In this document: piece by piece, positions 1 to 64,000 of the stretch
Layout: each line of letters begins with the position of its first letter
How positions within the stretch are numbered: position 1 is the stretch's first letter
Virus record (IMG/VR): IMGVR_UViG_3300045988_183636
Direction: 5' to 3' (one strand)
DNA: 64,000 nt
From: a virus
Program-made: the position numbers and the translations under genes
The notes under the pieces: generated by a model
Database searches by the model: none
The model's input: only the letters and a program-made list of their open reading frames with translations
What the model was told of the DNA's origin: nothing

Positions 1-1564
1 CAAAGAGTTTGAACGGCTCAATAATTCGCGTCCGGAAGGGGTGGAGGAGTACGCAAATCCGCGTAACCTCGCGAATTCAACAGTATCCATGAAGGACGCG
101 GAGGATATGAGAAAACGTAAGATCCAGTTCTTTGCGTTTAAGCTTGTCCATATGGATGACCCGTTACCGGAGGATCAGGATACCTTTATGGGCCGCCTGA
201 ATTACCTGGATTCCCTTGGTTTTGATACGGTGTACCGCCTTTACGGGGACAGCCAGAGTGATCTCATTGATGTCATGAACGGATTTTCTGACGCAGTCGA
301 GCAGTTTGAGTATCCGGTGGATGGACTTGTTGTTGCATCTGATGATGTCAGGTATGCGGAGACTCTGCCGGGAACCGGGCACAATCCAGACCCGCTCGTT
401 GGTTATGCCTTAAAGTGGGAAGATGAGATTGCCAAAACCGTACTCCGGAAGATTGAATGGAGTCTTGGACGCACCGGTGCGATTACTCCGGTAGCAATTT
501 TTGATCCGGTGGAACTTGAAGGCACTACGGTCAGCCGTGCGAGCGCACACAACGTCAGTATCATGAAGAAATACCGGCTGCGTGTGGGAGATACAATCGG
601 TGTATACAAGGCAAACAAGATTATTCCGCAGGTTGCAGTGAACTATACCGCGGATGAGAATCATACGCCGGCTCTTAAATACGAGGAAAGCCATAGCGTG
701 CATTGCCCGTGCTGTGGAATGGAAACAGAACCGCATATTTCCGATGACGGCACAACGGAAATCGAAGTATGTGTTAATCCGAAATGTCCAGCAAAAGATG
801 TAAAGAAGTTCGCGCATTTCGTTGAGCGCGACTGTATGAACATCAAAGGACTGTCGGAGGCAACACTGCAGAAATTCCTTGATTCCGGTTTCCTGCATGA
901 GTTCGCAGATCTGTACCATTTGGACAGATACAAGGATCAGATCGTTCCGATGGAAGGCTTTGGACAAAAATCATACGACAACCTGATTGCCTCCGTTGAG
1001 AAAAGCCGCAGGTCTTCCTTTGTTCCATTTATCCATTCCCTCGGTATCCCTAATATCGGAAAAGGACAGGCAAAACTGTTTGACAAGGAATATAATGGAG
1101 ATGTTGAGAAGTTTTTCGTTGATGTGTACCAGAGACATGACTTTACCCACATCGAAGGTATTGGAGATGTCTTAAACGATAACCTCTGGAAATGGGGGAA
1201 TGAATACTTAAGATATATTCCATTTGAGGATAGTTTGAATAAGGTGTCACCGCCTCTTAATCTGGAAGTTTACAACCTGCTCAAAGAAGTGGATATCCAG
1301 ATCCCGGAGAAAGCATCAACGGGTGCATCTTCCCTTGCCGGGAAAACATTTGTAATTACCGGCAAGTTAAAGCATTTTACAAACCGGGATGCACTGGTGG
1401 CAAAGATTGAAGAACTTGGAGGAAAAGCTTCCGGTTCGGTATCAAAGAATACCTCATATCTGATCAACAACGATGTTGAGAGCACATCCGGAAAGAACAA
1501 GAAGGCAAAGGAACTCGGAGTGCCGGTTATTTCGGAAGACGGGTTTCTGGAGATGATTAAATAA
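1..1564 (+). CDS. ligA: NAD-dependent DNA ligase LigA, 3' portion (5' end lies outside the window; frame is open from nt 2)
   Basis: OB-fold region, Cys4 zinc finger (CPCCG...CVNPKC), HhH region and C-terminal BRCT (GKTFVITGKL...) in the ORF 41..1564 translation; frame continues open to the window edge (..EFERLNNSRPEG..). Confidence 0.85.
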   Translation, partial: KEFERLNNSRPEGVEEYANPRNLANSTVSMKDAEDMRKRKIQFFAFKLVHMDDPLPEDQDTFMGRLNYLDSLGFDTVYRLYGDSQSDLIDVMNGFSDAVEQFEYPVDGLVVASDDVRYAETLPGTGHNPDPLVGYALKWEDEIAKTVLRKIEWSLGRTGAITPVAIFDPVELEGTTVSRASAHNVSIMKKYRLRVGDTIGVYKANKIIPQVAVNYTADENHTPALKYEESHSVHCPCCGMETEPHISDDGTTEIEVCVNPKCPAKDVKKFAHFVERDCMNIKGLSEATLQKFLDSGFLHEFADLYHLDRYKDQIVPMEGFGQKSYDNLIASVEKSRRSSFVPFIHSLGIPNIGKGQAKLFDKEYNGDVEKFFVDVYQRHDFTHIEGIGDVLNDNLWKWGNEYLRYIPFEDSLNKVSPPLNLEVYNLLKEVDIQIPEKASTGASSLAGKTFVITGKLKHFTNRDALVAKIEELGGKASGSVSKNTSYLINNDVESTSGKNKKAKELGVPVISEDGFLEMIK

Positions 1565-1573
1565 GGAGGACAT

Positions 1574-2212
1574 ATGTCACATATGAAAGGAATCCATGTT
1601 TCCTTCGATATTGTGGACGAGTTTATTCCACGGGTGCCGCGTCAGCGGTGTCCGGGAGAAGATGAGACAGTTCCGCGGATCTGTGTTGCGGAAGACATCC
1701 TGAATGCTGTTAATGCAGTCCCACAGGCAGGACTTGTTATGGAGAATATGAAAAGTCTCGGTCTTCCTGTCGTAATTCATGCTTATTACCTTACAGGAGA
1801 GGGCATGGGAAAAGAGGAAGTGCAGAACTACGTTCCGGATGCAAAGCTGACAGGGGAGTTCTGGCTGACAGAAAAACCCCGGGAAGTACGGCGTGTGGAC
1901 TACGAGATTGTGGATTTTACAACGGAAACGGTTAAGGATCCGTTTGGACACGACCTTACGGCTGTTGTGATTATTTCTTTCAATAAATGTGAATATCAGG
2001 ACAATGTGGAAAATTTCCTGCATTCCATGAACGGATGTGGGGACGTATCCAAAGAGCGCATGGAAAGAGCACGGAAAATTTTCAAGGAATATTCGTTCCG
2101 TACCGTAATATCGAATATCGGAGATTTAATTACGAAAAACGGAGATGCAATTACGAAAAAAATAAGAGAAAAGAGGAACCTGCGGGTTCTTCTTTTTTTC
2201 TTTCCATCTTAA
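1574..2212 (+). CDS. hypothetical protein
   Basis: 212-aa ORF with RBS AAGGAGG 6 nt upstream of the ATG; no recognisable motif. Confidence 0.5.
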   Translation: MSHMKGIHVSFDIVDEFIPRVPRQRCPGEDETVPRICVAEDILNAVNAVPQAGLVMENMKSLGLPVVIHAYYLTGEGMGKEEVQNYVPDAKLTGEFWLTEKPREVRRVDYEIVDFTTETVKDPFGHDLTAVVIISFNKCEYQDNVENFLHSMNGCGDVSKERMERARKIFKEYSFRTVISNIGDLITKNGDAITKKIREKRNLRVLLFFFPS

Positions 2213-2232
2213 GCGGTTAGTGCGGAAATTTT

Positions 2233-2254
2233 GTTTCATATTGGTAGTGTAAAC
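2233..2254 (+). promoter_or_regulatory. class-2 promoter-like motif TTCATATT-N5/6-TGTAAAC
   Basis: gtttcatattggtagtgtaaac, followed ~20 nt later by CGAAAGGAG; one of >=13 copies of this motif in the window. Confidence 0.5.
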
Positions 2255-2393
2255 GAAACTATTTCAACAACGAAAGGAGAAAAAAGACTATGCGAAAAAA
2301 GAAAATAAAAATCATCGAAAAACCTCCTCGGTCTTGAAATTTTTGTATAAGTAAGAAAACAAGAGTTTCAATAGAAAATTGGAGGAAAATATT

Positions 2394-2711
2394 ATGGTAC
2401 AAACAATTAAAATACCAAGCAAAGAAATGGAATTAATTAATGATTTGCTAAACCTCACAGGAGATGAGATTTATCAGAAATATGGATATAAGCGAGACGA
2501 AACAATTACACATACTGCCAAATTCCCAAATGGAATTGAAGCAGATATTAAGTTAGTAATTTGTGAAGAAGAAGCTCCATATACAGAAGGTATATTATTC
2601 CATAATGGATTTGAACTAACATGCACAGAACCAGATTGTACATATGACGGTGAATGGAACTTCGAACATAATGGAATTGAATACACTGTTCTCGTGGAAG
2701 TGGAAAATTGA
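2394..2711 (+). CDS. hypothetical small protein
   Basis: RBS TGGAGGAAAA before ATG 2394 (MVQTIKIP..); the ORF-track start at 2379 is probably too early. Confidence 0.5.
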   Translation: MVQTIKIPSKEMELINDLLNLTGDEIYQKYGYKRDETITHTAKFPNGIEADIKLVICEEEAPYTEGILFHNGFELTCTEPDCTYDGEWNFEHNGIEYTVLVEVEN

Positions 2712-2755
2712 AGAAACGATGGCTTAACAGATTAAGATTTAAAAGAGGGGAACAA

Positions 2756-3004
2756 ATGCAAATAAATGTTAAATATAATGTTGGAGAAAAAATAAAAAGA
2801 CCACGTAATTGTTTTGCCACTACATCTCATTCTGGTTCAAGCGCAGAACAAATTCTCAGAGTTGAAAGAATAATTATTGAAAGAGGAAATTCTTTCAACG
2901 GTTGGAAAACAAAATTCTACTATGAGTGCCAAGATGAGCAGAATGGTAATTTTGTCACATTGGATGATGAAGAAATAGATAAATGTAGTAGTATGAAACG
3001 ATGA
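2756..3004 (+). CDS. hypothetical small protein
   Basis: RBS AAGAGGGG before ATG 2756 (MQINVKYN..). Confidence 0.45.
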   Translation: MQINVKYNVGEKIKRPRNCFATTSHSGSSAEQILRVERIIIERGNSFNGWKTKFYYECQDEQNGNFVTLDDEEIDKCSSMKR

Positions 3005-3061
3005 TTTTATTAAGAAAATAAACAGGATAAAGGCACGGCTCCGGCTGTGTCTTTTTTTGTA

Positions 3062-3082
3062 TTTCATATTAAAAATGTAGAG
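3062..3082 (+). promoter_or_regulatory. class-2 promoter-like motif upstream of cca
   Basis: tttcatattaaaaatgtagag, preceded by a terminator hairpin with T-run and followed by GCGAAAGGAG. Confidence 0.5.
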
Positions 3083-3113
3083 ATTTTTTTTTGCGAAAGG
3101 AGAAAGAGAAAAT

Positions 3114-4496
3114 ATGAAAAAAGAAGAATTAATACCGGATGTCCGCTCACGGGAAGATATTAACCGGCTATATCAGGTGTTTACCGCATCAGGATATCAG
3201 CTGTATCCCGTTGGGGGCTGTGTGAGGGATGCTGTAGCCGGAACAGCGCCACACGACTACGATATGTGTACAAATGCTGTTCCGGCGCGGGTCATTCAGA
3301 TTTTGCAGGACGGGCAGATTCCGTTCCATGCACCGGGGATCGACTTTGGTACGGTCATTGCAGATGTAAGAGGGAATTCCTACGAAATTACGAGCTTCCG
3401 GTCAGAAAGAGAATATACCGATGGCCGGCATCCGGGTAAGATCGTATTTGAGAAGGAGATAAATAAGGATCTTTCCAGAAGAGACTTTACGATCAATGCG
3501 ATGGCTTACGATCTGCAGTCCGAAACGGTCATTGACCCATTCAACGGCATCAGCGACCTACAGAACGGCATCATTAAATGTGTTGGAGACCCTTTCGAGC
3601 GCTTTCAGGAGGACGGGCTTCGGATTGTCCGGGCACTTCGATTTGCAATCCGCTATGGGGCAGATTTTGATGGGAAAACGGCGGGAGCAATCCATGAGAA
3701 CCTTGGAATGCTGCAGAACGTTTCAAAAGAACGTATCCTTATGGAATTTAGGAAAATCCTGAGTATGGATAAACCGGTTTCCAGAGTTTTTGTGGAATAT
3801 GCAGATGTAATTACCTGCCTTATTCCGGAATTAAAGTCGTGCGTACATTTCAATCAGAACAACAGATACCATAAGCATGATGTGTACGAGCATCTGCTCG
3901 CTGTAACAGATTTGTGCCAGACCACAAAATTTGAGATTAAGATGGCAGCACTGCTTCACGATATTGGAAAGCCGGACAGCTACATGGAAGATGAGAACGG
4001 ACATGGTCATTTTTACGGGCATCCGGCAGTATCCGCGGAGATTGCAAAGGGAGTTCTGAAAACGGATTTTAAGGGGTTGAAGACGGAAGAATATGACCGT
4101 ATCGTTGCGCTTGTGAAAACGCACGACAAATCAATTTCGTCGTCAAGAAAATCCGTAAAAAGATTCATCGCTGCTCATGGAGCGGATTTCCTCGATGACT
4201 GGGCTGTTTTAAAGAAAGCAGATTTCGATGACCACATTTTCCCGTCAGAACCGCCAAAAAACTGGTTTACGGATATTCCAGATGTCCTGAAAATCCGTGA
4301 TGAACTTGTGGCAGAGGAAGAGTGCTTTTCCCTGAAAGATCTGGCAGTTAATGGGAAAGATCTGATGAAAGAACTTGGCCTAAAACCGGGAAAGAAGATT
4401 GGTGCTATCCTGCAGCAGATGCTTGAAGCGGTCATTAACGAAACGGTAACAAACAATCGGGATGAACTTCTTTCCCTCGCACAGAAACTTATTTAA
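3114..4496 (+). CDS. cca: CCA-adding tRNA nucleotidyltransferase (class II, with C-terminal HD domain)
   Basis: Pol-beta head motif GGCVRD..DYD, RxxRxxRF, HD motif (HKHDVYEH...LLHDIGK). Confidence 0.85.
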   Translation: MKKEELIPDVRSREDINRLYQVFTASGYQLYPVGGCVRDAVAGTAPHDYDMCTNAVPARVIQILQDGQIPFHAPGIDFGTVIADVRGNSYEITSFRSEREYTDGRHPGKIVFEKEINKDLSRRDFTINAMAYDLQSETVIDPFNGISDLQNGIIKCVGDPFERFQEDGLRIVRALRFAIRYGADFDGKTAGAIHENLGMLQNVSKERILMEFRKILSMDKPVSRVFVEYADVITCLIPELKSCVHFNQNNRYHKHDVYEHLLAVTDLCQTTKFEIKMAALLHDIGKPDSYMEDENGHGHFYGHPAVSAEIAKGVLKTDFKGLKTEEYDRIVALVKTHDKSISSSRKSVKRFIAAHGADFLDDWAVLKKADFDDHIFPSEPPKNWFTDIPDVLKIRDELVAEEECFSLKDLAVNGKDLMKELGLKPGKKIGAILQQMLEAVINETVTNNRDELLSLAQKLI

Positions 4497-4499
4497 CAC

Positions 4500-4535
4500 A
4501 AAAAAAGAAAGCCTGTATCCCAGACTTTCTTTTTC
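4500..4535. terminator. bidirectional rho-independent terminator
   Basis: aaaaaagaaagcctgtatcccagactttctttttc hairpin with A/T runs on both sides, between convergent genes. Confidence 0.6.
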
Positions 4536-4540
4536 TTTCC

Positions 4541-4753
4541 TTACTTCGCCTCGATAATGAGTACGTTGTCTGATATCGTAATGTATCCGACATGCATGTC
4601 GAGGATTTCGTCGACCGGCTTTCCGTAGCCGTCTTTTAAAGTGCTGAATAGCACGGGTGCTTCGCGCCACTGTTTCCCATCGCGGCAGTTGTAAATTGCG
4701 TAATTGCAATTTGCATCGAAACTATCCGAATAAATAAGATCTCCAACCAACAT
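4541..4753 (-). CDS. hypothetical small protein
   Basis: RBS AAGGAGG before the minus-strand ATG; third gene of a minus-strand triplet. Confidence 0.5.
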   Translation of the reverse strand: MLVGDLIYSDSFDANCNYAIYNCRDGKQWREAPVLFSTLKDGYGKPVDEILDMHVGYITISDNVLIIEAK

Positions 4754-4771
4754 ATGTTTTCCTCCTTGTGT

Positions 4772-4984
4772 TCAATCGCATGACGCCCATGCGACAGCTT
4801 CTTCGGCGGTATCGAACCAATCCGGCGTTTCAACTCCATCTTTTTCCAGATGGAATCCATACAGAATTTCTGTATTTGGATGTTCGCGGAGACATTCCTC
4901 AACTTCTGTATAAATATCTCCATATATTCCGTCGCCACTATCGTTTGCGCAGACTACTGACAATTTGTATCCATTGATTAACAT
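4772..4984 (-). CDS. hypothetical small protein
   Basis: RBS TAGGAGG before ATG (MLINGYKL). Confidence 0.5.
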   Translation of the reverse strand: MLINGYKLSVVCANDSGDGIYGDIYTEVEECLREHPNTEILYGFHLEKDGVETPDWFDTAEEAVAWASCD

Positions 4985-4996
4985 ACGTTTTTCCTC

Positions 4997-5500
4997 CTAC
5001 CCGTAGTATTCCTGTTTGAGAAAATCTGGTTCTCCTTCAATTCCAAGCGAGTCCATGCATTCTTTACAAATGGATTTAAGTTTTTCTTGCGTTAAACTTT
5101 TTTCCTCTTCGTTGTAGTTCCATGGGTAATCTTCTTGGAAAATGACAGCTGGATAAGTGTCACAATCTGGATCAGCTCCGTAATAGGAAAAACGGATGCC
5201 TGTTACACGAGTCATTACATTGCTGATGACAGCGCCTGCGCCCTGTGATCCGGAAGTTTGGCAGCTGTAGGAATCGAAAGTTTTTTCAATGATGTCTTCT
5301 AGTTCAGATTCATCCATTTTTTTTGGTTTCCCATTTTCATCTTTTACATTGAGACGTTCTGAAAACAGGTTGAAAAGTTCAACCTCTTCATTACTCATGC
5401 AAAAATGAAAAAGGTTATTTTCGAGAAATTCTTTGAATTTTTTTGGCTTACAATCGCAGTTAAATCCAATGCCGCAGTAAATGATTGAGTTCATATTCAT
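4997..5500 (-). CDS. hypothetical protein
   Basis: 167-aa ORF; RBS CGAAAGGAG before ATG; minus-strand class-2 motif upstream. Confidence 0.55.
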   Translation of the reverse strand: MNMNSIIYCGIGFNCDCKPKKFKEFLENNLFHFCMSNEEVELFNLFSERLNVKDENGKPKKMDESELEDIIEKTFDSYSCQTSGSQGAGAVISNVMTRVTGIRFSYYGADPDCDTYPAVIFQEDYPWNYNEEEKSLTQEKLKSICKECMDSLGIEGEPDFLKQEYYG

Positions 5501-5532
5501 ATTTTGTATCTCCTTTCGATAGTAAAAAAATT

Positions 5533-5555
5533 GTTTTACAACTTTAATATGAAAT
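5533..5555 (-). promoter_or_regulatory. class-2 promoter-like motif (minus strand)
   Basis: the reverse complement reads atttcatattaaagttgtaaaac, followed by CGAAAGGAG. Confidence 0.45.
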
Positions 5556-5588
5556 AAAAAAGTTTTCTTCTGTGGTTGGATTTTTTCA

Positions 5589-5609
5589 TTTCATATTGTT
5601 GGCGTAAAC
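5589..5609 (+). promoter_or_regulatory. class-2 promoter-like motif
   Basis: tttcatattgttggcgtaaac then GCGAAAGGAG. Confidence 0.5.
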
Positions 5610-5638
5610 AAAAAACCTGTGCGAAAGGAGAAAATGAG

Positions 5639-5947
5639 ATGGAAAAGAAAGAGATTGGAACGATGAGAGAGAAAGAATTCAAAGATGCCCTGCAGGAATC
5701 CAGAGAATATCTCTCAGACTATATTTGCGTTAGCAAAGATGTAATCAGGGCAATCCAGCGGCATGCAAAGCGCTATGGCATCATGCCTGGAATCTGTGCA
5801 TGGTATCTCGACTGGGAAGATTTTTGTTCTGACTGGTGTGATCAGTGTGGATATACGCGAACGCAGGCAAGAAAACTGTTGCATGGAGGAATCGGGGAAT
5901 TTCAGGTTTTGCCAAATGGAAACGGAATCATCCGGTATACATTGTAA
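5639..5947 (+). CDS. hypothetical protein
   Basis: start corrected to the ATG 8 nt after GGAG (MEKKEIGT..); the upstream in-frame ATG would give only a 10-aa peptide. Confidence 0.5.
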   Translation: MEKKEIGTMREKEFKDALQESREYLSDYICVSKDVIRAIQRHAKRYGIMPGICAWYLDWEDFCSDWCDQCGYTRTQARKLLHGGIGEFQVLPNGNGIIRYTL

Positions 5948-5959
5948 GAGGAGAAAACT

Positions 5960-6172
5960 ATGAATAAGACTTATTATAATTTTCGACACCGTGTTGGCGT
6001 ACCAAGGCATCTGGATGTCTGCCTTGCGGATGAGAAGAATGGAAGTAATTTCATTTTCCAGACGAAAGATGCCGCTCAGAGATGTCTTGAGAAAGAATTC
6101 CGTAAAGGGAGAGCGTTTCATGACCAAAAATATGGATATGTAAAGCATTACATTCGGTATTTTTACAGTTAA
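5960..6172 (+). CDS. hypothetical small protein
   Basis: RBS AAGAGGAG before ATG. Confidence 0.45.
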   Translation: MNKTYYNFRHRVGVPRHLDVCLADEKNGSNFIFQTKDAAQRCLEKEFRKGRAFHDQKYGYVKHYIRYFYS

Positions 6173-6227
6173 GCGTATGCGAAAGAGTTCCTTTTTTAGA
6201 GGGGGACTCTTTTTTTTGTTTCATATT

Positions 6228-6249
6228 ACTGGTGTAAACTTTTTAAGAC
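6228..6249 (+). promoter_or_regulatory. class-2 promoter-like motif
   Basis: gtttcatattactggtgtaaac then CGAAAGGAG. Confidence 0.5.
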
Positions 6250-6270
6250 TATTCGAAAGGAGAAAATAAG

Positions 6271-7074
6271 ATGAAAGTAAAGAAATTAGCGGATGGAACA
6301 ATACAGTTCCAAAAAGATGAGCGCGATTATGAGGACGTTGTTTACACCGTTTTCTTTGAAACAAATTTACTGCTTCTTGGTTTGAAGAAAGAAGATACTT
6401 CTGAAACTGTGCAATTCTTTTACAGCATGGATACCGACAAGAAATACGGCACGGTTCATTTGCCAGAAGATCAGAAACGGTTTGATGCTGGCGAGGTATT
6501 AACTCTGTATCCGATGGATATGACGATGGATGACTATGAAGTTCTTTGCAATGAAAAACTTATGTTTGAGATGTCTGGAGGACAGGTAATGGATGCGTTC
6601 TCGATTAATGAGAAATCTTTTGTTTTGTGCCCGTACGTCGTTGTTCCACATAAGGAGAAACCTTCCTTCAAATGCCTTGTATTCGACTATGAAATGAACC
6701 CAGTGGATGGATATGCGGATGTTTGTGGAGACAATCCTTTCACAGTTATGAAAAGGGTAATGGAAAAACTTGGGTTGGATGAGGAGAGTTCTGTATCGCG
6801 CATTGAAACAACGTCTGCTTTAATGCGTGCTAGATATCGTAAATGGTTTTACACATACGGAAGCAGTAACCAGTTTCCTTTCCAGAGTGGCTGGACAGAG
6901 GTGCTTGCTACTGATGCAAAACGAGCAAATCAAACTTTTCGTGGTGTTCACCCAGATGTAACTCCTGGTTATTTGAATTGTGCGTACATGTACAGTCAGG
7001 ATGAGTTCCCAATGAGTATGGCTTCCGCAGGAAATTATGGAAGCTGGACGCAGGAAACCCTGATTGCCAGATAG
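6271..7074 (+). CDS. hypothetical protein
   Basis: 267-aa ORF with motif-RBS context. Confidence 0.55.
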   Translation: MKVKKLADGTIQFQKDERDYEDVVYTVFFETNLLLLGLKKEDTSETVQFFYSMDTDKKYGTVHLPEDQKRFDAGEVLTLYPMDMTMDDYEVLCNEKLMFEMSGGQVMDAFSINEKSFVLCPYVVVPHKEKPSFKCLVFDYEMNPVDGYADVCGDNPFTVMKRVMEKLGLDEESSVSRIETTSALMRARYRKWFYTYGSSNQFPFQSGWTEVLATDAKRANQTFRGVHPDVTPGYLNCAYMYSQDEFPMSMASAGNYGSWTQETLIAR

Positions 7075-7152
7075 TTGAAAAAGAAGAAAAAGCTGTGCAT
7101 ATTTGCATGGCTTTTTTTGTGTGTGGGTGTGAGAAATGGAGAAAAAGTTTCA

Positions 7153-7173
7153 TTTCATATTCCTTATGTGAAC
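7153..7173 (+). promoter_or_regulatory. class-2 promoter-like motif
   Basis: tttcatattccttatgtgaac then TGAAAGGAG. Confidence 0.5.
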
Positions 7174-7204
7174 ATTTTTACAAAGTTGAAAGGAGAAAGA
7201 ATCT

Positions 7205-8065
7205 ATGAAAACAACAATTAAACTGTGGTATGAGGAAAAATATCTGCCAAATAAAAGATGCCGTAAATTAAGAGAGCGTGCTGTCAGCAAAGATGTTGAT
7301 ATTGAGGCTTGCGAGGTTACCAAGGAAGAATTTCCGGTTGCGTTTGTCATACATGACTATGAGAGTGTGTATGAAGGTGCAAAGTCATATAGTGATTTTG
7401 AAGGAAACGGAGATTATAGGATGTTTTCAGAAGAGATCAGGACATATAATGGGAAACTGTACAAGCCTCTCCGTGTTACGTACGGCACAGCAATCAGCAC
7501 AAACTTTGAGTCATTGGATACTTTAAAATATAAGCTGCAGGAACAGGCTCCAGTCTGGAAAGGTGGAGAGGATTATTCAGAAGGATCCATTATTAAGGAA
7601 AGCAATTTTAATGAGAAAATGAATTCCGCGAATAAAAGGGCCGAGGTTTATATTGTGTGTGACGGTGTCATCTGGGAAACTTGTGGAGAACCGATGTATG
7701 TCATAAATACTTTTGGCCTTGGACACAACCATGGCGGAACTGGATTTTTTATTGAGTACTTTTATAATGATAACATTCCAGCTCAAAACTACTTCAACGC
7801 CTTGCAGCGTGAGGAAGCGATTACCTATGGCAAAAAAGTAGCTCTTGGACGTGGGGATGACAAAAGCGTGGATGGCATGGGAGACCACGACATCATTGAG
7901 GTCAAGATGCCGGAAATGGTTAAGAGATGCCCACAGAAAGATCATGGGGATGGAGATCCATTTTTAAACGAGCTTGAAGGTATCATTTCCCATAGCGACA
8001 GCATTGGCGAAGCGGGGCTTCTCACAGTTCTTACGACAATGGCAGAGTGCAACGCAGAAAAATAA
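7205..8065 (+). CDS. hypothetical protein
   Basis: 286-aa ORF with RBS. Confidence 0.55.
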   Translation: MKTTIKLWYEEKYLPNKRCRKLRERAVSKDVDIEACEVTKEEFPVAFVIHDYESVYEGAKSYSDFEGNGDYRMFSEEIRTYNGKLYKPLRVTYGTAISTNFESLDTLKYKLQEQAPVWKGGEDYSEGSIIKESNFNEKMNSANKRAEVYIVCDGVIWETCGEPMYVINTFGLGHNHGGTGFFIEYFYNDNIPAQNYFNALQREEAITYGKKVALGRGDDKSVDGMGDHDIIEVKMPEMVKRCPQKDHGDGDPFLNELEGIISHSDSIGEAGLLTVLTTMAECNAEK

Positions 8066-8070
8066 GATTA

Positions 8071-8103
8071 AAAGGGTTCGTCTGATGGCGGACTCTTTTT
8101 TTT
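8071..8103 (+). terminator. rho-independent terminator (identical copy at 10602..10634)
   Basis: aaagggttcgtctgatggcggactcttttttttt. Confidence 0.65.
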
Positions 8104-8104
8104 A

Positions 8105-8125
8105 TTCCATATTAAAAGTGTAAAC
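8105..8125 (+). promoter_or_regulatory. class-2 promoter-like motif now abutting the IS insertion
   Basis: ttccatattaaaagtgtaaac; the IS left-end hairpin starts about 30 nt downstream, so the gene it once served appears to be disrupted. Confidence 0.4.
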
Positions 8126-8195
8126 CGATTTTTTAATGAAATATCTAAGCAGAAGTCCCCTGACAGCGTCAGGGGATGAATGCGCCATTCGTACT

Positions 8196-8621
8196 CTATT
8201 TTGTATACTGATTCTGTATATACTGGCGCACAGTTTCTTTGCTCATGTTCCCAACGGTACCCATGTAATAGCTGTGTGACCACAGGTGCCCTCCCCACAT
8301 CTTTGCTTCTTTGATCTCCGGGTGGTTTATGAAAAAGATCTTTGCACTATGGCCCTTGAGATTTTTTACTACATCTGTTGCAGAATACTTTGGCTTAAAA
8401 CTTAGCATCATATGGACATGATCTTCCATAACTTCGATCTCTTCGATGCTGATGTCACTTTTCCCGGCGATATCCAGAAGGATGGATTTCATTTCTTCCA
8501 CAAGCTGTGGAGTCATAAAAATCTTATTCCTGTACTTCGTGACCCACACCAGACGATAGTGGAAGTTGTAAACATAATTCCGTTCATAAACGGCACCTTC
8601 AATGCGTGGTTTTCTTTTCAT
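8196..8621 (-). CDS. tnpA: IS200/IS605 TnpA (HUH Y1 transposase)
   Basis: HVHMMLSFKP HuH motif and YR..W.TKYR N-terminus; start taken at MKRKP with a GGAG RBS. Confidence 0.75.
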   Translation of the reverse strand: MKRKPRIEGAVYERNYVYNFHYRLVWVTKYRNKIFMTPQLVEEMKSILLDIAGKSDISIEEIEVMEDHVHMMLSFKPKYSATDVVKNLKGHSAKIFFINHPEIKEAKMWGGHLWSHSYYMGTVGNMSKETVRQYIQNQYTK

Positions 8622-8731
8622 ATGCATCACTCCTTTTATTTTAAAATAGCATATGTGTCTGTTGAATTCAATGTTCATATGTGCTATAATTAACCCAAAC
8701 ATAAGTTTGCTTTTGAAGGAGGTGAAAATCC

Positions 8732-9994
8732 ATGCGGAACATGAAACACATGACATATGTGATCGGTATAAAAGTACGTATATTTCCGTCTACTGTCCAG
8801 AAACGGATCATTGCAAAGAATGACGGAGTGACACGCTTTATTTACAACCGTCTGGTTGCACGCGATCGTGAACTGCACAGCCTGCAGAAAGTGCAGATAT
8901 ACTGCGAGCCTGTTGCCAGCCGCATAGACTACCTCAAGTCACTCGGCACGGATCTGTCTGACTTTAAAGCTGCATATCCATTCCTTGAAGATCCGGAGAT
9001 TGATTCCCTTGCCATTGCCAATGCAAAACAGAATTACCTTGCGGCATGGAAGAACTTCCGGAAGGTTCCAGGCACATCCATGCCTGTATTCCATAAGAAA
9101 TGGTATGGCAAAAGCTACCAGACAAACTGCCAGTATGCATCAGGGGTCACCCGCATGGATAAAGGCAGCGTACGCCTTCTGGATGACAGACATCTCAAGA
9201 TCCCGAAACTCGGGTCTGTAAAGTTTGCTGGGTCTGGTATGCTGCAGAAGATTTTCAAACGCACCTGCGAAACAAGAATCGGGACGGTTACGGTATCCAT
9301 GGATAACTGCGGGGATTACTATGTCTCCCTGCAGGCAGGTTCTGTATGTCCGTTCCACAAAGCACTCCCGGACACCGGGGATGGTGTCGGCATTGATGTA
9401 AACATCAAGAACCTTTACACCGATTCCAACGGTCAGGAGGCAGATAATCCTAAGTTTTACACAAAAGGACAGAAGAAACTCGCCAAGGCACAAAAGAAAC
9501 TTGCCCGGAGGAAAGAACGTGCCATAAAGGAAGGACGCTCCATCTATGAGTCGAAAAACTACCAAAAGCAGCGCCTGAAAGTGGCAAGGCTCTGTCGCAC
9601 AATTGCAAGACGCAGGGAAGATTACCTTGATGTCCAGAGCAAACACTTAGTCGAAAGCCAAGACTATATATTTGCAGAGGATATCAAGACAAAGAACCTG
9701 CTGAAGAACCATAAGCTTGCAAAAGCGATCGCTGACGTCGCGTGGAGGATGTTCCTTTCCAAAGTCTCCTACAAGTGTGACTTCTATGGCAGGCTTTTTG
9801 GAAAGGTGCCGTCAAAGAACACGACACAGACATGCAGCAGCTGCGGCCATGTGATGAAAGACAGTGAACATCTCGATCTGAATATCCGTGAATGGACTTG
9901 TCCGGAATGCGGCATGCATCATAACAGGGATGAGAACTCTGCAGTCAACATAAAAAATCTCGGGAAGATGATCTACCTTCCCGAGACTGTGTAA
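8732..9994 (+). CDS. tnpB: IS605 TnpB (OrfB, RuvC-like RNA-guided nuclease family)
   Basis: C-terminal zinc finger CSSCGH...CPECG..RDENSAVNI and overall OrfB architecture. Confidence 0.75.
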   Translation: MRNMKHMTYVIGIKVRIFPSTVQKRIIAKNDGVTRFIYNRLVARDRELHSLQKVQIYCEPVASRIDYLKSLGTDLSDFKAAYPFLEDPEIDSLAIANAKQNYLAAWKNFRKVPGTSMPVFHKKWYGKSYQTNCQYASGVTRMDKGSVRLLDDRHLKIPKLGSVKFAGSGMLQKIFKRTCETRIGTVTVSMDNCGDYYVSLQAGSVCPFHKALPDTGDGVGIDVNIKNLYTDSNGQEADNPKFYTKGQKKLAKAQKKLARRKERAIKEGRSIYESKNYQKQRLKVARLCRTIARRREDYLDVQSKHLVESQDYIFAEDIKTKNLLKNHKLAKAIADVAWRMFLSKVSYKCDFYGRLFGKVPSKNTTQTCSSCGHVMKDSEHLDLNIREWTCPECGMHHNRDENSAVNIKNLGKMIYLPETV

Positions 9995-10185
9995 AAAATA
10001 TAAGAACCCATAGTTTGACAACTCACTATGGTAACCGTCCTCTAACTGGCGGGCCTCCACCTGCTTTCCTGTGGGAAAACAGGCGAGCCTGCTGTATCTG
10101 GGTAAGCTTTCCTATAGGTGCATTTCATGTTTCTTTATAAGGGATTCCACCTTACGGAGAGGCTCCTGACATCGTCAGGAGTAGT
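9995..10185 (+). ncRNA. putative omegaRNA (reRNA) / right-end region of the IS605 element
   Basis: structured GC-rich region between the tnpB stop and the RE hairpin, which is where TnpB guide RNAs are encoded in this family. Confidence 0.35.
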
Positions 10186-10586
10186 TGACCTGGGACGATG
10201 TGACTCTCCCAAGAGAGTCCACCCGGTTGACAATGAGCTACGTTCCGCAGGGAGGTAACTGGAAGGATGTTCCTCCGGAAATCCATAAATTTGGACCGGC
10301 AACGCACTCTGATATTTACCAACGCCTTGCATGGGATCAGCCATCGCCTACCCTGGTAAACTGGAGGAAAATCAATCTCACACATCCAGAGGAAAACCGT
10401 ATTCTTAATGTATCCGAAGCGGCAGCGCTTATGGGACTCCCAAAGGAATTCAAAGTTTTCGGATCAACCTTAAACGCGAAACAGCAGCAGATTGGAAACG
10501 GTGTAACTCAGGCAATTGGAAGATTTGTTAAAAAGTATGTGCTACAAGCCTTGAACATGGATGGGAAAATAGTCAAATTTGCATAA
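10185..10586 (+). pseudogene. 3' fragment of a C5-cytosine DNA methyltransferase (motifs IX-X only), truncated at the IS right end
   Basis: RILNVSEAAALMGLP..F...GS....QQIGNGV (ENV-less, GN(G/A)V motif X); no N-terminal catalytic motifs upstream; TTG start only. Confidence 0.6.
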
Positions 10587-10601
10587 TGGAATAAAATAGA
10601 A

Positions 10602-10634
10602 AGGGTTCGTCTGATGGCGGACTCTTTTTTTTAT
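10602..10634 (+). terminator. rho-independent terminator (duplicate of 8071..8103)
   Basis: aaagggttcgtctgatggcggactctttttttt. Confidence 0.65.
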
Positions 10635-10718
10635 GGCAACCTTCGGTGGCAATTTTCCCTATATTTTCTCTTTTCCCAAGATTTTTTCAAAACTTTGTAA
10701 AAAAAAATTCAAAATCCT

Positions 10719-10747
10719 TTGACGATTTTTCAAATGGCGCAATATGT
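10719..10747 (+). promoter_or_regulatory. class-1 promoter TTGACG-N17-GCGCAATATGT
   Basis: ttgacgatttttcaaatggcgcaatatgt; followed by a ~220 nt structured leader before the 10974 CDS. Confidence 0.6.
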
Positions 10748-10973
10748 GTATTGAAAAGGCATAAAAGGATTCATGGTCCTGCCTTTTCCTGTGGAGATTC
10801 GTCTCTCCACAGACCTCCGAATTTTAAATGTATATCTATGACTGCGCTGTCCTCCTGTTACGGGGCAGTACAGGAGGGGTTCACAGAGCTTTGCCAGCAT
10901 TGGACACAAAGTGGCTGTTCATCCGGTTCGAGTTCGGAGGATTCCTTTCGTATAAGAAAAAAGGGGGGAAAGA

Positions 10974-11198
10974 ATGAGCAAAGAAGCATTAACTTTGGAA
11001 GAATTGAAAAACATGCAAGGACAGCCCGTGTGGTGCCCGGACCTCAACTCTTACGGCATCATCAAGTGTGACACGTCCGGGAAATGGAAGGGAATTCCCT
11101 ATATCCACGGTTCCCAGTATTTCCCGGAATTTGGAACCTCGACGGATTTTGAATACAACATCTTAGAGCGCGGACTTGTCTGCCAGCATATTCTCTGA
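10974..11198 (+). CDS. hypothetical small protein
   Basis: RBS AAGGGGGGAAAG before ATG. Confidence 0.5.
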   Translation: MSKEALTLEELKNMQGQPVWCPDLNSYGIIKCDTSGKWKGIPYIHGSQYFPEFGTSTDFEYNILERGLVCQHIL

Positions 11199-11321
11199 AC
11201 CGTGGAAAAGCTGGAAACCCGCAGAAAGGAAGAGGCGGTATGAGAAATGTGTGGCCAGTCCATGCTTTTGTTTTTACAGCATAATTGTAAATTGTTTGTG
11301 ATTTAAGGAGGAAAAAAGAAG

Positions 11322-12059
11322 ATGTTAAACAAGTATCTTGATTTGTTGCAGCATGCGACGGAGGCGATGACGAGTGTCGGAAAGACCGGGGCTGGAGCAG
11401 CTGAATATTTTCAGGCAGTTGGATATGAGTTTCTTGTTATTGGGCTTGGATTTTTGTATCTTGTAGGAATTGTTCTGTTGGTTGCAGGACCTGTACTGGT
11501 ATTTTACCATGGTGTCTTCAAAGCCGGGTTTGCTTCAAAGAAATTAAAGGAAATGTATATGATTGCGGAAGAGTATGTCAATGCAAGTAATCAATGTAAC
11601 GAATTACAGTATGATTTCGCTAACGATGGGAAGAAATGCCGTGTTGAAAATTTTGAGAAGCTGTGTGAATGTATCGGACAGTATTACAAAGCTTTCAGTA
11701 AGGATGTTGGATACGGAATGGTTCCAGGTGATACAATGGAAGAAAAGAAATGTTTTCTGAGAGAAACAAAACATCCTCACGATTTTTCATGCGGTCTTCC
11801 ACGCTTGTTTGGCATATATGGGTGGTCATTTGAGAGTAGTGAATATTCAAGAATTACTAAATGGAATTTATTCGCTGATATTGCCGCACCTGGAGAGGAA
11901 TCGTCAATATTTACGGGCCAGGTTAAGAAGCTGTACCCATCATCAGGCGCATTCCTTCATGACGTTAAAATTTTCAAGGCAAAATGTATATCGATCATGG
12001 CTGCGACGGTGGTCCTATATGCAATCTTTGTGCTTCCACTGTGCCTTATGTTCTTCTAG
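11322..12059 (+). CDS. hypothetical membrane protein
   Basis: RBS TAAGGAGG; hydrophobic segments. Confidence 0.55.
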   Translation: MLNKYLDLLQHATEAMTSVGKTGAGAAEYFQAVGYEFLVIGLGFLYLVGIVLLVAGPVLVFYHGVFKAGFASKKLKEMYMIAEEYVNASNQCNELQYDFANDGKKCRVENFEKLCECIGQYYKAFSKDVGYGMVPGDTMEEKKCFLRETKHPHDFSCGLPRLFGIYGWSFESSEYSRITKWNLFADIAAPGEESSIFTGQVKKLYPSSGAFLHDVKIFKAKCISIMAATVVLYAIFVLPLCLMFF

Positions 12060-12133
12060 GCTATCCAAATTTCGCATGAGAGAGGGGGAAATTTTTTCCC
12101 TCTCTTTTTTTTATAAATTTCTCCCGAATTCCT

Positions 12134-12162
12134 TTGACGATTCCCCAAATGGCGCAATATTT
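12134..12162 (+). promoter_or_regulatory. class-1 promoter
   Basis: ttgacgattccccaaatggcgcaatatttgt. Confidence 0.55.
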
Positions 12163-12208
12163 GTATTAGAAAAACATAAATAAGCATTCGTTCGAAAGGA
12201 AAATTCGT

Positions 12209-12454
12209 ATGTGTAAAAAGAGGGTGAGAGGGAAAGGGAGGAAAACAAAGAAACAGCGGGAAAATCTTTACCGGTGTGGAAACGGAGAGAAAGTCCTGTT
12301 TTCGTATTCCAAGAAGCGTAAGATGGACAGAAAATCTCATGTTTCAAGCATTGCATGTGCAAGGAAAGCGGGAAAAAATTACTGGGATATGTGGGGCAGG
12401 GGTTACCCGAACCGTTCAAGAATCAGAGCGTATTTTACGTATCTGCGAATATAG
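12209..12454 (+). CDS. possible small highly basic protein
   Basis: AAAGGA RBS 8 nt before ATG; ~350 nt promoter-to-terminator unit; a degenerate copy of the first ~65 nt recurs at 53031 with an immediate stop. Confidence 0.3.
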   Translation: MCKKRVRGKGRKTKKQRENLYRCGNGEKVLFSYSKKRKMDRKSHVSSIACARKAGKNYWDMWGRGYPNRSRIRAYFTYLRI

Positions 12455-12479
12455 CATTTTAAGGAAAACTCACTAATTC

Positions 12480-12503
12480 CCACAGGAAAACCTGTGGTTT
12501 TTC
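12480..12503 (+). terminator. rho-independent terminator
   Basis: cccacaggaaaacctgtggttttt. Confidence 0.6.
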
Positions 12504-12593
12504 GCCACAATTTTATAACTCAAAACAAAAAATTTGTGAATGATTGGATTATCTGGATATTTTTTGCTAAAGGATCATTTGGAGGTATTGTAT

Positions 12594-13058
12594 ATGAGAA
12601 TTCCATTACCGTGTAAGTTTGGAGAAACATTTGGGTATAAGGGGAAAAGCCTGAAATTATTGAGTGTATCATGGTTTAAATGGTCGTATAAGGGTTTGGA
12701 ATTTACGTATACCACGGATAAGGAATTTGTCACTAGCACCGATATGAATCAGCCGGAGTATATGGAAATTCCAGATGAAATGATTAAATCGTGTCAAATT
12801 AAAGGTCTTGGCTATCCTTTGAAGGGGATTGGCTATGTAGCAGGAATTCAATTTCGGGAAGGTCGTTTGTTCGCCGATATCATCGTTGAGAGTAGATATT
12901 TAATACATATTCTTTGCGAGTGTGATGGAGATGGGAAATATAAGAAGAATGGTGAAATTCAATTTCCACCGGTTCCAAGTTTTGAAACGGATGAGAAACG
13001 AAAGGCAGCGGTCTTAAAGCAGTTTTATAATGTACCTTTTGGAACTATCAAATTGTAA
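12594..13058 (+). CDS. hypothetical protein
   Basis: start moved to MRIPLP with RBS TGGAGG. Confidence 0.5.
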   Translation: MRIPLPCKFGETFGYKGKSLKLLSVSWFKWSYKGLEFTYTTDKEFVTSTDMNQPEYMEIPDEMIKSCQIKGLGYPLKGIGYVAGIQFREGRLFADIIVESRYLIHILCECDGDGKYKKNGEIQFPPVPSFETDEKRKAAVLKQFYNVPFGTIKL

Positions 13059-13084
13059 GGTATGCATGAGAAAGAGGGAATGTA

Positions 13085-13414
13085 ATGAGATTAATTAACA
13101 AAAACAAAGGAACTCCGTTTGCAGATGTAGGTGCATACGTTTGCGAGCTTACCGACGAATTGGATGCTCTTGCGAAGACTGTGTCAGACGCAAGTGTCAA
13201 CCGGCACTATATTTTGGCGGATGAATTCTGTAAAAGGAATAAATGCCTTGCAATCCGTATACCAGGCTGCACTTTGGGCGGAATACATTACAACCACGGC
13301 AATATTGTTACAGGAATCGAAATTAATACAGACTGCGTCAATAAGATATATTTATTGAACGCAAAAGAACTGGTTAATAAATACATCGGAGATAAAATTG
13401 AGTTTGAAAAATAA
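13085..13414 (+). CDS. hypothetical protein
   Basis: 109-aa ORF with RBS GAGGGAATG. Confidence 0.5.
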   Translation: MRLINKNKGTPFADVGAYVCELTDELDALAKTVSDASVNRHYILADEFCKRNKCLAIRIPGCTLGGIHYNHGNIVTGIEINTDCVNKIYLLNAKELVNKYIGDKIEFEK

Positions 13415-13831
13415 GTTTCTCTGGTAAGTTTCGGAGGAAGAAAAAAGGAGAATCATGGAAATGGAAGTATGGCCAGTTCTAACTGATAAAAGCCGAGCAA
13501 TTACTTTCTGCCTGCTGGCATTTCTATATCAATCAGGTATTTCATATTAAAGTTAAATAAAGGGAGCATCTTTAAAATTTTCCCTTTAAAATATACAAAG
13601 GACTGGTACAACATATGAGAACAGAAACAACTAGCATTTCGGCAAGAAGAAAGAAAAAGACGAATACAGAACTTAATAAGGTTAATCATGAGGCGCGTGC
13701 GCGGGGCATGTCGTATGGACAGTATTCATCCAAGGCGTATGCCCCGGTGGTTGAAAAAAGAGGAAGAATTGTGTAAGGATGTACTTTGATTGATCAAAGC
13801 TAGTTAACACAAAAATAGCAAGCAGTTTCTC

Positions 13832-13868
13832 GTTTCCAGAAATTCTGGGAAAGAAACTGCTTTTTGTA
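13832..13868. terminator. bidirectional terminator
   Basis: aagcagtttctcgtttccagaaattctgggaaagaaactgcttttt. Confidence 0.6.
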
Positions 13869-13890
13869 TACATTGAATGCCTTGGCTGCA

Positions 13891-16527
13891 TCAGAGGTAT
13901 TCGTCGATGTCGTCGTAGTCCTCACGGGTATCTGCCATATCCTCGCATCTTCCCGTTACTTCCGGGGCGGTCGCCTCATGCTCATCTTCGAGGTCTTTCA
14001 GACGGCTGCCGCTTACCATTACATAGGCATCCTTCGTGGAAAGATTTTCGCGGGAGAAAGCGAGAAGGTCTTCTTCGGATGGTTCGGAGAAGAAACTGCC
14101 GATCTCCGGGAGTTCGCCGTGTTCCTTCACATAATTGTCGTAGGCTTCTTGAAAGTACAACTCCACGGAGTTGTTGTATTTCAGGACGGAACAGGACTCG
14201 TCCGCATCAGTATAGGGGGCAATTTCCTCCAACAAATCTTCTTTGGCATTAACTTCTCCAGCTGCGATCGCTTCATACAAATCACACAGATTTGGATATT
14301 TTTCTTCATATTCGCTGTTGAGAAAACCTACAATATTGTCGTTATCCAATATAACCAGTAAATCTCCGGTAAGAGGCGGCGTCATTCCTGCAAATTGACG
14401 GATGTTGTCATTTACCATCTCGTTGTAACCATTTCCCATAAGTACATCCGGGTACGGGGCCTCTTCGCACCACTTTGCAAGCACCGGGGCAAACTGGTCA
14501 ATCTGTCGGTCATCCGCAAACTCGATGTTGTCAAAGACGAGCTTCCCGCCATCTGCAGTCTGCCATGCTTCCGCCTGCGCAAGAATCTTCCCAGATGTTT
14601 TGTCTTCGATCACAAAGAATCCGGCATCCGGGTTTGCCAGTCCATATATCATGGCTGTTTCTCCTGCGCCCCTAAGATGCTGGCAGCAATTAGTGTCATA
14701 ACCGATCATGACCTGCCGCGGGTCTTTGGCGTCCATGATGTAGGCTCTGTAATCGCCAAGTTCCACCTCCGTTGTTGGAAGGGTGCATTTACAGTCGGCA
14801 AACTTAAAATCCGGATATGACTTTTCGATTTCCTGAATTTCAAGCAGTGCCCTCCCTCTTGAAATCTGTGCTCTTACAGCATCTACATTGTCTGATGCAT
14901 CAATGGTGATACTGTTCTTGTATTTAACGATATCCTTTACCAGATTCTGGCTGACATCTGGATGAAAAGCTACCCATTTGGCAAGATCTTTTAAATGTTC
15001 GTCGTTCTTTTGGCAGCTTTCACATAACAGGACGGAAGCATAATCTTTATGTGGATTTTCAAGGATGACATTCTTTACGGTGTTTACATCGAAGTTCATT
15101 GCAAACAGTGTCGCTTCCACATCACAGAACCGGTTCCCTTTATTACAGGAACGCATCGCCATGACTGCATCACGGAACTTCTTTTCCTCGAAGGATTTTA
15201 CGATATCCTCTGGCGCAATGTCTAACTCTGTGGAAGCGATGGTAAGGGCATCGATGATCTTTGGCACCACACCGCAGCTTCTTTTGTCTAAACGGAACAA
15301 CGCCGTCAGCTGTTCTTTCGCTTTTGCATCCACGCTGTTTTTGATGTTGTAAAACCCGATGGCCTGGAAATCCTTTTTGAACTGCACTGCTGTTTGTTCC
15401 AGCTTCCCACTATGTTCCGCATTACAGAGCTTGGATACCAGAACCGGGGAATATACATCTTTTCCAAGGATATCGGCAGCTTCTTTTGCGATATCCAGAC
15501 ACTTCTGGTCCTCAAGTCCGTCTGACTGTTCCTGCGTTAGAGTAAAAGCTTTGTATGTAATATCTGATCCCCTGTAATTGATCACAAGGTCATCGGAACA
15601 GCCATTAAGGGCATCGCAAAATGTCAGGTCATCCGGCAAATGAAGTTCCTTTAAACCGGAACAATTTTCTAATGCACCCAAACCAAGATTTTTAACACCA
15701 TCTGGAATAGCAATGGATGTTAAATTGACGCAATCCTTAAATGCATAGGCTTGAATCTCTGTCGTCTGATCTGGAACTTTAATTTTTTCCAGAGAGCTAC
15801 ATCCTGCGAATGCGGCTCTCTCAATACGCGTCACACTGTCTGGAATCTTAACGGAATGCAGCTTCCTGCAATCTTGAAATGTGCTCGCCTCAATATCGGT
15901 TATCCCATCCGGAATGGCAACAGAACTTAATTTGTTACAGCCCGAAAACGCATTTTTCTCAATACGTGTCACACTGTCCGGAATTTCAATTTTTTCTAAC
16001 GAGTTGCAGCCAGCAAATGCACTATAGTTGATAGCGGTTACGCTATCTGGAATTTTAACAGAGGATAGACTGCTACAATCTTCAAATAGACTGTTCTCAA
16101 TATTTGTTACTCTATTCGGTATTTCAATATGAGTTAACCCGGTGCATCCGTAAAATGCACCTTCTTCAACGCTTGTCACGCTATCCGGAATATCGATTTC
16201 TGTTAAAGAGACACATTCACCTAATGCGCCTGCACCGATCCTTGCCACGCTTTCTGGAATTTTCACACTTTTTAATGCATCGCAGCCGTAGAATGTACTT
16301 TCTCCAATGGATACAACGCCATCTGGAATAACAACAGATGTTAATTCTTTGCACCAGGAAAATGCTCCATTTTTAATCCCTGTTAATTTACATTCTTCTC
16401 CTTTATAAATCACTTTCTCTGGAAGTACCACATCGCCTTTTTTGGGAATTGGCTTTCCTGTTGCGGCATCCACACAGCCAGCGAAATTTTCCTCCGTAAG
16501 TTCAAATTCTTTCAATTTTTTTGTCAC
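13891..16527 (-). CDS. large BspA-type leucine-rich-repeat protein (N-terminal LRR_5 repeats, large C-terminal domain of unknown function)
   Basis: about ten tandem IPD(S/G)VT.I...AF..C..L repeats in the N-terminal 300 aa; 878 aa in total. Confidence 0.7.
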   Translation of the reverse strand: MTKKLKEFELTEENFAGCVDAATGKPIPKKGDVVLPEKVIYKGEECKLTGIKNGAFSWCKELTSVVIPDGVVSIGESTFYGCDALKSVKIPESVARIGAGALGECVSLTEIDIPDSVTSVEEGAFYGCTGLTHIEIPNRVTNIENSLFEDCSSLSSVKIPDSVTAINYSAFAGCNSLEKIEIPDSVTRIEKNAFSGCNKLSSVAIPDGITDIEASTFQDCRKLHSVKIPDSVTRIERAAFAGCSSLEKIKVPDQTTEIQAYAFKDCVNLTSIAIPDGVKNLGLGALENCSGLKELHLPDDLTFCDALNGCSDDLVINYRGSDITYKAFTLTQEQSDGLEDQKCLDIAKEAADILGKDVYSPVLVSKLCNAEHSGKLEQTAVQFKKDFQAIGFYNIKNSVDAKAKEQLTALFRLDKRSCGVVPKIIDALTIASTELDIAPEDIVKSFEEKKFRDAVMAMRSCNKGNRFCDVEATLFAMNFDVNTVKNVILENPHKDYASVLLCESCQKNDEHLKDLAKWVAFHPDVSQNLVKDIVKYKNSITIDASDNVDAVRAQISRGRALLEIQEIEKSYPDFKFADCKCTLPTTEVELGDYRAYIMDAKDPRQVMIGYDTNCCQHLRGAGETAMIYGLANPDAGFFVIEDKTSGKILAQAEAWQTADGGKLVFDNIEFADDRQIDQFAPVLAKWCEEAPYPDVLMGNGYNEMVNDNIRQFAGMTPPLTGDLLVILDNDNIVGFLNSEYEEKYPNLCDLYEAIAAGEVNAKEDLLEEIAPYTDADESCSVLKYNNSVELYFQEAYDNYVKEHGELPEIGSFFSEPSEEDLLAFSRENLSTKDAYVMVSGSRLKDLEDEHEATAPEVTGRCEDMADTREDYDDIDEYL

Positions 16528-16539
16528 CTCTATTTTCTT

Positions 16540-16566
16540 CGTAGTCCTGTATATCTTTAATATGCA
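16540..16566 (-). promoter_or_regulatory. variant class-2-like motif upstream of the LRR gene
   Basis: the reverse complement reads ttgcatattaaagatatacagg; RBS AGAGGTG. Confidence 0.3.
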
Positions 16567-16592
16567 ACAAGAAAAGTTTGCGGCGCTTTTTT

Positions 16593-16615
16593 CATCTCAT
16601 ATTCCTGATGTAAAC
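16593..16615 (+). promoter_or_regulatory. class-2 promoter-like motif
   Basis: catctcatattcctgatgtaaac then CGAAAGGAG. Confidence 0.5.
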
Positions 16616-16647
16616 AAATTTTGAAAATCGAAAGGAGATAATTTATT

Positions 16648-18564
16648 ATGGAAGGACAGATGAGTTTATTCAATACACCGGAGGTATCCGGAACATCGGC
16701 ACTTAAGGTTTCCAGAGATTTTGGAGAACATATCGGAGGCGCGAGAAAGGAACTCTGGTCAGCTGGAGGCATCAATCTTGAGGATCTTTTGGATATGAAT
16801 GATGCTGAGAAAGCAAAATTCGTAAAGAAAGACAATATCTGGAAGAAACCGGATTATGAGCAGATGGTCGAAGCTGGCGTTCCGAAGGTAGTCGCTTACG
16901 CGATCAAAGAGGTGCGCAATGCAATTCCAGCAAAGCCATATGTTTCGTATTTCGAGCAGGACGATCCAGAGAAGGTGAAATACCGGATGGAGTGTTACGT
17001 CAAATTCGTGACCATGATCAGGGATACCATGTCGGGTGTTTCTTCTGAAGAAGAGTTTATGGAGAAACAGCAGGTTGTTTACAATCAGATTGTTGATCCG
17101 GAGCGCAGTACGCGTTACAGTATCTCTTCCAAACCGGAGTATACCGGATTGTTCCAGACGAAGCTTTTGCGTGCGATCCGCTGTGGTCATCAGACTTTCT
17201 CTGGCTACGCATACTGTGCAGAAGAAGAACAGTTTGCTGTGAAGAAAGAAGATAAGATACCTGCCGGATGGAAGATTGAAAAATATTCCCCGGATGGTTT
17301 TTACAGCCGTAGCCGTGTCGGATGCATCAGGGATACTTACATTGTTTCCAAAGGGTATTCTGTCATTGAGAAGAATATCCCAACGTACGAGGAAGCACTT
17401 TGTAAGTGCCAGGAATACGCAAAGCAGCTGAGAGCCAAGAAGCCACGCAAGGCTTCCGCTACTCCAAAGCAGCTGAAACGGGTTGAGCGTACCGGCCTTC
17501 CTGATGTCCGGAATGGACGGGATATCGTAGGAGAAGATTTCCTTAAAGATTTCAATATCCGTGGCGGAGAGTTCGGAAACTGGATGACGGAAAATGATGC
17601 TCAGTCAAGCCTGAACATGGCATATGAAGCATTCTGTGACTTTGCAGATATTCTTGGCATTCCGTTATCTTCTGTGTCTTTTGGAGGCCGTCTTGCGATC
17701 GCTTTCGGTGCAAGAGGACAGGGTTCCGCAGTTGCACATTACGAGCCGCTTCGTGAGGTAATTAATATTACGAAGATGAAAGGGGCCGGGTCACTCGGTC
17801 ATGAAATGTTTCATGCGCTTGATGACATTGTAGCGAAAAAACTGGGATTAACTAAGATGATGACAGAATCATTTGAGAAAGATAAAATTCCAGAGAGTGT
17901 ACTGAATGTGATTAGTGCAATGAAGTACCGCAAAGCTACAAAAGAGGAGATTGAATCAGAAAGAACGAAGAGGGTCAAGGGTACAGAAAACCGTCTTCGG
18001 AGATATATTGATTCTGTTTTCCCAGCAAATGATCTTTCTGAGGAACAGATAGAAAAGAGAGCAGAACTGGTAAGAGATATTTTCGAAGACAGATCGGAAA
18101 CTCTCATTTCTATTGATGGAACAGCGACAGCTGCAATCGAAGCACTTTCTTCATACAAAAAAAAGGTTACCGGACGTGTGATCAATAAAGAATCCAGAAA
18201 GAATGTGTTCTGGTCCTGGTATGCATACAAAGAAGCGGTTACTGCTTCCTATGGAAATATGCAGATGACATCGGAATATTACAAGGAGTCAAAAAAGATG
18301 GATGATTGCACTTCCAAAGATAAGTTTGGATACTGGTCGTCCACCGTTGAGATGTTTGCCCGTGCCGGTGCATGCTACCTTACCGATATGCTGAGAGCCA
18401 GGGGAGCCAAGAGTGATTACTTATCTGGACACTCAGAAAGCTGTGTAGGCATGGATAAAAACCTTAATCCTGTTTATGCGATGCCGCGTGGAGAAGAGCG
18501 CAAAGCGATCAATGCAGCAATCCATGACATGATCGAAGATCTCAAGGCAAAAGAACTTATTTAA
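16648..18564 (+). CDS. hypothetical protein with an HExxH zinc-metallopeptidase-like motif (possibly ArdC/LPD-like)
   Basis: GSLGHEMFHALDD motif; 638 aa. Confidence 0.5.
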   Translation: MEGQMSLFNTPEVSGTSALKVSRDFGEHIGGARKELWSAGGINLEDLLDMNDAEKAKFVKKDNIWKKPDYEQMVEAGVPKVVAYAIKEVRNAIPAKPYVSYFEQDDPEKVKYRMECYVKFVTMIRDTMSGVSSEEEFMEKQQVVYNQIVDPERSTRYSISSKPEYTGLFQTKLLRAIRCGHQTFSGYAYCAEEEQFAVKKEDKIPAGWKIEKYSPDGFYSRSRVGCIRDTYIVSKGYSVIEKNIPTYEEALCKCQEYAKQLRAKKPRKASATPKQLKRVERTGLPDVRNGRDIVGEDFLKDFNIRGGEFGNWMTENDAQSSLNMAYEAFCDFADILGIPLSSVSFGGRLAIAFGARGQGSAVAHYEPLREVINITKMKGAGSLGHEMFHALDDIVAKKLGLTKMMTESFEKDKIPESVLNVISAMKYRKATKEEIESERTKRVKGTENRLRRYIDSVFPANDLSEEQIEKRAELVRDIFEDRSETLISIDGTATAAIEALSSYKKKVTGRVINKESRKNVFWSWYAYKEAVTASYGNMQMTSEYYKESKKMDDCTSKDKFGYWSSTVEMFARAGACYLTDMLRARGAKSDYLSGHSESCVGMDKNLNPVYAMPRGEERKAINAAIHDMIEDLKAKELI

Positions 18565-18605
18565 CAACAACGAAGAAGGGCTTGCAGCGATGCATGCCTT
18601 TTTTT

Positions 18606-18628
18606 GTTTCATATTAAAGAATGTAAAC
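18606..18628 (+). promoter_or_regulatory. class-2 promoter-like motif
   Basis: gtttcatattaaagaatgtaaac then CGAAAGGAG. Confidence 0.5.
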
Positions 18629-18658
18629 AATTTGATCATCGAAAGGAGAAAAAATACT

Positions 18659-19543
18659 ATGAAAAAATCAAACGAAGAAAAAACTTATGCAACTCTTAAA
18701 CTTGGTAAGACTTATAAGTTTGCCGGATACAATTGGATGGCCTGTGAAGTGGATAATGACCGTCATGTTGTTGTAATCCAGTCGCATGGGGTAACCCATG
18801 GTGCATGGCCGGGATATACAATGCCACAGTTTGGAAACGGCAATTATTATTCCAATTCCATTGATGGAAAGGACATCAGCGACTACGATGACAAGATGCG
18901 GGCACTTTACGATGACATCAAAGATGCAGAGGATAAAGCTGCTCCTTATGGGGAAGGACTGTATTTGATATCAGTGGAAAAAGCCGAGTTTAAGGAATGG
19001 GATAACACAGGTTCCGGAAATTACTGGCAGGCATTGAAGGCAACGGCAGAAAACGCCCATTCGTTCCGGGATGCCAATTACTTTGCGTGGCTCGGTGCTG
19101 ACAATGGCAGCAAAGGCGCGTGGTGTGTTGACTCGGATGGCTGCTTCTACAACTACTTCAATAAACGCAACGACTTTGTTATTGCCCCATGCTTCAACTT
19201 AGATTTATCGAAGGTTAAAGTTGTAGATAACGAAATCGTCATTATAGACAATAAATTTGGTATATCCTTAATTGAGAAACCAGATGTTTATGGCCTGGTA
19301 AAATCAGAAATCATTAAAATGTATGACATGCTGGACACGGATGAAGTATACCCGTTAGAAATCAGCGGTTCCCAGAGTTCTGCAATGGGCTTTATTACCC
19401 AAAAGGCAGCGGAAGTCATTGATTATGACTACGAGAATTCGGGGCTGAATGAATTTATATCATCTATTCTGGATGATATGGATAAGGAATCAGAAGACAG
19501 TATCTATGATTTCCATGGTGTTAAAATTCATCTTGAACGTTGA
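18659..19543 (+). CDS. hypothetical protein, paralog family member 1 (GKTYKFAGY.W..CEVD...VIQSHGVT.G.WPG..MPQFGN; APxFNLDLSKV)
   Basis: paralogs at 61873..62802 and a scrambled pseudogene at 60641..61084. Confidence 0.6.
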   Translation: MKKSNEEKTYATLKLGKTYKFAGYNWMACEVDNDRHVVVIQSHGVTHGAWPGYTMPQFGNGNYYSNSIDGKDISDYDDKMRALYDDIKDAEDKAAPYGEGLYLISVEKAEFKEWDNTGSGNYWQALKATAENAHSFRDANYFAWLGADNGSKGAWCVDSDGCFYNYFNKRNDFVIAPCFNLDLSKVKVVDNEIVIIDNKFGISLIEKPDVYGLVKSEIIKMYDMLDTDEVYPLEISGSQSSAMGFITQKAAEVIDYDYENSGLNEFISSILDDMDKESEDSIYDFHGVKIHLER

Positions 19544-19647
19544 TCAGTCATACATAACCCGATGCACCGGGAACTAAAAATTGAGGTTCCCGTGTAAAGG
19601 GGGAACCTCTTTGTTTAACAGCATTGTGCTGAGAAAGAGAGGAAATT

Positions 19648-20493
19648 ATGAGCTATTACAAAGTAAGAAGTGTTGCATTTAAGCGGTCTATTGGAGAAAT
19701 CTATGTTACCTGTGCCGATTCGTCTCTGCGCCCACTCAAGTATTACAGGAGCGAATACGCAGAGAATATTGAGGATTTCGCAGAAAAATGCAAGCTGTTC
19801 TGGGTGGATGTCCTGTCTGGAAATTTCCAGTTTACGAAGAGTAATCAATGGCATTATTATGTTAAGAATGCTTATGCAGAAATGCACCTGATTGCACACA
19901 ACATCGACATTTTCAGCAAGGATTTGGATTACAGAACTAATTTTTATAATGAATTGCAAGAGTATGTTGCAAAAACTTACCTTGTACCTCTTGTAACAAA
20001 GGAAGCAAAACGTATCGATATTGATTTCGAAGCAGATTTTGCCGAGAGATGTCAGAAAAGATGGGATGAGATTGATAAGGAACGTGCCGAAAAGAAGCAG
20101 ATCAGCATCCGTGCAGCTTTGATATCAGATGTATTTCCTGGATGGGATACGCTTTTGAGTAAAAAAGAGAATCGTATCATTGTTGCAAAGAGTCAGAATT
20201 ACGATAATCATGGTTTGCTGGATAATTCAGATAAAACAGCTGTTCTACTACCAGAAGGCAGTGGAAATGATTGGCGCTGGATTGCGTACGCAAATATGGA
20301 AGATCTTCCGGAGATTCTGGAAAAATATCCGCAACTTGTAAGTGCTATCACTGTCGAAGCATCATATCAGTCCGGAGAGCGTGCTGTAATGGATGGCTAT
20401 ACAAAAATCTGCCAGAAACCAGATGGGAAGGCTCTGTATGTAGAAAATAGTAATGGAAAAGTATCCTGGGCAGAGGAAACTGGATATTGCTAG
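19648..20493 (+). CDS. hypothetical protein
   Basis: 281-aa ORF with RBS GAGAGGAAATT. Confidence 0.55.
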   Translation: MSYYKVRSVAFKRSIGEIYVTCADSSLRPLKYYRSEYAENIEDFAEKCKLFWVDVLSGNFQFTKSNQWHYYVKNAYAEMHLIAHNIDIFSKDLDYRTNFYNELQEYVAKTYLVPLVTKEAKRIDIDFEADFAERCQKRWDEIDKERAEKKQISIRAALISDVFPGWDTLLSKKENRIIVAKSQNYDNHGLLDNSDKTAVLLPEGSGNDWRWIAYANMEDLPEILEKYPQLVSAITVEASYQSGERAVMDGYTKICQKPDGKALYVENSNGKVSWAEETGYC

Positions 20494-20507
20494 GAGGTGT
20501 AAGAATC

Positions 20508-20804
20508 ATGCAACAAATTACATCATATAACCAGCTGTTCACTAATATTTCAGAGCATCCAGAATATCCATACATAATCATTGATTTTCTTGTTGTAAAT
20601 GATGAGAAAGTAGATCTTTGGTGTTCGCAGCGTACTTCATCATTATTGAAGATTGGAGAACCAAAGCATCGGCTATTGAGAGGAAAAGTAGCTTATGATA
20701 CCCCGGAAATGAAAAGAATAGGCAGAGAGATAAAGAGAAAACTGCAGAAAGATTTGCGTGGTACTGGTTTTGAAGTGCATAGCAATCTGCGTTTTAGGTT
20801 CTGA
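20508..20804 (+). CDS. hypothetical protein
   Basis: RBS TAGGAGG before MQQITSY. Confidence 0.45.
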   Translation: MQQITSYNQLFTNISEHPEYPYIIIDFLVVNDEKVDLWCSQRTSSLLKIGEPKHRLLRGKVAYDTPEMKRIGREIKRKLQKDLRGTGFEVHSNLRFRF

Positions 20805-20851
20805 CATTTACAGATGGAATTAAGAAGAGTCTTCTGGCTCTTCTTTTTTTT

Positions 20852-20873
20852 ATTGCATATTAAGGGTGTAAAC
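20852..20873 (+). promoter_or_regulatory. class-2 promoter-like motif
   Basis: attgcatattaagggtgtaaac then TGAAAGGAG. Confidence 0.5.
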
Positions 20874-20902
20874 AAAACATATTTGAAAGGAGAATTGAAA
20901 CT

Positions 20903-21397
20903 ATGAAAGAGTACAAAGAATTTAAAGATCAGGATGAAATGTATAAAGTAATTACTTTCTGGAGTAATTGCTGCGGTGACCTGCATCACAACGGGGAATA
21001 CGATGTCAGCGAGGAACAGCTTCCGGAAGAATTGCAAAGGGCATACCGCGAACTGTGGGAAGAAGGCAACGGATGCCTGGAATATCTTCTTGAGTATGGC
21101 GGCAGATATTACGTTGCGTTGTCTGCGGAATTTGATGGCGATTACGCAGATATGCTTGGTCTTTCCATGGACGAACTGTATGCGGTTGGTAAATGCAATG
21201 CACTTAAACTGTATTGCACGGATCTGTTTAAGGATACACTGCTTCTTATGGCAAAAAAGCCGCTAGATGGAGATTGCCACGAATTCATATTCCTGGTTCC
21301 GGCAATGGAGTCGAAGGAAGTTTACGATGAAATCGAGAAGGAAATCAGCGAAAAAATCTGGGATGTCCCGAAGGAAGTTGTGGATAAGAGAAGATAG
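20903..21397 (+). CDS. hypothetical protein
   Basis: 164-aa ORF with RBS. Confidence 0.5.
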   Translation: MKEYKEFKDQDEMYKVITFWSNCCGDLHHNGEYDVSEEQLPEELQRAYRELWEEGNGCLEYLLEYGGRYYVALSAEFDGDYADMLGLSMDELYAVGKCNALKLYCTDLFKDTLLLMAKKPLDGDCHEFIFLVPAMESKEVYDEIEKEISEKIWDVPKEVVDKRR

Positions 21398-21546
21398 CAA
21401 CAAATCACTTAAGGGGGAATGGGAAACCGTTCCTTCTTTTTCTGCCTGCAAGCAGACGATGTATACAGTTTATTTCAAAAATTAAAATATGAGGTTTTTC
21501 AGTATACGGTTGTAAAAATATTTTTAAAAAAACTTTCTAAATTCCT

Positions 21547-21576
21547 TTGACAATTTTCCAGATGGCGCAATATGTG
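21547..21576 (+). promoter_or_regulatory. class-1 promoter (TTGACA variant)
   Basis: ttgacaattttccagatggcgcaatatgtg. Confidence 0.55.
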
Positions 21577-21580
21577 TATT

Positions 21581-21720
21581 GTAAAGGTCATAAACCGGGC
21601 TGCCAGGGTTACCGGCTGGCAGAAATCCTTTCGATATTTGTTTACGCTTCCGGGGAAACCCGGAAAGGAGCAGGAGGACAGCAGCACATGCTGCTTCCGG
21701 GTCCGATTCCCGGATGCTTC
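21581..21720 (+). ncRNA. conserved structured 5' leader, copy A (shared ~95 nt core, then a tRNA-like T-arm minihelix)
   Basis: gtaaaggtcataaaccgggctgccagggttaccggctggcag...tccggggaaacccgga...ccgggtccgattcccgg; near-identical cores at 33143 and 38169. Confidence 0.5.
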
Positions 21721-21787
21721 TTTTACAAGACCGCACGAAGCGGCGCAAAAACCACATAAACATGACAAAATACAGGGAGATTAAAAA

Positions 21788-24091
21788 ATGAATCAGAATA
21801 AGAAGATAGCAGAGAAAAAATCAAGACCATACCAGCAGGAATGCATTGATAAGGTAGACAGCTTAAAAGAAGGAAGATTCCTGATTGCTCTTGCAACAGG
21901 GCTTGGGAAGACATGGATCTTCTCCCACTTTAAGAGATACGGAAGGGTACTTATTCTTTCACACAGGGATGAACTGGTCAACCAGCCGAGACGGTATTTC
22001 GACTGTAGTTTTGGCGTAGAAAAGGCAGAAAACCATTCCAATGGGGAAGAGGTAGTATCTGCGAGTGTTCAGACACTCAGCCATGACTCCCGTCTTAAGC
22101 AGTATAAGCCGGACGATTTCCACACGATCATCATTGATGAGGCGCACCACGCTGCCGCACCATCCTATAAGAAGATCTTAAATTATTTTTCCGGCGCTAA
22201 GCGTGTAATCGGTGTCACGGCAACTCCGAAGCGTGGCGACAACGTCCGGTTAGATGACGTTTTTAACGAGATTATTTATGCAAAGGATCTTCGTTGGGGG
22301 ATTAAAAATAAATATTTAAGTCCGGTGCACTGCCGGGAGGTCCGTGCAAAATATTCCCTGAAAGGCGTAAAAAAATCTATGGGGGATTTTAATGTATCCG
22401 ATTTGGACGGTTGTATTACGGAAGAAGCTGTAATAAGTGTTGCAAAAGTTCTTACAGACTGTCTCCAGGAGAATCGGCATATTCTTATTTATTGTACTAC
22501 TGTCAGAACCTGTAATTTCCTGAAGGCAGTAGTTGACAAACTGCTCCCGGAAAAAGAACGTGGCAGTGTTGCTGTTTTATCAGGGAAAACACAGGAAGAA
22601 GATAGAAAAAATATGCTTGATGGTTTTATGAACGGGAGTGTCCGCGCCATTATTAACTGCATGGTTTTAACAGAAGGTACAGATCTTCCTATTGCGGATA
22701 CCATTATCAACTTCCGGCCGACGTGCAACGCGTCTTTGTATCAGCAGATCATCGGAAGAGGAACCCGGCTCTATGAAGGTAAGGAAAACTGTTTATGCAT
22801 TGATATTCTTCCAGATGATGGCAGCGGGACAAGAAATCTGTGTACAGCTCTTACTCTTTTTGGTATAGATGCAAAACTTCTTGGAAAGAAACAGTCTCGA
22901 ATGCTTGAAGGTGAGATTGATCCGCTTGAGATTAGCGATGAAATTGCAGGACGATTTGCAGAACTTACAAAGGCGTATGAATATCGGTTGGAGCAGGTTA
23001 ATCGCTTTGTGCAGGAGCAGGAAGAAATTATATCTTCTGCGCGGAAGAAACCACATGCAGATTTAAGCGACCTTGCGCATGCAGTAGATAAATATAATTC
23101 AAAGAAAATGGATGAATTCCAAAATGATTATGATTTTCTTGGAATGGATTACTCACTTATGCCGGATACGGAACATCGTTATTGTATCAAACCTACATGG
23201 AATGACCATATTTACCTTGCTGATCCAGATGTTATGGGTAATACAACAGTTACGTTTGATCTTACTGCCAGTGTCGGGAAATATTATATCGGTGAAATGA
23301 AAATGCAGGATGCAATTTCATTTGTTCATGATTTTTGTATGGTATCTCCAGATTATATGAAATATTCCTGGAACGTGGCATTACAAGATGAATGGGGGAA
23401 AATAAAAGCAACTGAAAATCAAATTGGACGTCTTATGAATGAGTATGACGGGTTTCACAAAGGAAATATTAACAAACTTCAAGCATCCAGACTGATTGAT
23501 CTTGCCTCTCGTATTTCGAAGATGAAGGCAGAGGGGAAAATGATGCTTATTACACCAAGAATGCAGGAAAAAACAATTGATAAAAAAAAGAAAATGTTTA
23601 AGGAAATACTCGAAAAGGAACTGAGGGCAAAAGAGCAGGGGCGTAGTGAGTTTGGAGAATTCCAGTCGAAAATCTTTGCTTTGGCAGAAAAAAAGAAAAA
23701 AGACGAAGAGAAATTAAAGAACCAAAAGCCTTTGGAAGAAGAAATGCTCGAAAATGGGGCGATTACAGTTAATATTGCTGTTTTTAGTTCAAAAAAAACA
23801 GCAAGCGATGCGCAGATAAAATTTCTTGGTAATTTAAAAGATAAATTAAAAAACAGAGGAGTGGCTGTCGATAAAAAAATTCCTTATATAGGAATGGGAG
23901 CAGAAGAGGCAAGTGTATATATTACTATATTAAAAACGCTTGTAGATCGTAACGTAGACCTTATAAAATATGGTAAAAAAATTTATTTTAATCCAAATAC
24001 AATCATGAGTGTTGTATTAAAACTAAAGGACACTTCATCCAGAGAAATTAAATGTTGTATCCCGTTCGAAAAAATAGAAGAATTGAGATAA
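21788..24091 (+). CDS. SF2 DEAH-box helicase (ResIII-like) with a long Lys-rich C-terminal extension
   Basis: motif I ALATGLGKT, motif II DEAHH, motif III VTATP, motif VI QIIGRGTR; no HD nuclease domain. Confidence 0.75.
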   Translation: MNQNKKIAEKKSRPYQQECIDKVDSLKEGRFLIALATGLGKTWIFSHFKRYGRVLILSHRDELVNQPRRYFDCSFGVEKAENHSNGEEVVSASVQTLSHDSRLKQYKPDDFHTIIIDEAHHAAAPSYKKILNYFSGAKRVIGVTATPKRGDNVRLDDVFNEIIYAKDLRWGIKNKYLSPVHCREVRAKYSLKGVKKSMGDFNVSDLDGCITEEAVISVAKVLTDCLQENRHILIYCTTVRTCNFLKAVVDKLLPEKERGSVAVLSGKTQEEDRKNMLDGFMNGSVRAIINCMVLTEGTDLPIADTIINFRPTCNASLYQQIIGRGTRLYEGKENCLCIDILPDDGSGTRNLCTALTLFGIDAKLLGKKQSRMLEGEIDPLEISDEIAGRFAELTKAYEYRLEQVNRFVQEQEEIISSARKKPHADLSDLAHAVDKYNSKKMDEFQNDYDFLGMDYSLMPDTEHRYCIKPTWNDHIYLADPDVMGNTTVTFDLTASVGKYYIGEMKMQDAISFVHDFCMVSPDYMKYSWNVALQDEWGKIKATENQIGRLMNEYDGFHKGNINKLQASRLIDLASRISKMKAEGKMMLITPRMQEKTIDKKKKMFKEILEKELRAKEQGRSEFGEFQSKIFALAEKKKKDEEKLKNQKPLEEEMLENGAITVNIAVFSSKKTASDAQIKFLGNLKDKLKNRGVAVDKKIPYIGMGAEEASVYITILKTLVDRNVDLIKYGKKIYFNPNTIMSVVLKLKDTSSREIKCCIPFEKIEELR

Positions 24092-24160
24092 TAATATTAT
24101 ATTAAAATAAAAGTTTGTTACTATGTATAAAAATAAATACAATATTCTTTTAAAATTTTT

Positions 24161-24190
24161 TTGACGTTTGTTTAAATGGCGCAATATTCA
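24161..24190 (+). promoter_or_regulatory. class-1 promoter serving as leader promoter of CRISPR mini-array 1
   Basis: ttgacgtttgtttaaatggcgcaatattca, ~75 nt before the first repeat. Confidence 0.5.
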
Positions 24191-24265
24191 TAACGAAGGA
24201 AGTAAACAGTTAAAAATAATCCCACGGGGATAGAGGTTAGTGAATAGCTTTAAGCCACTGTTATA

Positions 24266-24499
24266 GTTGCACCACGCAAGGGTGCAGGGGTGAAATATTA
24301 TACTGAATCGTCGCTGCCTGCATAGATATAGTTGCATCCCTTATGGGATGTATGGGTTGAAATTCAATAGAAACAGATGCATTCGGAGGTGTTACAAGTT
24401 GCACCCCCGCAAGGGGTGCATGGGTTGAAAATAAGAAATGGTAGGAAGGAATTCAGATATGAACATTAGTTGCATCCCGCAAGGGTGCAGGGGTGAAGT
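24266..24499 (+). CRISPR. CRISPR mini-array 1 (type I-C-like repeats, 4 divergent repeats, 3 spacers)
   Basis: GTTGCACCACGCAAGGGTGCAGGGGTGAAAT / GTTGCATCCCTTATGGGATGTATGGGTTGAAAT / GTTGCACCCCCGCAAGGGGTGCATGGGTTGAAAAT / GTTGCATCCCGCAAGGGTGCAGGGGTGAAGT; spacer 2 is shared with array 4. Confidence 0.7.
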
Positions 24500-24658
24500 A
24501 AAAGGATGTTGCCAGATATGTCAACCAAACTCGACTATTGAATAAATAACCGAGCATGATTCCTTCGGAACTGCTGAATCATGTAGTCTGACTGGTGAAG
24601 CGATGGTATACATATTTGAACAAATTAAACAAAAATACAGAATCAGAGGGAAAATAAT

Positions 24659-25306
24659 ATGTCAAAAACAAAAGGACTATCAAAGAAGAAAAAATTACTA
24701 AAAACGCTCATACATAAATACCTTCCATTGCAGGTACTACTTACTGTCTTTTTGTATGCAGTAATTGTATTTATTAACATTCCAATTAATAAATGGCTTA
24801 CTCTCAACTGTCAGAAATGGTCAAGTGGGGAATATCATTTTTATGATGCATTTTTTATTCTTCCATTTGCTGAACTGTTAATTTTTGCCATTATGTCTGC
24901 CGTTATTTGCGCTGTTTATTATTTTGTCAGTGGAATAATCGCATATAGGAATTACTGTTACATTCCACTTACAGAAGATGAAATCAAGAAAAAAGGATTT
25001 AAAAATGCAGATGAGTATTTTGCTTATGTGTGCAACATGTGTTCTTATGGTTTTAAAAATAATAAAGACTACATTCTTGTTGGTGATGAAGACCTCCAAA
25101 AAATGTTAACTACCTGTCTGCAGGTATTTCCTGATAATGGGACAATTTTTGGAATAAACCGCCATATGGTACGAAATATCATATGGGATCCTGATTTTCT
25201 TTCCGCACTTGCACTAGCCAGTGACCAAAGGGCGGAAATCATCAATGGACGTGTTGTATTGTCTGGCACCACAAAAGATGGTGACAGAAAAGAATATAAG
25301 ATATAA
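24659..25306 (+). CDS. 2-TM membrane protein, array-adjacent paralog family member 1
   Basis: MSKTKG.SKKK..LK...; shares ~45% identity along its full length with the 46072 gene and its N-terminal domain with the 25581 gene. Confidence 0.65.
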   Translation: MSKTKGLSKKKKLLKTLIHKYLPLQVLLTVFLYAVIVFINIPINKWLTLNCQKWSSGEYHFYDAFFILPFAELLIFAIMSAVICAVYYFVSGIIAYRNYCYIPLTEDEIKKKGFKNADEYFAYVCNMCSYGFKNNKDYILVGDEDLQKMLTTCLQVFPDNGTIFGINRHMVRNIIWDPDFLSALALASDQRAEIINGRVVLSGTTKDGDRKEYKI

Positions 25307-25322
25307 AGCAAGGAGATATAAT

Positions 25323-25541
25323 ATGTCAAAGAAAGCATCAGAAACACCGGAGGTGCCATCATATATCCCTCCGGCAAGTGAAAAGGAAAAGATTATAGAA
25401 AAGATCCGAAAAAAAGGAATTGAATGCAAACCGGATGGTACCGGGATTCCAATATTCTACACAAATGACCCGAAAGTAATGGATATGATCCGAAAAGAGA
25501 TCAATGAACGATTTTCGTTCGGGTTTCATATTCGTCCATAG
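25323..25541 (+). CDS. hypothetical small protein
   Basis: RBS AAGGAGAT before ATG 25323. Confidence 0.45.
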   Translation: MSKKASETPEVPSYIPPASEKEKIIEKIRKKGIECKPDGTGIPIFYTNDPKVMDMIRKEINERFSFGFHIRP

Positions 25542-25580
25542 GGAAAATAATAGAAAATAAGATTATAGGAGAAATAGTAC

Positions 25581-25913
25581 ATGTCAAAGAAAAAAATATC
25601 AAAAAAGAAAAATGTATTAAAGGTGTTATGGAATGAGTGTATAACATTCAAGGTGTTAATTTTTATCATAGCATATGTAGTGCTTGCGTTTATTAATATG
25701 CCATTTGAAAAATGGCTCTCACTTTATTTCGAATGGGAAAAATTAAAGGATTATCAAGAAGTATTCATGGAGGAGATAACATTATTAGTAATTCTCCCTC
25801 TCATGGAGATAGCTGCTGTTGCATTAATTTGTTTTATTATCTATGAGTTTTTTTGCTCTGTCAGTAAGATGATTGCATCTGATGAAGTAATTTCGATTGA
25901 AAAGGAAGAATGA
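25581..25913 (+). CDS. membrane protein, N-terminal-domain-only paralog of 24659/46072
   Basis: MSKKKISKKKNVLKVLWNEC.. aligns with the 46072 N-terminus. Confidence 0.55.
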   Translation: MSKKKISKKKNVLKVLWNECITFKVLIFIIAYVVLAFINMPFEKWLSLYFEWEKLKDYQEVFMEEITLLVILPLMEIAAVALICFIIYEFFCSVSKMIASDEVISIEKEE

Positions 25914-25980
25914 TACGAAAAGAACACCGCTATTAGGTCAGAAATAAATAGCAGAGGTTTGCAGATATAAGGAGGATCGG

Positions 25981-26151
25981 AATGTGTACTTTAAAGGATA
26001 AGTTAGTGGAATGTGGAGCATGTGTAGCAGCTGTAATTCTTGTGTTGGCAGTTTGTTATGGACTAAGTTGGATTGTAACATGTGGAGTTATTAAGCTGAT
26101 TACGATGTGTTTTGGATTAACATTTAAGTGGTCCATTGCAACCGGTAAATG
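25981..26151 (+). CDS. possible small membrane protein (56 aa)
   Basis: RBS TAAGGAGGA 6 nt before ATG; two hydrophobic segments; below the ORF-track cutoff. Confidence 0.35.
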
Positions 26152-26408
26152 AGCTATGACAATATTAAATTTTATCATTGAGTGTTGGAAGAATTCTTGC
26201 GACGAAAAAATCAAAAGGAATTATGTTGAATCCCTTGCTAAAGTGGCGGTTTCAGTGGCCATCATTATTATATCTGTTTTATTATATTTGCACATATGAA
26301 ATGTATAACGGAAATGTATATTTTGGGGGAGGAGGGGTAAGTACAAACATAATTTTTAAAAAAGTAGCGCAAAGAAAGAATTCACTAATGCAGAAGGGGC
26401 GTAACAAT

Positions 26409-28231
26409 ATGATCAACGGAGAATTAGTTGTAGATAATTTTGCGGGCGGAGGAGGAGCTTCCACAGGAATTGAACTTGCTACCGGATACAGCGTAGACAT
26501 AGCTATTAACCATGATCCGGAGGCCATTAAGATGCATAAAGTAAATCATCCCAATACAAAACACTATTGTGAAAACGTATGGGAGGTTGATCCAGTAAAA
26601 GCCTGCAAGGGGCACCCTGTCGGTCTTGCATGGTTTTCTCCGGACTGTAAGCATTTTTCCAAGGCCAAGGGGGGAAACCGGTAGAAAAGAATATTCGCGG
26701 TCTTGCGTGGGTTGTGCTTAAATGGGCGGCACTTGTCAGACCAAGAGTTATCATGCTTGAAAATGTGGAAGAATTTCAGACATGGGGACCATGTATTCCT
26801 ATCAGGGATAAAGATACAGGACGCGTTATTGTCAGCATGGTAGGAAGGCATGACAGAGAGAAGAACGAGCCGCGTACGAGGGTTGCAGATCCAGGAGAAG
26901 TTGTTCCTGTGGATCGCCAGATATTCCAACCAGATCCTAAAAGGAGCGGCCAGACATACAAAAAATGGAGAAAGCAGCTAGAAGCACTTGGATATGAGAT
27001 AGATACAAAGGAACTTGTAGCAGCTGATTATGGCGCACCTACTATGAGAAAGAGATTCTTTATGATTGCACGGTGTGATGGCAAGCCGATTGTCTGGCCG
27101 GAACCAACACATGGACCGGCAGATAGTGAAGAGGTAAAGGCAGGACTGTTAAAACCATACGTTGGAGCGTATACGCAATTGGATTTTTCTCTTCCTTGCC
27201 CGAGCATATTTGATACGGCAGAGGAAATCAAAAGGAAATATGGAATACGCGCTGTACGTCCATTGGCGCAGAAAACAATGGATCGAATCGCAAGAGGATT
27301 GAAAAAGTTCGTATTAGACAATCCGGAGCCGTTTATTATCCAATGCAATCATGGTGGAGAGCGTAGACAAAACGACATCAAAGAGCCTTTACCTACTATT
27401 ACTGGAAAACACGGATATGGAATTGTGGAACCTAAGATTGTTCCATATATGGGAACCAATACAACAAATCATCCAGGTGGAAATTGTAAAAATCCTATAC
27501 ATACAATTACAACAGGAAATCAACAGTGCCTTATCAGCCCAACGCTGATTCAGTATCATTCCGAAACATCGAAGGATGAAGTCAGAGGCCAATCGATTGA
27601 AGATCCGATAATGACCGTGGATGGTTCGAACCGATACGGATTGGTCACGTCGTTTCTACATAAATATTATGACGGAGGATACACTGGAGCTGGTGATACT
27701 GTCGAAAATCCGTTACCGACAGTAACATCCTGGGATCATAACAGTCTGTGTGCAGTTAATCTGATCCAAATGAATAATCATTGCGATGGAAGGGACGTGA
27801 AGGAGCCAATTCCAACAATCACAGCAGGCGATGGTCATTTCGGAGAGGTTAGAGCATTTCTGATCAAGTATTATGGTCAGGGAACTGGACAGGATGTTAA
27901 GGAACCTTTGGATACGGTTACATCAAGAGATCGATTTGGTTTAGTTACAATTAATGGTACCGACTATAAGATCGTGGATATCGGATTGAGGATGCTTGAA
28001 CCGAAAGAACTGTATGGATGCCAGGGATTTCCAGATGATTACATCATAGACCGCGATTACACAGGGAAAAAATACCCAAGAAGCGAGCAGGTACGCAGGT
28101 GTGGAAATGCTGTATGTCCTCCGATTCCGGCTGCTCTTGTAAAAGCAAATCTTCCGGAATTATGCGTAGCGAAACGCACTGGGAATATGAAAATTCGTGA
28201 GGAACAGACCGGGCAGCTTAGATTTGCATAA
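26409..28231 (+). pseudogene. multispecific C5-cytosine DNA methyltransferase with tandem target-recognition domains, interrupted by a frameshift at a G6 homopolymer (26670..26675)
   Basis: motif I DNFAGGGGAS and motif IV SPDCKHFS in ORF 26178..26684; RGLAW..RP..IMLENVEEF (motif VI) plus repeated P.PT.T TRD-like modules and motif X GNAV in ORF 26714..28231; the two frames join if the run is G7. Confidence 0.75.
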
Positions 28232-28371
28232 ATTGCATAAATTGCTATACTGTAAAAAGAAAATGTAAATATTGCTATCATTTGTATTTTTATAGACGTT
28301 CATATGCGCAATACATAATTCTTTTTGAAAAAGTAATGAGATGGTAACAAAGAAAAAAGGAGAGTGAAAGA

Positions 28372-28830
28372 GTGGTTCAAAATTTTGAGGCGTATGGAGT
28401 TGAAATTACGGTAGAGAAACCAATTGCTGTATGCGTAGCGTGCTCATTTTGTGTAAACATAGATATGGCGGTGGATAAAAATGTTACTCATTTTTGTGAA
28501 ATTCTTGGGAAAGAAATGACTAATCAAGAAGCTGATAATAAACCTTGTTCAGAATGTCCAATTACATATAGAAATAAAGAGTCTTTAAATGAAAAGAAGG
28601 AGAAAGGAAAAATGTTGATAATAAGTATTGTAATTTTATTTATGGGACTTGTATACATGGGGGCTATTGGAGTTGAAACTTTTTCACGCTCATTAATTTT
28701 TATTATGATTTCCATCGTTGAGCTTTTTCTTATCGTGTATGCGGACCGAAAAGATTTTGAAGAAAAAAGAAAACGTGATCATTCCATAACTCAATATGAT
28801 CCGGATGAAGAAACAATAGAAGAGGATTAA
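28372..28830 (+). CDS. hypothetical membrane protein with a Cys-rich N-terminus
   Basis: 152-aa ORF with RBS AAGGAGAG. Confidence 0.5.
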   Translation: MVQNFEAYGVEITVEKPIAVCVACSFCVNIDMAVDKNVTHFCEILGKEMTNQEADNKPCSECPITYRNKESLNEKKEKGKMLIISIVILFMGLVYMGAIGVETFSRSLIFIMISIVELFLIVYADRKDFEEKRKRDHSITQYDPDEETIEED

Positions 28831-29018
28831 AAAATGGGGGATGAAATTTGCTATTTGCATGCTTCAGAATAGGAAATTAAAAGGATAATGGAGAATAGAA
28901 ATGGGAGTTTTTCAAACAAAAGTATACAAGGAATGTTATCCATTTTCGAGAGAGGTTTTGTACAATACAGAAAAACGGAAATTAATAATTCATTTACTAG
29001 AAAGGTGGTGATATAATT

Positions 29019-29288
29019 ATGCATGAAATAGAAAACAAAATTTTAGAAGAATTGCTTGTTGCACCTTTGTGCATTGTTCAAGACCGGTATGGTGGATGTT
29101 ATTCTGGAGCAGAATATCTGGCATTTAATATGGAACCGTATTTAGTAACAGAATTGGACGTAGATGCAGGTGATATGAGCTGTCGCGATTTTTGGGAATA
29201 CGAAGCGAAAGAGTATATTATTGGAAAAGGAAATACTCCGTTAGAAGCACTATGCGATTTACAAATTAAATTAACTTCAAAGAAGTGA
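29019..29288 (+). CDS. hypothetical small protein
   Basis: RBS AAAGGTGGTG. Confidence 0.45.
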   Translation: MHEIENKILEELLVAPLCIVQDRYGGCYSGAEYLAFNMEPYLVTELDVDAGDMSCRDFWEYEAKEYIIGKGNTPLEALCDLQIKLTSKK

Positions 29289-29482
29289 TTGTGGCAGAAA
29301 GAACGGGTATAAAATGAAAAAGATTCCATGGCTTGTCTTATCTATCAATAACAGCAGAGTACCACTTCCATATGATGCTCCGCATGGGAGTGGTAGTTCA
29401 TAAAAAAGCTTCCATCAATGCTTTTGAAAAGCTATAATTATAACGTGTTATGGTCAAGCTTATAATAAGGAGATGAATAAAT

Positions 29483-29698
29483 ATGTACGGTATATCAAGG
29501 AAAATCCATGAGAGATTCATAAATAGAAAGTCAAAGAAACACGATGAAAAATATACAGTCCCATTTCCTACGGACATTCCAAACCCAAATATCGTGGTTT
29601 TCGGTACTCATGGGAGTGGTAAATGTCGGATGCCTCTTCGCGTTAATGCTCAAATAAAAGAACTGACTACATATGATGGACTGACAGAAAGGAGATAA
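29483..29698 (+). CDS. hypothetical small protein
   Basis: RBS TAAGGAGATG. Confidence 0.45.
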   Translation: MYGISRKIHERFINRKSKKHDEKYTVPFPTDIPNPNIVVFGTHGSGKCRMPLRVNAQIKELTTYDGLTERR

Positions 29699-29700
29699 AT

Positions 29701-30045
29701 ATGGGAACTATTAGAAACAGATTAACGATTGTGAATGATTACAATTTTGATAGAATTACCAACACAAGACAAAATGCGGTTGAATATTTTGGAAAAATCA
29801 TGCGAGATGAATTTGACTTTCCGGATTATGATGTGAACACACAGATGATAAGTCCTATTTTGCCAAGTGTAGTAAACGGCATATACACCTTTGTTATTAT
29901 GGGAGACTGCTCAAAAGACGGATGGGAATTATCTAACGATTTTAAAAAGTACAGAGACGAGTGGATTCGGAAAAATAAGGGTCTAAATATATTGGTTGCA
30001 GACTTTGGAGAGGGAGATGCAGAAGCATATATAAAAGAGTATTAA
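29701..30045 (+). CDS. hypothetical protein
   Basis: start codon abuts the preceding stop; RBS AGGAGAT. Confidence 0.45.
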   Translation: MGTIRNRLTIVNDYNFDRITNTRQNAVEYFGKIMRDEFDFPDYDVNTQMISPILPSVVNGIYTFVIMGDCSKDGWELSNDFKKYRDEWIRKNKGLNILVADFGEGDAEAYIKEY

Positions 30046-30258
30046 TGCCCGTTTACAGTCTATAAAAGACATATTGTATCCAGAATTAAGCAAACAAGCC
30101 GTTTCTTCTCGCCTGTAGAAGGAAGGTTGAACTGGATGAAGATGTGACAGTAGACAACTGGAAGGCTCGTATAGATATTGATGAATTAGAAGCTACATAT
30201 CGGGTCGCAGATTTATATACCGGTTCAATCGAAGCGTGATAGTTAATGTGTAAAGAAA

Positions 30259-30287
30259 GAGTCTTGGAATAAGGCTCTTTTTTTTAT
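30259..30287 (+). terminator. rho-independent terminator
   Basis: agagtcttggaataaggctctttttttt. Confidence 0.6.
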
Positions 30288-30321
30288 TTCAGAAAAATTT
30301 TCAAGAAATTTCTGATTTACT

Positions 30322-30350
30322 TTGACGATTTTTCAAAAGGCGCAATATGT
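30322..30350 (+). promoter_or_regulatory. class-1 promoter
   Basis: ttgacgatttttcaaaaggcgcaatatgt. Confidence 0.6.
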
Positions 30351-30391
30351 GTAATGAAGACGAAAATAAGACGATTTTGGAGGGAGAAAAA

Positions 30392-30721
30392 ATGAAAATT
30401 TACTTTGAGGATGGAAAACTTGTCAATATTAAGCAATTACCGATTGCGCCGGATTATGTGATTGATGCTTCTGATGGAGTAACTGCCTGCATGGATATGC
30501 TGGATCGAATTTACTCGACTAATCGAGATGCAGTTGTATATACAAATTCAATTATTGCATTCAGTAACCGGTATGCATGGAATGAAGAGAAGAAAATTTC
30601 GGATGTTTATATCAGAGATGGAGAGGGTATGGAATTTACCAATATTGCGCTTCTGACAAATAGACAACTTCGGGAGGGGCATAATCTCGCGAAGTTGTAT
30701 CTTGGCGGTGAGTTCCGGTAG
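30392..30721 (+). CDS. hypothetical protein
   Basis: start moved to MKIYFEDG after RBS GGAGGGAG. Confidence 0.5.
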   Translation: MKIYFEDGKLVNIKQLPIAPDYVIDASDGVTACMDMLDRIYSTNRDAVVYTNSIIAFSNRYAWNEEKKISDVYIRDGEGMEFTNIALLTNRQLREGHNLAKLYLGGEFR

Positions 30722-31115
30722 GAAAGAAAGGGAAAAATCATGGACAAAAGTGGAGTAATTAACGGATAGACTTACGAGGAAACAAACCAGACTGCGAAAA
30801 CTGCATGATTGTGGGAAAAAATATGTACAGATAGGATGTCCTACGACAGCTTATGGGATTTGTGTAGGCATACAAAAAGGAAATTGATGAATACTATGCG
30901 GTCGGAGTCCCAGAAGAGCGCCTGGAAAATGCAGAAAAGCAGAGAAAGGAAGAAAAACTTGAGCAAGAATCTAATTTGCATATGAGGGTATAGCAGATTC
31001 AAGATCGGTTGTATGTATTATTTTTGAAAGGGGTGATGCCTATTGAGAGTTAATTTTAAAGAGAGTACATAAATAGCAGTTTAAAAAATCATAAAGAATG
31101 TGAGGGAAAAAATAT

Positions 31116-32900
31116 ATGAGTGGTTTACCATTTGATCCTATTATTATTGCGGTTGTCGCGGTCGTTGTGATCCTTATCGGCATACTTGCCAGCGGGTATG
31201 TCAAAGCGCCGGCAGACAAGGCATACATCATTTCCGGACTTAAGAAAGTTCCGAAGGTGTTAATTGGCCGGGCAGGAATTAAGATTCCTTTTCTGGAAAG
31301 AAAAGACGAACTTCTGTTAAAGCAGATCGGTATTGATATTAAAACCGGAGGCTATGTTCCAACGAAAGATTTCATCGGTGTTGATATTGATGCGATTGCA
31401 AAAATCCGTCTGATTTCCATGCAGGATGTAGGCAAAGAGAAAACCTATACCAGAACAATCGTTGATGAGATTGTTGACGGCAGCAATACAAAAGATGGAG
31501 ATAAAGAATATTCAACTCATACAGAAACTGTTACAATCAAGATTACAGAAGATATGGCGCGTGCGGCAATGCGGAATTTCCTTAATATGAAAGAATCCAA
31601 CATTGTTGAAGCTTTACAGGATTCTTTACAGGGAAATATGAGAGAAATCGTTGGTACGCAGACATTGCGTGCTTTGTGCCAGGATCGTAAATCTTTTGGT
31701 GATGAGGTTCAGAGCAAAGCGCAGCCGGATATGAATGCCCTCGGTGTATGGATCGAGTCCTGCAATATTCAGCGTATTGAGGACGAACAGGATCTGATCA
31801 ATGCTCTTGGTATGGATAACATGGCTGCTATCCAGAAGAGTGCAAGCATTGCAAAGGCAGAGGCTGACAAAGACGTTGCGATTGCACAGGCGAAGGCAGC
31901 AAGAGAAGCAAATGATGCAAAAGTCGCCGCTGATACGGAAATTGCTGAGAAGCAGAACGAGCTTGCAATCAAAAAGGCAGAATTACAGCAGCTCTCTGAC
32001 ACAAAGAAGGCGATTGCGGATGCTGCTTATAAGATTCAGGAACAGGAACAGCGTAAAGCGATTGAGACAGCAAAAGTTAATGCAGATATTGCAGAGCAGG
32101 AAAGAACTGTTGAACTTCGCGAGAAGGAAGCACAGGTTGCAGAACAGACACTTAATGCGACGGTAAAGAAGCAGGCGGATGCAGATAAGTACAGCAGACA
32201 GCAGGCTGCAGAAGCAAATCTGATTGAAAAATCCCGTCAGGCTGATGCAGAAAAATATCAGCAGGAGAAGGAAGCAGAAATCCAAAAGATTAAGGCAGAG
32301 GCCGATAAGGAAGCGAAGAAAAAAGAAGCAGAAGGTATTCTTGCAATCAAGAGATCAGAAGCAGAAGGTATCGCCGCTGTAGGTAAAGCAGAAGCTCAGG
32401 CAATCGAAGCAAAAGGTATTGCAGAAGCTCAAGCAATGGAGAAAAAAGCAGAAGCTTATTCAAAGTATAACAAGGCTGCTGTTGCAGAAATGACGATCAA
32501 AATGCTTCCAGAGCTTGCAGCCAAAGTTGCTGAGCCGCTTGGACAGATTGACAAAATCACAATCATCGGAGGCGGCGATGGCAGCAATGGTATCGAACAG
32601 GTTGCCGGGAATGTTCCTGTTGTTATGGCGAAGGTCTTTGAGAGTGTCAAAGAAGCTACAGGGATAGATCTGACAAGTATTGTTAATGCTGAGTCTTACG
32701 ATGCGAAGGTTAACCGCAATGTTAATTTAACCGGTATCAAAGATACGGTGGCAATTTCCGGCGGATCAAAGAGTGATACTGACGCAGATAAAACCGAGAA
32801 TTCCGGCATCGATTCTGATTTATCAGGAGAAAATGCAGAGGTCATCCGTTCTTTGGCAGAAAATGCTAATCAGGAATCAGCTGACAGTAATCTGGACTAA
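31116..32900 (+). CDS. flotillin-like SPFH/band-7 protein with a long coiled-coil
   Basis: N-terminal TM segment, SPFH core, then ~250 aa of A/E/K/Q-rich heptads. Confidence 0.7.
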   Translation: MSGLPFDPIIIAVVAVVVILIGILASGYVKAPADKAYIISGLKKVPKVLIGRAGIKIPFLERKDELLLKQIGIDIKTGGYVPTKDFIGVDIDAIAKIRLISMQDVGKEKTYTRTIVDEIVDGSNTKDGDKEYSTHTETVTIKITEDMARAAMRNFLNMKESNIVEALQDSLQGNMREIVGTQTLRALCQDRKSFGDEVQSKAQPDMNALGVWIESCNIQRIEDEQDLINALGMDNMAAIQKSASIAKAEADKDVAIAQAKAAREANDAKVAADTEIAEKQNELAIKKAELQQLSDTKKAIADAAYKIQEQEQRKAIETAKVNADIAEQERTVELREKEAQVAEQTLNATVKKQADADKYSRQQAAEANLIEKSRQADAEKYQQEKEAEIQKIKAEADKEAKKKEAEGILAIKRSEAEGIAAVGKAEAQAIEAKGIAEAQAMEKKAEAYSKYNKAAVAEMTIKMLPELAAKVAEPLGQIDKITIIGGGDGSNGIEQVAGNVPVVMAKVFESVKEATGIDLTSIVNAESYDAKVNRNVNLTGIKDTVAISGGSKSDTDADKTENSGIDSDLSGENAEVIRSLAENANQESADSNLD

Positions 32901-32916
32901 CAGAATATGTAATTTA

Positions 32917-32961
32917 AGACATATACCGGGGTACTTGCGTATTCTGGTATATGTCTTTTTA
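32917..32961 (+). terminator. rho-independent terminator
   Basis: agacatataccggggtacttgcgtattctggtatatgtcttttt. Confidence 0.6.
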
Positions 32962-33108
32962 TGCTTTTATGGTGAGAGTTTTATTTTTGATCATGGCGAA
33001 ACGATACCAAAGAAAGTCCGGTTTGCAGTGTACGAAAAATGCAACCACCGGTGCAATTTTTACTTCGAAAAGATCGGACTGGATATGGCGTAAGTTTTCA
33101 AAAAATCT

Positions 33109-33139
33109 TTGACGATTTTTCAAAAGGCGCAATATGTAT
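33109..33139 (+). promoter_or_regulatory. class-1 promoter
   Basis: ttgacgatttttcaaaaggcgcaatatgtat. Confidence 0.6.
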
Positions 33140-33142
33140 AGT

Positions 33143-33283
33143 GTAAAGGTCATAAACCGAGCTGCCAGGGTTACCGGCTGGCAGAAAATCCTTTCGAAAA
33201 ATGTTTACGTTCCGGGAAATCCCCGGAAAGGATAGTGGGTACGCAGCGCAAGTTATTCCGGGTTCGACTCCCGGATATCCTTT
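33143..33283 (+). ncRNA. conserved structured 5' leader, copy B (tRNA-like acceptor/T-arm minihelix at its 3' end)
   Basis: same ~95 nt core as A and C; AAGGATA-(hairpin)-CCGGGTTCGACTCCCGG-ATATCCTT forms an acceptor-stem + T-arm (TTCGACT loop) module. Confidence 0.5.
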
Positions 33284-33318
33284 TTCAAAATTGCAGGAAA
33301 AATGTGGAGGAAAAGAGA

Positions 33319-33624
33319 ATGGATGAACTGATCAAGAAACTTCGGATGTATGCAGACACATACAAAAAAGAACCAGCCGGACGGGAAGTTGAAGGTACCG
33401 TGGAATTGCTCGAAAATTCTGCAGATGCTTTGCAGGAAGCAGGGGAGGCTGTTCAAAAATTAAAGCAGAGATTTGTGGATGGAATAGATGTCCATTACCA
33501 GGGACATGATGCCGACGATTACATTGAGTGTCCTTTCTGCGGATACGAGGTTGCAGCGATCGACGATTACTGTGAGCTGCGCCCAAATCATTGTCCGAAA
33601 TGTGGAACAAAGCTGATATACTAG
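33319..33624 (+). CDS. zinc-ribbon protein
   Basis: CPFCG...CPKCG; start moved to MDELIKK. Confidence 0.5.
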   Translation: MDELIKKLRMYADTYKKEPAGREVEGTVELLENSADALQEAGEAVQKLKQRFVDGIDVHYQGHDADDYIECPFCGYEVAAIDDYCELRPNHCPKCGTKLIY

Positions 33625-33639
33625 ATATAGGAGGCTGGC

Positions 33640-33867
33640 ATGAAAGAATTGAGGAAGTTGTGCATGCACCCATTGTGCGATGCAGAGCCAAAAATGCATA
33701 CGATTTACGAATATATCGGAAAAGCCGGGACGAAAGGTACGACAGTTTTGTGGTTCCTTGAGATCCCAAAAAAGGAGCCAAAGTGTATGGGATCAGTGAG
33801 GAAGACCATGTTTCTCCGTATATGGAAGGCATGGCATTCCGGTATGCAGAATTCAAACCATACATGA
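33640..33867 (+). CDS. hypothetical small protein
   Basis: RBS TAGGAGG. Confidence 0.45.
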   Translation: MKELRKLCMHPLCDAEPKMHTIYEYIGKAGTKGTTVLWFLEIPKKEPKCMGSVRKTMFLRIWKAWHSGMQNSNHT

Positions 33868-33976
33868 TTGATGAGATTTACAGCAATGGATTCGTTGTCT
33901 GCCACGAGTGTTAGGATAAGACAAAAATGCGTGTCCAATTAACAAGAAGGAATATGCGGTAAGTAATGGAGATATT

Positions 33977-34456
33977 GTGGATATAAATGCAGAATACCAC
34001 AAAAGGGCATCAAATCTTGGCATGGAGAAGCAGAGGACTTACCTTCAGTATGAGATCTCCAAGCCAGATGTCATCAGAAAAGATCTTGAGACCGCAAAAA
34101 AGAGGCTGGAAAAGGCAAAAGAAAGAAATTTTAAAACGTTGGATGAGTGGGAAGAAAAAATTGAAGCTTATACGAAAGTGTTGGAAGACAGCAAAGTATC
34201 TTCCTTGTTTTACAATGATATTTCTAACGCCATTTCGGACGGAACAGCACAGTGCCGTATCTGTACCTTCGTTTGGCAGGGTAAATGGAAATATACGGAA
34301 AATATTTCCCTTGGAGTGTGCGTCGTGATCAAGCACATGGGGTACACCTACATTTTTGGCACAAGTCCAGACAGCCAGTATTCTCCATGTTTTGCAGTAT
34401 GGGAAAGCGAAGGAGAACCAGAGCTGGAAGAAGAAAACTACCTTATAGTCAAGTAA
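33977..34456 (+). CDS. hypothetical protein (GTG start)
   Basis: GGAG 5 nt before the GTG; 159 aa. Confidence 0.4.
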   Translation: MDINAEYHKRASNLGMEKQRTYLQYEISKPDVIRKDLETAKKRLEKAKERNFKTLDEWEEKIEAYTKVLEDSKVSSLFYNDISNAISDGTAQCRICTFVWQGKWKYTENISLGVCVVIKHMGYTYIFGTSPDSQYSPCFAVWESEGEPELEEENYLIVK

Positions 34457-34518
34457 GAAAGAAGCCGGGGAATCCCGACTTTTCTGCTGCATTGTGTGTA
34501 TATTTTAACGCCGCCTGC

Positions 34519-34591
34519 GGGATTCGAACCCGCGGATAAAGAGTTCAAAGCTCCCTGCGTTAACCTTTTCGCCAAGGCGGAGCACACCCGG
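34519..34591 (-). tRNA. tRNA-Gln (anticodon UUG), no encoded CCA
   Basis: manual fold: 3-bp D-stem, anticodon loop CUUUGAA, T-arm GCGGG-TTCGAAT-CCCGC; 1:72 mismatch. Confidence 0.6.
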
Positions 34592-34592
34592 A

Positions 34593-34660
34593 AGGACTCG
34601 AACCCTCGTTACCGGTTTTGGAGACCAGTTTCTGTCCATCAGACAGGTGCATAACAGGCG
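34593..34660 (-). tRNA. tRNA-Trp (CCA), compact 68-nt form with a reduced D-arm
   Basis: anticodon arm CUGGU-CUCCAAA-ACCGG matches Trp; T-arm GAGGG-TTCGAGT-CCTTC; D region is only a 4-bp stem with a 5-nt loop; acceptor stem has two G.U pairs. Confidence 0.45.
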
Positions 34661-34664
34661 ATAA

Positions 34665-34735
34665 TGGAATCGAACCATTGTTTTCTGAGTCAGAATCAGA
34701 TGTCTTACCATTGAACGAATCGCCCAGTATCCCCA
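34665..34735 (-). tRNA. tRNA-Gln (CUG)
   Basis: anticodon loop UUCUGAC; 3-bp D-stem; T-arm AATGG-TTCGATT-CCATT. Confidence 0.6.
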
Positions 34736-34737
34736 AA

Positions 34738-34812
34738 GGGACTCGAACCCTTAACCGACAGATTAGAAATCTGTTGCTCTTTCCAATTGAGCTATGGGGA
34801 TATATAGCGCAG
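34738..34812 (-). tRNA. tRNA-Arg (UCU)
   Basis: D-arm GCTC..GAGC; anticodon loop UUUCUAA in stem ACAGA/UCUGU; T-arm AAGGG-TTCGAGT-CCCTT. Confidence 0.65.
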
Positions 34813-34818
34813 ACACCG

Positions 34819-34907
34819 GGGATCGAACCCGGACAGCGGGTGTGCCGCATGCCACATTAGCAGTGTGGAGGGGTACCATTTACCTTTATATGTCTGCATA
34901 AGAGGCA
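34819..34907 (-). tRNA. tRNA-Ser (GCU), long variable arm
   Basis: 89 nt; anticodon loop CUGCUAA in stem CCACA/UGUGG; T-arm CCGGG-TTCGATC-CCCGG. Confidence 0.55.
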
Positions 34908-34912
34908 TCGGA

Positions 34913-34984
34913 GGGGATCGAACCCTCGCCTTCCGGGTTGCAGCCGGACGCCTTCGCCGTTTGGCTACGATGCCATATAATTCT
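34913..34984 (-). tRNA. tRNA-Cys (GCA)
   Basis: anticodon loop CUGCAAC in stem UCCGG/CCGGA; T-arm GAGGG-TTCGATC-CCCTC. Confidence 0.6.
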
Positions 34985-35014
34985 TCCCGATAAGAGAAGA
35001 TGAGCGCTGGGGCA

Positions 35015-35098
35015 GGGAGTCGAACCCTGATATCCTTTCGGAATGACGGTTTTCAGGACCGTTGCTTTACCAGTTGAGCCACCACAGCAAAAATAAAA
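35015..35098 (-). tRNA. tRNA-Ser (UGA)-like, long variable arm, unusual C33
   Basis: 84 nt; anticodon loop CCUGAAA; variable stem UCC-gaaa-GGA; T-arm CAGGG-TTCGACT-CCCTG. Confidence 0.5.
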
Positions 35099-35333
35099 GC
35101 ATACACCTCTCAATCGAAAGATGTATGCTTTGCAATTCCAGGTATTTCCAATATTCTCCCGGAAATTTCCCTACAATGACCACATTTCTTTCAATTTGAG
35201 ACAATATTTATTTGCACGACAACTACGCCAGATACATGACTGCGACTGACTCATACTTGCCTGTGAATATTGTCTCATTACTGCTGTAATCATTGATTTT
35301 CCCTTCCTTTCCTTGGTTTTCTTGAATATTTAG

Positions 35334-35407
35334 TGTGTCTGGTGGGACTTGAACCCGACGACCCCACGATTAAAAGTCGCGTGCTCTGCCAACTGAGCTA
35401 CAGACAC
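35334..35407 (-). tRNA. tRNA-Lys (UUU)
   Basis: canonical fold: acceptor GTGTCTG/CAGACAC, D-arm AGCTCAGTTGGCAGAGC, anticodon loop CUUUUAA. Confidence 0.7.
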
Positions 35408-35412
35408 ATAAG

Positions 35413-35484
35413 CGGATCAGGAGGGAATCGAACCCTCATCTTCCGGTAGACAGCCGGATGTACTAGCCGCTATACTACAGATCC
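35413..35484 (-). tRNA. tRNA-Asp (GUC)
   Basis: anticodon loop CUGUCUA in stem UCCGG/CCGGA; T-arm GAGGG-TTCGATT-CCCTC. Confidence 0.6.
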
Positions 35485-35488
35485 ATAA

Positions 35489-35561
35489 AGCTCCCGTCCG
35501 GCTTCGAACCGGAAACCTTCTGATTACAAGTCAGATGCACTACCAGTTGTGCTACAGGAGC
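35489..35561 (-). tRNA. tRNA-Thr (UGU)
   Basis: D-arm GCACAACTGGTAGTGC; anticodon loop CUUGUAA; T-arm TCCGG-TTCGAAG-CCGGA. Confidence 0.65.
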
Positions 35562-35567
35562 AGGAAC

Positions 35568-35638
35568 ACTTCCGACGGGTGCTGCCCCGCTATCTCCGCC
35601 GTGACAGGGCGGTGACTCTGTTGTTTGTCCTCGGAAGT
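35568..35638 (-). ncRNA. non-canonical tRNA-like element (8-bp acceptor-like stem, anticodon-like arm CCGCC-CUGUCAC-GGCGG, 4-bp T-like hairpin, no D-arm)
   Basis: ACTTCCGA...TCGGAAGT closing stem; sits inside the tRNA array at tRNA spacing. Confidence 0.35.
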
Positions 35639-35645
35639 AAATAAG

Positions 35646-35727
35646 TGCGCCGGGGAGGACTCGAACCTCCGGTGTTTCTTTGTGGCTGATTTACAGTCAG
35701 CTGCTGTCGCCTCTGAGCCACCGACGC
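35646..35727 (-). tRNA. tRNA-Tyr (GUA), long variable arm
   Basis: 82 nt; anticodon loop CUGUAAA in stem GCUGA/UCAGC; T-arm GGAGG-TTCGAGT-CCTCC. Confidence 0.6.
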
Positions 35728-35732
35728 ATAAG

Positions 35733-35804
35733 CTGGTCCGGAGGGTCTCGAACCCTCAACGCCCCGGTTAACAGCCGGGTGCTCTACCATTGAGCTACGG
35801 ATCA
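35733..35804 (-). tRNA. tRNA-Asn (GUU)
   Basis: D-arm AGCTCAATGGTAGAGC; anticodon loop CUGUUAA; T-arm GAGGG-TTCGAGA-CCCTC. Confidence 0.65.
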
Positions 35805-35805
35805 G

Positions 35806-35877
35806 AGCATGTGACGGGTCTCGAACCCGCCCGTCCTGCTTGGAAGGCAGGTGTGCCGCCAACAACACTTCACATGC
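35806..35877 (-). tRNA. tRNA-Gly (UCC)
   Basis: anticodon loop CUUCCAA in stem CCUGC/GCAGG; T-arm with TTCGAGA loop. Confidence 0.6.
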
Positions 35878-35942
35878 ATGCGGATAAAAGAAGTGCCTGT
35901 TTTCTCTTATCCATTCAGTTTTTTTACCGCATCGCTGCGGAG

Positions 35943-36014
35943 TGGACAGGAGTGGTAACGATCCACCCTGTAAGGATTTTCAGTCCTTCGCTAATCCATC
36001 TCAGCTACCTGTCC
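35943..36014 (-). tRNA. putative tRNA-Phe (GAA) with a non-canonical T-loop (ATCGTTA)
   Basis: perfect 7-bp acceptor GGACAGG/CCTGTCC, U8, anticodon stem AAGGA/UCCUU with loop CUGAAAA; lacks the TTCGA T-loop signature. Confidence 0.4.
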
Positions 36015-36460
36015 ATGGCTTTTTCTGCAATAAAAAAGCCGCATCAAGAAATTTCCTCTTCTCTCTGCGGTCATCTGCGTTTTGCAATATTTCGGTTTTA
36101 AGTGCCTGGTTTAAAATCGAAATCGACCGCGGGAAGGTGTATCATAATAGTTCTGTCCCCATGTTTTCCCGGATTTTGAGCATGAGAAACTAAACATATT
36201 GCTGAAATCGCCGTATGTTCTACAATCATTATTAAAATTTTTACTACTCATCATCTTTAACATGGTTTTCTTTTCCTTTCATTTTAATTAATGCTGGATA
36301 AACAAAAAGCCCGTCACTTAACTCAAAGCTACACATCCAAATAGCTCTGAGTTAAAAGACAGGCACTTCTTTTATCTCATGCACCTATCATATCATACTG
36401 ATCGTGAAGTGTCAACAGGAAATTTAAAAAAGGTTATTTTTGGTTATTTTGGTTATTTTT

Positions 36461-36500
36461 CAAAATAAAACAAAATAAAACAAAATAAAACAAATAAAAA
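36461..36500. repeat. short tandem repeat (AAAACAAAAT)n x4
   Basis: caaaataaaacaaaataaaacaaaataaaacaaataaaaa. Confidence 0.6.
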
Positions 36501-36530
36501 TCTCCGCCAAAATAGACGGAGATTTGAAAA
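36500..36530. terminator. terminator hairpin downstream of the minus-strand gene
   Basis: aatctccgccaaaatagacggagattt. Confidence 0.5.
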
Positions 36531-37151
36531 TTAACAGGTTAATTCGTAGTCGTACAGATCGAGCGGCGTTTTGTTTCCGCTGGACCACTCAAACTCTTCG
36601 TTGTCCCAAATGCTGCGGGCGTTGTTCAGATTGATCTCATCCGTCAATACCTTTTCTTCGATATTAATGAACCGTTCCAAAGATTCTTTGAAGCGGTTGA
36701 TGACTTCCTCGGGATTCTTTGAATGCCAGCTGTATTCGTCGAAAAACCTTCCACTGGCGGTAATTGTTAATTTCTCGCCGTTATCCGACAATCCAGATAG
36801 TTCAAGTGTAACCATTCCCTCGGAAATATCGCTATAATATTCGCCTGGTTTGTTGGTATCGTTGATTTTGTTCCCTAGTTCTTCCGCTTTTTCCATCATG
36901 CCCCAAATTTCCCCTGGAAGCGTAAGGTAGTCTTCTGGATAGTATTCCACGGTTGGGTTGATTTCCTCTTGCAGGAGATCTTCAACAAAATTGTCTCCTT
37001 TAAAAATAGCAAAAGAGTCGACACCTCTTGCGGAAACCTCAACTTTCCCGCATTTGCATGGGAATATTTTAAAAAGTCTTCTATCTCGAGTGTCATAAGC
37101 TACTGAAAAAATGCCGCATTCTTTGCATTTAAAATTTCTTTGTGTTTTCAT
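36531..37151 (-). CDS. hypothetical protein with an N-terminal zinc-ribbon
   Basis: start moved to MKTQRNFKCKECG (RBS GAAGGGAG); minus-strand class-2 motif at 37180..37200. Confidence 0.55.
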   Translation of the reverse strand: MKTQRNFKCKECGIFSVAYDTRDRRLFKIFPCKCGKVEVSARGVDSFAIFKGDNFVEDLLQEEINPTVEYYPEDYLTLPGEIWGMMEKAEELGNKINDTNKPGEYYSDISEGMVTLELSGLSDNGEKLTITASGRFFDEYSWHSKNPEEVINRFKESLERFINIEEKVLTDEINLNNARSIWDNEEFEWSSGNKTPLDLYDYELTC

Positions 37152-37179
37152 GATTTTTCTCCCTTCATCAATGGTTTTA

Positions 37180-37200
37180 TTTACACTTTTAATATGAAAT
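37180..37200 (-). promoter_or_regulatory. class-2 promoter-like motif (minus strand)
   Basis: the reverse complement reads atttcatattaaaagtgtaaa. Confidence 0.45.
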
Positions 37201-37234
37201 ATTAAAAATATTTCAAAAAATTTCCCGGAAATTT

Positions 37235-37266
37235 TTGACGAAATTTCAAAAGGCGCAATATATGTA
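37235..37266 (+). promoter_or_regulatory. class-1 promoter
   Basis: ttgacgaaatttcaaaaggcgcaatatatgta. Confidence 0.6.
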
Positions 37267-37289
37267 ATGAAAGGAGGAGGAAATACAAA

Positions 37290-37622
37290 TTGAAATGTTT
37301 GACATGCAAGAAACACTGGTCGCAGGGAGGCCGCTGTTCAGAGAACGTGAGAAACTGCCTGCATTATGAGGAAGAACCAAGAGGAAAAATGGTCCGCACA
37401 GAACTGTCTTTTCGTATGGATGCAGAGGCGGAAACTCCGGTGGTCAGATTTGGAGAGAAAATACTGGTTTCCGATGGTTCAAAAGCGGTCGAGATGACTG
37501 TGGTCAAGATCAACTGGGTTAATCTTCGGGATATGCTCTGCAATGTATCCGCGGATTATCATGAGAATGAGATGCCGCGATTTGAGAAAGAAAAGAAGTT
37601 CAAAGCATTACATGGAAAATAG
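37290..37622 (+). CDS. hypothetical protein
   Basis: RBS AAAGGAGGAGG; 110 aa; stop abuts CRISPR mini-array 2. Confidence 0.5.
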   Translation: MKCLTCKKHWSQGGRCSENVRNCLHYEEEPRGKMVRTELSFRMDAEAETPVVRFGEKILVSDGSKAVEMTVVKINWVNLRDMLCNVSADYHENEMPRFEKEKKFKALHGK

Positions 37623-37728
37623 TTGCATTCCAGTGGAATGCATGGGGTGAAAGAAATAGGCAAATCGCATGACAATTTCTGAAATTAAATTGTTGCGCTC
37701 CCGTGGAGGGGGGCGTATGGATTGAAAT
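37622..37728 (+). CRISPR. CRISPR mini-array 2 (2 divergent I-C-like repeats, 1 spacer)
   Basis: GTTGCATTCCAGTGGAATGCATGGGGTGAAAG ... GTTGCGCTCCCGTGGAGGGGGGCGTATGGATTGAAAT. Confidence 0.55.
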
Positions 37729-37781
37729 GTGGAATCCTGTGATTGGCACATACTTGGGTGTAGTGCAGAAAAAGTGACCCA

Positions 37782-38057
37782 TTACAGATCACTTTCGATG
37801 AAAATTTGCTTTGCGATTTTTCCGATCACCCAATTTGGAATGTCGCTGCGGCATCCAGAATGGATTTCTCCGTTTTCAACAAAAAAGAATGCGGATTCTT
37901 CCGTTTTCATGCGGTCTAAAGCTTGCGCAGAAAAATATAAGGAATGGTGGAAGTCGCATCTTTGTGCCTCCTCATATGTATGGACTTCCTCTATTTTCCC
38001 ATCGATCAGGCTGACACAGCCGGACCAGAACTCTTTTCCTTCGAATATTGCTGCCAT
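37782..38057 (-). CDS. hypothetical small protein
   Basis: RBS GAAAGGAG; minus-strand class-2 motif at 38083..38105. Confidence 0.5.
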   Translation of the reverse strand: MAAIFEGKEFWSGCVSLIDGKIEEVHTYEEAQRCDFHHSLYFSAQALDRMKTEESAFFFVENGEIHSGCRSDIPNWVIGKIAKQIFIESDL

Positions 38058-38082
38058 GTTTTGCTCCTTTCAAAATACTTTC

Positions 38083-38105
38083 GTTTACACTTTCAATATG
38101 AAATG
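38083..38105 (-). promoter_or_regulatory. class-2 promoter-like motif (minus strand)
   Basis: the reverse complement reads catttcatattgaaagtgtaaac. Confidence 0.45.
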
Positions 38106-38134
38106 AAAATATTTCAAAACATTTCCAAAAACTT

Positions 38135-38167
38135 TTGACGATTTTTTAAATGGCGCAATATGTATCA
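38135..38167 (+). promoter_or_regulatory. class-1 promoter
   Basis: ttgacgattttttaaatggcgcaatatgtatca. Confidence 0.6.
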
Positions 38168-38168
38168 T

Positions 38169-38316
38169 GTAAAGGTCATAAACCGAGCTGCCAGGGTTAT
38201 CGGCTGGCAGAAATCTTTTCGATATTTGTTTACACTCCGGGGAAACCCGGAAGGGGTAGTGAGGACGCAGCGTGTGCTGTTTCCGGGTTCGATTCCCGGG
38301 TATCCCTTTTGACTGC
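38169..38316 (+). ncRNA. conserved structured 5' leader, copy C (tRNA-like minihelix GGGTA..CCGGGTTCGATTCCCGG..TATCCC), part of a ~420 nt 5' UTR
   Basis: near-identical to copies A and B over ~95 nt, then a hairpin plus acceptor/T-arm module. Confidence 0.5.
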
Positions 38317-38585
38317 CACATACGGTCTTCTCAAAATTCAGCCGTCTGCGGCCTGTGGAACTTTCCACTGGACCAAAATAACGATAACCGCCAGAATAAC
38401 AGCAGCGTGCGTTGGCGTGAGAACTATCGGCGCACAGGGATTACTCCTTTCATATTTATCTATCAAACCTTTCCGTACATCGTATGGAAAGGTTATGGGA
38501 CAGCAGGTGCATAGACATGAACTATTCCGGGATCGTTTCCCGGATGTTCCATTTTTAAAACATTAAAACAAATCATAGGAGGGAA

Positions 38586-39314
38586 TTGATGATGGAGAAA
38601 GAAGTAGTATATGTTGCAGAACTGGATTCCGATGTTGATGATGTCGTTGCGGCACATTACTTATTTAACGAGGGTGTGTTAAAGTGTGTAGTATGCGATC
38701 CATATCCAAGAACACCGGAGGGGTTGGCACGAAAGGGAAAGCTGGAAGCGCTTGGCATCGATGTGGTTAAGAAAATGCCACCGGTTGCAAAATATGTGTT
38801 TGTTGGCGGCGCTCTTACGGCTGTTGCTGGCTATATCCGGATGCACCATGTCGACTGGCTGGTAATGAACGGAGGCTTTGTTGGAGCAAATATTGCGACC
38901 TTTGAACTGGATAAGTTCAAGGGGAAGAACACTGTCCGTACCTTCAATTTCAACTGCGATGTTGTGGCTGCAGATACGGTTTTGAAAACTGATGAGAAGC
39001 ATATTTCTCATATTGTTCTTGTCGGAAAAAACGTCTGCCATGACGTCCGAAATACGAAAAATGGTCTCTGGAGTGGCGAGAAATACAAGAAATTGTTCGA
39101 TGAGTACCGGGTTAAGGATGAGAAGCGTCAACACGACTTGCTTGCCTGCCATGAGGGGCTTGCATTTCTGCGGGGAACCAATGCGATCTGTGAGTATGAG
39201 ATGGTAAGACCATACAACACAGGCTTGAATGGCAAGCTGACGCAGTGGGGTAGCACAAAAACCATGGAAACACCATATCGCGAAGTGCTTGCTGCTGTTG
39301 GCTACCAGAATTAA
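38586..39314 (+). CDS. hypothetical protein (possible Rossmann-like fold)
   Basis: RBS TAGGAGGGAATTG; 242 aa; stop abuts CRISPR mini-array 3. Confidence 0.55.
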   Translation: MMMEKEVVYVAELDSDVDDVVAAHYLFNEGVLKCVVCDPYPRTPEGLARKGKLEALGIDVVKKMPPVAKYVFVGGALTAVAGYIRMHHVDWLVMNGGFVGANIATFELDKFKGKNTVRTFNFNCDVVAADTVLKTDEKHISHIVLVGKNVCHDVRNTKNGLWSGEKYKKLFDEYRVKDEKRQHDLLACHEGLAFLRGTNAICEYEMVRPYNTGLNGKLTQWGSTKTMETPYREVLAAVGYQN

Positions 39315-39316
39315 AA

Positions 39317-39420
39317 GCTGCATCATGTGCGGGGGTGTATGGATTGAAATGTCGGAGTATGGGTAAGAATCATATATATTCCTACGTTGTGCTCCTCCCG
39401 GTTGGTGCACGGGTTGAAAT
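39317..39420 (+). CRISPR. CRISPR mini-array 3 (2 divergent repeats, 1 spacer)
   Basis: GCTGCATCATGTGCGGGGGTGTATGGATTGAAAT ... GTTGTGCTCCTCCCGGTTGGTGCACGGGTTGAAAT. Confidence 0.5.
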
Positions 39421-39651
39421 ATAGTTCTAAAAATGGTTGGAAGACCTGTTTTTTGGTTACACCCATTGTCAGCTGTAAACCACAGTTAAGGCTTTCGGAT
39501 GCGGTTAAAGTTTAAAAAGGCAACACCGCCAGATGGCTGTTCCTTTCGCGCCCTGAGATCAAGAAATCATTATGGGGCGGGCACTTACCAAATGAACTTG
39601 AAAGAAAGATCTACGTGGAATCCATGATCCACAGGACAAAGGATAATCCCA

Positions 39652-40008
39652 TTGTCCTTTATGACTTTGATGACAGGTTTTACCAGTGCATGTACATGCT
39701 CCACTATGCGTGAAGATGGCACAGTCGCTGAAAGACGGTTCTTAAAACTCCCGGCAGAATACGACTCTCTGCAACATAAGATCGATCATATCAAACGTGC
39801 ACGGCACCATGGTTCCAGACGTGTTTCAAACCTCTGGGCATATGCAGACGACGTCAATAAAGACATTGTTGTAAAAACAGCCCAGTTTGTTACGGATACT
39901 GCCGTGCTGCATGTTAACAGCATGCAGTTGCGGTGTTATCACTGTGTCCTCAGTCAGCGAGTCCATACGGGAAAACAGGTATGGAAGCACGCGAATTTAG
40001 TCATGTGA
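39652..40008 (+). CDS. hypothetical protein
   Basis: 118-aa ORF without a clear RBS; low-complexity N-terminus. Confidence 0.25.
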   Translation: MSFMTLMTGFTSACTCSTMREDGTVAERRFLKLPAEYDSLQHKIDHIKRARHHGSRRVSNLWAYADDVNKDIVVKTAQFVTDTAVLHVNSMQLRCYHCVLSQRVHTGKQVWKHANLVM

Positions 40009-40118
40009 GACTTCACGGCCGGCCGCCGAAAGGACGTACACTACAAAAGCCTTTTGCACCTGACTTTTCTGTGGTATACTGAAAATATAAAAGATATTTC
40101 AAGGAGAAGGCAGAGAAA

Positions 40119-40991
40119 ATGAGAAAAAGTGTGAAAGATTTTGGAAATTTTGTAAGAAAAGACAATTACCCGGAGCTTCCAGAAGAATTGAAAGAATTTA
40201 ACTATTTTTTGAGTGATGGCGAGACGGGACATGTGATCATGGCTGTGCCTGAGCACACTTTGAATAAAGCAGAAGAAAATGTGGATGAACTGGATGATTA
40301 CGAATGTCCAGTTCCAGTGGCATATGTTCTTAAGAATGGCTATCGGCTGTATAAGAACCATGTAATATGCCAGGTTCCGTACGATGAGAAACTGGGGGTG
40401 CGTATTCCGGAAGAATATTACGAACCGTCGATTATTTCTACAGATGCCGGGGAAGCAGAGAATCCGGTGTCCGGAGAGTTCCCTTATGAGAAAAGGAAAT
40501 GCTATCCAGAATTTGCAAACCATGCAGAAGCTGTAGTTGCGGATATCGTTAAGGATTACGTGCAGATCCGCGTATTTTTTAAAAATCCTACAGAAAACGA
40601 GATTGCACAGTTTTCTCCGGATGCCAGACTGAAAATTCGTTTTACGGAGATGGATGGAACCTGTCTGTTTACCGTTAAAGCTGGTGATTTGTCATGGATG
40701 GATGCACCATACCATGCAAAACTTGCAAAAGATTTGTCTGGATTCGACTTTACAGGTGAAAGTGAGATTCCGTTATATCTCCTCCTGATCGACTCATCGA
40801 ATGGTGAGGTCAAAGCGGTTCGAAATGTCCAGTTGTCAGAAGAGTTTTCCAGCAAATTGAGAAATCTGGTGGATCGTCAGGTCAACTCTGATTTTGATAA
40901 AAAGAAATATGCGGATATATTGTCCAACATTTATCTCCTTTTTTCATCGGATGAGCTGGCGGATGCCAGCACCATTAAGTGTCAGTGGTAG
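40119..40991 (+). CDS. hypothetical protein
   Basis: RBS CAAGGAGAAGG; 290 aa; stop abuts CRISPR mini-array 4. Confidence 0.55.
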   Translation: MRKSVKDFGNFVRKDNYPELPEELKEFNYFLSDGETGHVIMAVPEHTLNKAEENVDELDDYECPVPVAYVLKNGYRLYKNHVICQVPYDEKLGVRIPEEYYEPSIISTDAGEAENPVSGEFPYEKRKCYPEFANHAEAVVADIVKDYVQIRVFFKNPTENEIAQFSPDARLKIRFTEMDGTCLFTVKAGDLSWMDAPYHAKLAKDLSGFDFTGESEIPLYLLLIDSSNGEVKAVRNVQLSEEFSSKLRNLVDRQVNSDFDKKKYADILSNIYLLFSSDELADASTIKCQW

Positions 40992-41011
40992 GTAAGAAGA
41001 TATACTTTACT

Positions 41012-41230
41012 GTTGCGCCCCATTGGGTGCATGGGTTGAAATCTTTATGACCTTCTGAAAAGTGAGGGCATCTTAGTTGCACCCCCGCAAGGGATGTATG
41101 GGTTGAAATTCAATAGAAACAGATGCATTCGAAGGCGTTACAAGTTGCACCCCGCGAGGGGTGTATGGGTTGAAATTGCAGAAAGCTCAGGATTGGAAGG
41201 TTGCATCCTATGGGATGCATGGATTGAAAC
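41012..41230 (+). CRISPR. CRISPR mini-array 4 (4 divergent repeats, 3 spacers; spacer 2 is almost identical to array-1 spacer 2)
   Basis: GTTGCGCCCCATTGGGTGCATGGGTTGAAAT / GTTGCACCCCCGCAAGGGATGTATGGGTTGAAAT / GTTGCACCCCGCGAGGGGTGTATGGGTTGAAAT / GTTGCATCCTATGGGATGCATGGATTGAAAC. Confidence 0.65.
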
Positions 41231-41261
41231 GAACATATTTGTTATTATTTATTATTGAGAT

Positions 41262-41304
41262 CAGAAAGGTCTGCAGTCAGTTAATCTGGCTGCAGATTTT
41301 TTTT
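41262..41304 (+). terminator. rho-independent terminator
   Basis: tctgcagtcagttaatctggctgcagatttttttt. Confidence 0.6.
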
Positions 41305-41333
41305 GCAATTTTTTAAAAATTTTCCAAAATCTT

Positions 41334-41365
41334 TTGACGATTTTTTAAAAGGCGCAATATACATA
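41334..41365 (+). promoter_or_regulatory. class-1 promoter driving an ORF-less transcript
   Basis: ttgacgattttttaaaaggcgcaatatacata. Confidence 0.55.
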
Positions 41366-41369
41366 TTGA

Positions 41370-41570
41370 AGGGATAAACAGGGGCTTACCGTTTGTTTCT
41401 TCAATAAGAGTTTTTCTCTTATATGCCTCCTTAAGTTTCCTGCGCTGCATTTACAGCATTTTGGCAGCGCAGGGGGAATCCACAGGACTGCATTTGACGT
41501 TGTGTGGCGGCCTGCTCATCCGGTTCAACCCCGGAGGATTCCCTTACCGCTTATTTTTGCGGAGACAAAA
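41370..41570 (+). ncRNA. putative small non-coding RNA with a tRNA-like module (7-bp acceptor-like stem GGAATCC/GGATTCC, T-arm TCCGG-TTCAACC-CCGGA) and a terminal hairpin
   Basis: promoter to terminator-like hairpin with no ORF; the T-arm region ctgctcatccggttcaaccccggaggattccc is homologous to ctgttcatccggttcgagttcggaggattcc in the leader at 10925. Confidence 0.4.
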
Positions 41571-41595
41571 ATTTTAAAAAATATTCAAAAATTCT

Positions 41596-41626
41596 TTGAC
41601 GATTTTTTAAAAGGCGCAATATGTGT
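41596..41626 (+). promoter_or_regulatory. class-1 promoter of the cas operon
   Basis: ttgacgattttttaaaaggcgcaatatgtgt; its first ~40 transcribed nt duplicate those downstream of the 41334 promoter. Confidence 0.6.
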
Positions 41627-41668
41627 ATTGAAGGAATAAACAGGGGCTTGCCGCTGTTGATTACCAGA

Positions 41669-41700
41669 GTTAAAAGTTGTGCCCCTATGGGGTGCATGGG
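41669..41700 (+). promoter_or_regulatory. degenerate CRISPR-repeat-like sequence in the cas5 5' UTR
   Basis: GTTGTGCCCCTATGGGGTGCATGGGTAATAAG has the repeat hairpin but a mutated 3' handle; sits 16 nt before cas5. Confidence 0.5.
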
Positions 41701-41715
41701 TAATAAGAGAAAGGA

Positions 41716-42390
41716 ATGGAAAAAGAAAAAATGGGAGTGAAACTAAAAGTCTGGGGAGATTACGCATTGTTCACCAGACCAGAACTGAAAACTGAACGGT
41801 ATACATACGATGTGATGACACCGTCGGCGGCTAGAGGAATTCTGGAATCTATCTACTGGCATCCGGGACTTCGGTGGTATGTAGACAAGATTCATGTATT
41901 AAATCCGATTGCCACTACGAGCGTGAGAAGAAATGAACTTCTCAGTAAGATACCAAAGTCAAATATGCTGCAGGCATACAACGGCGGGGATGTGAAACTG
42001 TATAACTCGTCAAGAGACGATATTATCCAGAGGGCATCTGTTATTCTCCGGGATGTCTGCTATGTGATTGAGGCGCATTTTGAAATGACAGGGAAAGCGA
42101 GCCCAACAGACAGCCCGGCAAAGTTTATAAGTATCTTTAACAACAGGGCAAGAAAAGGGGCATGTTATTCGATGCCGTATTTTGGTGTAAGGGAATTCCC
42201 GGCACACTTTGAACTCTGCGAAGGAGATGAAAAGATCCCATCCTACTATGAAGGACTTCCGGATAAAGATCTCGGGCTGATGCTTTATGATCTGGATTAC
42301 TCCTGCGGTAGAGATATCCAGCCAATGTATTATCATGCGATTATGAAAAACGGCGTTATTGACGTTGGGAACAGTGAGGTGCTTCGATGA
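41716..42390 (+). CDS. cas5: Cas5c (Cas5d) of type I-C CRISPR-Cas
   Basis: KLKVWGDYALFTRPELKTERYTYDVMTPSAARGILESIYWHP matches the Cas5d N-terminal signature; start may be the second ATG at 41731. Confidence 0.8.
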   Translation: MEKEKMGVKLKVWGDYALFTRPELKTERYTYDVMTPSAARGILESIYWHPGLRWYVDKIHVLNPIATTSVRRNELLSKIPKSNMLQAYNGGDVKLYNSSRDDIIQRASVILRDVCYVIEAHFEMTGKASPTDSPAKFISIFNNRARKGACYSMPYFGVREFPAHFELCEGDEKIPSYYEGLPDKDLGLMLYDLDYSCGRDIQPMYYHAIMKNGVIDVGNSEVLR

Positions 42391-44126
42391 TCCTTCAGTC
42401 ACTTGTGAAATTATATGAAACACTTGCGGATCAGGGAAAAGTGTCCCGTCCTGGCTGGTGTAATGCAAAGGTATCCTATGCGGTGGTTTTAAACCATGAT
42501 GGGACGATTAAAGATATTGTTTCCGTGAAACAGAAAGTGAAGAGAGGAAAGAAGACTGTTGAAATTCCAATAATTATGCAGGTTCCAGAGATGGTCACCC
42601 GCGCTAACAACATTGCCTCCAGCTTTCTCTGCGAAAATGCAAAGTATCTCTTTGGGATTGACGAAAAGATGAGTTTGCGTACACTGGAATGTTTTAAGGC
42701 GGCAAAGAAAAAACATCTTGATATTCTTGATGTTGTGGATTCACCTGTAGCACAGACGGTATGTAACTTTTTCCGTTCATGGGATCCGGAACAGGCGTTG
42801 GATCAACCGGCTGTTGCAAAACTTGCAGAAGAGTTTTATAAAGGCGGAAACCTCGTTTTTGAAGTAGATGGGGAATATGTGCATGATAATGAAGAAGTCC
42901 GCAGGGCATGGATGGATTACAGCAGTGTACCATATGAAATGGTAACTGGAAGATGCCTTATTACTGGAGAGGAAGCGGAGATTGCCCGCACGCACGGGAA
43001 AATCAAAGGAGTTCCGGGAGCACAGTCATCTGGCGCGTCGCTTGTATCATTTAACGGAGCATCCCTTGAGTCTTATGAAAAAACACAGAGCTACAACGCG
43101 CCGATTAGCACCTATGCGGCGTATGCATATGTGACCGCGCTGAATTACTTGCTTTCTACGGACGGGTATCACAGCAAGGTAGGAGGTTCCATGGTGGTTT
43201 TCTGGACAGATTCCGGGGATGTGGATGATGTGAGCAGACTGCGGAAGATGATGGGAAGCATCAATGAAAAGGATCACACCCCTACAGATACGGATGAAAA
43301 ACTGTACGTCCTCTGCCTTGCACCAAATGCCGGGCGAATTGCAGTCCGGTTCTTCTATGAGGATGCGATCGGGGTAATCTGGGAAAACCTGTCCGAACAT
43401 GCCAGTCGGATGAAGATTGTAAAACCAGTATTTGAGGATCAAGAATTTATCAATATCTGGCAGATGCTCATGGAGACAGTCAACCAGAATCTTACAGATA
43501 AAACACCTGTCCCGCATATGTCAGCAATGACGTTACAGTCAGTCATTTCGGATACACCGTATCCGCAGAGTCTGTATGCAGGTGTGTTATCTCGTATCCG
43601 CGCGGAGCACAAAGGTGTTACTTACAGAAAAGCATCGATTATTAAAGCTTTTTTAATAAAGAACTACAAATGGGAGGAAGGAAAAAATATGGAAGCATTA
43701 AATGAAGGCTGTAAGGATCGGGCATATATCCTTGGAAGACTGTTTGCGGTTATGGAAAAGGCACAGAAAGAAGCAGTTGGCAATATCAACCAGACAATTT
43801 GTGATAAGTTTTACAATTCCGCGTGCACAACACCAAGATCGATCTTTCCAGTACTGATCAGGCTATCTAACAGTCATTTAAGTAAGTTGAAACGGACAAA
43901 ACCGGGGAGAGGATATTATTTTACAGCTAAAATGCAGGATTTAATGGATAAAATTCCGGTAACAGATGATGATCCGGGATTCCCGCGGCGTTTCTCATAT
44001 GAGGATCAGGGTAAGTTTGCACTTGGTTATTATCATCAGATGCGGGCGGAATATACAAGCAGTAAGTTAAAAGATAATGATTCAGAAGGTGATCAGACAA
44101 ATGCAGAGAATATGGAGGAAAACTAA
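42387..44126 (+). CDS. cas8c: Cas8c (Csd1) large subunit, type I-C
   Basis: MILQSLVKLYETLADQGKV... N-terminus; 579 aa; 4-nt overlap with cas5; position between cas5 and cas7. Confidence 0.75.
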   Translation: MILQSLVKLYETLADQGKVSRPGWCNAKVSYAVVLNHDGTIKDIVSVKQKVKRGKKTVEIPIIMQVPEMVTRANNIASSFLCENAKYLFGIDEKMSLRTLECFKAAKKKHLDILDVVDSPVAQTVCNFFRSWDPEQALDQPAVAKLAEEFYKGGNLVFEVDGEYVHDNEEVRRAWMDYSSVPYEMVTGRCLITGEEAEIARTHGKIKGVPGAQSSGASLVSFNGASLESYEKTQSYNAPISTYAAYAYVTALNYLLSTDGYHSKVGGSMVVFWTDSGDVDDVSRLRKMMGSINEKDHTPTDTDEKLYVLCLAPNAGRIAVRFFYEDAIGVIWENLSEHASRMKIVKPVFEDQEFINIWQMLMETVNQNLTDKTPVPHMSAMTLQSVISDTPYPQSLYAGVLSRIRAEHKGVTYRKASIIKAFLIKNYKWEEGKNMEALNEGCKDRAYILGRLFAVMEKAQKEAVGNINQTICDKFYNSACTTPRSIFPVLIRLSNSHLSKLKRTKPGRGYYFTAKMQDLMDKIPVTDDDPGFPRRFSYEDQGKFALGYYHQMRAEYTSSKLKDNDSEGDQTNAENMEEN

Positions 44127-45039
44127 GATGAGCACACCAATTAAGAACAGATATGATTTCGTAGTATTATTCGACGTAGAGAATGGAAATCCGAACGGTG
44201 ATCCGGATGCCGGAAATATGCCGAGAGTTGATCCAGAGACTGGCATCGGGCTTGTGACAGATGCCTGCATAAAGCGCAAGATCCGTAATTATGTGGAAAC
44301 TGTAAAAGAAGATGCAGCCGGGTTCAAGATCTATATTAAAGAGGGGGTCCCGCTGAACCGGAGTGACCTTAAGGCAGTCGAAAGTCTTGGTATTGACGTC
44401 GGTGACGACAAAAATGCACTTGAAGATGTAAAGAAGCTGAAAAAGACAGATGAAGATGTGGATCTTAAGCTCCGTGACTATATGTGTAGTAATTTCTATG
44501 ATATCCGTACATTTGGTGCTGTCTTGACTACCTTTACAAAGGCGGCATTAAACTGTGGGCAGGTACGTGGCCCGGTACAGATTGGTTTTGCAAAAAGTAT
44601 TGATCCTGTTTTCAGCCAGGATATTACTGTAACCAGAGTTGCAATCACAACGGAAAAGGATGCGGAAAAGAAAAATACAGAAATGGGAAGAAAGAGTATT
44701 ATTCCTTATGGACTTTACCGTGTGGAGGGATATATTTCTGCTAATCTTGCCCGTAAGACCACCGGCTTTTCTGAAGACGATCTGGAACTGCTTTGGGAAG
44801 CAATCATTAACATGTTTGAGAATGACCATTCCGCAGCACGCGGGAAGATGGCAGTGCGTGAGCTCATCGTATTCAAGCATAACAGCGAGCTTGGCAATTG
44901 TCCATCGTACAAACTGTTTGAAACTGTTGATGTTAAGAAGAATGATGGTGTTGAGTTTCCTCGTAAATATTCCGATTATGCAGTGACTATTCATGAGGAT
45001 GCGATTCCGGATGGCGTGACAATGACTCGCAAAATCTAA
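44127..45039 (+). CDS. cas7: Cas7c (Csd2) backbone subunit, type I-C
   Basis: RYDFVVLFDVENGNPNGDPDAGNMPR signature; RBS GGAGGAAAAC before ATG 44127 (the ORF-track start at 44077 is inside cas8). Confidence 0.8.
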
Positions 45040-45289
45040 AAAGATTTCCAGAGATTACAAGGCAACCCGCGTTTTGCGGGCTGCATCTGCTTGGGTTATG
45101 CCGAAATGTAGAATTCCGGTGCGAACTGAAAGCTTACATAGCTTCTCTGGGAGACTCGCACCGGAAATGGAGGTATTAGTGTACAAAAAGAACACAAAAC
45201 CCAACTGTATAAGGCCGTTTGAGAACAATTAATTAGAGGAATTGTTTATATTTTGGCGATCGGGAGAGTTGTTTCTGTTCACTTTTACA

Positions 45290-46001
45290 GCTACGCCCCA
45301 TGGAGGGGCGTATGGATTGAAAATACCGCAACAATTAAAGGCAATGAAAATCTTGTACGCTACGCCCCATGGAGGGGCGTATGGATTGAAAATGATTGTT
45401 ATTGTTTTTTATTCATGGAGAGGAAAGCTACGCCCCATGGAGGGGCGTATGGATTGAAAAGTAAGGTTTCGTCTCGAAGCCTTTATTCTGTTTTGCTGCG
45501 CCCCATGGAGGGGCGTATGGATTGAAATACCAAAATCTTTTGACATTCTTATAAATGGTAACAGCTACGTCTTATGGGGTACGTATGGATTGAAATCATA
45601 ATAATTGTAGAGATCTCAATACAAAATAAAGCTGCGTCTCATGGAATACGTATGGATTGAAATGAAAAGGCGAGTTTGCGAAAGCAGATATTGGAATGTT
45701 GCGTCTCGTGGAGTACGTATGGATTGAAATTCCAACTTTAACTACATAACTATCCTGATAAACTTGCTGCACCCCATGGAGAGTGTATGGATTGAAATTT
45801 AAAAAATCATGGATAACATCTGCGATAAGACGTTGCACCTCGCTAGGGGTGTATGGGTTGAAATTTCCATAATCGGTAGCCAATTATTATCATTAGGTGT
45901 TGCACCCCATAGAGGGTGTATGGATTGAAATTATATAAAAATGATGAATATGTAAAAAAAATAAAAGAGTTACGCTCCATGGAGTGCGTATGGCTTGAAA
46001 C
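45290..46001 (+). CRISPR. main type I-C CRISPR array (11 repeats, 10 spacers), leader-proximal repeats conserved and distal repeats degenerate
   Basis: consensus GCTACGCCCCATGGAGGGGCGTATGGATTGAAAAT; spacers 33-36 nt; the last repeat GTTACGCTCCATGGAGTGCGTATGGCTTGAAAC lies 70 nt before the 46072 CDS. Confidence 0.85.
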
Positions 46002-46071
46002 CTCTTATTTTTTTAAAGATATCACAATTACGCCCAAAGTGGGCTTACGTAAATTTAAAGGAGAAAAGTAC

Positions 46072-46719
46072 ATGTCAAAAACAAAAGGAATATCAAAAAA
46101 GAAAGATATATTAAAGGTATTTTGGAATGAGTGTGCAGTATTTAAGGTAGTTGTTTGTATTCTTGCGTATGTGATACTCGGCTTTATCAATATACCAATT
46201 AACAGGTGGCTTACATTTCATGTACCTAAATGGTCAGATGGGAAACTACATGATATAACAGGATCATTTTTTGTTCTTCCTATCCTTGAAGTATTAGCGG
46301 TCACTTTAATTTATCTTATCGCTAATGGATGCTTTTATTTCATCAGCAAGATGATCGCGTACAGGAATTACTGTTACATTCCGCTTACGGAAGATGAAAT
46401 TAAAGGAAAGAAATTTAAGAATGCAAATGAGTATTTTTCCTATGTCCTCAATGTCCTTTCCTATGGTTTTAAGAATGAAAAAGAAAATCTCCAGGTTAGT
46501 GATGATGATCTTCGAGAAATGCTTATAACTTGTCTGATTGTATTCCCTGATAATGGGACAATATTTCAGATAAAACCAGAAACTGCGTGGAATGTTTCAG
46601 ACGACATCCTTTTCTCCGAAGCCGTTGAATTGAATTGCGGAAAAGCAGAAATAATTGATAAGCATGTTGTATTGTCTGGTGATAATAGAAACGGCAAAAG
46701 AGAAGAATATACAGTGTGA
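46072..46719 (+). CDS. 2-TM membrane protein, array-adjacent paralog family member 2
   Basis: MSKTKGISKKKDILKVFWNEC...; paralog of 24659..25306; RBS AAAGGAGAAAAG. Confidence 0.65.
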   Translation: MSKTKGISKKKDILKVFWNECAVFKVVVCILAYVILGFINIPINRWLTFHVPKWSDGKLHDITGSFFVLPILEVLAVTLIYLIANGCFYFISKMIAYRNYCYIPLTEDEIKGKKFKNANEYFSYVLNVLSYGFKNEKENLQVSDDDLREMLITCLIVFPDNGTIFQIKPETAWNVSDDILFSEAVELNCGKAEIIDKHVVLSGDNRNGKREEYTV

Positions 46720-46770
46720 AAGTTGATAGGTCCTCATTCGAATTTTTTATCAAATTATGGAGGAATGGCA

Positions 46771-47295
46771 ATGGAAACAATAAGAGATTACGAAGCAATG
46801 GTATACGTACTTGAACATAACCGGAAAAGTGCCGGAACAGGTGAAAATATCAGTTGGAAGAAAATATCATATGAAAAGTTAAGTAAAGAGATGAAAAGCT
46901 ATACCGGACGGATTAAGCGTATGCTTGGAGAACTTATATTAAACGGACGGATAGAGATTAAAACAGAACGTCCTTTTGTTTACCGTGTTCTTATTAAATC
47001 CGTGTTTACAGAAGAAGAATTTAAGGAATACCAGGATACCCGTCTTCTTGGAAAATTCCATGACTCATTATCAAAATTAACTGATACTGTGGAAACTGCT
47101 TCCGAAACAGTACAAGCTGTTTGGCGTCCAAGTGAAGCTATGCAGAAACGCCAGACGGGTGCGGGGAATACGTTTGTGTATAGCAAAGGGAATTCTTTAA
47201 GCGTGCATGAGAGTTTTGAACGGTCAAAACAGAACCGGGAATACCGGCCGGCAGGAGAAAAGGCAGGAAAGAGAAAAGCTGTAACGATATGGTAA
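46771..47295 (+). CDS. hypothetical protein
   Basis: RBS GGAGGAATGG; start moved to METIRDY. Confidence 0.5.
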   Translation: METIRDYEAMVYVLEHNRKSAGTGENISWKKISYEKLSKEMKSYTGRIKRMLGELILNGRIEIKTERPFVYRVLIKSVFTEEEFKEYQDTRLLGKFHDSLSKLTDTVETASETVQAVWRPSEAMQKRQTGAGNTFVYSKGNSLSVHESFERSKQNREYRPAGEKAGKRKAVTIW

Positions 47296-47323
47296 TTAAA
47301 AAGTAGGAAGGAAGTGAAGCGGA

Positions 47324-47788
47324 ATGTATGGTCTTATTATTAAGAAAAAATGGTTGGATTTAATCATGAGCGGGCAGAAGACTCTGGAGATCCGCGGAAG
47401 CAGGACTTCCCATGCAGGAGAAGAGATTGCGCTTCTCGAAAGCGGATCACAGAAGATCCGTGGTTTTTGTACGATTAAAGAAGTAACGGCCTTGGATAAA
47501 GGAAAATGGGAAGCACACAGGGATCGCCATTGGGTGGATGTGCCGTGGGAAAATCTTATTAAACGATATAAGACGCCATATGCGTGGCACTTATCTTCAA
47601 TCACACCAACGGAGGAACTTACATATGAGCATCCAAAGGGTGCCGTGATCTGGGTTAACCTGGATCATGTTCCTGTATTTAAAAAAATGAACAATAAAGG
47701 AAGAAATTGTCATGAACAAATCAAGGGAACCAGCTTGCACAAATATTTCATCTCGGGAGGGTTCTATGGAAAATATCATAACTTATAA
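47324..47788 (+). CDS. ASCH-domain (PUA-like) protein
   Basis: KKKWLDLIMSGQKTLEIRG beta-barrel signature. Confidence 0.55.
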   Translation: MYGLIIKKKWLDLIMSGQKTLEIRGSRTSHAGEEIALLESGSQKIRGFCTIKEVTALDKGKWEAHRDRHWVDVPWENLIKRYKTPYAWHLSSITPTEELTYEHPKGAVIWVNLDHVPVFKKMNNKGRNCHEQIKGTSLHKYFISGGFYGKYHNL

Positions 47789-48170
47789 AACGACAAACTT
47801 ATTTTCAACACCAGATCTGGTTTCTCTTTTCACATCTGTTGGATGGGTTAATGAAAGTGCAGAATATCCTAATCGATTGGAAAATGCAATGTATCATTCA
47901 GATATTGTTTTTAGCGCATGGGACGGAGATAAGCTTGTTGGTTTATTAAGTACCATAAGTGATACAATGCATGTTTATATAACATATCTTCTAGTCGATC
48001 CATCTTATCAAAATAGAAAGATAGGTACTAAATTGTTAAATATGTTTGAAAAACATTATGTTAATTACAAAAAAGAACTTAAAACGGAGAAAGCATCAGA
48101 TTATTATAAACGCTTTGGGTGGCATTCGGATTCTGTGGGGATGGTTAAGAATGATCTTCCCCCTTTATGA
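47766..48170 (+). CDS. GNAT-family N-acetyltransferase
   Basis: LLVDPSYQNRKIGTKLL acetyl-CoA-binding motif A; overlaps the 3' end of the ASCH gene in another frame. Confidence 0.55.
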   Translation: MENIITYKTTNLFSTPDLVSLFTSVGWVNESAEYPNRLENAMYHSDIVFSAWDGDKLVGLLSTISDTMHVYITYLLVDPSYQNRKIGTKLLNMFEKHYVNYKKELKTEKASDYYKRFGWHSDSVGMVKNDLPPL

Positions 48171-48325
48171 TTATTGATTCTTAACAAATGCACCAATTGC
48201 GAAGTAGAAGGAGACGCAAATGTCATATATGAGTGAGTGGATTTATTCCGAAGAAGATGCATATTTTATTATTTTAGCAGTTGCTGATATTGTAACAGGG
48301 ATTTCAACACTTGGAGGTTTTAACC

Positions 48326-48751
48326 ATGAATAACGTTGTATTGATAATTATAGCTATTGCCACAACATTTGTAATTGATAAAGTATTTGATGATGTTCTA
48401 AGTCCTGCTGCAAAGTTTATTGTGACATTGTTGACGATATTGTTTTTCGTTTTTATTTATGTTTTTGGACAGTATGCAGCGGGTTCTGCCACTGCTGAAC
48501 TACACAAATTTGTAGAACAACTTGATACGGAACAGCAGAATCAGGTAGTTGAGACAGAAAAACAAGCTAATCCAAAAAAGCAAACAAGAAAAGAGCAGGA
48601 AGAGAAATTACATAAACTTGCCGCATCTGGTAAAGCGAAGATTGTAATAGATGGTGAACCGACAAGTGATGAGTTTGATATTGATGGCATTAAATTAAAA
48701 GATTATGATATCAAATTTAAGAATGGAAAAGTCTATTTGATATCAAAATAG
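48326..48751 (+). CDS. hypothetical membrane protein (C-terminus paralogous to 57936..58271)
   Basis: shared C-terminal IDGIKLKDYDIKFKNGKVYLISK / INGINLDKYNIKIKEGKIYLIDK. Confidence 0.5.
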   Translation: MNNVVLIIIAIATTFVIDKVFDDVLSPAAKFIVTLLTILFFVFIYVFGQYAAGSATAELHKFVEQLDTEQQNQVVETEKQANPKKQTRKEQEEKLHKLAASGKAKIVIDGEPTSDEFDIDGIKLKDYDIKFKNGKVYLISK

Positions 48752-48988
48752 GAAGCTATTACTATGTATTTCATTACTCTTATCTAAGTTTTGTTAGAAT
48801 TAAAGAGGTTTGTCATGCTTATTGTTTTGAGCGTCATTATAGTATTTATGGGTAATTCAGAATGGGTATCCTGCAAGAATTGTAATAGAAAAATCTGAGG
48901 CTATTAATTCATTATTCTTTCCTAAAAATACAGAAGCCAAAGATTAGATTATTCTTGCAAAAATGCATTTAAGGAGGAACAAATTTTA

Positions 48989-49477
48989 ATGAATACGTTG
49001 GAAAATTTAGAAATGGTATTGTTTGACTTTGATGATACGCTGTGTATACATAGTCATCGCTCAGATTCTTATGAGGAACTGATGGAATATTTGTCATATA
49101 TTCATTCAGGTGAAACATTTCCAAAATCATGGAATAAATCAAAACCGAATTTGCAGTTAAAGAAATTCATGGATTATCTTGCTTATAAGAATATCCCTAT
49201 GGGTTTAATTAGCGGAGTGCGTGATTGTAAGACTGCGGAAAGAAAGATCAAATGGGTTAAAGAAAATTACGGTTACTTACTGGAAAATTACTGTGTATCC
49301 AGTCAGGAACAGAAGATTATTGAACTTAAGGTCCTTGCAAAGGTTAACAGGCTTCATGAAAACCAGATTGCTATTATCGACGATTTATATCCCAATCTTG
49401 AAAAAGCAGAAAGTGAAGGTTTCGTTGCTCTTTCCCCAATGCAGGTTGTCAATTTATTTAATGAAATATCTAAATAG
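48989..49477 (+). CDS. HAD-superfamily hydrolase (putative 5'-nucleotidase)
   Basis: FDFDDTL DxDxT motif I; IDD motif near the C-terminus. Confidence 0.6.
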   Translation: MNTLENLEMVLFDFDDTLCIHSHRSDSYEELMEYLSYIHSGETFPKSWNKSKPNLQLKKFMDYLAYKNIPMGLISGVRDCKTAERKIKWVKENYGYLLENYCVSSQEQKIIELKVLAKVNRLHENQIAIIDDLYPNLEKAESEGFVALSPMQVVNLFNEISK

Positions 49478-49666
49478 AGACCTACTGATACTGCCGAGAT
49501 TGCACAAGATTACGATTTTCCATTGCAGGATATGTGAGAGATAATTTGTTGAATTAGAGGTGATTATATTGGATTTATTTGGAAGAGATTTATGGACCCA
49601 AGCAGATGAAGATTTTTTAGGTAGAAAGTGTTATTTGTTGCAAAGTACGGTTGGAAGGGGATTTTA

Positions 49667-50662
49667 ATGAATAAGTTGGAAAATTTAAAAATGGTGCTGT
49701 TTGACTTTGATGATACATTGGCTGTGCATAGTCAAGGACATCGCATAAGCGATCATCTGATGAAATATATGATAAACGTGCATTCTGGAAGTAAAGAATT
49801 ATGGAATACCTCGAAACCGAATTTACAATTAAAGAAATTCATGGATTATCTCGCCTGTAAGAACATTTCTATGGGATTGATTAGTGGAGTACATGATTGT
49901 AAAGCCGCGGAAAGAAAAATCGAATGGGTCAAAGAAAACTATGGGTATTCATTAGAGAATTATTGTGTATCCAGTCAAGAACAGAAGATGATTGAATTAT
50001 CAACCATTGCAGAGGTTAATGGATTTCATGAAAGCCAGATTGCTCTTGTTGATGACTACTATGAAAATCTCGGAAATGCTGAAAAAATGGGATTTACAAC
50101 ATTTTCTCCTATGGAAATTGTTAATTTGGTTAATTGCTTTCAAAATACAGATTTGGAAAAAATGTTGATCAGCCCTGATCCTGGGTGGGGGATAAATTTA
50201 CGAAATAAATACATATTCTGGGATATAGACGGCACTTTAGCGGAATACCGGTTTAACGGGCATGTTTCAGATCCGGAAGGTACTGATAACGGTATGAGTT
50301 TAAAAGAAATTGAGGATGGGGTTTTTCTCAAGAGAAAACCATCTTATCATATGCAGATGGTATTGTCTACATGTGGCGCGAAGCAGAACATTGTAATGGG
50401 GCACTGCCAGGTACAGAAAGAAATGGATGATAAACAGCTCTGGCTGGACAAGTATTATCCAAGTATCACAGAACGTTTACTTGTGTCGGAAGATAAATCG
50501 AAAGCAGATACCATTTTGCAATACTGTAAGGATCATGATATTAGCTTGCAAGATGTGGTATTTGTTGATGACACGATTCCATTTCTCCGCGAAGCAGAGC
50601 GAAAAGGGATTAAATCATTTCATATCAGCAGTTTTTTGGATTGGGATTTCGAAAGGAGGTAA
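49667..50662 (+). CDS. tandem HAD-domain hydrolase (paralog of 48989 plus a second HAD domain)
   Basis: FDFDDTL in the first domain, IFWDIDGTL and VFVDDT in the second. Confidence 0.6.
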   Translation: MNKLENLKMVLFDFDDTLAVHSQGHRISDHLMKYMINVHSGSKELWNTSKPNLQLKKFMDYLACKNISMGLISGVHDCKAAERKIEWVKENYGYSLENYCVSSQEQKMIELSTIAEVNGFHESQIALVDDYYENLGNAEKMGFTTFSPMEIVNLVNCFQNTDLEKMLISPDPGWGINLRNKYIFWDIDGTLAEYRFNGHVSDPEGTDNGMSLKEIEDGVFLKRKPSYHMQMVLSTCGAKQNIVMGHCQVQKEMDDKQLWLDKYYPSITERLLVSEDKSKADTILQYCKDHDISLQDVVFVDDTIPFLREAERKGIKSFHISSFLDWDFERR

Positions 50663-50666
50663 CATA

Positions 50667-51734
50667 ATGGATTTATGTATTGACTACAACTTGTTGTTTG
50701 CAGAATTAAAGAAACATGGTTTCTGCCTTGGTTTTTCAACAATTGAGAATGTTGCGCTTTCAAAGGATCAGGTGGATTACTGGCATCGTGGCAATTTCAT
50801 TTGTTGTGTAAAATCAAAGGGATTAATTGCAACTTATGTATGCTTTATTACTGGTGATGAATTGAAAGATGAATTCTCTACTTATAAGAGTGTTCATGAG
50901 TATTTGAATTTCACAGATACTATAGAAGCTCAGCGGAGACCATCAATCATTAAAGCATTTGAAAACGTTTTATTTGCCAGTTATTCTGATGCAGTTGCTA
51001 AATATAATCAGATGCTTGCTGTTTTTCCAAAATTTACACCAGCATTTAAAGAATTGTTTGCAGAAGAAATGGATGCTCTTGCAGTATCTAATACGTCAAT
51101 TCAGGTTAAACCTGATTTGTCTAAAATTTATATAAATAAAGAGCATGAATATTGTTACATCTCAGCTGTTACACCGGATAGTGTTTGTGTTAACCGGCTC
51201 ACCGCTGTATCTTTTGAAAAAGAGCTGGATTATCGTGAATTGCAGCAATACACTGCCGTTCCAGAAGTTTTTGACGAATTACGTTCACTTCTGTTAACAG
51301 TATTACACGGTCTTTCTTCTGTTATCAAGATAAATAATCTGCCTGAAGATAACAGTGTTTCTTTGAAATATTATAATGAAACCGATGAATTCCGTGATAC
51401 AAGATATACTGCAGTTGGTCAAAATTTCGAATTGATACTTATCAATATGCTTGGTGCTTCCTGTTATTTGAGTGATAAGTCTCGTACACATGATTCAGAT
51501 AATAAGTGTCACGCATACGATATTGCTGATGTTTTTTCAGCAAATGCTAAAGCCAAACGTATTCATGATTTTCTTGTAAAACTCATGAAAGAGTTTTCGC
51601 CTATTTTAGCAGGTGACCTGGCATTGCGGAAGCAGCTTTTCGATTATTTGTATACACTTGAGGATGGTGATAATTCCGTTAATGCGCAGCAACCAGGGTT
51701 GCCAGATAATACGGATTCTTTGCCTCATAAATAG
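50667..51734 (+). CDS. hypothetical protein
   Basis: RBS GGAGGTAACATA; start moved to MDLCIDY. Confidence 0.5.
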   Translation: MDLCIDYNLLFAELKKHGFCLGFSTIENVALSKDQVDYWHRGNFICCVKSKGLIATYVCFITGDELKDEFSTYKSVHEYLNFTDTIEAQRRPSIIKAFENVLFASYSDAVAKYNQMLAVFPKFTPAFKELFAEEMDALAVSNTSIQVKPDLSKIYINKEHEYCYISAVTPDSVCVNRLTAVSFEKELDYRELQQYTAVPEVFDELRSLLLTVLHGLSSVIKINNLPEDNSVSLKYYNETDEFRDTRYTAVGQNFELILINMLGASCYLSDKSRTHDSDNKCHAYDIADVFSANAKAKRIHDFLVKLMKEFSPILAGDLALRKQLFDYLYTLEDGDNSVNAQQPGLPDNTDSLPHK

Positions 51735-51762
51735 GAAGAAAAAGGAGGAAAATAATTGCGAT

Positions 51763-52545
51763 ATGTATACTAAAATATATGCTATTTTTACGACAGTGGT
51801 TAAATATTTTATTCTGGCGTGTGGTATATCCTTATTACTATTTTTCTTTTATGATAATGAATTAGAACCAACAAAAGACAATATTAAATGTGTAGTTAGC
51901 ATAATATATATGAATTTATTAACTGCAGTAGTAATTACATATTTATTTAAAAAATTAATTGGTAGTATTAAGGAAGACGTTGTAAATGCAAAGCCGTATG
52001 GAAAAGCGCAAATAGGAAATAAAGAAAAAACGTATGAGAATATAAGAGAAATGATTACTGTTCACGAAGCAGGTCATGCAGTAATGTCTTATTTAAAAAA
52101 TGCAGATACAATTATTGTGAATGCTTCTCTTTGCGAACCCAATGTAGTATCGGGATATGATAGCGTAGTAAATGCAGAAGTTGTGAAAAGCATGATACTT
52201 ATTAAATACGCAGGAGCAATAGCAGAAGAATTAATATTTGGACATTATGATGCAGGTTCTTTTCTCGGATCTAATTCAGATTTTAAAAGTGCGACGGAAT
52301 TAATTAAGGGCTACATTACTATGATTGATCCAGAACGGAGCAAAACACTATTAGATGACGAACTGAAAGATCAACTTATAGATATATCAAAAACTTTTTA
52401 TCAAGAATGCAAAGAATTACTTAGCTGTAATATAAAATTAGTTGAACATTTATCTAATGTATTGACATACAAAGAAAGATTAACCACAGAAGAAGTACTT
52501 GAGATAATAAATGCTTTCAAGGAGAGCAAAGAAATAAATACTTAA
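51763..52545 (+). CDS. membrane-anchored M41 (FtsH-type) zinc-metallopeptidase domain protein without an AAA module
   Basis: two N-terminal TM segments, then ITVHEAGHAVMSY (HEAGH zinc site) and a downstream Glu. Confidence 0.6.
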   Translation: MYTKIYAIFTTVVKYFILACGISLLLFFFYDNELEPTKDNIKCVVSIIYMNLLTAVVITYLFKKLIGSIKEDVVNAKPYGKAQIGNKEKTYENIREMITVHEAGHAVMSYLKNADTIIVNASLCEPNVVSGYDSVVNAEVVKSMILIKYAGAIAEELIFGHYDAGSFLGSNSDFKSATELIKGYITMIDPERSKTLLDDELKDQLIDISKTFYQECKELLSCNIKLVEHLSNVLTYKERLTTEEVLEIINAFKESKEINT

Positions 52546-52723
52546 ATTTTTATCATTTCCGGATGTCACGATTATCTGCAATGATTGCCACGGCAGAGGC
52601 TTTGCGGTTGTTGCAGAGAGTATTCGTGAACTGTCCGACAATATAAAGCAGCTGATTGAACAGAACAATAAGGATTGAAGATGATATCCTGTATTTAATG
52701 TCAAAGTGAAAGGAGAATTGTAT

Positions 52724-52906
52724 ATGGTTGTTATTATTGGAGCAATAATTGTTTTTTGCCTTTTCATGGGAGTTATTCTTATAATTTCCGGATGTCACGA
52801 TTATAACGAAGCAAACAGAGGAATGGAGATTGGCATTGGTATTTCTCTTATCCTCGCCCCAATTGTTGTTACGTTGACATATCTGGCTTTTGGAGGTGTG
52901 TTGTAA
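52724..52906 (+). CDS. small membrane protein
   Basis: RBS GAAAGGAGAATTG; two hydrophobic helices. Confidence 0.4.
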   Translation: MVVIIGAIIVFCLFMGVILIISGCHDYNEANRGMEIGIGISLILAPIVVTLTYLAFGGVL

Positions 52907-53098
52907 TTTCTTGCGGAGCAGAGCAGAGGAAGGCTCACCGGGCTCATGACCTGGGTGTCGGATGTTCGATTCCTTTCTCCGCAATTAATTTTAAAAAAGG
53001 GAGGTTATAACATGTTCTAACTGATTAAAAAACATAAACAAGCATTCGTTCAAAAGAAAGATTCGTATGTGAAAAAAGGATGGGAGGAAAAGAAAATC

Positions 53099-54064
53099 AT
53101 GGGAATGGATGTAAACATGCTTGCCTGCGTGCGGGCACTTGCAGAAAACAGAATACAGGATGCGAAGAAATACGCGGTCTGCTGTTGTGCCAATGACAAT
53201 ACGAAGAAAAATGAGAGCCAAGTCAGAAGATGTAAAAATCTTCTGCTCAACGGTCCAAATATGATCGAGCTGCCAGCAAATCTTAACGGGCTCCTACGTA
53301 TGGAAGATGTGTCCAGCTTTCATGCCGAGCGGTACTACCTTGGGAAAACCCAGTGGGATCTTTTTGAAAAGATTAAACGTGGTGTGGCGGTCACGCTTAA
53401 ATTAATGGAGTATGGGATTCCCTACAAAAACAGCACCCTCATATACGGCGTGCCCGGCACTGGGAAAACGGAGTTTGCCAGATATGTGGCGTATTCCCTG
53501 GGTATTCCTTATGCATATATTAATTTTTCCTTCCTGATCGACTCATTCATGGGGAATACATCGAAGAATATCCAGCGTGTGTTCGATTTCTGCAAAGGGC
53601 AGAAATGTGTCCTGATGCTTGATGAGATCGACTGTATCGGATTAAAGCGCGGCATAGGAGGAAATGGGGGACCAGATGGGGAAATATCAAGAACGACCAT
53701 TTCTCTTATGCAGGCATTGGACGATCTGACAGACGGGCAGATCATCATTGCTGCCACGAACCGGTACGACCTGCTTGATCCCGCTTTGTCCAGACGGTTC
53801 CAGAACCATGTGGAATTCCGTCCATTCAATTTTGAAGAAAACAGGGAGATGATGGAAAAATTCCTGGCGGCAGTGGACGAGTCTTTGCTGAGTGTTATGG
53901 AAATTGTAACGTATGCAAGAGAAAACCATACGCAGGCAGAGGTAACCGGGCATCTCATTGAAGTACTGACGCGCAAGGTATCGCAGGAAGTGGATGTGGA
54001 AGCGGCGCTGGAAGCACTAAAAAGTGGGAATGGAAGAACAGATGACTGGGAAAAGCTTTTCTAA
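53099..54064 (+). CDS. AAA+ ATPase of the FtsH/CDC48 clade (stand-alone)
   Basis: Walker A GVPGTGKT, Walker B VLMLDEID, sensor-1 ATNR, Arg finger region; RBS GGGAGGAAAAG. Confidence 0.7.
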   Translation: MGMDVNMLACVRALAENRIQDAKKYAVCCCANDNTKKNESQVRRCKNLLLNGPNMIELPANLNGLLRMEDVSSFHAERYYLGKTQWDLFEKIKRGVAVTLKLMEYGIPYKNSTLIYGVPGTGKTEFARYVAYSLGIPYAYINFSFLIDSFMGNTSKNIQRVFDFCKGQKCVLMLDEIDCIGLKRGIGGNGGPDGEISRTTISLMQALDDLTDGQIIIAATNRYDLLDPALSRRFQNHVEFRPFNFEENREMMEKFLAAVDESLLSVMEIVTYARENHTQAEVTGHLIEVLTRKVSQEVDVEAALEALKSGNGRTDDWEKLF

Positions 54065-54094
54065 CCGGTATTAATGGCAATAAGGAGGAAAATC

Positions 54095-55018
54095 ATGGAC
54101 AATCAGATTAACATTAAATATATGTTCACTGTGATCGGTGGAGGCTGGGAGCGTGTATCGAGGGCGTATTTTATTGCTGATGATAGGGTTTATTTTTTAA
54201 ATAAGTTTTCACCAGATGATTTAAAAATGTTGGAGAATCATTTTGATGATATCACAGCTACACTTGCTTCCGTGAATTTTGATACAACCGGGCTGGATTT
54301 TGTGAATCATGGCACGAATGTAGGGTTTGATATGCCGACAATTACCATGTACCGGTATGAGGATGGGAAATACAAAAAATTGTGGTCAGAAGGGGATTAT
54401 CGAAATTCAGAAGCTGTCGATACAATCCAGAGCATTTTTCAGGATTCCGGCTACCTGGCAAAAGGGGGAAACCCGGTCTGCAAATACCGCTACTTCATGA
54501 GTGGGATGTTTTACCCGACTGACGGAAACGAATACGAGATCAATATTCCATCTCCAGTGATACATGACTCTGAAGAAGAAGCTATGGCTGATGGAAACTT
54601 TGGTTACCGCTTTATACAGATAGATAGATCGGTTGGACCGGTAATCGTTATATTTGAAAATGAAAATTTCAAAGTCACAACTGATGAAAAAGGTCAGTCC
54701 TGTTTAGAACAATGGGTTGAAGGGAAAATCGTCGGTACTTATACGTTTGAACAATTCAAAAAATCGGGCGGATACATTCGAATGCTTAAACCGGAATGCA
54801 AAGGGAGAGGTTTCATTGATGGAAATACCGATTTTGTTCCAACGGAGAAAACGTTTGCGGACATATTCCCGGATATTCAGCCGCAAAAGCTTTATTACAT
54901 TGATAACGAAGCATATTGGATTGGTGAATTAAAGAGAAATAAGGAAGAAACTCCGGATGGAAAGCCGAAGCTGTATACCGGGGATATTAACGAGCTGATC
55001 AAGAAGTTCCAAAAGTAA
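54095..55018 (+). CDS. hypothetical protein
   Basis: RBS TAAGGAGGAAAA; 307 aa. Confidence 0.5.
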   Translation: MDNQINIKYMFTVIGGGWERVSRAYFIADDRVYFLNKFSPDDLKMLENHFDDITATLASVNFDTTGLDFVNHGTNVGFDMPTITMYRYEDGKYKKLWSEGDYRNSEAVDTIQSIFQDSGYLAKGGNPVCKYRYFMSGMFYPTDGNEYEINIPSPVIHDSEEEAMADGNFGYRFIQIDRSVGPVIVIFENENFKVTTDEKGQSCLEQWVEGKIVGTYTFEQFKKSGGYIRMLKPECKGRGFIDGNTDFVPTEKTFADIFPDIQPQKLYYIDNEAYWIGELKRNKEETPDGKPKLYTGDINELIKKFQK

Positions 55019-55089
55019 TCAGATCCGCAAAGTTGCCTCATGCCGGGGCAGTTTCTTATCGTCAAATACGGATACACAGAGGTTTAAAT

Positions 55090-55830
55090 ATGTTGGAAAA
55101 ATACAGTTATGAATTGTGGAATGGAAATTGTCTGGAATTAATGAAATCTATTCCTGATAAATCAATAGATATGATTTTATGTGATCTGCCATATGGGACA
55201 ACTAAGTGCAAATGGGATATCGTAATACCATTTAAACCAATGTGGGATCAATATAGTCGTATTGCAAAAGATAATGCTGCAATCGTATTGTTTGGACAGG
55301 AGCCATTTTCTTCTTTATTAAGGGTAAGCAATATCAGCGATTACAAGTATGATATTTACTGGGAAAAAGAGCGGTTAACAAATATTAATCAGGTTAAACG
55401 GAGAGTTGGGAAAACTGTAGAGACAATATCTGTATTTTATAAAAAACAATGTACATATAATCCTCAAATGATTAAGTATGAAGGAAAACTAAGGAAAAAC
55501 AGGGTAAAAAATGGTAAACTCGGAAAACTTACAGATGAAAATGAAAAAAAAGTAATTGAATATAATGATACTGGGTGGCGTTACCCTACGCAAGTTTGGA
55601 AATTTCAGAGGGATTGCCTAACTTCAAATTTGCATCCAACTCAAAAACCATTGCTTTTATGTGAAACGCTTGTCAAAACATTCTCTAATGAAGGTGATAT
55701 TGTCCTGGATAATTGTATGGGGTCTGGAACAGTTGGTGTAGCATGCAAACTTCTAAATCGTAAATTTATTGGTATAGAACTTGAAGAGAACTATTTCAAA
55801 ATTGCAAAGGAAAGGATTAGCCAAAATTGA
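55090..55830 (+). CDS. DNA methyltransferase, beta-class (N6-adenine or N4-cytosine)
   Basis: motif IV DLPY precedes motif I (LDNCMGSGT); HPTQKP motif. Confidence 0.7.
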   Translation: MLEKYSYELWNGNCLELMKSIPDKSIDMILCDLPYGTTKCKWDIVIPFKPMWDQYSRIAKDNAAIVLFGQEPFSSLLRVSNISDYKYDIYWEKERLTNINQVKRRVGKTVETISVFYKKQCTYNPQMIKYEGKLRKNRVKNGKLGKLTDENEKKVIEYNDTGWRYPTQVWKFQRDCLTSNLHPTQKPLLLCETLVKTFSNEGDIVLDNCMGSGTVGVACKLLNRKFIGIELEENYFKIAKERISQN

Positions 55831-57647
55831 GAAAAGGACAGATTAAATTACTGGAAAAAGCAGAAAAAGAAGGATTTACAGAAGAACAGCTGGCTGTATT
55901 ACGTGGTAATCAGATGTTATACACTTTAGATTATTATTACTTTTTGCTGAAGCGTGGTGTTTCTGCTTCTGTAATTAATGCAATCATCAAAGCTGGTGAA
56001 GGATGGGGAATGCATTCGTTTGGATTCCAGTTGATGGAATGTGGTTATTCATTGGAGGATATCCTTACATATATTGAGAAAAGCAAAAAGCTGTTACTTA
56101 ATCATAATTATTTTTACGAAGAGATCATGACAGGGAAAAGTAAAAATGAAACTGATGTGTCTTTGCGTAAAAGCTATGCAGAAACACTTATACAGATTCC
56201 CGAATTATTGAGTTGCCATGATCAATATATTACAAGGGCTGTCGAATTTGCAATCAATTCACGAATTTCAGTGAAAGATTTTATTGAGGAATTTTTCCCA
56301 AAGGAAGAGGATAGCTGGAAGGTCTTTAGAAACGGAAATTATAAAGATAGCCAGTATACCGCTTTACTTTCGTTTTGGCGTAACCATATTCCACATTTAT
56401 CAGACTTGTTATTGCCCAATGACAACAGTTTGTTTTACGAGCAGAAAGAAGTAGCTTTGGAAGATCAGATGAAACTTTTTATGGAAGCATGGAAAGCCCT
56501 TAACCATGTAACAGGGAAAGAACATTTCATTAAAATAAAAGACTGCCCCATGTACTACAGGAGTATTGACATTAATAAGTCAGCAGTTAATATTTATCTG
56601 GCTTCGTCTTCTTATACAAATATTAACAAAGGCGAATTCCATTTTGATGTACCGGAAGTATCTATGAAACTGGTCATTTTCCATTCCGGTGGATATTACT
56701 ATAAGGGTTTCAAAGACCGGCTGTTCCCGCTTTCCTTAAAGAAATTAAGTTCCATTTGGAATGATTATGGAAATCTTGGAAAACAGGTGGTTACATTCAT
56801 CCTTGGACATGCAATGGAAAAATTAAATGCCCTGGTCATGAAGGATATCCTGCGGACATTTGAAAAAGATAATTTTATGCTGCTTCCAATCAGACTTATC
56901 GACTGCCGGGATTCGTATAATTACAATCATCTGCTTCAGAAGAGGTGGGTTGCTGCGGATAAGATCAACTGGAGCAGGACAGACGTCAACCTTGCTTACC
57001 TCGTAATTAAAAGTCTTCCGTACCTGGGACGTGAAATCGATAAAAAACGATTATTACAGACAAAAGATGCATCCCTGCTTGATGTGGTGGATTCTTCCTT
57101 CTGGAAGAGGAGATGGAACAACGAATGTATTTCCACTTTCCTCGGATGCTTTATTGCAGGCGGTATCAGTGATGTGCCTGAAGACGGCGATCTGGATAAT
57201 GTCAGAATCACAGCGAATGATTACATAAAAATGGCACACGAGATGCACCAAAAGGTTAAGCTTGGGTTCCGTAGCTGGAAGAAACTTAAGGATGCGCATG
57301 ACAAAATATCAAAGAAATACAAAAATCGACTTCACCGGGTGCATGTTCCAAAGAACAGCAAGTTCAACCATCTGAGGGAACTGCTCCCGGAATCCTATGA
57401 ATGGATCCGTACAGGCAGCCGTCTCCGCATGGAAGGTATTGAGATGGGGCACTGTGTGAATTCTTACTGGCAATACATAAACCAGGATACCTGTGCCATA
57501 TATTCCTTTACAGCAGGAGAAAAACGCTACACTGCAGAATTCCGTGTTGGCAGTAACGGGAAATATACGGTCCGGCAGATCCAGTCAAAGTATGACAGGG
57601 GATGTCCGGCTTCTGTCCGGAAACAGGTGGGTAAGTTGATTTCCTAA
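55827..57647 (+). CDS. hypothetical large protein, possibly PcfJ-like
   Basis: C-terminal E..MGHCV..Y motif reminiscent of the PcfJ family; 606 aa. Confidence 0.35.
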   Translation: MRKGQIKLLEKAEKEGFTEEQLAVLRGNQMLYTLDYYYFLLKRGVSASVINAIIKAGEGWGMHSFGFQLMECGYSLEDILTYIEKSKKLLLNHNYFYEEIMTGKSKNETDVSLRKSYAETLIQIPELLSCHDQYITRAVEFAINSRISVKDFIEEFFPKEEDSWKVFRNGNYKDSQYTALLSFWRNHIPHLSDLLLPNDNSLFYEQKEVALEDQMKLFMEAWKALNHVTGKEHFIKIKDCPMYYRSIDINKSAVNIYLASSSYTNINKGEFHFDVPEVSMKLVIFHSGGYYYKGFKDRLFPLSLKKLSSIWNDYGNLGKQVVTFILGHAMEKLNALVMKDILRTFEKDNFMLLPIRLIDCRDSYNYNHLLQKRWVAADKINWSRTDVNLAYLVIKSLPYLGREIDKKRLLQTKDASLLDVVDSSFWKRRWNNECISTFLGCFIAGGISDVPEDGDLDNVRITANDYIKMAHEMHQKVKLGFRSWKKLKDAHDKISKKYKNRLHRVHVPKNSKFNHLRELLPESYEWIRTGSRLRMEGIEMGHCVNSYWQYINQDTCAIYSFTAGEKRYTAEFRVGSNGKYTVRQIQSKYDRGCPASVRKQVGKLIS

Positions 57648-57746
57648 TCGGTACCGGAAACAAAACTGCCGTAAGGAAAACATGACATGCGGATTTTTAT
57701 GTCATCCTTTAAATACGGAATAAGATCGGAGATTCGATAATAAATC

Positions 57747-57932
57747 ATGGGTTTTAAATTTGAAGAAAAAAACGTCAGCTTAAAATGCACTGAGTGCGGT
57801 CAGGATTACGAAGATACGCAGATAATTGTGAATGGTGTTCCGAGCTGCAAATTCCACATATGTCCGGAATGTAAAAGAAAGTTTGAGAAAGTTTTTTTGG
57901 AAAGATCAACGAAGTTGATAAGAAAGGAGTAG
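57747..57932 (+). CDS. small zinc-ribbon protein
   Basis: CTECG...CPECK. Confidence 0.4.
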   Translation: MGFKFEEKNVSLKCTECGQDYEDTQIIVNGVPSCKFHICPECKRKFEKVFLERSTKLIRKE

Positions 57933-57935
57933 GGA

Positions 57936-58271
57936 ATGAGTATATTTCTTTTGATTTTTGGAATTATTTGTGCGGTTGTTGGAGTAATTATTGCAATATT
58001 CGGCTGCGTTACCCGTGATAAGGATGTTGTTGCAATTATTGGAGGTATTATAATTGTATTACTAGACATTGATACGATCATAGGACGGAATGAAAAATCG
58101 CCTTATGAAATACAGGCAGAACTTGAATCAGAAGCTATTGAAAACTATGATAATGGTTCGGAAGTTTATATCAATGGCAAGAAAAACAATGATATAGATA
58201 TTAACGGTATTAATCTTGATAAATACAATATTAAAATCAAGGAAGGAAAAATTTACCTGATTGATAAATAA
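57936..58271 (+). CDS. hypothetical membrane protein (paralog of 48326 C-terminus)
   Basis: N-terminal TM helices plus the shared C-terminal motif. Confidence 0.5.
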   Translation: MSIFLLIFGIICAVVGVIIAIFGCVTRDKDVVAIIGGIIIVLLDIDTIIGRNEKSPYEIQAELESEAIENYDNGSEVYINGKKNNDIDINGINLDKYNIKIKEGKIYLIDK

Positions 58272-58351
58272 GCAGCCAAAACACAGTTCCATATTCATGA
58301 TATAGGACTGTGTTTTTTTTGTAAGAAAATAAATAAAATTTTAAATTTCCT

Positions 58352-58382
58352 TTGACGAATTTTGAGATGGATAAATATATAT
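58352..58382 (+). promoter_or_regulatory. class-1 promoter variant
   Basis: ttgacgaattttgagatggataaatatatat (has -35 and spacing, lacks the GCGCAATAT box). Confidence 0.4.
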
Positions 58383-58473
58383 ACTGAAGATAAAAATTGC
58401 CATACAGGAGACAGAACACATAGAATTTTCTGTCATCCTTTAAATATCAGAAAATTAAAGGAGAACAATTTCC

Positions 58474-59910
58474 ATGAAAGAAAAATTTTTCCACCAGCTT
58501 CTTTCCATGTTTGGGGTAACACCGGAATATCCGGAAACACTTATCCCGTCCGTAGAGGATACCGCGAGAATTTTAAAAATAAACCCGGAAATATATAAGA
58601 GATTTGAGAATGCCTATCAGACTTCAGATGCTATAGGTATTCCCGGCTATTCCGTAAATGCAAAACAGGCTGCCAGAGAAAAAGAGGGAGTGGATACATC
58701 TGCTCCGGATCTTTCCTCTCTTATGAACAGAATCGTTAGAGAGTTGGAAAACGATACTTTTATCTGGCAGTACACGGATGGAACTGTTTCCCCATTCAGT
58801 ATCAACATGCCGGAAATACCGGAACCTGTAACAGTGGAAGAGTTAAACATGGTTCCACGGGAATACCGCCCACAGCTTGCCGGGAATGTCGTCTGCAGGG
58901 GCTGGAATGACCATGCTGGACGGCAGGCTGCATACTGGTATAACCTTGCAGTCACTGAAAAATCAGAAAAGAAAAGGGAAGAAGCTTATTCCATGTTCCG
59001 GAAAAGTCTGGATATCCTTAACCCTGATCTTGTTACATACAAAATGATGGGGATGAATGTCAATTCCATGGGTTACTGGCTTCCAAAGATGGTGAATGCC
59101 ATAAAGGAAGACGGCTTCTTTAAAATCCCAGACACAACAATCATTAAAATCCCGCTTCCTCTGTTACAGCTCACATTTCTGGAATACAGCGACATTAACC
59201 GTACAACCCTTGATATCGTTGATGATTACTGCAGGAAGGTTTTTTCGTTGGACGAGACAAAGGAATACTTCATTAAAACCGGAGTTTTTTCATCCAAATA
59301 TGATTTCAGAAATGCCCGTGTAAGTGGGGCAAAGGAAGTTCGTGAACTTGGCGAATACCTGCTGTATATCCATGGATTTTCAAGGGTTGTTGGTGGCCCA
59401 ACATCCTATGGTGCTGCCACAACTAACGAGTGGGTGGTTCGTGACTTTATTCCGGACACAGAGAATAACCCAACGATCTACCATGGTCTGCCGCTCCATA
59501 CGGAATACCGGGTATTTGTGGATTTTAATGCTACGGATTCCTTTGAGCAGGTGCTTGGTATCAGTCCATATTGGGAACCAAAAACCATGAAAAATCATTT
59601 CAAGCCTCTTGCAGAAGGCCGCAGGGGAATGGATCCGGATGCATACCATGACTACTGCACGTATTCCGTTGCCGAGGAAAAACTGATGAAGAGGTACGAA
59701 GAAAACAAGGAGAGGGTTCTGGATCATGTTTTGAATATCGTCCGCTGCAATGAACGGATGCACGGGCAGTGGTCCATGGATATTATGCAGAATGGAAATG
59801 ATTTCTGGTTTATCGACATGGCAACAGCAAGTGCATCTGCATTAAATGAATGTATTCCTAAAGGAAAATTAAAAAAGATGAAAGAAAACTGGATTCCAGA
59901 GATCAGATAG
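58474..59910 (+). CDS. hypothetical protein, possibly ATP-grasp-like
   Basis: C-terminal ..RCNERMHGQWSMDIMQNGNDFWFIDMATA resembles an ATP-grasp C-terminus; a copy of its 3' end is at 63395. Confidence 0.35.
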   Translation: MKEKFFHQLLSMFGVTPEYPETLIPSVEDTARILKINPEIYKRFENAYQTSDAIGIPGYSVNAKQAAREKEGVDTSAPDLSSLMNRIVRELENDTFIWQYTDGTVSPFSINMPEIPEPVTVEELNMVPREYRPQLAGNVVCRGWNDHAGRQAAYWYNLAVTEKSEKKREEAYSMFRKSLDILNPDLVTYKMMGMNVNSMGYWLPKMVNAIKEDGFFKIPDTTIIKIPLPLLQLTFLEYSDINRTTLDIVDDYCRKVFSLDETKEYFIKTGVFSSKYDFRNARVSGAKEVRELGEYLLYIHGFSRVVGGPTSYGAATTNEWVVRDFIPDTENNPTIYHGLPLHTEYRVFVDFNATDSFEQVLGISPYWEPKTMKNHFKPLAEGRRGMDPDAYHDYCTYSVAEEKLMKRYEENKERVLDHVLNIVRCNERMHGQWSMDIMQNGNDFWFIDMATASASALNECIPKGKLKKMKENWIPEIR

Positions 59911-59920
59911 GAGGAGAATT

Positions 59921-60631
59921 GTGAAACTTACCAAAATAAAAAATCCTGAATTGGCGTTTCAATATTGTAAGAAAATTGCTAAGGAAATCAATGAATTTAT
60001 ATTGCAATCTGTGGCCTTGCAGGTGTTGGAAGATAATAAACAAAAATTCTTGACGATAAAAGGATCTGATTGGCAGCACCATAATTACGCTGGTGGTTTA
60101 ATCGTGCATACCTGTAATGTAACATTAAATGCTATTTCCTTGGCCGAATTTTATAAAGAAAAAGTTAATATTGATCTTGTCAAGTTTTGTGCACTTATGC
60201 ATGATGTCGGAAAACTGTTTGATTATGAAGCGCAGCAAGAATATGTAAGGGCAAATACAGTTTCCATGAATCAGGCTTTATTAGGGCATAGTTTTGAAGG
60301 CGCCAGCTATATTTCAAAAATGTTGGAGAATGCATATTCAAAAAAAGATATTAACGTATCGAAGGATTACATATGTCATGTAGTTACACAGGTTTCTCAC
60401 TGTATAGGAGCGCATATGGATGGATTTGGGGCCTGTTCTAAACAGCAAATGTATGAAGTTCTTATTATAGGTTGTGCCGATAAAGTTGATTCCTATTTAG
60501 AACAAACTGTTGTCGATGATAATGAATATTCATTTACTATTGGAACGGGAGAAACTTTTTACAAAGCATCTGTTGATCCGAATGAAGTATTACCGATATG
60601 GGATAATCCGTTACAGGAAGATTTACAATAG
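59921..60631 (+). CDS. HD-domain phosphohydrolase (GTG start)
   Basis: H..GGLIVHT ... ALMHDVGK HD motif; RBS TAGGAGGAGAATT. Confidence 0.6.
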   Translation: MKLTKIKNPELAFQYCKKIAKEINEFILQSVALQVLEDNKQKFLTIKGSDWQHHNYAGGLIVHTCNVTLNAISLAEFYKEKVNIDLVKFCALMHDVGKLFDYEAQQEYVRANTVSMNQALLGHSFEGASYISKMLENAYSKKDINVSKDYICHVVTQVSHCIGAHMDGFGACSKQQMYEVLIIGCADKVDSYLEQTVVDDNEYSFTIGTGETFYKASVDPNEVLPIWDNPLQEDLQ

Positions 60632-60640
60632 GAGTAAAAA

Positions 60641-61239
60641 TGAAAATCATTTATTCTAAATATACATTTGAAGAAGTCCACAATACAAGAAGATCCGGCT
60701 ATTACTGGCAGGCTTCAAAAGAAGCGGCAGCTAATTACAGTTCATTCGGGTCTTCCAACCACAGCACGTAGCTCGGTGCTGTCTACGGTAGCAGCGACGC
60801 GTTGTATGTTTCCTCGAACGGCAACGTCTATGGTGACAGTCAGTATTTGGATCTCGTTGCTGCTCCTGCATTTAACCTCGACTTGTAATAACAATGTTTT
60901 AGAACTTGGGAAAACATACAGATTTTCCGGTTATGACTGGACGGCCTGTGAGCTGATCAACAATGGTAAAACCCTTGTAATCCAGTCCCATGGTGTGACA
61001 AGTGGTGCATGGCCGGGATATGTAATGCCGCAGTTCGGCAACGGGAATTTTTATAAAGCAATGTCTGACCCCTTGGAAATATAATACTTTTTGAAAACCC
61101 AGATGCCACTTCTGTGCAAATACCGTCCGGCAGGAGAAAAGACAGGAAAGAGAAAGCAACGGCACAATATAAACCAGAAATTGATGAAGGGAAAATTAAA
61201 AATCATAAAAATTTATCAAATGAAAATGGAGGATATTTT
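60641..61239 (+). pseudogene. mosaic of degenerate, permuted fragments of the 18659/61873 paralog family plus short fragments copied from 62498 and 47248
   Basis: MKIIYSKYTFEEVHNTRR..stop; frameshifted C-terminal-like then N-terminal-like segments (APAFNLDL..; GKTYRFSGYDWTACE..QSHGVT). Confidence 0.55.
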
Positions 61240-61815
61240 ATGCATGGAGATTTATTAAAAAACGAAATACAGCTTGCAAAGGATGAATGTTGTGTTATTT
61301 TTGACTTTGGTTGTTATTTCCCTTATAAAAATACGGAAGATCTGACGTTTGATTTTTCGTTAGGAGGGAAGCAACTTCATGATAAAAAATTAAATCATAG
61401 GTATCCTAATACCGGATATCAGACAATTTCACGAAAATATGGAAGAAAAGTGAGTAAACTAGGATATCCATACGTTATGAAATTGGACGAGCAGGATATT
61501 ATGCTTTTAAAAATCAAGGTTGGATTATGTGAAAACACAAATACTTTAATTTTCCCCATTCAGACATATATGACGCAAGATCGTCCGGCATGCGTATTAT
61601 CGATGAATTACATATTCGATGAAATGAAAGTTCGTTTTATGTCCCATGATTCAAAAGACGGAGGATGGCATCAGCATAATTGGTATAATTATATGCCGGC
61701 TGAATTGATTGGGGAAAATGAAAGTGTGATAACTGGAAAAATGGAAGGAAAACGTATCATTTACCATGATGTGATCAAGCCATTTCCGTCTTCAAAAGAC
61801 AATCTTCTAATCTAA
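61240..61815 (+). CDS. hypothetical protein
   Basis: RBS AATGGAGGATATTTT before MHGDLLKN. Confidence 0.5.
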   Translation: MHGDLLKNEIQLAKDECCVIFDFGCYFPYKNTEDLTFDFSLGGKQLHDKKLNHRYPNTGYQTISRKYGRKVSKLGYPYVMKLDEQDIMLLKIKVGLCENTNTLIFPIQTYMTQDRPACVLSMNYIFDEMKVRFMSHDSKDGGWHQHNWYNYMPAELIGENESVITGKMEGKRIIYHDVIKPFPSSKDNLLI

Positions 61816-61872
61816 CAATAAACATGAAATTACTTAAAAATAAATAATAAATTTAATTCAGAAGGAAACAAA

Positions 61873-62802
61873 ATGAATAATGAAATTATGCTTAATGAAA
61901 ACAAATCAATATCAAAAAATGCTCCTGAACCTGGCAAAACCTACAAGTTTGCAGGGTACAAGTGGACGGTCTGTGAGGTGGACAGCAAGCGTCATACCGC
62001 TGTGATCCAGTCCCATGGTGTAACCCATGGAAAATGGCCGGGCTTTGTAATGCCGCAGTTTGGAAATAGCAATTACTATTTTAAATCCATTGATGGCGAA
62101 GATATCAGTGCCTATGACAACAAGATGAAAGAACTGTACGATACCATCAAGGATGCAGAAAATACATCTGCTTCTTATGGCAAGGGTCTGTACCTTATCT
62201 CCGAAGAAAAAGCTGGTTTTACGGAATGGGGTCATCCTGGCTCTGGCAACTACTGGCAGGCATTGGAGGCAGCAGCGGAAAACGCCTGTTCGTTCGGGTC
62301 TCCCGACAACTATGCGTGGCTTGGTACCGTCTACGGTAGCGGCGGCGCGTGGTATGTCAACTCGAATGGCGGCGTCTCCTACAACGATCAGAGCGACGAC
62401 TATGTGGTCGCGCCCGCTTTTAATCTCGATTTATCGAAGGTTGAGGTCGTTGGGGATGAGATCATGATTAAAACAATGTCTGCACTCCTTGGAAATACAA
62501 TACTTTTTGAAAACCCAGATGCCACTTCCGTGCAGAAACAAATGTTTTTGCATTATGGACTGTACCTTGAAGAAAAAAACGAAGAGATTGAAAAATATGT
62601 TGTTGTACATACCGGAACAAAACATTTTCCAGAAAGGTTTTATATTTCGTCAAACGATATCGAGGCGGATTGTAATATCAAATTTTATAAAGATTCAGAA
62701 ACATTTGAAATAAACAAGATTTGTGGTGATTTGGAACTTTTGCAACTGTTAACAGACCGGATGAAAGAAGTTTGTCAAACAGCAGAAGATAGTAGTAAGT
62801 AA
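61873..62802 (+). CDS. hypothetical protein, paralog family member 2 (see 18659)
   Basis: GKTYKFAGYKWTVCEVD..IQSHGVTHGKWPGFVMPQFGN..APAFNLDLSKV. Confidence 0.6.
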   Translation: MNNEIMLNENKSISKNAPEPGKTYKFAGYKWTVCEVDSKRHTAVIQSHGVTHGKWPGFVMPQFGNSNYYFKSIDGEDISAYDNKMKELYDTIKDAENTSASYGKGLYLISEEKAGFTEWGHPGSGNYWQALEAAAENACSFGSPDNYAWLGTVYGSGGAWYVNSNGGVSYNDQSDDYVVAPAFNLDLSKVEVVGDEIMIKTMSALLGNTILFENPDATSVQKQMFLHYGLYLEEKNEEIEKYVVVHTGTKHFPERFYISSNDIEADCNIKFYKDSETFEINKICGDLELLQLLTDRMKEVCQTAEDSSK

Positions 62803-62851
62803 CAAAGATAACATGATTATTTTGGCAATATTTTAACAGGAGGAAAAATAA

Positions 62852-63067
62852 ATGGTACAGAAAGAAGTTTTAGAGCTTAAATTATCATCACGGATGAGAT
62901 CTATGTACTGCTTTACATGTTATGAATTGTATGATCAATTGGGATATATGCTTGGAGAAAATATGGATACAAAGGCTATTACTTGCCCAAATAATTTTAA
63001 TACAGAGCGATGTAAAAATGGTAATACTGTTTTAATAGGAACGTCTGGTTCGGGAAAGGCATATTAA
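62852..63067 (+). CDS. hypothetical protein, possibly 3'-truncated by the IS fragment
   Basis: RBS ACAGGAGGAAAA; ends ..LIGTSGSGKAY exactly where the IS-derived sequence begins. Confidence 0.35.
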   Translation: MVQKEVLELKLSSRMRSMYCFTCYELYDQLGYMLGENMDTKAITCPNNFNTERCKNGNTVLIGTSGSGKAY

Positions 63068-63395
63068 CCCAAACATAAGTTTACTTTAAAGAGGTGAACG
63101 TCCATGCGGAACATGAAACAGTACGTATATTTCCGTCTGTTGTCCAGAAACGGATCATTGCAAAGAATGACGGAGTGACACGCTTTATTTACAACCGTCT
63201 GGTTGCACGCGATCGTGAACTGCACAGCCTGCAGAAAGTGCAGATATACTGCGAGCCTGTTGCCAGCCGCATAGACTACCTCAAGTCACTCGGCACGGAT
63301 CTGTCTGACTTTAAAGCTGCATATCCATTCCTTGAAGATCCGGAGATTGATTCCCTTGCTATTGCTAATAACAGATGTACGAGCAGTGGTCCATG
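63062..63395 (+). mobile_element. partial copy of the IS200/IS605 element (tnpB 5' region only, with a ~30 nt internal deletion)
   Basis: near-identical to 8690..9030 (acccaaacataagttt...ccggagattgattcccttgc). Confidence 0.7.
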
Positions 63396-63545
63396 GATAT
63401 CATGCAGAATGGAAATTATTTCTGGTTTATCGACATGGCAACAGCAAGTGAATCTGCATTAAAAGAATGTATTCCGAAAGGAAAATTAAAAAAATGAAAG
63501 AAAACTGGATTCCGGAGATCAGATAGGGGGAAACTATGAAAATTA

Positions 63546-64000
63546 TTTATTCTAAATATACATTTGAAGAAGTCCACAATACAAGAAGAAAATGGTTATC
63601 TGATGAACCTGGTACATCGCATGAAAAAATAAAAATTGTATTACGATCCTTTCCATTTTTAGTTTATTTTTTATTTTGTGAGTATATCCTTCTCATTAAC
63701 ATATTTGATTATTCACAGCCGCTGGCTTATAGAAATGTTATGAGGAAAATAATGAACCTAGATATTTATAAAAGCGCAGGGGTTTATACGAAGTTTTCAA
63801 TCGATATACTATCGTACATATGCTATATGAGCGCTATTGGCATTGCATTATGTCTAATAGCGATACTAATTCGCAAAATATATAAAAATATTGTATGCAG
63901 GATTATACCAATCAGTACGCCATGTATAGATAGAAACAAGAAAAATCGATACGGGTATGATAAAACAATTGATATTGAAAAATTACTTGAAAGACAGAAA
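63546..64000 (+). CDS. hypothetical membrane protein, 3' end outside the window
   Basis: MKIIYSKYTFEEVHNTRRKWLS.. with the same N-terminus as the 60641 fragment; open to the window end. Confidence 0.4.

Follow-up and report, generated by a model that had tools for sequence, protein, structure and literature searches.

The type I-C variant of CRISPR-Cas found in huge phages has neither Cas1 nor Cas2, and a helicase replaces Cas3 (Al-Shayeb et al. 2020, PMC7162821); viral mini-arrays have also been reviewed (PMC11656645), and a membrane protein downstream of the arrays is described in neither of these publications. The window, that is, the whole 64,000-nucleotide stretch of viral DNA analysed here, resembles this variant in carrying Cas5c-Cas8c-Cas7 without an adjacent Cas3, in its compact arrays, in a separate SF2 helicase beside a mini-array and in belonging to a large element with a tRNA cluster; it differs in that the helicase lies 17.6 kb from the Cascade and outlives deletion of the island in which the Cascade resides. 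The Cas5c, Cas8c/Csd1 and Cas7/Csd2 proteins all score above the cut-off against TIGR01876, TIGR01863 and TIGR02589, and their genes occur together with type I-C-type repeats, the combination that defines type I-C. No Cas3 adjoins the Cascade, and the large ORFs of the window yield nothing closer than a RadD/ResIII-like helicase that lacks an HD domain. This helicase has a weak 'alt. Cas3' match in PADLOC, is conserved 5' of array 1 and paralog A in relatives and is 99-100% identical in L032, L039 and L088. The coordinates of all these features are collected in Table 1.

Table 1. Position of the genes, arrays and other elements in the window
Feature	Position	Strand	Remarks
SF2 helicase	21788..24091	+	767 aa; ResIII/Helicase_C, RadD-like (Pfam, PHROG, NCBIfam)
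Promoter-like element TTGACG-N11-GGCGCAATAT	24161..24187	+	Sole one of its class upstream of array 1 and paralog A
Array 1	24264..24499	+	4 degenerate type I-C-like repeats, 3 spacers
Paralog A	24659..25306	+	215-aa 2-TM membrane protein
72-aa gene	25323..25541	+	3' of A here and in L032/L039; 5' of the C-type copy in L019/L021
Variable island	25543..46770	.	21.2 kb; blastn collinearity breaks at 25542 and 46771
Paralog C'	25581..25913	+	110 aa, truncated: N-tail, TM1, loop and TM2 only
Array 3	41010..41230	+	Mini-array, 4 repeats; terminator-like hairpin 3' of the array
cas5c	41716-42390	+	Pfam; NCBIfam above cut-off
cas8c/csd1	42387-44126	+	Pfam; NCBIfam above cut-off
cas7/csd2	44077-45039	+	Pfam; NCBIfam above cut-off
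Array 2	45289..46001 (45289..46062 with possible 12th repeat)	+	11 repeats
Paralog B	46072..46719	+	215-aa 2-TM membrane protein; last gene of the island
176-aa gene	46765-47295 (ORF-list start TTG 46723)	+	3' of B
154-aa ASCH-domain gene	47324-47788	+	3' of the 176-aa gene

Genes for two-transmembrane (2-TM) proteins lie just past two different arrays at this locus, as the preliminary description had pointed out, A being separated from array 1 by 159 nt and B from array 2 by 70 nt. That a three-copy family among about 100 ORFs should follow two of the window's three arrays has a chance probability, by rough estimate, of the order of 10^-3; the adjacency is non-random within this genome, yet it represents only two evolutionary events. 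The analysis points, with a probability of about 0.65, to genome architecture and reshuffling, and not to a CRISPR function, as the explanation for this post-array position.

Paralogs A and B share 51% identity in a full-length alignment (110/216, E 8e-76), slightly above the 45% or so initially claimed, and the third, N-terminal-only copy reported at 25581 is recovered as C', which matches the N-terminal ~95 residues alone, diverges directly past TM2 and has full-length orthologs in L013, L019 and L021; no further copy was found in the window by tblastn. The two N-terminal helices and the cytoplasmic domain likewise agree with both predictions obtained here, since Kyte-Doolittle hydropathy predicts a K/R-rich N-tail and then two TM segments, at about 20-45 and 60-96, and in the AF2 model an alpha/beta domain comes after helices at 22-49 and 62-100; when modelled alone, the soluble domain is worse (pLDDT 60). 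Family proteins are 215 to 371 aa long; their cytoplasmic domain, of roughly 115 aa or more, is globular and conserved, and they have a conserved cytoplasmic juxtamembrane motif, AxRNYCYIPLTE[DE]E...YF.Y, unique to the A/B/C' family. The family is narrow, with 109 representatives among 1.84 billion. Neither A, B and C' in Pfam, PHROGs, PADLOC and NCBIfam nor 46 family members in Pfam gave a consistent match, and a PDB sequence-profile search (0 matches) and a fold search with the 2-TM protein were equally negative. INPHARED phages and PLSDB plasmids contain no match to the locus (megablast) or to B (tblastn), and in IMG/VR neither the 2-TM family nor Cas8c nor two spacers gave a match. A, B and C' constitute a small orphan family whose proteins have two TM helices, an N-in/C-in topology and a cytoplasmic domain of ~115 residues.

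Class II holins are proteins of about 60-150 aa with two TMDs and a short charged C-terminus. The two helices and the N-in/C-in topology of the 2-TM proteins recall them, and a neighbouring 146-aa ORF (48311) has a sub-threshold match to Phage_holin_T (E 0.004). It is nevertheless extremely improbable that the 2-TM proteins are holin-like members of a phage lysis cassette, given that their length and globular cytoplasmic domain place them far above class II holin size, that up to three copies occur per genome, that no PHROG matches them, that endolysin-type domains are absent among the scanned neighbours (72-aa, 176-aa, ASCH, acetyltransferase and others), and that the genes are promoter-proximal or at element edges, not in a late lysis cassette.

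The association with arrays was followed through about 90 homologous loci, clustered at 85% identity and counted where 600 nt or more of upstream sequence was present. An array precedes the gene in 10 of 11 A-type and 6 of 6 B-type loci, and in none of the C-type (0/15), distant (0/28) or singleton (0/7) loci. Repeat-like matches 2-6 kb upstream of C-type copies proved to be coding-sequence false positives, and the ORFs that follow the 2-TM gene in L050 and L016, considered as possible family members, are unrelated to it. In 26 of the 28 distant loci, the 2-TM gene has the promoter-like element found at 24161 in the window directly upstream, about 90 nt away and with no array between; other copies lie 3' of TnpB, 3' of an ECF sigma factor and a small TM gene, or near an integrase, and the distant-lineage gene adjoins chromosomal purH/dnaJ, a typical accessory position at an element edge. 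The distant members P0096, P0105 and P0130 are on short contigs with uninformative neighbours. Downstream, the 176-aa and ASCH genes are the commonest context among close relatives (14/28 and 18/28 loci, respectively), and the 176-aa gene follows in none of 16 distant loci; this pair was rejected as a conserved partner, because roughly half of the close relatives and every distant one lack it. As no neighbour on either side is universally conserved, guilt by association provides no evidence for function. Type I-C repeats are present somewhere in all related elements, so that co-occurrence at the level of the whole element is inseparable from shared ancestry.

These counts bear on the functional link to the Cas3-less Cascade that had been proposed initially, according to which the 2-TM protein would serve the type I-C Cascade at the membrane, as an effector or helper that target binding recruits or activates. 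By analogy, the locus resembles those of type VI-B Csx28 and of the type III TM-CARF/Cam1-like effectors, where a membrane protein is encoded beside CRISPR components; two of the three arrays lead directly into a family member with no terminator between, and an alternative output would make sense for a Cascade without adjacent Cas3. Unlike those effectors, however, the 2-TM family lacks linkage across lineages, a sensor or HEPN domain and a PADLOC or Pfam match; searches of Pfam, PADLOC and NCBIfam found no CARF, SAVED, HEPN or other signalling or nuclease domain in it, nor was any defence- or CRISPR-associated domain detected. Arrays and cas genes are missing from the surroundings of the gene in most family lineages, L039-type relatives carry A without any Cascade in the region, recombinants between A and B keep a 2-TM gene after losing the Cascade, the purH/dnaJ-adjacent homolog lies next to chromosomal housekeeping genes, and duplication of the genes did not include the arrays. 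Below 100% identity, the nearest relatives of Cas8c are at about 50% and belong to chromosomal Roseburia type I-C systems, and the junction of Cascade, array 2 and B therefore represents a single lineage. An effector or helper role is thus very unlikely, and the proposed link, with array adjacency missing from every homolog group other than A and B, does not survive the comparison; the 2-TM family is not a new CRISPR component.

The repeats of the arrays end in ATTGAAA[T/A/C] and have a conserved hairpin; in array 2, the hairpin is maintained through compensatory changes, for which reason the repeats are probably still processed. The number of repeats at the leader end of array 2 differs among strains (11-13), and a possible, very degenerate 12th repeat at 46028-46062 abuts the RBS of B. 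The spacers of array 1 are conserved in L029-L043, and positions 24329-24430 in array 1 are 90% identical to 41074-41175 in array 3, one spacer being common to both. Protospacers for all 16 spacers were sought by blastn-short in the fetched loci and in the window, where nothing other than the arrays was matched.

As regards transcription, the promoter-like element TTGACG-N11-GGCGCAATAT occurs in 10 copies on the + strand, against 0.07 expected, and further promoter-like elements lie at 21547 (the helicase's own) and at 41334 and 41596 (cas genes). A strong terminator-like hairpin (41263-41303) is found 3' of array 3. Between array 1 and A, and between array 2 and B, there is neither a terminator-like site nor a promoter of the element's conserved class, and the RNAs of both array-gene junctions are unstructured (z 0.76 and -0.86). 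Because of this lack of terminators and conserved-class promoters, transcription probably reads through the arrays into A and B, coming from the 24161 promoter and array 1 in the case of A and from the cas operon and array 2 in that of B, which keeps plausible the read-through suggested in the preliminary description. For A, the suggestion is weakened by a possible extended -10-like motif, TGgTATACA, about 55 nt upstream of its ATG in the 159-nt gap, from which it may have a promoter of its own that would make read-through dispensable.

A deliberate arrangement would go further, with A and B as 3' cistrons of the pre-crRNA and Cas5c cleavage at the terminal repeat setting the 5' end of their mRNA, thereby tying 2-TM levels to array transcription and Cascade abundance. 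The probable processing of the repeats, the array-gene junctions devoid of terminators and element-class promoters, and the contact of B's RBS with the possible 12th repeat, whose hairpin is retained, are compatible with such coupling. It is nonetheless unlikely, judging from the sequence, as the arrangement arose only twice and within one element family, other lineages use the promoter element directly or other contexts, and the gap between array 1 and A holds the possible independent -10 motif. The transcriptional coupling between arrays and 2-TM genes is regarded as incidental.

The architectural explanation draws on the island between the two paralogs, which contains C', C5 methylases, an SPFH/flotillin-like gene, a 13-tRNA cluster, array 3, the Cascade, array 2 and B. 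L039, L032 and L034 are collinear with 24236-25542 of the window and then pass straight to 46771, the island being absent. In the chimeras P0005 (L088, L089) and P0004 (L090), the N-terminal part of the 2-TM protein comes from A and the C-terminal part from B, and the gene order is helicase, array 1, chimera, 176-aa gene and ASCH gene, with the island removed. The crossover points of P0005 and P0004 differ, giving two independent chimeras across three samples; all crossovers fall within a single conserved stretch, roughly 120 nt long, and every product is an intact chimeric gene. These chimeras show that the island is deleted through recombination between the paralogs. As in the repeat-flanked islands of phage mosaicism, A and B form direct repeats around 21 kb and precise island-less recombinants are observed, although the repeats here, unlike the usual ones, are diverged functional paralogous genes (51% amino acid identity).

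A module duplication, the other origin initially considered, is contradicted by the limits of the homology, since A and B are similar in DNA only from 24650 and 46063, that is, 9 nt before the ATG, which leaves the arrays outside and indicates that they were not duplicated with the genes; moreover, array 1 is related to array 3 and not to array 2. The duplicated unit is the gene alone, its copies marking the edges of an insertion/deletion island. According to the architectural explanation, the 2-TM genes occupy the borders of variable modules, and CRISPR modules would have been placed directly upstream of two pre-existing copies, the first comprising mini-array 1 and its promoter and the second the 21-kb island ending in the Cascade and array 2; A and B now flank the island as direct repeats, and homologous recombination in their best-conserved stretch deletes it and leaves an A/B chimera. 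The confinement of array adjacency to the A and B lineages, together with the variable contexts elsewhere, argues for this explanation. A selective reason for the placement, such as a benefit from array-driven transcription, is possible, since finding two of three arrays in this position is unlikely by chance.

As to what the 2-TM proteins do, superinfection-exclusion proteins offer a parallel: T4 Imm, P22 SieA and lactococcal Sie2009 are moron or accessory membrane proteins of phages and prophages. Like them, A and B are small, anchored in the inner membrane and devoid of enzymatic motifs, and their genes are variable, promoter-proximal or at element edges, diversified into paralogs and placed beside conflict genes (methylases, mini-arrays). 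The family shows the two TM segments, the variable or element-edge location and the own or proximal promoter to be expected of a moron-type membrane protein; in contrast, it has no sequence or fold similarity to any superinfection-exclusion protein and has its own juxtamembrane motif. On this analogy, a 'moron'-like accessory role in competition between elements or in modification of the host envelope, superinfection exclusion for instance, may be put forward tentatively.

A combined mechanism, in which Cas5c cleavage at the terminal degenerate repeat would release or stabilise the A and B mRNAs as 3' pre-crRNA cistrons while the paralogs serve as homology arms switching the 21-kb island, is quite improbable; if true, production of the membrane protein would report CRISPR expression, and the population would toggle the CRISPR/tRNA/methylase island on and off.

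In summary, a tempting but unsupported candidate for an alternative effector of Cas3-less type I systems is removed, and an orphan family of membrane proteins, narrow in extent (motif NYCYIPLTE[DE]E), is defined from elements of gut Lachnospiraceae, being multicopy and recombination-prone in large mobile elements, of at least 212 kb, from human-gut members of this group; the host is probably Roseburia or another of the Lachnospiraceae. The natural recombinants document the gain and loss of a whole Cascade-array-tRNA island through recombination between diverged paralogs, which bears on the movement of CRISPR cargo among huge phages or plasmids.

The full-length paralogy of A and B, the two 2TM membrane-protein genes, is borne out by an end-to-end alignment with 51% identity (E 8e-76). 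The two proposed transmembrane (TM) helices are supported by hydropathy, which places two TM segments behind a K/R-rich N-tail and thus predicts an N-in/C-in topology, and by an AlphaFold model from 31 homologs with helices at residues 22–49 and 62–100 and then a small alpha/beta domain (pLDDT 73 overall, 80–92 at residues ~100–160 and 73–86 in the remaining soluble part). The third copy, C', is indeed N-terminal only, its alignment being confined to the N-tail and the two TM helices with their loop and diverging directly past '...SKMIA'; tblastn finds no further 2TM copies in the window. The position of A and B directly downstream of two real arrays is likewise confirmed, and the Cas5c, Cas8c and Cas7 genes lie ahead of array 2.

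Features of the element, with positions in the window
Feature	Position	Strand	Remarks
A	24659–25306		215 aa; in ORF list
C'	25581–25913		110 aa; in ORF list
B	46072 (ATG)–46719		start chosen as biologically sensible; GGAG ribosome-binding site ahead
Array 1	24264–24499		four degenerate repeats; gap to A 159 nt
Array 2	45289–46001		eleven repeats; gap to B 70 nt
Array 3	41010–41230		four repeats; upstream of cas5c
Promoter-like elements	10719, 12134, 21547, 24161, 30322, 33109, 37235, 38135, 41334, 41596	+	
CCA-adding enzyme	3114–4496		
RadD/ResIII-like SF2 helicase	21788–24091		767 aa; own promoter-like element; directly upstream of array 1
SPFH/Band-7 plus flotillin-domain protein	31116–32900		594 aa; inside island
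tRNA cluster	34509–36014	-	13 genes; inside island
Additional tRNA	52912–52984	+	downstream
NAD-dependent ligase			in window
BspA-type LRR protein			in window
LPD1 polyvalent-protein domain			in window
PcfJ-like protein			in window
Methylases			in window

By sequence comparison, A and B are direct repeats that flank the CRISPR/tRNA/methylase island and between which it is lost. In three close relatives (L039, L032 and L034), collinearity with the window extends to 25542, where a 72-aa gene ends, and resumes at 46771, where a 176-aa gene begins, so that the 21.2-kb stretch with C' at one end and B at the other constitutes an indel; either one or two full-length C/B-like copies occur in L021 and L019 at the island position. 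Two homologs, P0004 and P0005, are chimeras, identical to A in the N-terminal part and to B in the C-terminal part, on contigs with the order helicase, array 1, chimera, 176-aa gene and ASCH, and both junction arms are correctly placed by blastn. The crossover falls after ...CNMCSYGFKN in P0005 and after ...EYFAYV in P0004, which indicates independent events, and the chimeras are seen in three samples; since their halves are near-identical to the parents, whereas A and B are so divergent, they represent recent deletions and not ancestors. The alternative put forward in the preliminary description, duplication of array and gene as one module, does not hold, as the A/B DNA similarity begins 9 nt ahead of the ATG, at 24650/46063, ends at 25158/46574 and leaves the arrays outside, and array 1 instead resembles part of array 3. 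In particular, arrays 1 and 3 share their second spacer (31/33), and a 102-nt stretch around it (24329–24430 in array 1) is 90% identical between them; the two are thus mutual copies.

Array adjacency, defined as type I-C-type repeats with array-like spacing within 1 kb upstream, was scored in 80 metagenome loci plus others, with homologs grouped at 85% identity and lineages counted only at loci with at least 600 nt upstream. It is found in 10 of 11 A-type and 6 of 6 B-type loci, and in none of the 15 C-type loci (full-length orthologs of C'), the 28 of the distant lineage (~30% identity) or the seven singletons (L031, L046, L047, L050, L051, L082 and L085); the array link is thus not conserved among homologs. 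The B-type instances form one strain-level lineage, given a Cascade without intermediate relatives, and array adjacency therefore arose twice, within one element family. Elsewhere, reading of the sequences confirms the contexts: methylase genes precede the L013 copy, genes for an ECF-type sigma factor and a small membrane protein the copy in L050 (a related element), and unrelated sequence the L051 copy, and a TnpB gene (OrfB_IS605/Cas12f-like TNB) ends 3 nt before the homolog P0049 on a 604-kb contig (L082 8352–10720). The region upstream of 2TM genes may be a preferred insertion site. The window has a TnpB of its own (8732–9994). Homologs of the distant lineage, on Lachnospiraceae chromosomal contigs, have the same promoter-like element as the window ~90 nt upstream with no array between, and chromosomal purH, dnaJ and ogt-like genes come after the gene, which therefore lies at the border of an integrated element. 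The distant 371-aa homolog (L074 7870–9083; L001), with these neighbors in a Lachnospiraceae MAG, has an extra C-terminal domain of ~150 aa and two-repeat type I-C mini-arrays 2.4–3.5 kb upstream, which suggests chromosomal integration by related elements.

The family itself comprises 91 clusters in a word-indexed search, none with a name or Pfam domain, and only 109 matches at E<0.001 when all 1.84 billion representatives are searched exhaustively with a profile; family libraries, a PDB sequence profile search and a fold search give no match. The conserved core consists of an xSKKK N-tail, the two TM helices with conserved Pro and Glu in TM2, the cytoplasmic juxtamembrane motif A-x-[RK]-N-Y-C-Y-I-P-L-T-E-[DE]-E...F-x-N-A-x-E-Y-F-x-Y, and a further 'DL.KML..C..VF.(D/N)NGTIF' stretch, the juxtamembrane segment being the best conserved (79% identity between A and B, vs 35% for the TM helices). 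A role as CRISPR effector, or as accessory of the Cas3-less Cascade, as the position of A and B had suggested, is in conflict with the comparative data and with the absence of a relevant domain, and is very improbable; a holin is scarcely credible in view of protein size, the number of copies and the lack of a lysin among the neighbors scanned. The array adjacency is better explained, with a probability of about 0.65, by an architectural account in which an orphan accessory membrane-protein family would be positioned at module boundaries, CRISPR modules would have inserted directly upstream of two 2TM copies, these copies would now mediate island loss, and array–gene co-transcription would probably be incidental.

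The promoter-like element TTGACG-N11-RGCGCAATAT occurs in 10 copies, all on the + strand, vs 0.07 expected. Near A, the sole promoter of this conserved class is that at 24161, upstream of array 1, and none lies between cas7, array 2 and B; no terminator-like site separates array 1 from A or array 2 from B, whereas a strong terminator-like site lies just downstream of array 3 (41263–41303, 18-bp stem). With no intervening terminator or conserved-class promoter, A and B are likely transcribed by read-through from the arrays, although an extended -10-like TGgTATACA ~55 nt upstream of A could allow independent transcription. The suggested control by read-through is thus likely as regards transcription, but the coupling is probably incidental; an adaptive coupling of arrays and 2TM genes, through read-through or processing, is unlikely. 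The array–gene junction RNAs have no unusual structure. A possible twelfth repeat, very degenerate with the hairpin intact, lies directly against the ribosome-binding site of B, so that Cas5c-dependent processing of the B mRNA is conceivable, though speculative.

Upstream of the cas operon, ~230 nt at 41365–41600, between the promoter-like elements at 41334 and 41596, fold at -80.8 kcal/mol (z = -5.3; 0/200 shuffles equally stable) with no Rfam match and are a candidate for a structured non-coding RNA. In the cas5c 5' UTR, between the 41596 element and the ribosome-binding site, lies a single hairpin resembling a repeat, GTTGTGCCCCTATGGGGTGCATGGGTAATAAG (41676–41707); it could serve as a site of Cas5c processing or as an autoregulatory/decoy single repeat, comparable to the single repeat units/Racr treated in PMC11656645. 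The repeats of the three arrays are unusually heterogeneous, and the hairpin is kept through compensatory changes (A-U vs G-C in 10 vs 7 sequences; elsewhere C-G vs U-A), which suggests selection for processing alongside lowered repeat–repeat identity; the leader-end repeat count differs among strains (11–13). Spacer 4 of array 2 (45529–45562, ACCAAAATCTTTTGACATTCTTATAAATGGTAAC) is similar to the promoter class of the element itself, with 24/34 matches to the promoters at 38135 and 41334, including CCAAAA(T/A)CTTTTGAC. It has no exact protospacer in IMG/VR and probably originates from the promoter of a related element, an origin that would fit promoter silencing by a nuclease-less Cascade.

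The relatives all derive from human-gut metagenomes, on contigs of up to 212 kb, and from one Lachnospiraceae MAG; INPHARED, PLSDB and IMG/VR hold no similar sequences, and the Cas8c relatives closest in sequence (~50% identity) are type I-C proteins encoded on Roseburia chromosomes. A published precedent for the CRISPR context is the type I-C variant of huge phages, without Cas1/2 and with a helicase instead of Cas3 (PMC7162821), which the window helicase recalls. This helicase has weak PADLOC matches to 'possible alternative Cas3' (E 7e-7) and no domain match in its C-terminal ~400 residues, and is kept in variants without Cascade. The SPFH/flotillin-like protein is another membrane-associated cargo gene.

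In summary, the family has not been described before, and the phenomenon is ordinary mobile-element mosaicism, with accessory membrane genes and cargo islands flanked by paralogs. By analogy with variable, promoter-proximal or edge-located phage membrane proteins, a role of the 2TM protein in inter-element exclusion or envelope modification may be proposed with low confidence; the most useful products of the analysis are the A×B recombinants documented in nature, together with the side observations.

Follow-up and report, generated by a model that had tools for sequence, protein, structure and literature searches.

In the stretch of DNA analysed here (64,000 nucleotides, hereafter the window), a gene resembling a C5-cytosine DNA methyltransferase is read in two frames that meet at a short homopolymer. 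Such an arrangement raises the question of whether the gene is switched on and off by changes in the length of the run, is simply dead, or only appears broken because of an error in the sequence. The original prediction favoured slipped-strand phase variation of a multispecific enzyme and named the other two as alternatives.

The two frames belong to one gene, which occupies positions 26409..28231 of the forward strand (Table 1). As predicted, motifs I and IV were found upstream of the break, in an ORF extending from 26178 to 26684 and terminating with ...AKGGNR-TAG, and motif VI (ENV), the repeated modules and motif X (GNAVCPP) in the next frame, in the ORF 26714..28231. The latter frame also encodes motif VIII (RKRFF) and motif IX (RMLEPKEL..QGFPDDY); this 3' part shows no further damage and matches the C-terminus of a known full-length protein, P0004, exactly. 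The G6 run indeed lies at the frame junction, at 26669..26674 and not at 26670..26675 as first given, and is directly followed by A3 (26675..26677). Addition of one base restores ...FSKAKGGKPVEKNIRGLAW... and yields a protein of 607 or 643 aa, 100% identical over its full length to P0001 (607 aa) or P0004 (643 aa). Hence, an inserted G fuses the ORFs as proposed, but an A restores the same protein equally well, and the base missing relative to the closely related locus L004 is A, not G.

The repaired protein is a C5-cytosine DNA methyltransferase. It matched PF00145 (E 6e-24) and contains the C5 motifs I, IV, VI, VIII, IX and X in this order, a variable region separating VIII from IX. In the AlphaFold model the core (residues 1-310 and 515-590) had a pLDDT mostly above 90, and Foldseek searches with this core retrieved the prophage CP-933R methyltransferase (3g7u), DNMT1 and M.HaeIII with E values of 1e-10 to 1e-12. 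The intact protein is present on about 1000 public contigs (Roseburia faecis), P0004 alone on 378 of them (435 index blocks), and some close relatives bear the name Roseburia faecis DNA cytosine methyltransferase. In the window a stop at 26682..26684 cuts the reading frame after motif IV and before motif VI. The likely start codon is ATG 26409, preceded by GAAGGGG 8-9 nt upstream; ATG 26301 and TTG 26178 are further starts chosen by gene callers. The exact sequence of the 168-aa product from the TTG start was not on record; one Logan contig (L012) had a TTG-start product called, with a substitution.

Table 1. Features of the interrupted methyltransferase gene (coordinates of the window).
Feature	Position	Strand	Remarks
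5' gene part	26409..26684	+	motif I and motif IV; ends at premature TAG 26682..26684
Motif I, FAGGGG	26439..26456	+	
Motif IV, SPDCKHFS	26637..26660	+	variant P-D-C
Slippery run GGGGGGAAA (G6A3)	26669..26677	+	-1 frameshift site
G_GGA_AAC, formal -1 slippery heptamer	26672..26678	+	zero frame of the OFF allele; stop two codons downstream
3' gene part, -1 frame	26675..28231	+	listed as ORF from GTG 26714
Motif VI, ENV	26759..26767	+	
Six tandem modules, ~35 aa, [ED]PxxT[IV][TD]	27347..27973	+	between motifs VIII and IX; TRD-like
A6, second homopolymer hot spot	28067..28072	+	just before motif X; intact in the window
Motif X, GNAVCPP	28103..28123	+	

The about six P.PT.T modules noticed originally correspond to PxxT[IV][TD] motifs at residues 326, 362, 399, 434, 466 and 499 of the 607-aa protein. 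Complete family representatives, 135 in all, had 0 to 9 modules per protein, spaced 30 to 39 aa apart, which fits a modular variable region. AlphaFold did not fold the modules confidently (residues 313-510, pLDDT 38-60). By analogy, the enzyme may be multispecific. Multispecific C5-methyltransferases include the Bacillus phage enzymes M.SPRI, M.Phi3TI, M.Rho11sI and M.H2I as well as M.BssHII. Like them, the protein studied here has an enlarged VIII-IX region made up of tandem short modules with a T-[LIV] dipeptide, and like the phage enzymes it is an orphan encoded on a mobile element. It differs from the Bacillus phage enzymes in belonging to another subfamily, with SPDC instead of PCQ in motif IV and a KGGKP loop, and it has six modules of ~35 aa.

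Was the missing base real? A sequencing or assembly error, with the true genome in frame as G6A4 or G7A3, would have struck in the commonest place for indel errors, a homopolymer, and L004, which reads G6A4, differs from the window at one base only (7932 bp, 0 mismatches, 1 gap). Against such an error, the same G6A3 allele recurred on at least 35 independent contigs, in many independent short-read-type assemblies, contigs of 30-300 kb among them. Ten loci from different studies, with contig names in SPAdes or MEGAHIT style, all read G6A3, and the 127-aa G6A3 product was indexed in 61 blocks of the collection. In the NCBI records the two halves are annotated as separate proteins, WP_417020010.1 and WP_417020009.1. 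Moreover, no other indel separates the window from L004 over 7.9 kb, despite several A8/T8 runs in the stretch. Only three G6 runs occur in the 64-kb window, one of them exactly at the frame junction, a placement hardly due to chance. We consider an error very improbable, so that this alternative of the original prediction can be set aside: the window carries a real OFF allele. It has one lesion only and in principle could revert.

Of 29 sampled in-frame loci, 27 read GGGGGGAAAA (G6A4), including haplogroups that differ from the gene in the window by 44 and 181 substitutions. The other two (L005 and L026) read G7A3, and L026 is broken at the second run. In one more distant relative the run is interrupted (GGGTGGAAAA). 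To survey the broken alleles, the products of every single-base slip were written out and then looked up by exact protein sequence. All single-slip products were found; -2 slip products were absent from the same exact look-up. With the reservation that retrieval by exact protein sequence biases the sampling of broken alleles, the G6A3 allele of the window (tail ...GGNR) was the commonest OFF allele, with 30 contigs in the 127-aa form and 3 or 5 in a 91-aa form. G5A4 (...GENR) was represented by 8 contigs plus 5 or 3 of the 91-aa form, the alternative figures reflecting incomplete matching of the 91-aa forms to alleles (combined total 8 regardless of assignment). The +1 product (...GGKTGRKEY...) was found on 16 + 4 contigs, G8A3 (...GGETGRK...) on 2, and G8A4 (...GGENR, cluster member P0130) on 3.

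The DNA fetched for the +1 alleles was G7A4 in all cases and never G6A5, and G5A4, G8A4 and G8A3 were likewise confirmed in DNA. The states verified at this level are G5A4, G6A3, G6A4 (ON, ancestral), G7A3 (ON), G7A4, G8A3 and G8A4. Run length has thus changed both ways, with -1, +1 and +2 variants in public assemblies and lengths from G5 to G8 combined with A3 or A4. The various states were seen on backgrounds only 0-2 substitutions apart over 3-8 kb. G6A3 alleles adjoined different intact twins, with 0 differences to L004 and a single one to each of L008 and L027 (~4.4 kb, junction excluded). When loci were assigned to the nearest reference, two haplogroups separated by 44 substitutions, A (P0004-type) and B (P0065-type), each contained G6A4, G7A3, G6A3 and G7A4. 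On the L005 and L026 backgrounds, G7A3, G6A3 and G8A3 co-occurred.

Scans for the junction itself gave a narrower picture. The IMG/VR scan with a variable gap returned 0 matches, and in the genome scan, which covered one genome per species, nothing turned up but the interrupted GGGTGGAAAA of an uncultured Lachnobacterium MAG. In the JGI metagenome scan G6A4 was read 7 times and G7A3 once, next to a single interrupted run; OFF alleles were absent there and surfaced only via the exact-product look-ups. Contig counts do not equal independent events, and the alleles may seem to recur more often than they do through clonal spread or through recombination among variants of the island; the run is nevertheless a natural indel hot spot, at which both -1 and +1 OFF alleles arose repeatedly. 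Length polymorphism in both directions, from G5 to G8, is what slipped-strand mutation should leave behind in a population, and slippage is the probable mutational mechanism.

Comparable runs in neighbouring genes of the island served as controls. The methyltransferase run (G6-7/A3-4) was broken on 71 contigs (about 6.6%) against at least 1006 intact ones, a denominator restricted to full-length proteins that share the N-terminus and rank among the best 120 matches. In the helicase gene, with 545 intact contigs, no slip variant was found for the G5A4 run at 23394, 5 were found for the A8 run at 23582, and 3 for the A8 run at 23791, for which the A7 product alone was looked up. The G5 run at 28659 in the gene of a 152-aa neighbour gave 3 slip variants against at least 1000 intact contigs. 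Comparable runs were hence broken in under 1%, and the methyltransferase run is enriched in lesions roughly ten-fold or more over them.

The first run is not the only place where the gene breaks. In A5 alleles of the second run, found elsewhere, the frame shifts before motif X; with the first run in frame, A5 was seen on 18+2 contigs and A7 on 2. The A6 run was broken in about 5% of contigs versus under 1% for the adjacent A8 runs, which indicates that the excess is due to the gene and not to the run alone. A5 was linked to G6A4, G7A3, G6A3, G7A4 and G8A4. Among alleles OFF at the first run for which the complete downstream ORF was looked up, A5 was present in 11 (plus 5 close variants) versus A6 in 15. 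Further lesions included a nonsense allele (P0126, 161 aa, 8 contigs), a frameshift (P0131) and a deletion in L042. A second lesion in about half of the alleles already OFF at the first run, among those looked up over the downstream ORF, suggests that selection is relaxed or favours loss and that decay is ongoing, and not that the switch is tuned and reversible. Loss of the enzyme would then be tolerated or favoured, and dead alleles would drift further, as G7A4 to G8A4 on the A5 background may illustrate.

The reading originally put forward, phase variation, would in its strict sense imply frequent reversible switching of the G run within a clone, with mixed methylated and unmethylated subpopulations and selection for the heterogeneity; escape from methyl-dependent restriction or epigenetic regulation are possible benefits. 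Part of this proposal stood. A single gene is split by one base, and its run, G5 to G8, expands and contracts on backgrounds with only 0-2 substitutions over 3-8 kb, so that, as in contingency genes, a simple-sequence run within the ORF sets the frame and differs in length both ways among close relatives. The one hint of reversibility is the rare in-frame G7A3, which occurs on two haplogroups (L005 and L026). A single compensating slip would lead to it from either of the common OFF alleles (G6A3 by gain of G, G7A4 by loss of A), so that it could be a footprint of reversion, but a synonymous A-to-G substitution explains it equally well. There is also a precedent in the orphan CpG C5-methyltransferase of Mycoplasma agalactiae, which has a poly(G) run in the middle of the gene (PMC9465063).

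The label of a classic case fared less well. The run is merely G6 or G7 with A3 or A4, and in-frame alleles have only 6-7 G. Well-studied phase switches have longer runs. Another mark of a contingency gene, a run that selection maintains and whose length allows frequent switching, was not seen at this locus. The run corresponds to the codons AAG GGG GGA AAA of the conserved KGGK motif in the loop after motif IV, KGGKP being the commonest form among 135 family representatives. The closest relatives interrupt it (GGC GGA or GGT GGA), with no sign of selection to keep it. Besides, 93% of contigs are ON, an unrelated second run, nonsense mutations and deletions inactivate the gene too, and of the OFF alleles looked up over the downstream ORF about half are damaged twice. 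We therefore regard true phase variation as rather unlikely. The bolder form of this idea, in which the G run works as a contingency switch of a commensal Firmicute in the gut, a multi-module, possibly multispecific orphan C5-methyltransferase of a mobile element flips within Roseburia populations and G7A3 is the scar of reversion, seems improbable as well. If true, it would mean mixed methylomes that alter susceptibility to restriction or methyl-dependent defence, or gene expression, in effect an island-borne 'phasevarion' in a butyrate producer.

A different possibility is that the OFF allele is still expressed, by -1 ribosomal frameshifting on G_GGA_AAC, by a P-site slip in G6 or by assembly of a split enzyme. 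The heptamer stands in the right frame two codons upstream of the stop, the commonest OFF allele is G6A3, and a P-site slip inside G6 would be expected to restore exactly the wild-type KGGKP. Complementation between C5-methyltransferase fragments is also known (PMC3404938). However, no stimulatory structure was predicted downstream (92 nt, MFE -20.9 kcal/mol, z = -0.43 versus shuffles), about 93% of the homologous genes are in one frame, and the alleles G5A4 and G7A4 lack the heptamer, so that nothing appears programmed. Given the missing structure and a two-frame arrangement that is not conserved, programmed -1 frameshifting was rejected. Complementation was judged unlikely, since the break falls between motifs IV and VI, within the catalytic domain, and no convincing ribosome-binding site precedes the downstream ORF, whose ATG 26753 would begin at motif VI. 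Leaky slippage in G6 could, from the sequence, restore the wild-type protein at a low level. As a whole, expression of the OFF allele is the least credible of the explanations, and we would be greatly surprised to see it borne out.

Altogether, these results make it probable that the locus displays a recurrent, slippage-driven ON/OFF polymorphism in a dispensable orphan C5 methyltransferase of a mobile island, of which the window carries a genuine OFF allele. The pattern looks more like repeated gene decay than like a tuned on/off switch.

The methyltransferase gene is part of a mobile genomic island in a gut bacterium of the Lachnospiraceae resembling Roseburia faecis. Its neighbours on the island encode a protein with the LPD1 polyvalent-protein domain, an SF2 helicase and a flotillin-like protein. 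No endonuclease gene was found adjoining it. A ResIII/Helicase_C protein encoded 2 kb upstream was considered as a Type III Res partner and rejected, as it matches phage DNA helicase families. The gene of a 96% identical homologue (P0103) is flanked by ParB_N and DUF3991/Toprim genes, which we take to be a conjugative-element context. The genes identified in the window included no relaxase, integrase or type IV secretion gene. Leading regions of plasmids are reported to contain orphan methyltransferases among their anti-defence genes (PMC11541004). The gene studied here is like these in being without a cognate endonuclease and in having mobile-element neighbours, and it differs from the leading regions of conjugative elements by the lack of an identified relaxase, type IV secretion gene or integrase in the window. 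The absence of an adjoining endonuclease and the mobile-element neighbours, taken with this precedent, suggest from context that the most likely role of the enzyme is protective methylation of the element DNA on entry to a new host.

The course of events might then be as follows. The enzyme would protect the DNA of the element from restriction when it enters a new host, and would become dispensable or costly once the element is resident. Replication slippage would have deleted one base from GGGGGGAAAA, turning G6A4 into G6A3, or the allele may have arisen from a G7A3 intermediate. Translation would now stop after motif IV, at 26682..26684, and motifs VI-X with the target-recognition region would no longer be made. 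Under relaxed selection, or selection for loss, such loss-of-function alleles could persist and decay further.

Methyltransferases switched ON and OFF by homopolymers are well known in pathogens such as Mycoplasma, Helicobacter, Neisseria and Haemophilus and little documented in abundant gut commensals, for which inversion-based switches dominate the literature found. A preprint on epigenetic phase variation in the gut (PMC11741434) makes no mention of homopolymers or Roseburia, and our literature search found no published work on a Roseburia faecis prophage methyltransferase. Here, a full allelic series from G5 to G8 was obtained for a gene of a widespread Roseburia island from public metagenomes alone. 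It illustrates that what looks like phase variation in a single genome may be no more than a short run in a dispensable gene, and that an exact look-up of the products of hypothetical slip variants is a cheap way to separate a one-off lesion from a recurrent one. If the run proves reversible, the island gene would make epigenetic heterogeneity amenable to study in a butyrate producer.

Among phage genes, the closest annotated relative is the cytosine DNA methylase of Roseburia phage Jekyll (VUE37367.1, LR596902.1), which has the same architecture and whose DNA is about 74% identical over 80% of the gene. It resides in a phage genome and, unlike the island gene, has no G run, its junction reading AAA GGC GGA AAA. 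The phasevarions of Haemophilus, Neisseria and Helicobacter share with the island gene the ON/OFF control of a methyltransferase by a repeat-length frameshift (PMC5700931). Their Mod enzymes are N6-adenine methyltransferases of Type III with long repeats, high switching rates and demonstrated regulons, whereas the Roseburia-island enzyme is a C5-methyltransferase with a short run, located on a mobile island and with no regulon evidence.

Mycoplasma agalactiae and M. pulmonis possess a phase-variable orphan CpG C5-methyltransferase with a poly(G) or poly(GA) run in the middle of the gene (PMC9465063). The poly(G)-variable enzyme of M. agalactiae is the closest precedent of the Roseburia-island run: both are orphan C5 enzymes in which a short run within the gene, just upstream of catalytic motifs, sets the frame and varies by -1/+1 among strains. 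In Mycoplasma, switching within a culture was shown by fragment-length analysis (PMC9465063), whereas the Roseburia-island run is known from polymorphism between samples. Furthermore, unlike its Mycoplasma counterpart, the Roseburia-island run is a G6-7/A3-4 composite, with most of its alleles ON and many of the OFF alleles further damaged.

Two type I-C-like CRISPR mini-arrays, each a repeat-spacer-repeat unit, were found in the window together with a cas locus at 41716-45960 (see the table). The repeats of both mini-arrays have the form GTTGCACCCC..GGGGTGTATGGGTTGAAAT, and the 33-nt spacer TCAATAGAAACAGATGCATTCGGAGGTGTTACA is almost identical between them. Mini-array 1, which starts approximately 240 bp past the end of the helicase gene and precedes the C5-cytosine methyltransferase gene by 1.9 kb, occurs in every related island locus. 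It could be a mini-array belonging to a mobile element or a decoy of the solitary-repeat kind.

CRISPR-related features and the TnpB gene in the window
Feature	Position	Remarks
TnpB gene (IS605-family OrfB/TnpB)	8732-9994	Cas12f1-like TNB domain
Mini-array 1	24326-24432	within island
Solitary CRISPR repeats	near 37690-37728 and 39312-39350	
Mini-array 2	41072-41178	directly upstream of cas5
cas5	41716-42390	cas locus
cas8c/csd1	42387-44126	cas locus
cas7	44077-45039	cas locus
CRISPR array, 10 repeats	~45285-45960	after cas genes

The Pfam scans detected no cas3, cas1, cas2, or cas4 among the ORFs adjoining the cas locus, the gene content of which appears to be limited to cas5, cas8c/csd1, and cas7. 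The locus may be a Cascade-only type I-C variant without a nuclease. Within its 10-repeat array the repeats decay toward the 3' end. The T8-containing sequence GGCGGACTCTTTTTTTTAT is repeated at 8096 and 10625, with shorter variants of the CTCTTTTTTTT type at 6210, 20844, and 30278; these recurring sequences resemble motifs found at terminators or at the ends of elements.

Low-frequency frameshifts do occur in the island outside the methyltransferase gene as well. A 1-bp deletion at the equivalent of window position 25848 (loci L014/L033, in one contig with the G6A3 form of the first run) shortens the neighboring 110-aa ORF (25581-25913) to 96 aa. Separately, the related locus L012, a Logan contig with the G6A3 allele, carries a 63-bp insertion (positions 301-363; window equivalent 26146/26147) just upstream of the methyltransferase leader, absent from the window and the other loci.

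A second homopolymer hot spot in the methyltransferase gene itself is the A6 run at 28067-28072, unbroken in the window. Its A5 allele was present in at least 20 public contigs with the first run in frame and, among the alleles OFF at the first run whose complete downstream ORF was looked up, in about half.

Outside the window, the public protein P0139 (136 aa) corresponds to the N-terminal part of a related methyltransferase resembling that of the Roseburia phage Jekyll; its sequence reads ...ENVEEFKTWG and then TTWTATPSD. The fragment is encoded on 167 contigs, NCBI genomes among them, and therefore another lineage of the methyltransferase family seems to be often truncated, at a different site.

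Follow-up and report, generated by a model that had tools for sequence, protein, structure and literature searches.

A tRNA gene cluster with putative codon-matched leader ORFs on a probable megaplasmid of human gut bacteria

The window, the whole 64,000-nt stretch of DNA analysed here, contains a compact run of tRNA genes on one strand. The locus raises the question of what such a set of genes does on a mobile element, how its expression might be governed, and whether the genes belong together with a gene for a CCA-adding-type enzyme found elsewhere in the window. A preliminary description had treated the two as a phage-encoded pair, in which the lack of a 3'-CCA in the tRNA genes was taken to fit the presence of cca. 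The reading preferred here, in which we have moderate confidence, is an accessory tRNA operon, a short form of the mobile long tRNA arrays, which is carried by a prevalent megaplasmid of gut Bacillota and includes gating by leader regions (Table 1).

The cluster itself is confirmed. ARAGORN in its general mode and the Rfam model RF00005 at its gathering threshold agree on 13 tRNA genes, arranged head to tail on the minus strand (34509-36014), in the transcription order Phe-GAA, Gly-UCC, Asn-GUU, Tyr-GUA, Thr-UGU, Asp-GUC, Lys-UUU, Ser-UGA, Cys-GCA, Arg-UCU, Gln-CUG, Trp-CCA and Gln-UUG, with RF00005 scores of 33.1-71.6 bits against a curated cut-off of 29 bits. A Ser(GCU) gene from the relaxed mode and an Asp-like element from the mitochondrial mode complete an array of 15 members in 1.5 kb, a density of about 10 tRNA genes per kb. 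The size, strand and upper end (36014) first proposed for the array are thus upheld, and its lower end is moved from 34519 to 34509. The genes of block A are spaced only 1-7 nt apart, and (C)UUAU recurs as a spacer between genes of the array. The T-loop motif TTCGA is present in 12 members and TTCAA in Lys, and neither is found in Phe or in the Asp-like element; the motif had been rightly seen in most members, and the earlier count of fourteen was too high. Unusual anticodon loops occur in Asp-GUC, with U37 (and A38), and in Ser-UGA, with C33. A sixteenth tRNA gene, Met-CAU, lies on the plus strand at 52912-52984.

Table 1. Features of the tRNA locus, in the direction of its transcription, and the nucleotidyltransferase gene
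Feature	Position	Strand	Basis
Sigma-70-type promoter (TTGACA, 17 nt, TG-TATGAT)	36387..36415	-	11/12 consensus matches, extended -10 (predicted)
5' leader hairpin followed by U-tract (terminator-like or 5' stabiliser)	36296..36376	-	Long hairpin in minimum-energy fold
Leader ORF1, 50 codons, preceded by GAAAGGAAAAG (ribosome site)	36111..36263	-	Codon bias
Terminator-like hairpin T1 (CCGCAG...GAUGCGG plus U6), about 15 nt upstream of tRNA-Phe	36030..36070	-	Folds at -13.1 kcal/mol
tRNA-Phe(GAA), T-loop ATCGTTA (A54/U58 swap)	35943..36014	-	ARAGORN; Rfam 47.6 bits
Spacer with two hairpins, holds distal arm of 21-nt inverted repeat	35878..35942	-	Read from sequence
Block A: Gly-UCC, Asn-GUU, Tyr-GUA, Asp-like, Thr-UGU, Asp-GUC, Lys-UUU	35334..35877	-	ARAGORN, Rfam
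Asp-like element, putative tRNA-Asp(GUC) derivative, 71-72 nt	35567..35638	-	ARAGORN -mt only, called Asp-GUC
Leader ORF2, 40 codons, preceded by AAGGAAAGGAAGGG (ribosome site)	35171..35293	-	Codon bias
Terminator T2, 16-bp stem and U-tract, ends 2 nt upstream of tRNA-Ser	35096..35131	-	-20.8 kcal/mol
Block B: Ser-UGA (with C33), Cys-GCA, Ser-GCU, Arg-UCU, Gln-CUG, Trp-CCA, Gln-UUG	34509..35088	-	ARAGORN, Rfam
tRNA-Ser(GCU), 90 nt	about 34808..34897	-	ARAGORN -ps (relaxed) only; Rfam 28.3 bits against 29
tRNA-Trp(CCA), 68 nt, reduced D-arm, 5-nt D-loop	34583..34650	-	Rfam 33.1 bits
Final terminator T3, common to convergent plus-strand gene 33977-34456	34462..34481	-	Predicted from sequence
Class II nucleotidyltransferase with HD domain	3114..4496	+	PF01743, PF12627, PF01966, PF13735

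Three or four members of the array are structurally odd, as had been noticed, among them Phe and Trp. Compensatory changes were sought in five related haplotypes (L094, L184, L193, L196 and L197) and number four in Phe, three in Tyr, two in Ser-UGA and one in Lys, with others in Cys, Gln-CUG and Trp. Those of Phe are all stem changes in L197; its T-loop is conserved in the relatives, and R57 stays a purine while the T-stem co-varies. Among 717 distinct IMG/VR tRNAs, 29 have non-canonical T-loops, nine of them of the ATCGT type, including one Phe-GAA with the identical loop. The Trp gene has the 68 nt and the 5-nt D-loop first reported; one pair of its anticodon stem is changed from C-G to G-C in L094 and in clade 2, and a similarly short Trp-CCA is present in an IMG/VR contig. 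The Phe gene had been listed as putative, and both genes among non-canonical members that might be minimal tRNAs, decoys or processing punctuation. The ATCGTTA loop is real, and the compensatory changes in the stems and the recurrence of the loop in other mobile-element tRNAs speak against doubtful or minimal oddities. Both genes are functional variants maintained by compensatory evolution.

Thirteen members, Phe and the compact Trp among them, are ordinary bacterial tRNAs; the two degenerate ones, as far as can be read from sequence, are Ser(GCU) and the Asp-like element. Ser(GCU) has about 4 extra nt between the acceptor and the D-stem and a D-arm of 4 bp and 5 nt. Its ends are set by a perfect 7-bp acceptor stem, the discriminator G and the usual CUUAU spacer, and it shows 3-4 changes per 90 nt in relatives whose adjoining sequence differs by 7-20%. 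For the Asp-like element there is no Rfam match even at E<=10. The fold proposed for it, a 71-nt element (35568..35638) without a D-arm, is recovered as the minimum-energy structure, with a 7-bp acceptor stem, an anticodon hairpin and a T-like hairpin (z=-2.9 against shuffles). Its D region AAACAACAGA is without GG and its T-loop is GCAGCA(C), that is, the elbow elements G18G19 and T54-psi55-C56-R57-A58 are missing; apart from this element and Phe, the members of the array have both G18G19 in the D-loop and the T-loop consensus. The anticodon arm and the start of the variable loop (20 nt) are identical to those of 71 ordinary IMG/VR tRNA-Asp genes, G73, G34-U35-C36, C38 and G10 are kept, and the element appears to descend from tRNA-Asp. 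The array has, 77 nt further downstream, a canonical tRNA-Asp that shares this anticodon. Across the relatives, the acceptor and anticodon stems are invariant, the loops vary, the T-loop has 7 or 8 nt and the proposed 3-bp D-stem is broken in L197. Divergence is about 5%, like that of the canonical tRNAs, and about 20% in ORF1. Both degenerate members show loop changes and one wobble change each, and no compensatory change at this low divergence. Cryptic tRNA-like elements were found in 8 of 94 tRNA-sized gaps of other arrays, compared with 2 of 177 control segments. The Asp-like element resembles the armless or elbow-less tRNAs of animal mitochondria in its detection by the mitochondrial mode only and in the missing G18G19/T-psi-C elbow contacts. 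Unlike them, it belongs to a bacterial mobile element, has the full length of 72 nt and is accompanied by a canonical tRNA-Asp. It may be a minimal tRNA, a decoy or processing punctuation.

No CCA is encoded after the discriminator in any of the 15 genes, in agreement with the preliminary description, and the gene at 3114 does encode an enzyme of the CCA-adding type, judged by its Pfam domains and closest structures. The protein is composed of a PolyA_pol head (PF01743 at 1.3e-35), an HD domain and tRNA_NucTran2_2, and its closest solved structures are the CCA-adding enzymes 6ibp and 1miv (1e-43 to 1e-40, residues 19-217). It scores below the NCBIfam curated cut-offs, the equivalog threshold that separates CCA-adding from A-adding and poly(A) enzymes, with 237 against 290 bits for its best model NF009814 (CCA tRNA nucleotidyltransferase) and 221 against 439 bits for TIGR02692. 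The product is most likely a CCA-adding enzyme, and the exact protein is found in 1458 blocks of gut assemblies. The supposed fit between the CCA-less genes and cca is not supported. CCA is likewise unencoded in 7 of 7 Lachnospiraceae chromosomal tRNA genes and in about 1004 of 1014 IMG/VR phage tRNA genes, and the cca-like gene lies 31 kb from the array on the opposite strand. The absence of encoded CCA is the local norm and is uninformative about the cca gene. Since tRNA genes of host-type chromosomes lack CCA, any such host must already own a CCA-adding enzyme; and since the same is normal in phage arrays, no special dependence on the cca of the element is indicated.

The term phage-encoded is not supported either. 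No terminase, portal, capsid or tail protein was detected with Pfam, PHROGs or NCBIfam among 49 proteins of the window, which covers 64 kb of about 350 kb, and a few proteins match PHROG families of unknown function. The element was absent from IMG/VR, INPHARED and PLSDB. Exact window proteins are present in 1458-2605 assembly blocks, all those shown being from human gut, and the contigs that carry the element reach 351,810, 360,627 and 360,869 bp, with many of 200-320 kb and human gut as the source among those shown. Genes for type I-C Cas5c, Cas8c and Cas7 (41716-45039) and for TnpB lie in the window; cas3, cas1 and cas2 were not seen within its 64 kb. The neighbouring flotillin gene shares 70% identity with a copy from an Agathobacter MAG and about 52% with the chromosomal copies of Lachnospiraceae. 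The Hodor conjugative megaplasmids, initially taken for huge phages, are about 350 kb long (size >300 kb), come only from the human gut, occur in thousands of samples, are nearly absent from plasmid databases, often carry TnpB genes and have a type I-C CRISPR-Cas with a degraded array (Yuan et al., bioRxiv 2026, PMC12934698). The present element shares with them the habitat, the size, the occurrence in thousands of samples, the type I-C Cas genes, TnpB, an affinity to Bacillota and the absence from PLSDB. It differs in GC content, 40.4% in the window, which is one 64-kb part, against 44.6-47.1% in published Hodor, and in its tRNA genes and CCA-adding enzyme, which have 0 occurrences in the Hodor paper (PMC12934698). 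Rep_3, ParA/ParB/ParM, VirB4/VirD4, a MOBH-like HD relaxase and sortases were not found within the 64-kb window of the roughly 350-kb element; the window does encode a helicase (21788-24091) and a protein with an HD domain (59921-60631). The element, very common in human gut bacteria, is probably a megaplasmid and not a phage, most likely of the conjugative Hodor type and hosted by bacteria akin to Lachnospiraceae.

The array is predicted to form one promoter-driven operon split by terminators, with promoter, terminators and processing sites all taken from the sequence. The site given in Table 1 is the sole strong promoter-like site on the minus strand from 36415 to the array end, and none was found on this strand between the leader ORFs and the tRNA blocks that follow them. 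Both promoter hexamers are kept in the diverged relative L197, with a different spacer and flanks. In the same relative, the inner stem of the leader hairpin is wholly different in sequence, yet hairpin and U-tract persist. The 5' arm of this hairpin doubles as an arm of the 21-nt inverted repeat I1 (35883-35903 and 36356-36376, 95% complementary). T1 forms in every masked fold and varies among relatives only in its loop. The stem of T2 is preserved in clade 2 by a compensatory change from A-T to G-C, and one strain has an IS element inserted within T2. T1 and T2 each start about 40 nt past the stop codon of a leader ORF and end 2-15 nt before the next tRNA.

The two leader ORFs are packed with codons that the tRNAs of the array read. 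This hypothesis arose on ORF2, where the seven tRNAs encoded downstream decode 17 of 39 codons (background 0.114, P=4e-7), the most extreme value among 314 small ORFs of the window. ORF2 is poor in block-A codons (7/39, background 0.359). The hypothesis was then tested on ORF1 and on relatives. In ORF1, array tRNAs read 37 of 49 codons (background 0.473, P=5e-5), 26 of them served by the directly following block (P=0.01), and the bias is specific to the reading frame. The L197 version has 30 nucleotide changes and an in-frame 3-nt insertion, and it holds 39 served codons, against 30.1+-2.8 expected if changes were random (P=0.001). ORF1 has no Glu, His, Ala or Val (nor Ile in the version of the window), though GAA is enriched in the element, and the C-terminal half of ORF1 is conserved as peptide. 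Clade 2 has 13 of 37 ORF2 residues changed; the frame is intact there, 15-18 block-B codons are retained, and AGA and CAG codons persist despite the loss of the Arg and Gln tRNA genes. The choice among codons for a given amino acid shows no clear bias to served codons in the leaders. The same codon bias was seen in 0 of 77 comparable small ORFs from 71 other IMG/VR arrays, which sets this locus apart from the arrays surveyed.

Leader-peptide attenuators are known from the trp, his, leu, thr and pheST operons of enterobacteria. The leaders described here resemble them in the order of a ribosome site with an ORF dense in given codons, an intrinsic terminator and the putatively regulated genes. 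In leader 2, the end of ORF2 is predicted to pair with the 5' half of T2, so that a ribosome on the stop codon would block the pairing; the pairing is lost once the stop-codon region is masked. Both strands of this candidate antiterminator are conserved in an 18%-diverged background, and its duplex energy is equalled by 18% of shuffles. Masked folds of leader 1 gave no robust antiterminator or alternative structure. Unlike classic attenuators, the predicted alternative structures are without statistical support, the targets would be tRNA genes and not biosynthetic or synthetase genes, and several codon families would be sensed and not one. A leader-peptide attenuator on the tRNA operon is a plausible candidate; against it count the duplex energy of the leader-2 pairing, the result for leader 1, the AGA and CAG codons kept in clade 2 and the lack of the codon bias in the small ORFs of the other arrays surveyed.

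The codons that the array would supply were compared with usage in host proxies, which are guesses. On this basis, 11 of 13 anticodon families serve codons commoner in the element than in the proxies, the result of the comparison that the preliminary description had proposed, and the served codons include 11 of the 16 most enriched and 1 of the 16 most depleted in the element. A single sigma-70 promoter may drive 15 tightly packed genes; host RNase P and RNase Z would process their precursor at the (C)UUAU spacers, and CCA would be added by the host enzyme or by that of the element. The tRNAs would supplement the decoding of mostly A/U-ending codons, used more by the AT-richer element than by its hosts. 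With lower confidence, we suggest that the operon is not constitutive and that three internal terminator-like hairpins gate its expression, two of which follow short translated leader ORFs with codons matching the downstream tRNAs. Slow translation of the leader codons would then promote read-through and yield more of exactly those tRNAs.

Some large-phage tRNA clusters are accompanied by a phage cca gene, and the T4 cluster also encodes the stable RNAs C and D of unknown function. The clusters of large phages (T4, T5 and huge phages) are like the present array dense, CCA-less and biased to codons favoured by the element, with a non-canonical T- or D-loop here and there and further tRNA-like RNAs inside the cluster; unlike them, the 64-kb window has yielded no virion or packaging genes. 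Another comparable system is the megaplasmid array of Anabaena PCC 7120, where supernumerary head-to-tail tRNA genes form one operon, and arrays of this type also share horizontal spread and a few degenerate or pseudogene members (PMC8421152, PMC10272220). The Anabaena array is normally silent, is induced upon impaired translation and is under the protein repressor TrcR (PMC8421152, PMC10272220). In contrast, the present locus has no sign of TrcR-type control and has predicted internal terminators preceded by short ORFs, and it counts 15 genes in Bacillota against 23-43 in cyanobacteria. A tRNA array unit has been defined by a minimum of 20 tRNA genes, with 2 or more per kb (Tran et al., 2016, PMC4758250); by that wording, the density of the present array is well above the limit and the count of 15 is below 20.

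Four other explanations have to be weighed. That a phage array is co-adapted with a phage CCA-adding enzyme, on which its CCA-less genes depend, and that the reduced members are minimal tRNAs, is very unlikely. The array, the missing CCA and the cca-type gene are all real and lie on one element, such elements were first catalogued among huge phages (PMC12934698) and a few proteins do match PHROG families; but phage hallmarks are missing from the 64 kb, neither IMG/VR nor INPHARED holds the element, and CCA-less genes are as normal in host-type chromosomes as in phage arrays, with cca far off on the other strand. The array might instead be a counter-defence kit that replaces or outlasts host tRNAs cut by anticodon or tail-cutting nucleases, with Asp (U37, A38) as a resistant version, the elbow-less Asp-like RNA as a decoy and the HD-domain CCA enzyme repairing 3' ends. 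Phage tRNAs are known to evade tRNA-targeting defences (PMC10264068, PMC11555353), and immunity that targets tRNA tails is known as well (PMC12851939). The set includes the classic nuclease targets Lys-UUU, Tyr, Asn, Asp and Arg-UCU as well as the odd anticodon loops of Asp and Ser-UGA, the Asp-like element retains its Asp positions and evolves no faster than true tRNAs, and both the window and relatives give weak matches to RNA-repair-type HAD domains. However, a conjugative plasmid less obviously needs to outrun abortive-infection nucleases than a lytic phage, several members are being lost in natural lineages and the anticodon-loop oddities are few. We regard this explanation as unlikely.

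An equally unlikely explanation is largely neutral, horizontally acquired cargo in slow decay, with the Asp-like element and Ser(GCU) as pseudogenes and the small ORFs as ordinary or chance frames with their own terminators. The relatives give it some ground: Arg and both Gln genes are absent from some of them, clade 2 has a Ser body with a UAA anticodon and stem mismatches, the T-arm of Gln-UUG is decaying in L094, and T2 has received an IS element in one strain. This instability fits dispensable cargo as well as a tuned system. Pseudogenes also make up 3 of 26 genes of the Anabaena array (PMC8421152), and the two degenerate members are without compensatory change, with cryptic degenerate tRNA-like elements common in other arrays. 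Against decay, most members show compensatory or wobble-preserving evolution, the long stems of the Asp-like element are all intact with changes in loops alone, at a divergence of about 5%, against about 20% in ORF1, the frame of ORF1 survives an in-frame insertion with its odd composition kept, and blocks A and B stand behind strong terminators without a promoter of their own. There is a somewhat better, though still doubtful, case for reading the hairpins after the ORFs not as regulated terminators but as elements of processing or stability, or as partial terminators at work constitutively, which set a fixed expression gradient along the operon; the ORFs would encode hydrophilic peptides whose composition matches the served amino acids by coincidence. 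The support for an antiterminator is weak, and the residues expected in a polar peptide overlap with the served set (F, G, N, Y, D, T, K, S, C, R, Q, W). The lack of a clear bias within amino acids and the peptide-level conservation of the ORF1 C-terminal half point the same way. Coincidence explains less well that the bias is block-specific, ORF2 being rich only in codons of the block that follows it and ORF1 in those of both, that ORF1 avoids Glu, His, Ala and Val in an element enriched in GAA, and that the composition of the leaders is maintained while their sequence turns over. In the accessory tRNA operon preferred here, ORFs packed with codons read by the tRNAs that follow them are new, and they may represent a novel switch for tRNA genes.

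On the minus strand of the window, 13 tRNA genes within 34508-36014 are called both by ARAGORN and by the Rfam tRNA model at its curated threshold; they are transcribed in the order Phe-GAA, Gly-UCC, Asn-GUU, Tyr-GUA, Thr-UGU, Asp-GUC, Lys-UUU, Ser-UGA, Cys-GCA, Arg-UCU, Gln-CUG, Trp-CCA and Gln-UUG. Two further members, Ser(GCU) and a degenerate derivative of tRNA-Asp (the Asp-like element), occupy tRNA-sized gaps of the array. For the latter the plain ARAGORN -mt call was used, as -mt combined with -ps was too permissive (about 10 false calls in 2.5 kb of coding DNA). CCA follows the discriminator in 0 of the 15 members. The minus-strand array without encoded CCA that the preliminary description had reported is thus confirmed, with small corrections to its start coordinate and to its count of TTCGA loops; the features that it had put foremost, namely the CCA-less array, the cca gene and the reduced members, are all present but largely ordinary against baselines. 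Elsewhere in the window, a lone tRNA with anticodon CAU and G37, called as tRNA-Met at only 35.4 bits, is encoded on the plus strand at 52912-52984 and is preceded by a small membrane-protein ORF.

Features of the tRNA operon, in the order of transcription
Feature	Position	Strand	Size	Details
Promoter	36415-36387	minus		predicted; 11/12 matches; sole strong minus-strand promoter there
5' leader hairpin and U-tract	36376-36296	minus		long hairpin
ORF1	36263-36111	minus	50 codons	good ribosome-binding site
Hairpin T1 and U6	36070-36030	minus		followed by tRNA-Phe
Spacer after tRNA-Phe		minus	64 nt	two hairpins; followed by seven members 1-7 nt apart (block A)
Asp-like element	35567-35638		72 nt	called Asp(GUC) by ARAGORN mitochondrial mode only
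ORF2	35293-35171	minus	40 codons	good ribosome-binding site
Terminator T2	35131-35096	minus	16-bp stem	ends 2 nt before tRNA-Ser; followed by seven members (block B), then terminator T3
tRNA-Ser(GCU)	about 34808-34897	minus		ARAGORN at relaxed threshold only; Rfam 28.3 bits against a cut-off of 29

The gene for a 206-aa protein upstream of the operon ends in a terminator, and no promoter-like site of its own was found for block A (Gly to Lys) or block B (Ser-UGA to Gln-UUG). Most intergenic spacers of the array read (C)UUAU. About 40 nt beyond each of the two short ORFs lies a terminator-like hairpin, directly adjacent to the next tRNA. In L197, the most diverged full-length relative, the inner stem of the 5' leader hairpin is wholly different in sequence and the structure is retained. 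The 5' leader (36376-36356) and the spacer after Phe (35903-35883) share an inverted repeat of 21 nt, 95% complementary, which may possibly form a long-range processing duplex. Its arms, invariant in all haplotypes, bracket ORF1, T1 and Phe, and a third partial copy, AAACCAGGCACTT, immediately follows the stop codon of ORF1. Just upstream of the operon promoter, at 36432-36499, the window lineage carries the AT-rich tandem repeats GGTTATTTTT (three copies) and CAAAATAAAA (four copies), which are gone by a deletion of about 50 nt in the diverged relatives L094 and clade 2 (L184, L185, L187, L193, L196 and L198).

The codon content of the two ORFs mirrors the tRNAs behind them. The hypothesis was framed on ORF2, where the seven downstream tRNAs read 17 of 39 codons against a background of 0.114 in the long ORFs of the window (binomial P = 4e-7). 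No other small ORF, out of 314 in all six frames, is as extreme, and block-A codons are scarce in ORF2 (7/39, background 0.359). ORF1, examined afterwards, holds 26/49 codons of the following block (P = 0.01) and 37/49 of the whole array (P = 5e-5), and at 44 of its 50 positions the amino acid is one that the array serves, with Ala, Val, Ile, Glu and His absent. The bias is specific to the reading frame in both cases, the 37/50 served codons of ORF1 comparing with 16/49 and 19/49 in the other frames, and the 17/40 of ORF2 with 9/39 and 7/39. It also persists through divergence. ORF1 of L197 differs by 30 nucleotides, one in-frame codon insertion and about 17 amino-acid changes and has 39 served codons, where 30.1±2.8 would be expected under random change (P = 0.001). 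ORF2 of clade 2, with 13 of 37 residues changed, has 15 block-B codons against 11.5±2.1 expected (P = 0.08), and T2 is preserved there by a compensatory change of A-T to G-C. Neither ORF has a match in Pfam, and no T-box or other Rfam regulatory RNA was found in the leaders.

A tentative reading, which we consider possible and on balance rather doubtful, is that ORF1 and ORF2 are leader peptides that gauge the decoding of the codons served by the tRNAs behind them, forming a codon-sensing attenuator. Slow decoding of these codons, caused by scarce or damaged tRNAs or by heavy demand, would make the ribosome lag in the leader ORF, so that the terminator behind it would be bypassed and more of exactly those downstream tRNAs would be made, while fast decoding would let transcription stop at the terminator. 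The placement would suit this scheme, ORF1 lying before both blocks with codons of both and ORF2 before block B only and rich in block-B codons. Ribosome-mediated attenuation would then act on tRNA genes, giving a mobile element a self-tuning tRNA supply. The last six codons of ORF2, perfectly conserved amid an 18%-diverged ORF, are predicted to pair with the 5' half of T2 in the nascent RNA, and a ribosome on the stop codon would abolish this pairing. However, the antiterminator duplex of leader 2 is matched in strength by 18% of shuffles, and no robust antiterminator for T1 was found in leader 1. Furthermore, clade 2 keeps AGA and CAG codons despite the loss of its Arg and Gln tRNA genes. 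The bias was seen in 0 of 77 comparable small ORFs from the gaps of 71 other arrays, so that the feature is not general, and by the same count the test does not fire by itself.

As to what the tRNAs themselves do, the comparison of codon usage proposed in the preliminary description was run with Lachnospiraceae chromosomal loci as host proxies. Eleven of 13 anticodon families serve codons commoner in the element than in the proxies (47.4% vs. 40.6% of all codons), and the array serves 11 of the 16 most enriched codons and 1 of the 16 most depleted ones, with an odds ratio of about 4.9 for the enriched set. These frequencies support codon compensation as the putative function of the array. A role in counter-defence is another candidate, in which the tRNAs may be resistant, the Asp-like RNA may serve as a decoy and the CCA enzyme may repair tails (PMC10264068, PMC11555353, PMC12851939). 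Among known systems, the trn operon of the Anabaena megaplasmid comes closest, an accessory array with a few pseudogenes that is silent until translation is impaired and is controlled by the repressor TrcR (PMC8421152, PMC10272220). The present array is a new member of the same kind, carried by what is probably a gut megaplasmid of a newly described class, and differs in its internal modules of ORF plus terminator, whose codon content mirrors the tRNAs behind, and in its elbow-less derivative of tRNA-Asp.

Several members have unusual details. In the T-loop of tRNA-Phe, ATCGTTA, T54 and A58 are exchanged. L197 shows four double compensatory stem changes in this tRNA with the loop unaltered, and the sole change of the loop in clade 2 is that of the purine at position 57. 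Among 717 distinct tRNAs from 71 IMG/VR loci (L001-L071), 29 have a non-canonical T-loop, the commonest being the ATCGT type (9/717), a coordinated exchange of positions 54 and 58 that occurs in His, Ile, Trp, Thr, Val, Phe and Asn; one Phe-GAA carries a loop identical to that of the window. Judged by these comparisons, the A54/U58 loop is a recurrent functional variant. The tRNA-Trp has 68 nt, a 5-nt D-loop and a score of 33.1 bits, and one pair of its anticodon stem, C-G here, is G-C in two other lineages. Of the 717 comparison tRNAs, 9 have a D-loop of 6 nt or less, and the sole other tRNA of 70 nt or less among them is also a Trp-CCA. In the Ser(GCU) gene the 7-bp acceptor stem is perfect, the discriminator is G, the variable arm is long and the T-arm is normal, and the 5' end of the gene is marked by a CUUAU spacer as in its neighbours. 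The search programs shift or reject it because about 4 surplus nucleotides lie between the acceptor and the 4-bp/5-nt D-arm, and it is the most conserved member of block B (3-4 changes per 90 nt, none disruptive). The window Ser(UGA) has C33 in place of the near-universal U33.

The two Asp genes differ in their anticodon loops. The canonical-bodied Asp-GUC (35413-35484), 77 nt downstream of the Asp-like element, has the odd loop CUGUCUA with U37 and A38, and the degenerate Asp-like element keeps the standard loop CUGUCAC, both loops being kept in all haplotypes. The Asp-like element has no Rfam match even at E≤10. Twenty nucleotides of it, which span the anticodon arm and the beginning of the variable loop, recur unchanged at 71 IMG/VR loci. 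Each of these is an ordinary tRNA-Asp gene, so that the element is a tRNA-Asp by descent, and the 20-mer led to no relative of the array. It retains G73, G34-U35-C36, C38 and G10 and has perfect acceptor (7 bp), anticodon (5 bp) and T (5 bp) stems, with a fold z of -2.9, and lacks the D-loop GG and the T-psi-C loop. Its acceptor and anticodon arms are invariant across all haplotypes, and the D region and the T-loop (7 or 8 nt) vary. In relatives a single pair of the T-stem has turned into G-U, and in L197 the putative D-stem of 3 bp is disrupted. The divergence, about 5%, is like that of canonical tRNAs, and no compensatory changes were seen among the haplotypes. Hidden tRNA-like elements missed by standard search are not rare elsewhere, occurring in 8 of 94 tRNA-sized gaps of other arrays vs. 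2 of 177 control segments. The Asp-like element and the expanded Ser(GCU) would allow an inexpensive test of how much drift a bacterial tRNA body tolerates with processing or charging retained.

Ten strain-level loci are nearly identical and useless for covariation. In L094, Arg and Gln-CUG are cleanly missing and the T-arm of Gln-UUG is decaying; clade 2 is without Arg and both Gln genes, and L186 ends after Lys. The array is accessory and in flux. Clade 2 also has a Ser-type body with a long variable arm, G73, anticodon UAA and two stem mismatches, which lies at the Ser(UGA) position (equivalent to window 35005-35088) in L184, L185, L187, L193 and L198. Its anticodon reads a Leu codon, and the gene would be a copy in decay or else a potential Leu-to-Ser misreader. 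One strain (GCA_046997445.1) carries in T2 a 1.8-kb IS (L085 7151-8925, window about 35127) that encodes a DDE transposase (DUF772, DDE_Tnp_1) and has duplicated 11 bp of its target, GAAAGATGTAT.

The gene at 3114-4496 encodes a 460-aa protein in which the head of a class II nucleotidyltransferase is joined to an RNA-binding region and an HD domain, with tRNA_NucTran2_2 at the C-terminus. Among solved structures, CCA-adding enzymes are nearest to it, and it scores under every NCBIfam equivalog cut-off. The missing 3'-CCA had been taken to fit this gene. The fit is not specific, since CCA is also absent in 7/7 chromosomal tRNA genes of Lachnospiraceae loci and in about 1004/1014 IMG/VR phage tRNA genes. 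CCA-less genes are thus the background state and do not tie the array to the cca gene.

The label "phage-encoded" of the preliminary description is not supported, as no virion or packaging gene was found among 49 scanned window proteins and no relatives in INPHARED or IMG/VR; no plasmid marker was found among the 49 either. Domains recognized were those of NAD-ligase, BspA-type LRR, LPD1-domain, helicase, methylase, TnpB, flotillin-like, Cas5c/Cas8c/Cas7 (type I-C), PcfJ, AAA/FtsH-like and HD proteins. Searches of INPHARED and PLSDB for close or distant DNA relatives gave only generic single-tRNA matches, and IMG/VR searched with a unique 22-mer of the D region and two neighbouring proteins gave none. 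The exact cca protein occurs in 1458 assembly blocks and the 159-aa neighbour of the array in 2605, all of the matches listed being human-gut assemblies. Contigs bearing them reach 360,627 bp, and a near-identical variant of the 206-aa neighbour lies on a contig of 360,869 bp.

Hodor conjugative megaplasmids, described in a 2026 preprint, come from the human gut, average 356.8 kb, have Bacillota affinities, carry type I-C CRISPR-Cas with a degraded array and frequently TnpB, and were initially filed among huge phages while being nearly absent from plasmid databases (PMC12934698). Their description makes no mention of tRNA or of a CCA-adding-type enzyme (PMC12934698). The element fits this class well and is a candidate member of it, as read from a 64-kb window outside which the defining replication and conjugation genes would lie; the GC content of the window (40.4%) is lower than that of Hodor. 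The type I-C Cascade genes Cas5c, Cas8c and Cas7 lie at 41716-45039, no cas3, cas4, cas1 or cas2 was found among the ORFs scanned in the window, and the set agrees with the reduced I-C system described in the Hodor megaplasmids. The flotillin neighbour is 70% identical to a gene of an Agathobacter MAG and about 52% to chromosomal Lachnospiraceae copies, which points to Lachnospiraceae as the host family.

Candidate relatives of the array were rejected in several cases. The GTDB flotillin homologues are chromosomal host genes without arrays, the Agathobacter contig begins within a tRNA-Cys and yields no array, the apparent 60-73% homologues of the 159-aa neighbour (P0007, P0008) are really frameshifted near-identical copies, and no tRNA genes accompany the homologues (62% and 55%; L178-L183) of the 206-aa neighbour. 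Elsewhere in the window, an IS200/IS605-type unit at 8196-9994 (TnpB 8732-9994) adjoins fragments of C-5 cytosine methylase genes (further coordinates given with these, 10185-10586 / 26178-28231); it is missing or elsewhere in other strains (L072-L079), which indicates active IS traffic in the element. Dispersed repeats of about 190 bp and about 100 bp, 84-90% identical, flank the array on either side (33095-33285 and 38122-38310, also 24329-24430). The HAD domain of "Swiss Army Knife" RNA-repair proteins has weak or partial matches at window 49628-50662 and in the distant relative L178 (15773-16234), which also has a bacterial RNase A-like gene; this hints at RNA damage and repair functions on such elements.

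Few large mobile elements of the human gut are as widespread as this one. Huge phages partly equip their own translation, and plasmids of such size may do so too. To our knowledge, there is no earlier case of tRNA genes under attenuation that senses their own codons. If the leader ORFs did act in this way, the array would be the first such case, a simple feedback loop that is easily tested and useful as a synthetic-biology part, and it would offer a direct mechanism for stress-induced accessory tRNA arrays, as observed in cyanobacteria under translational stress.
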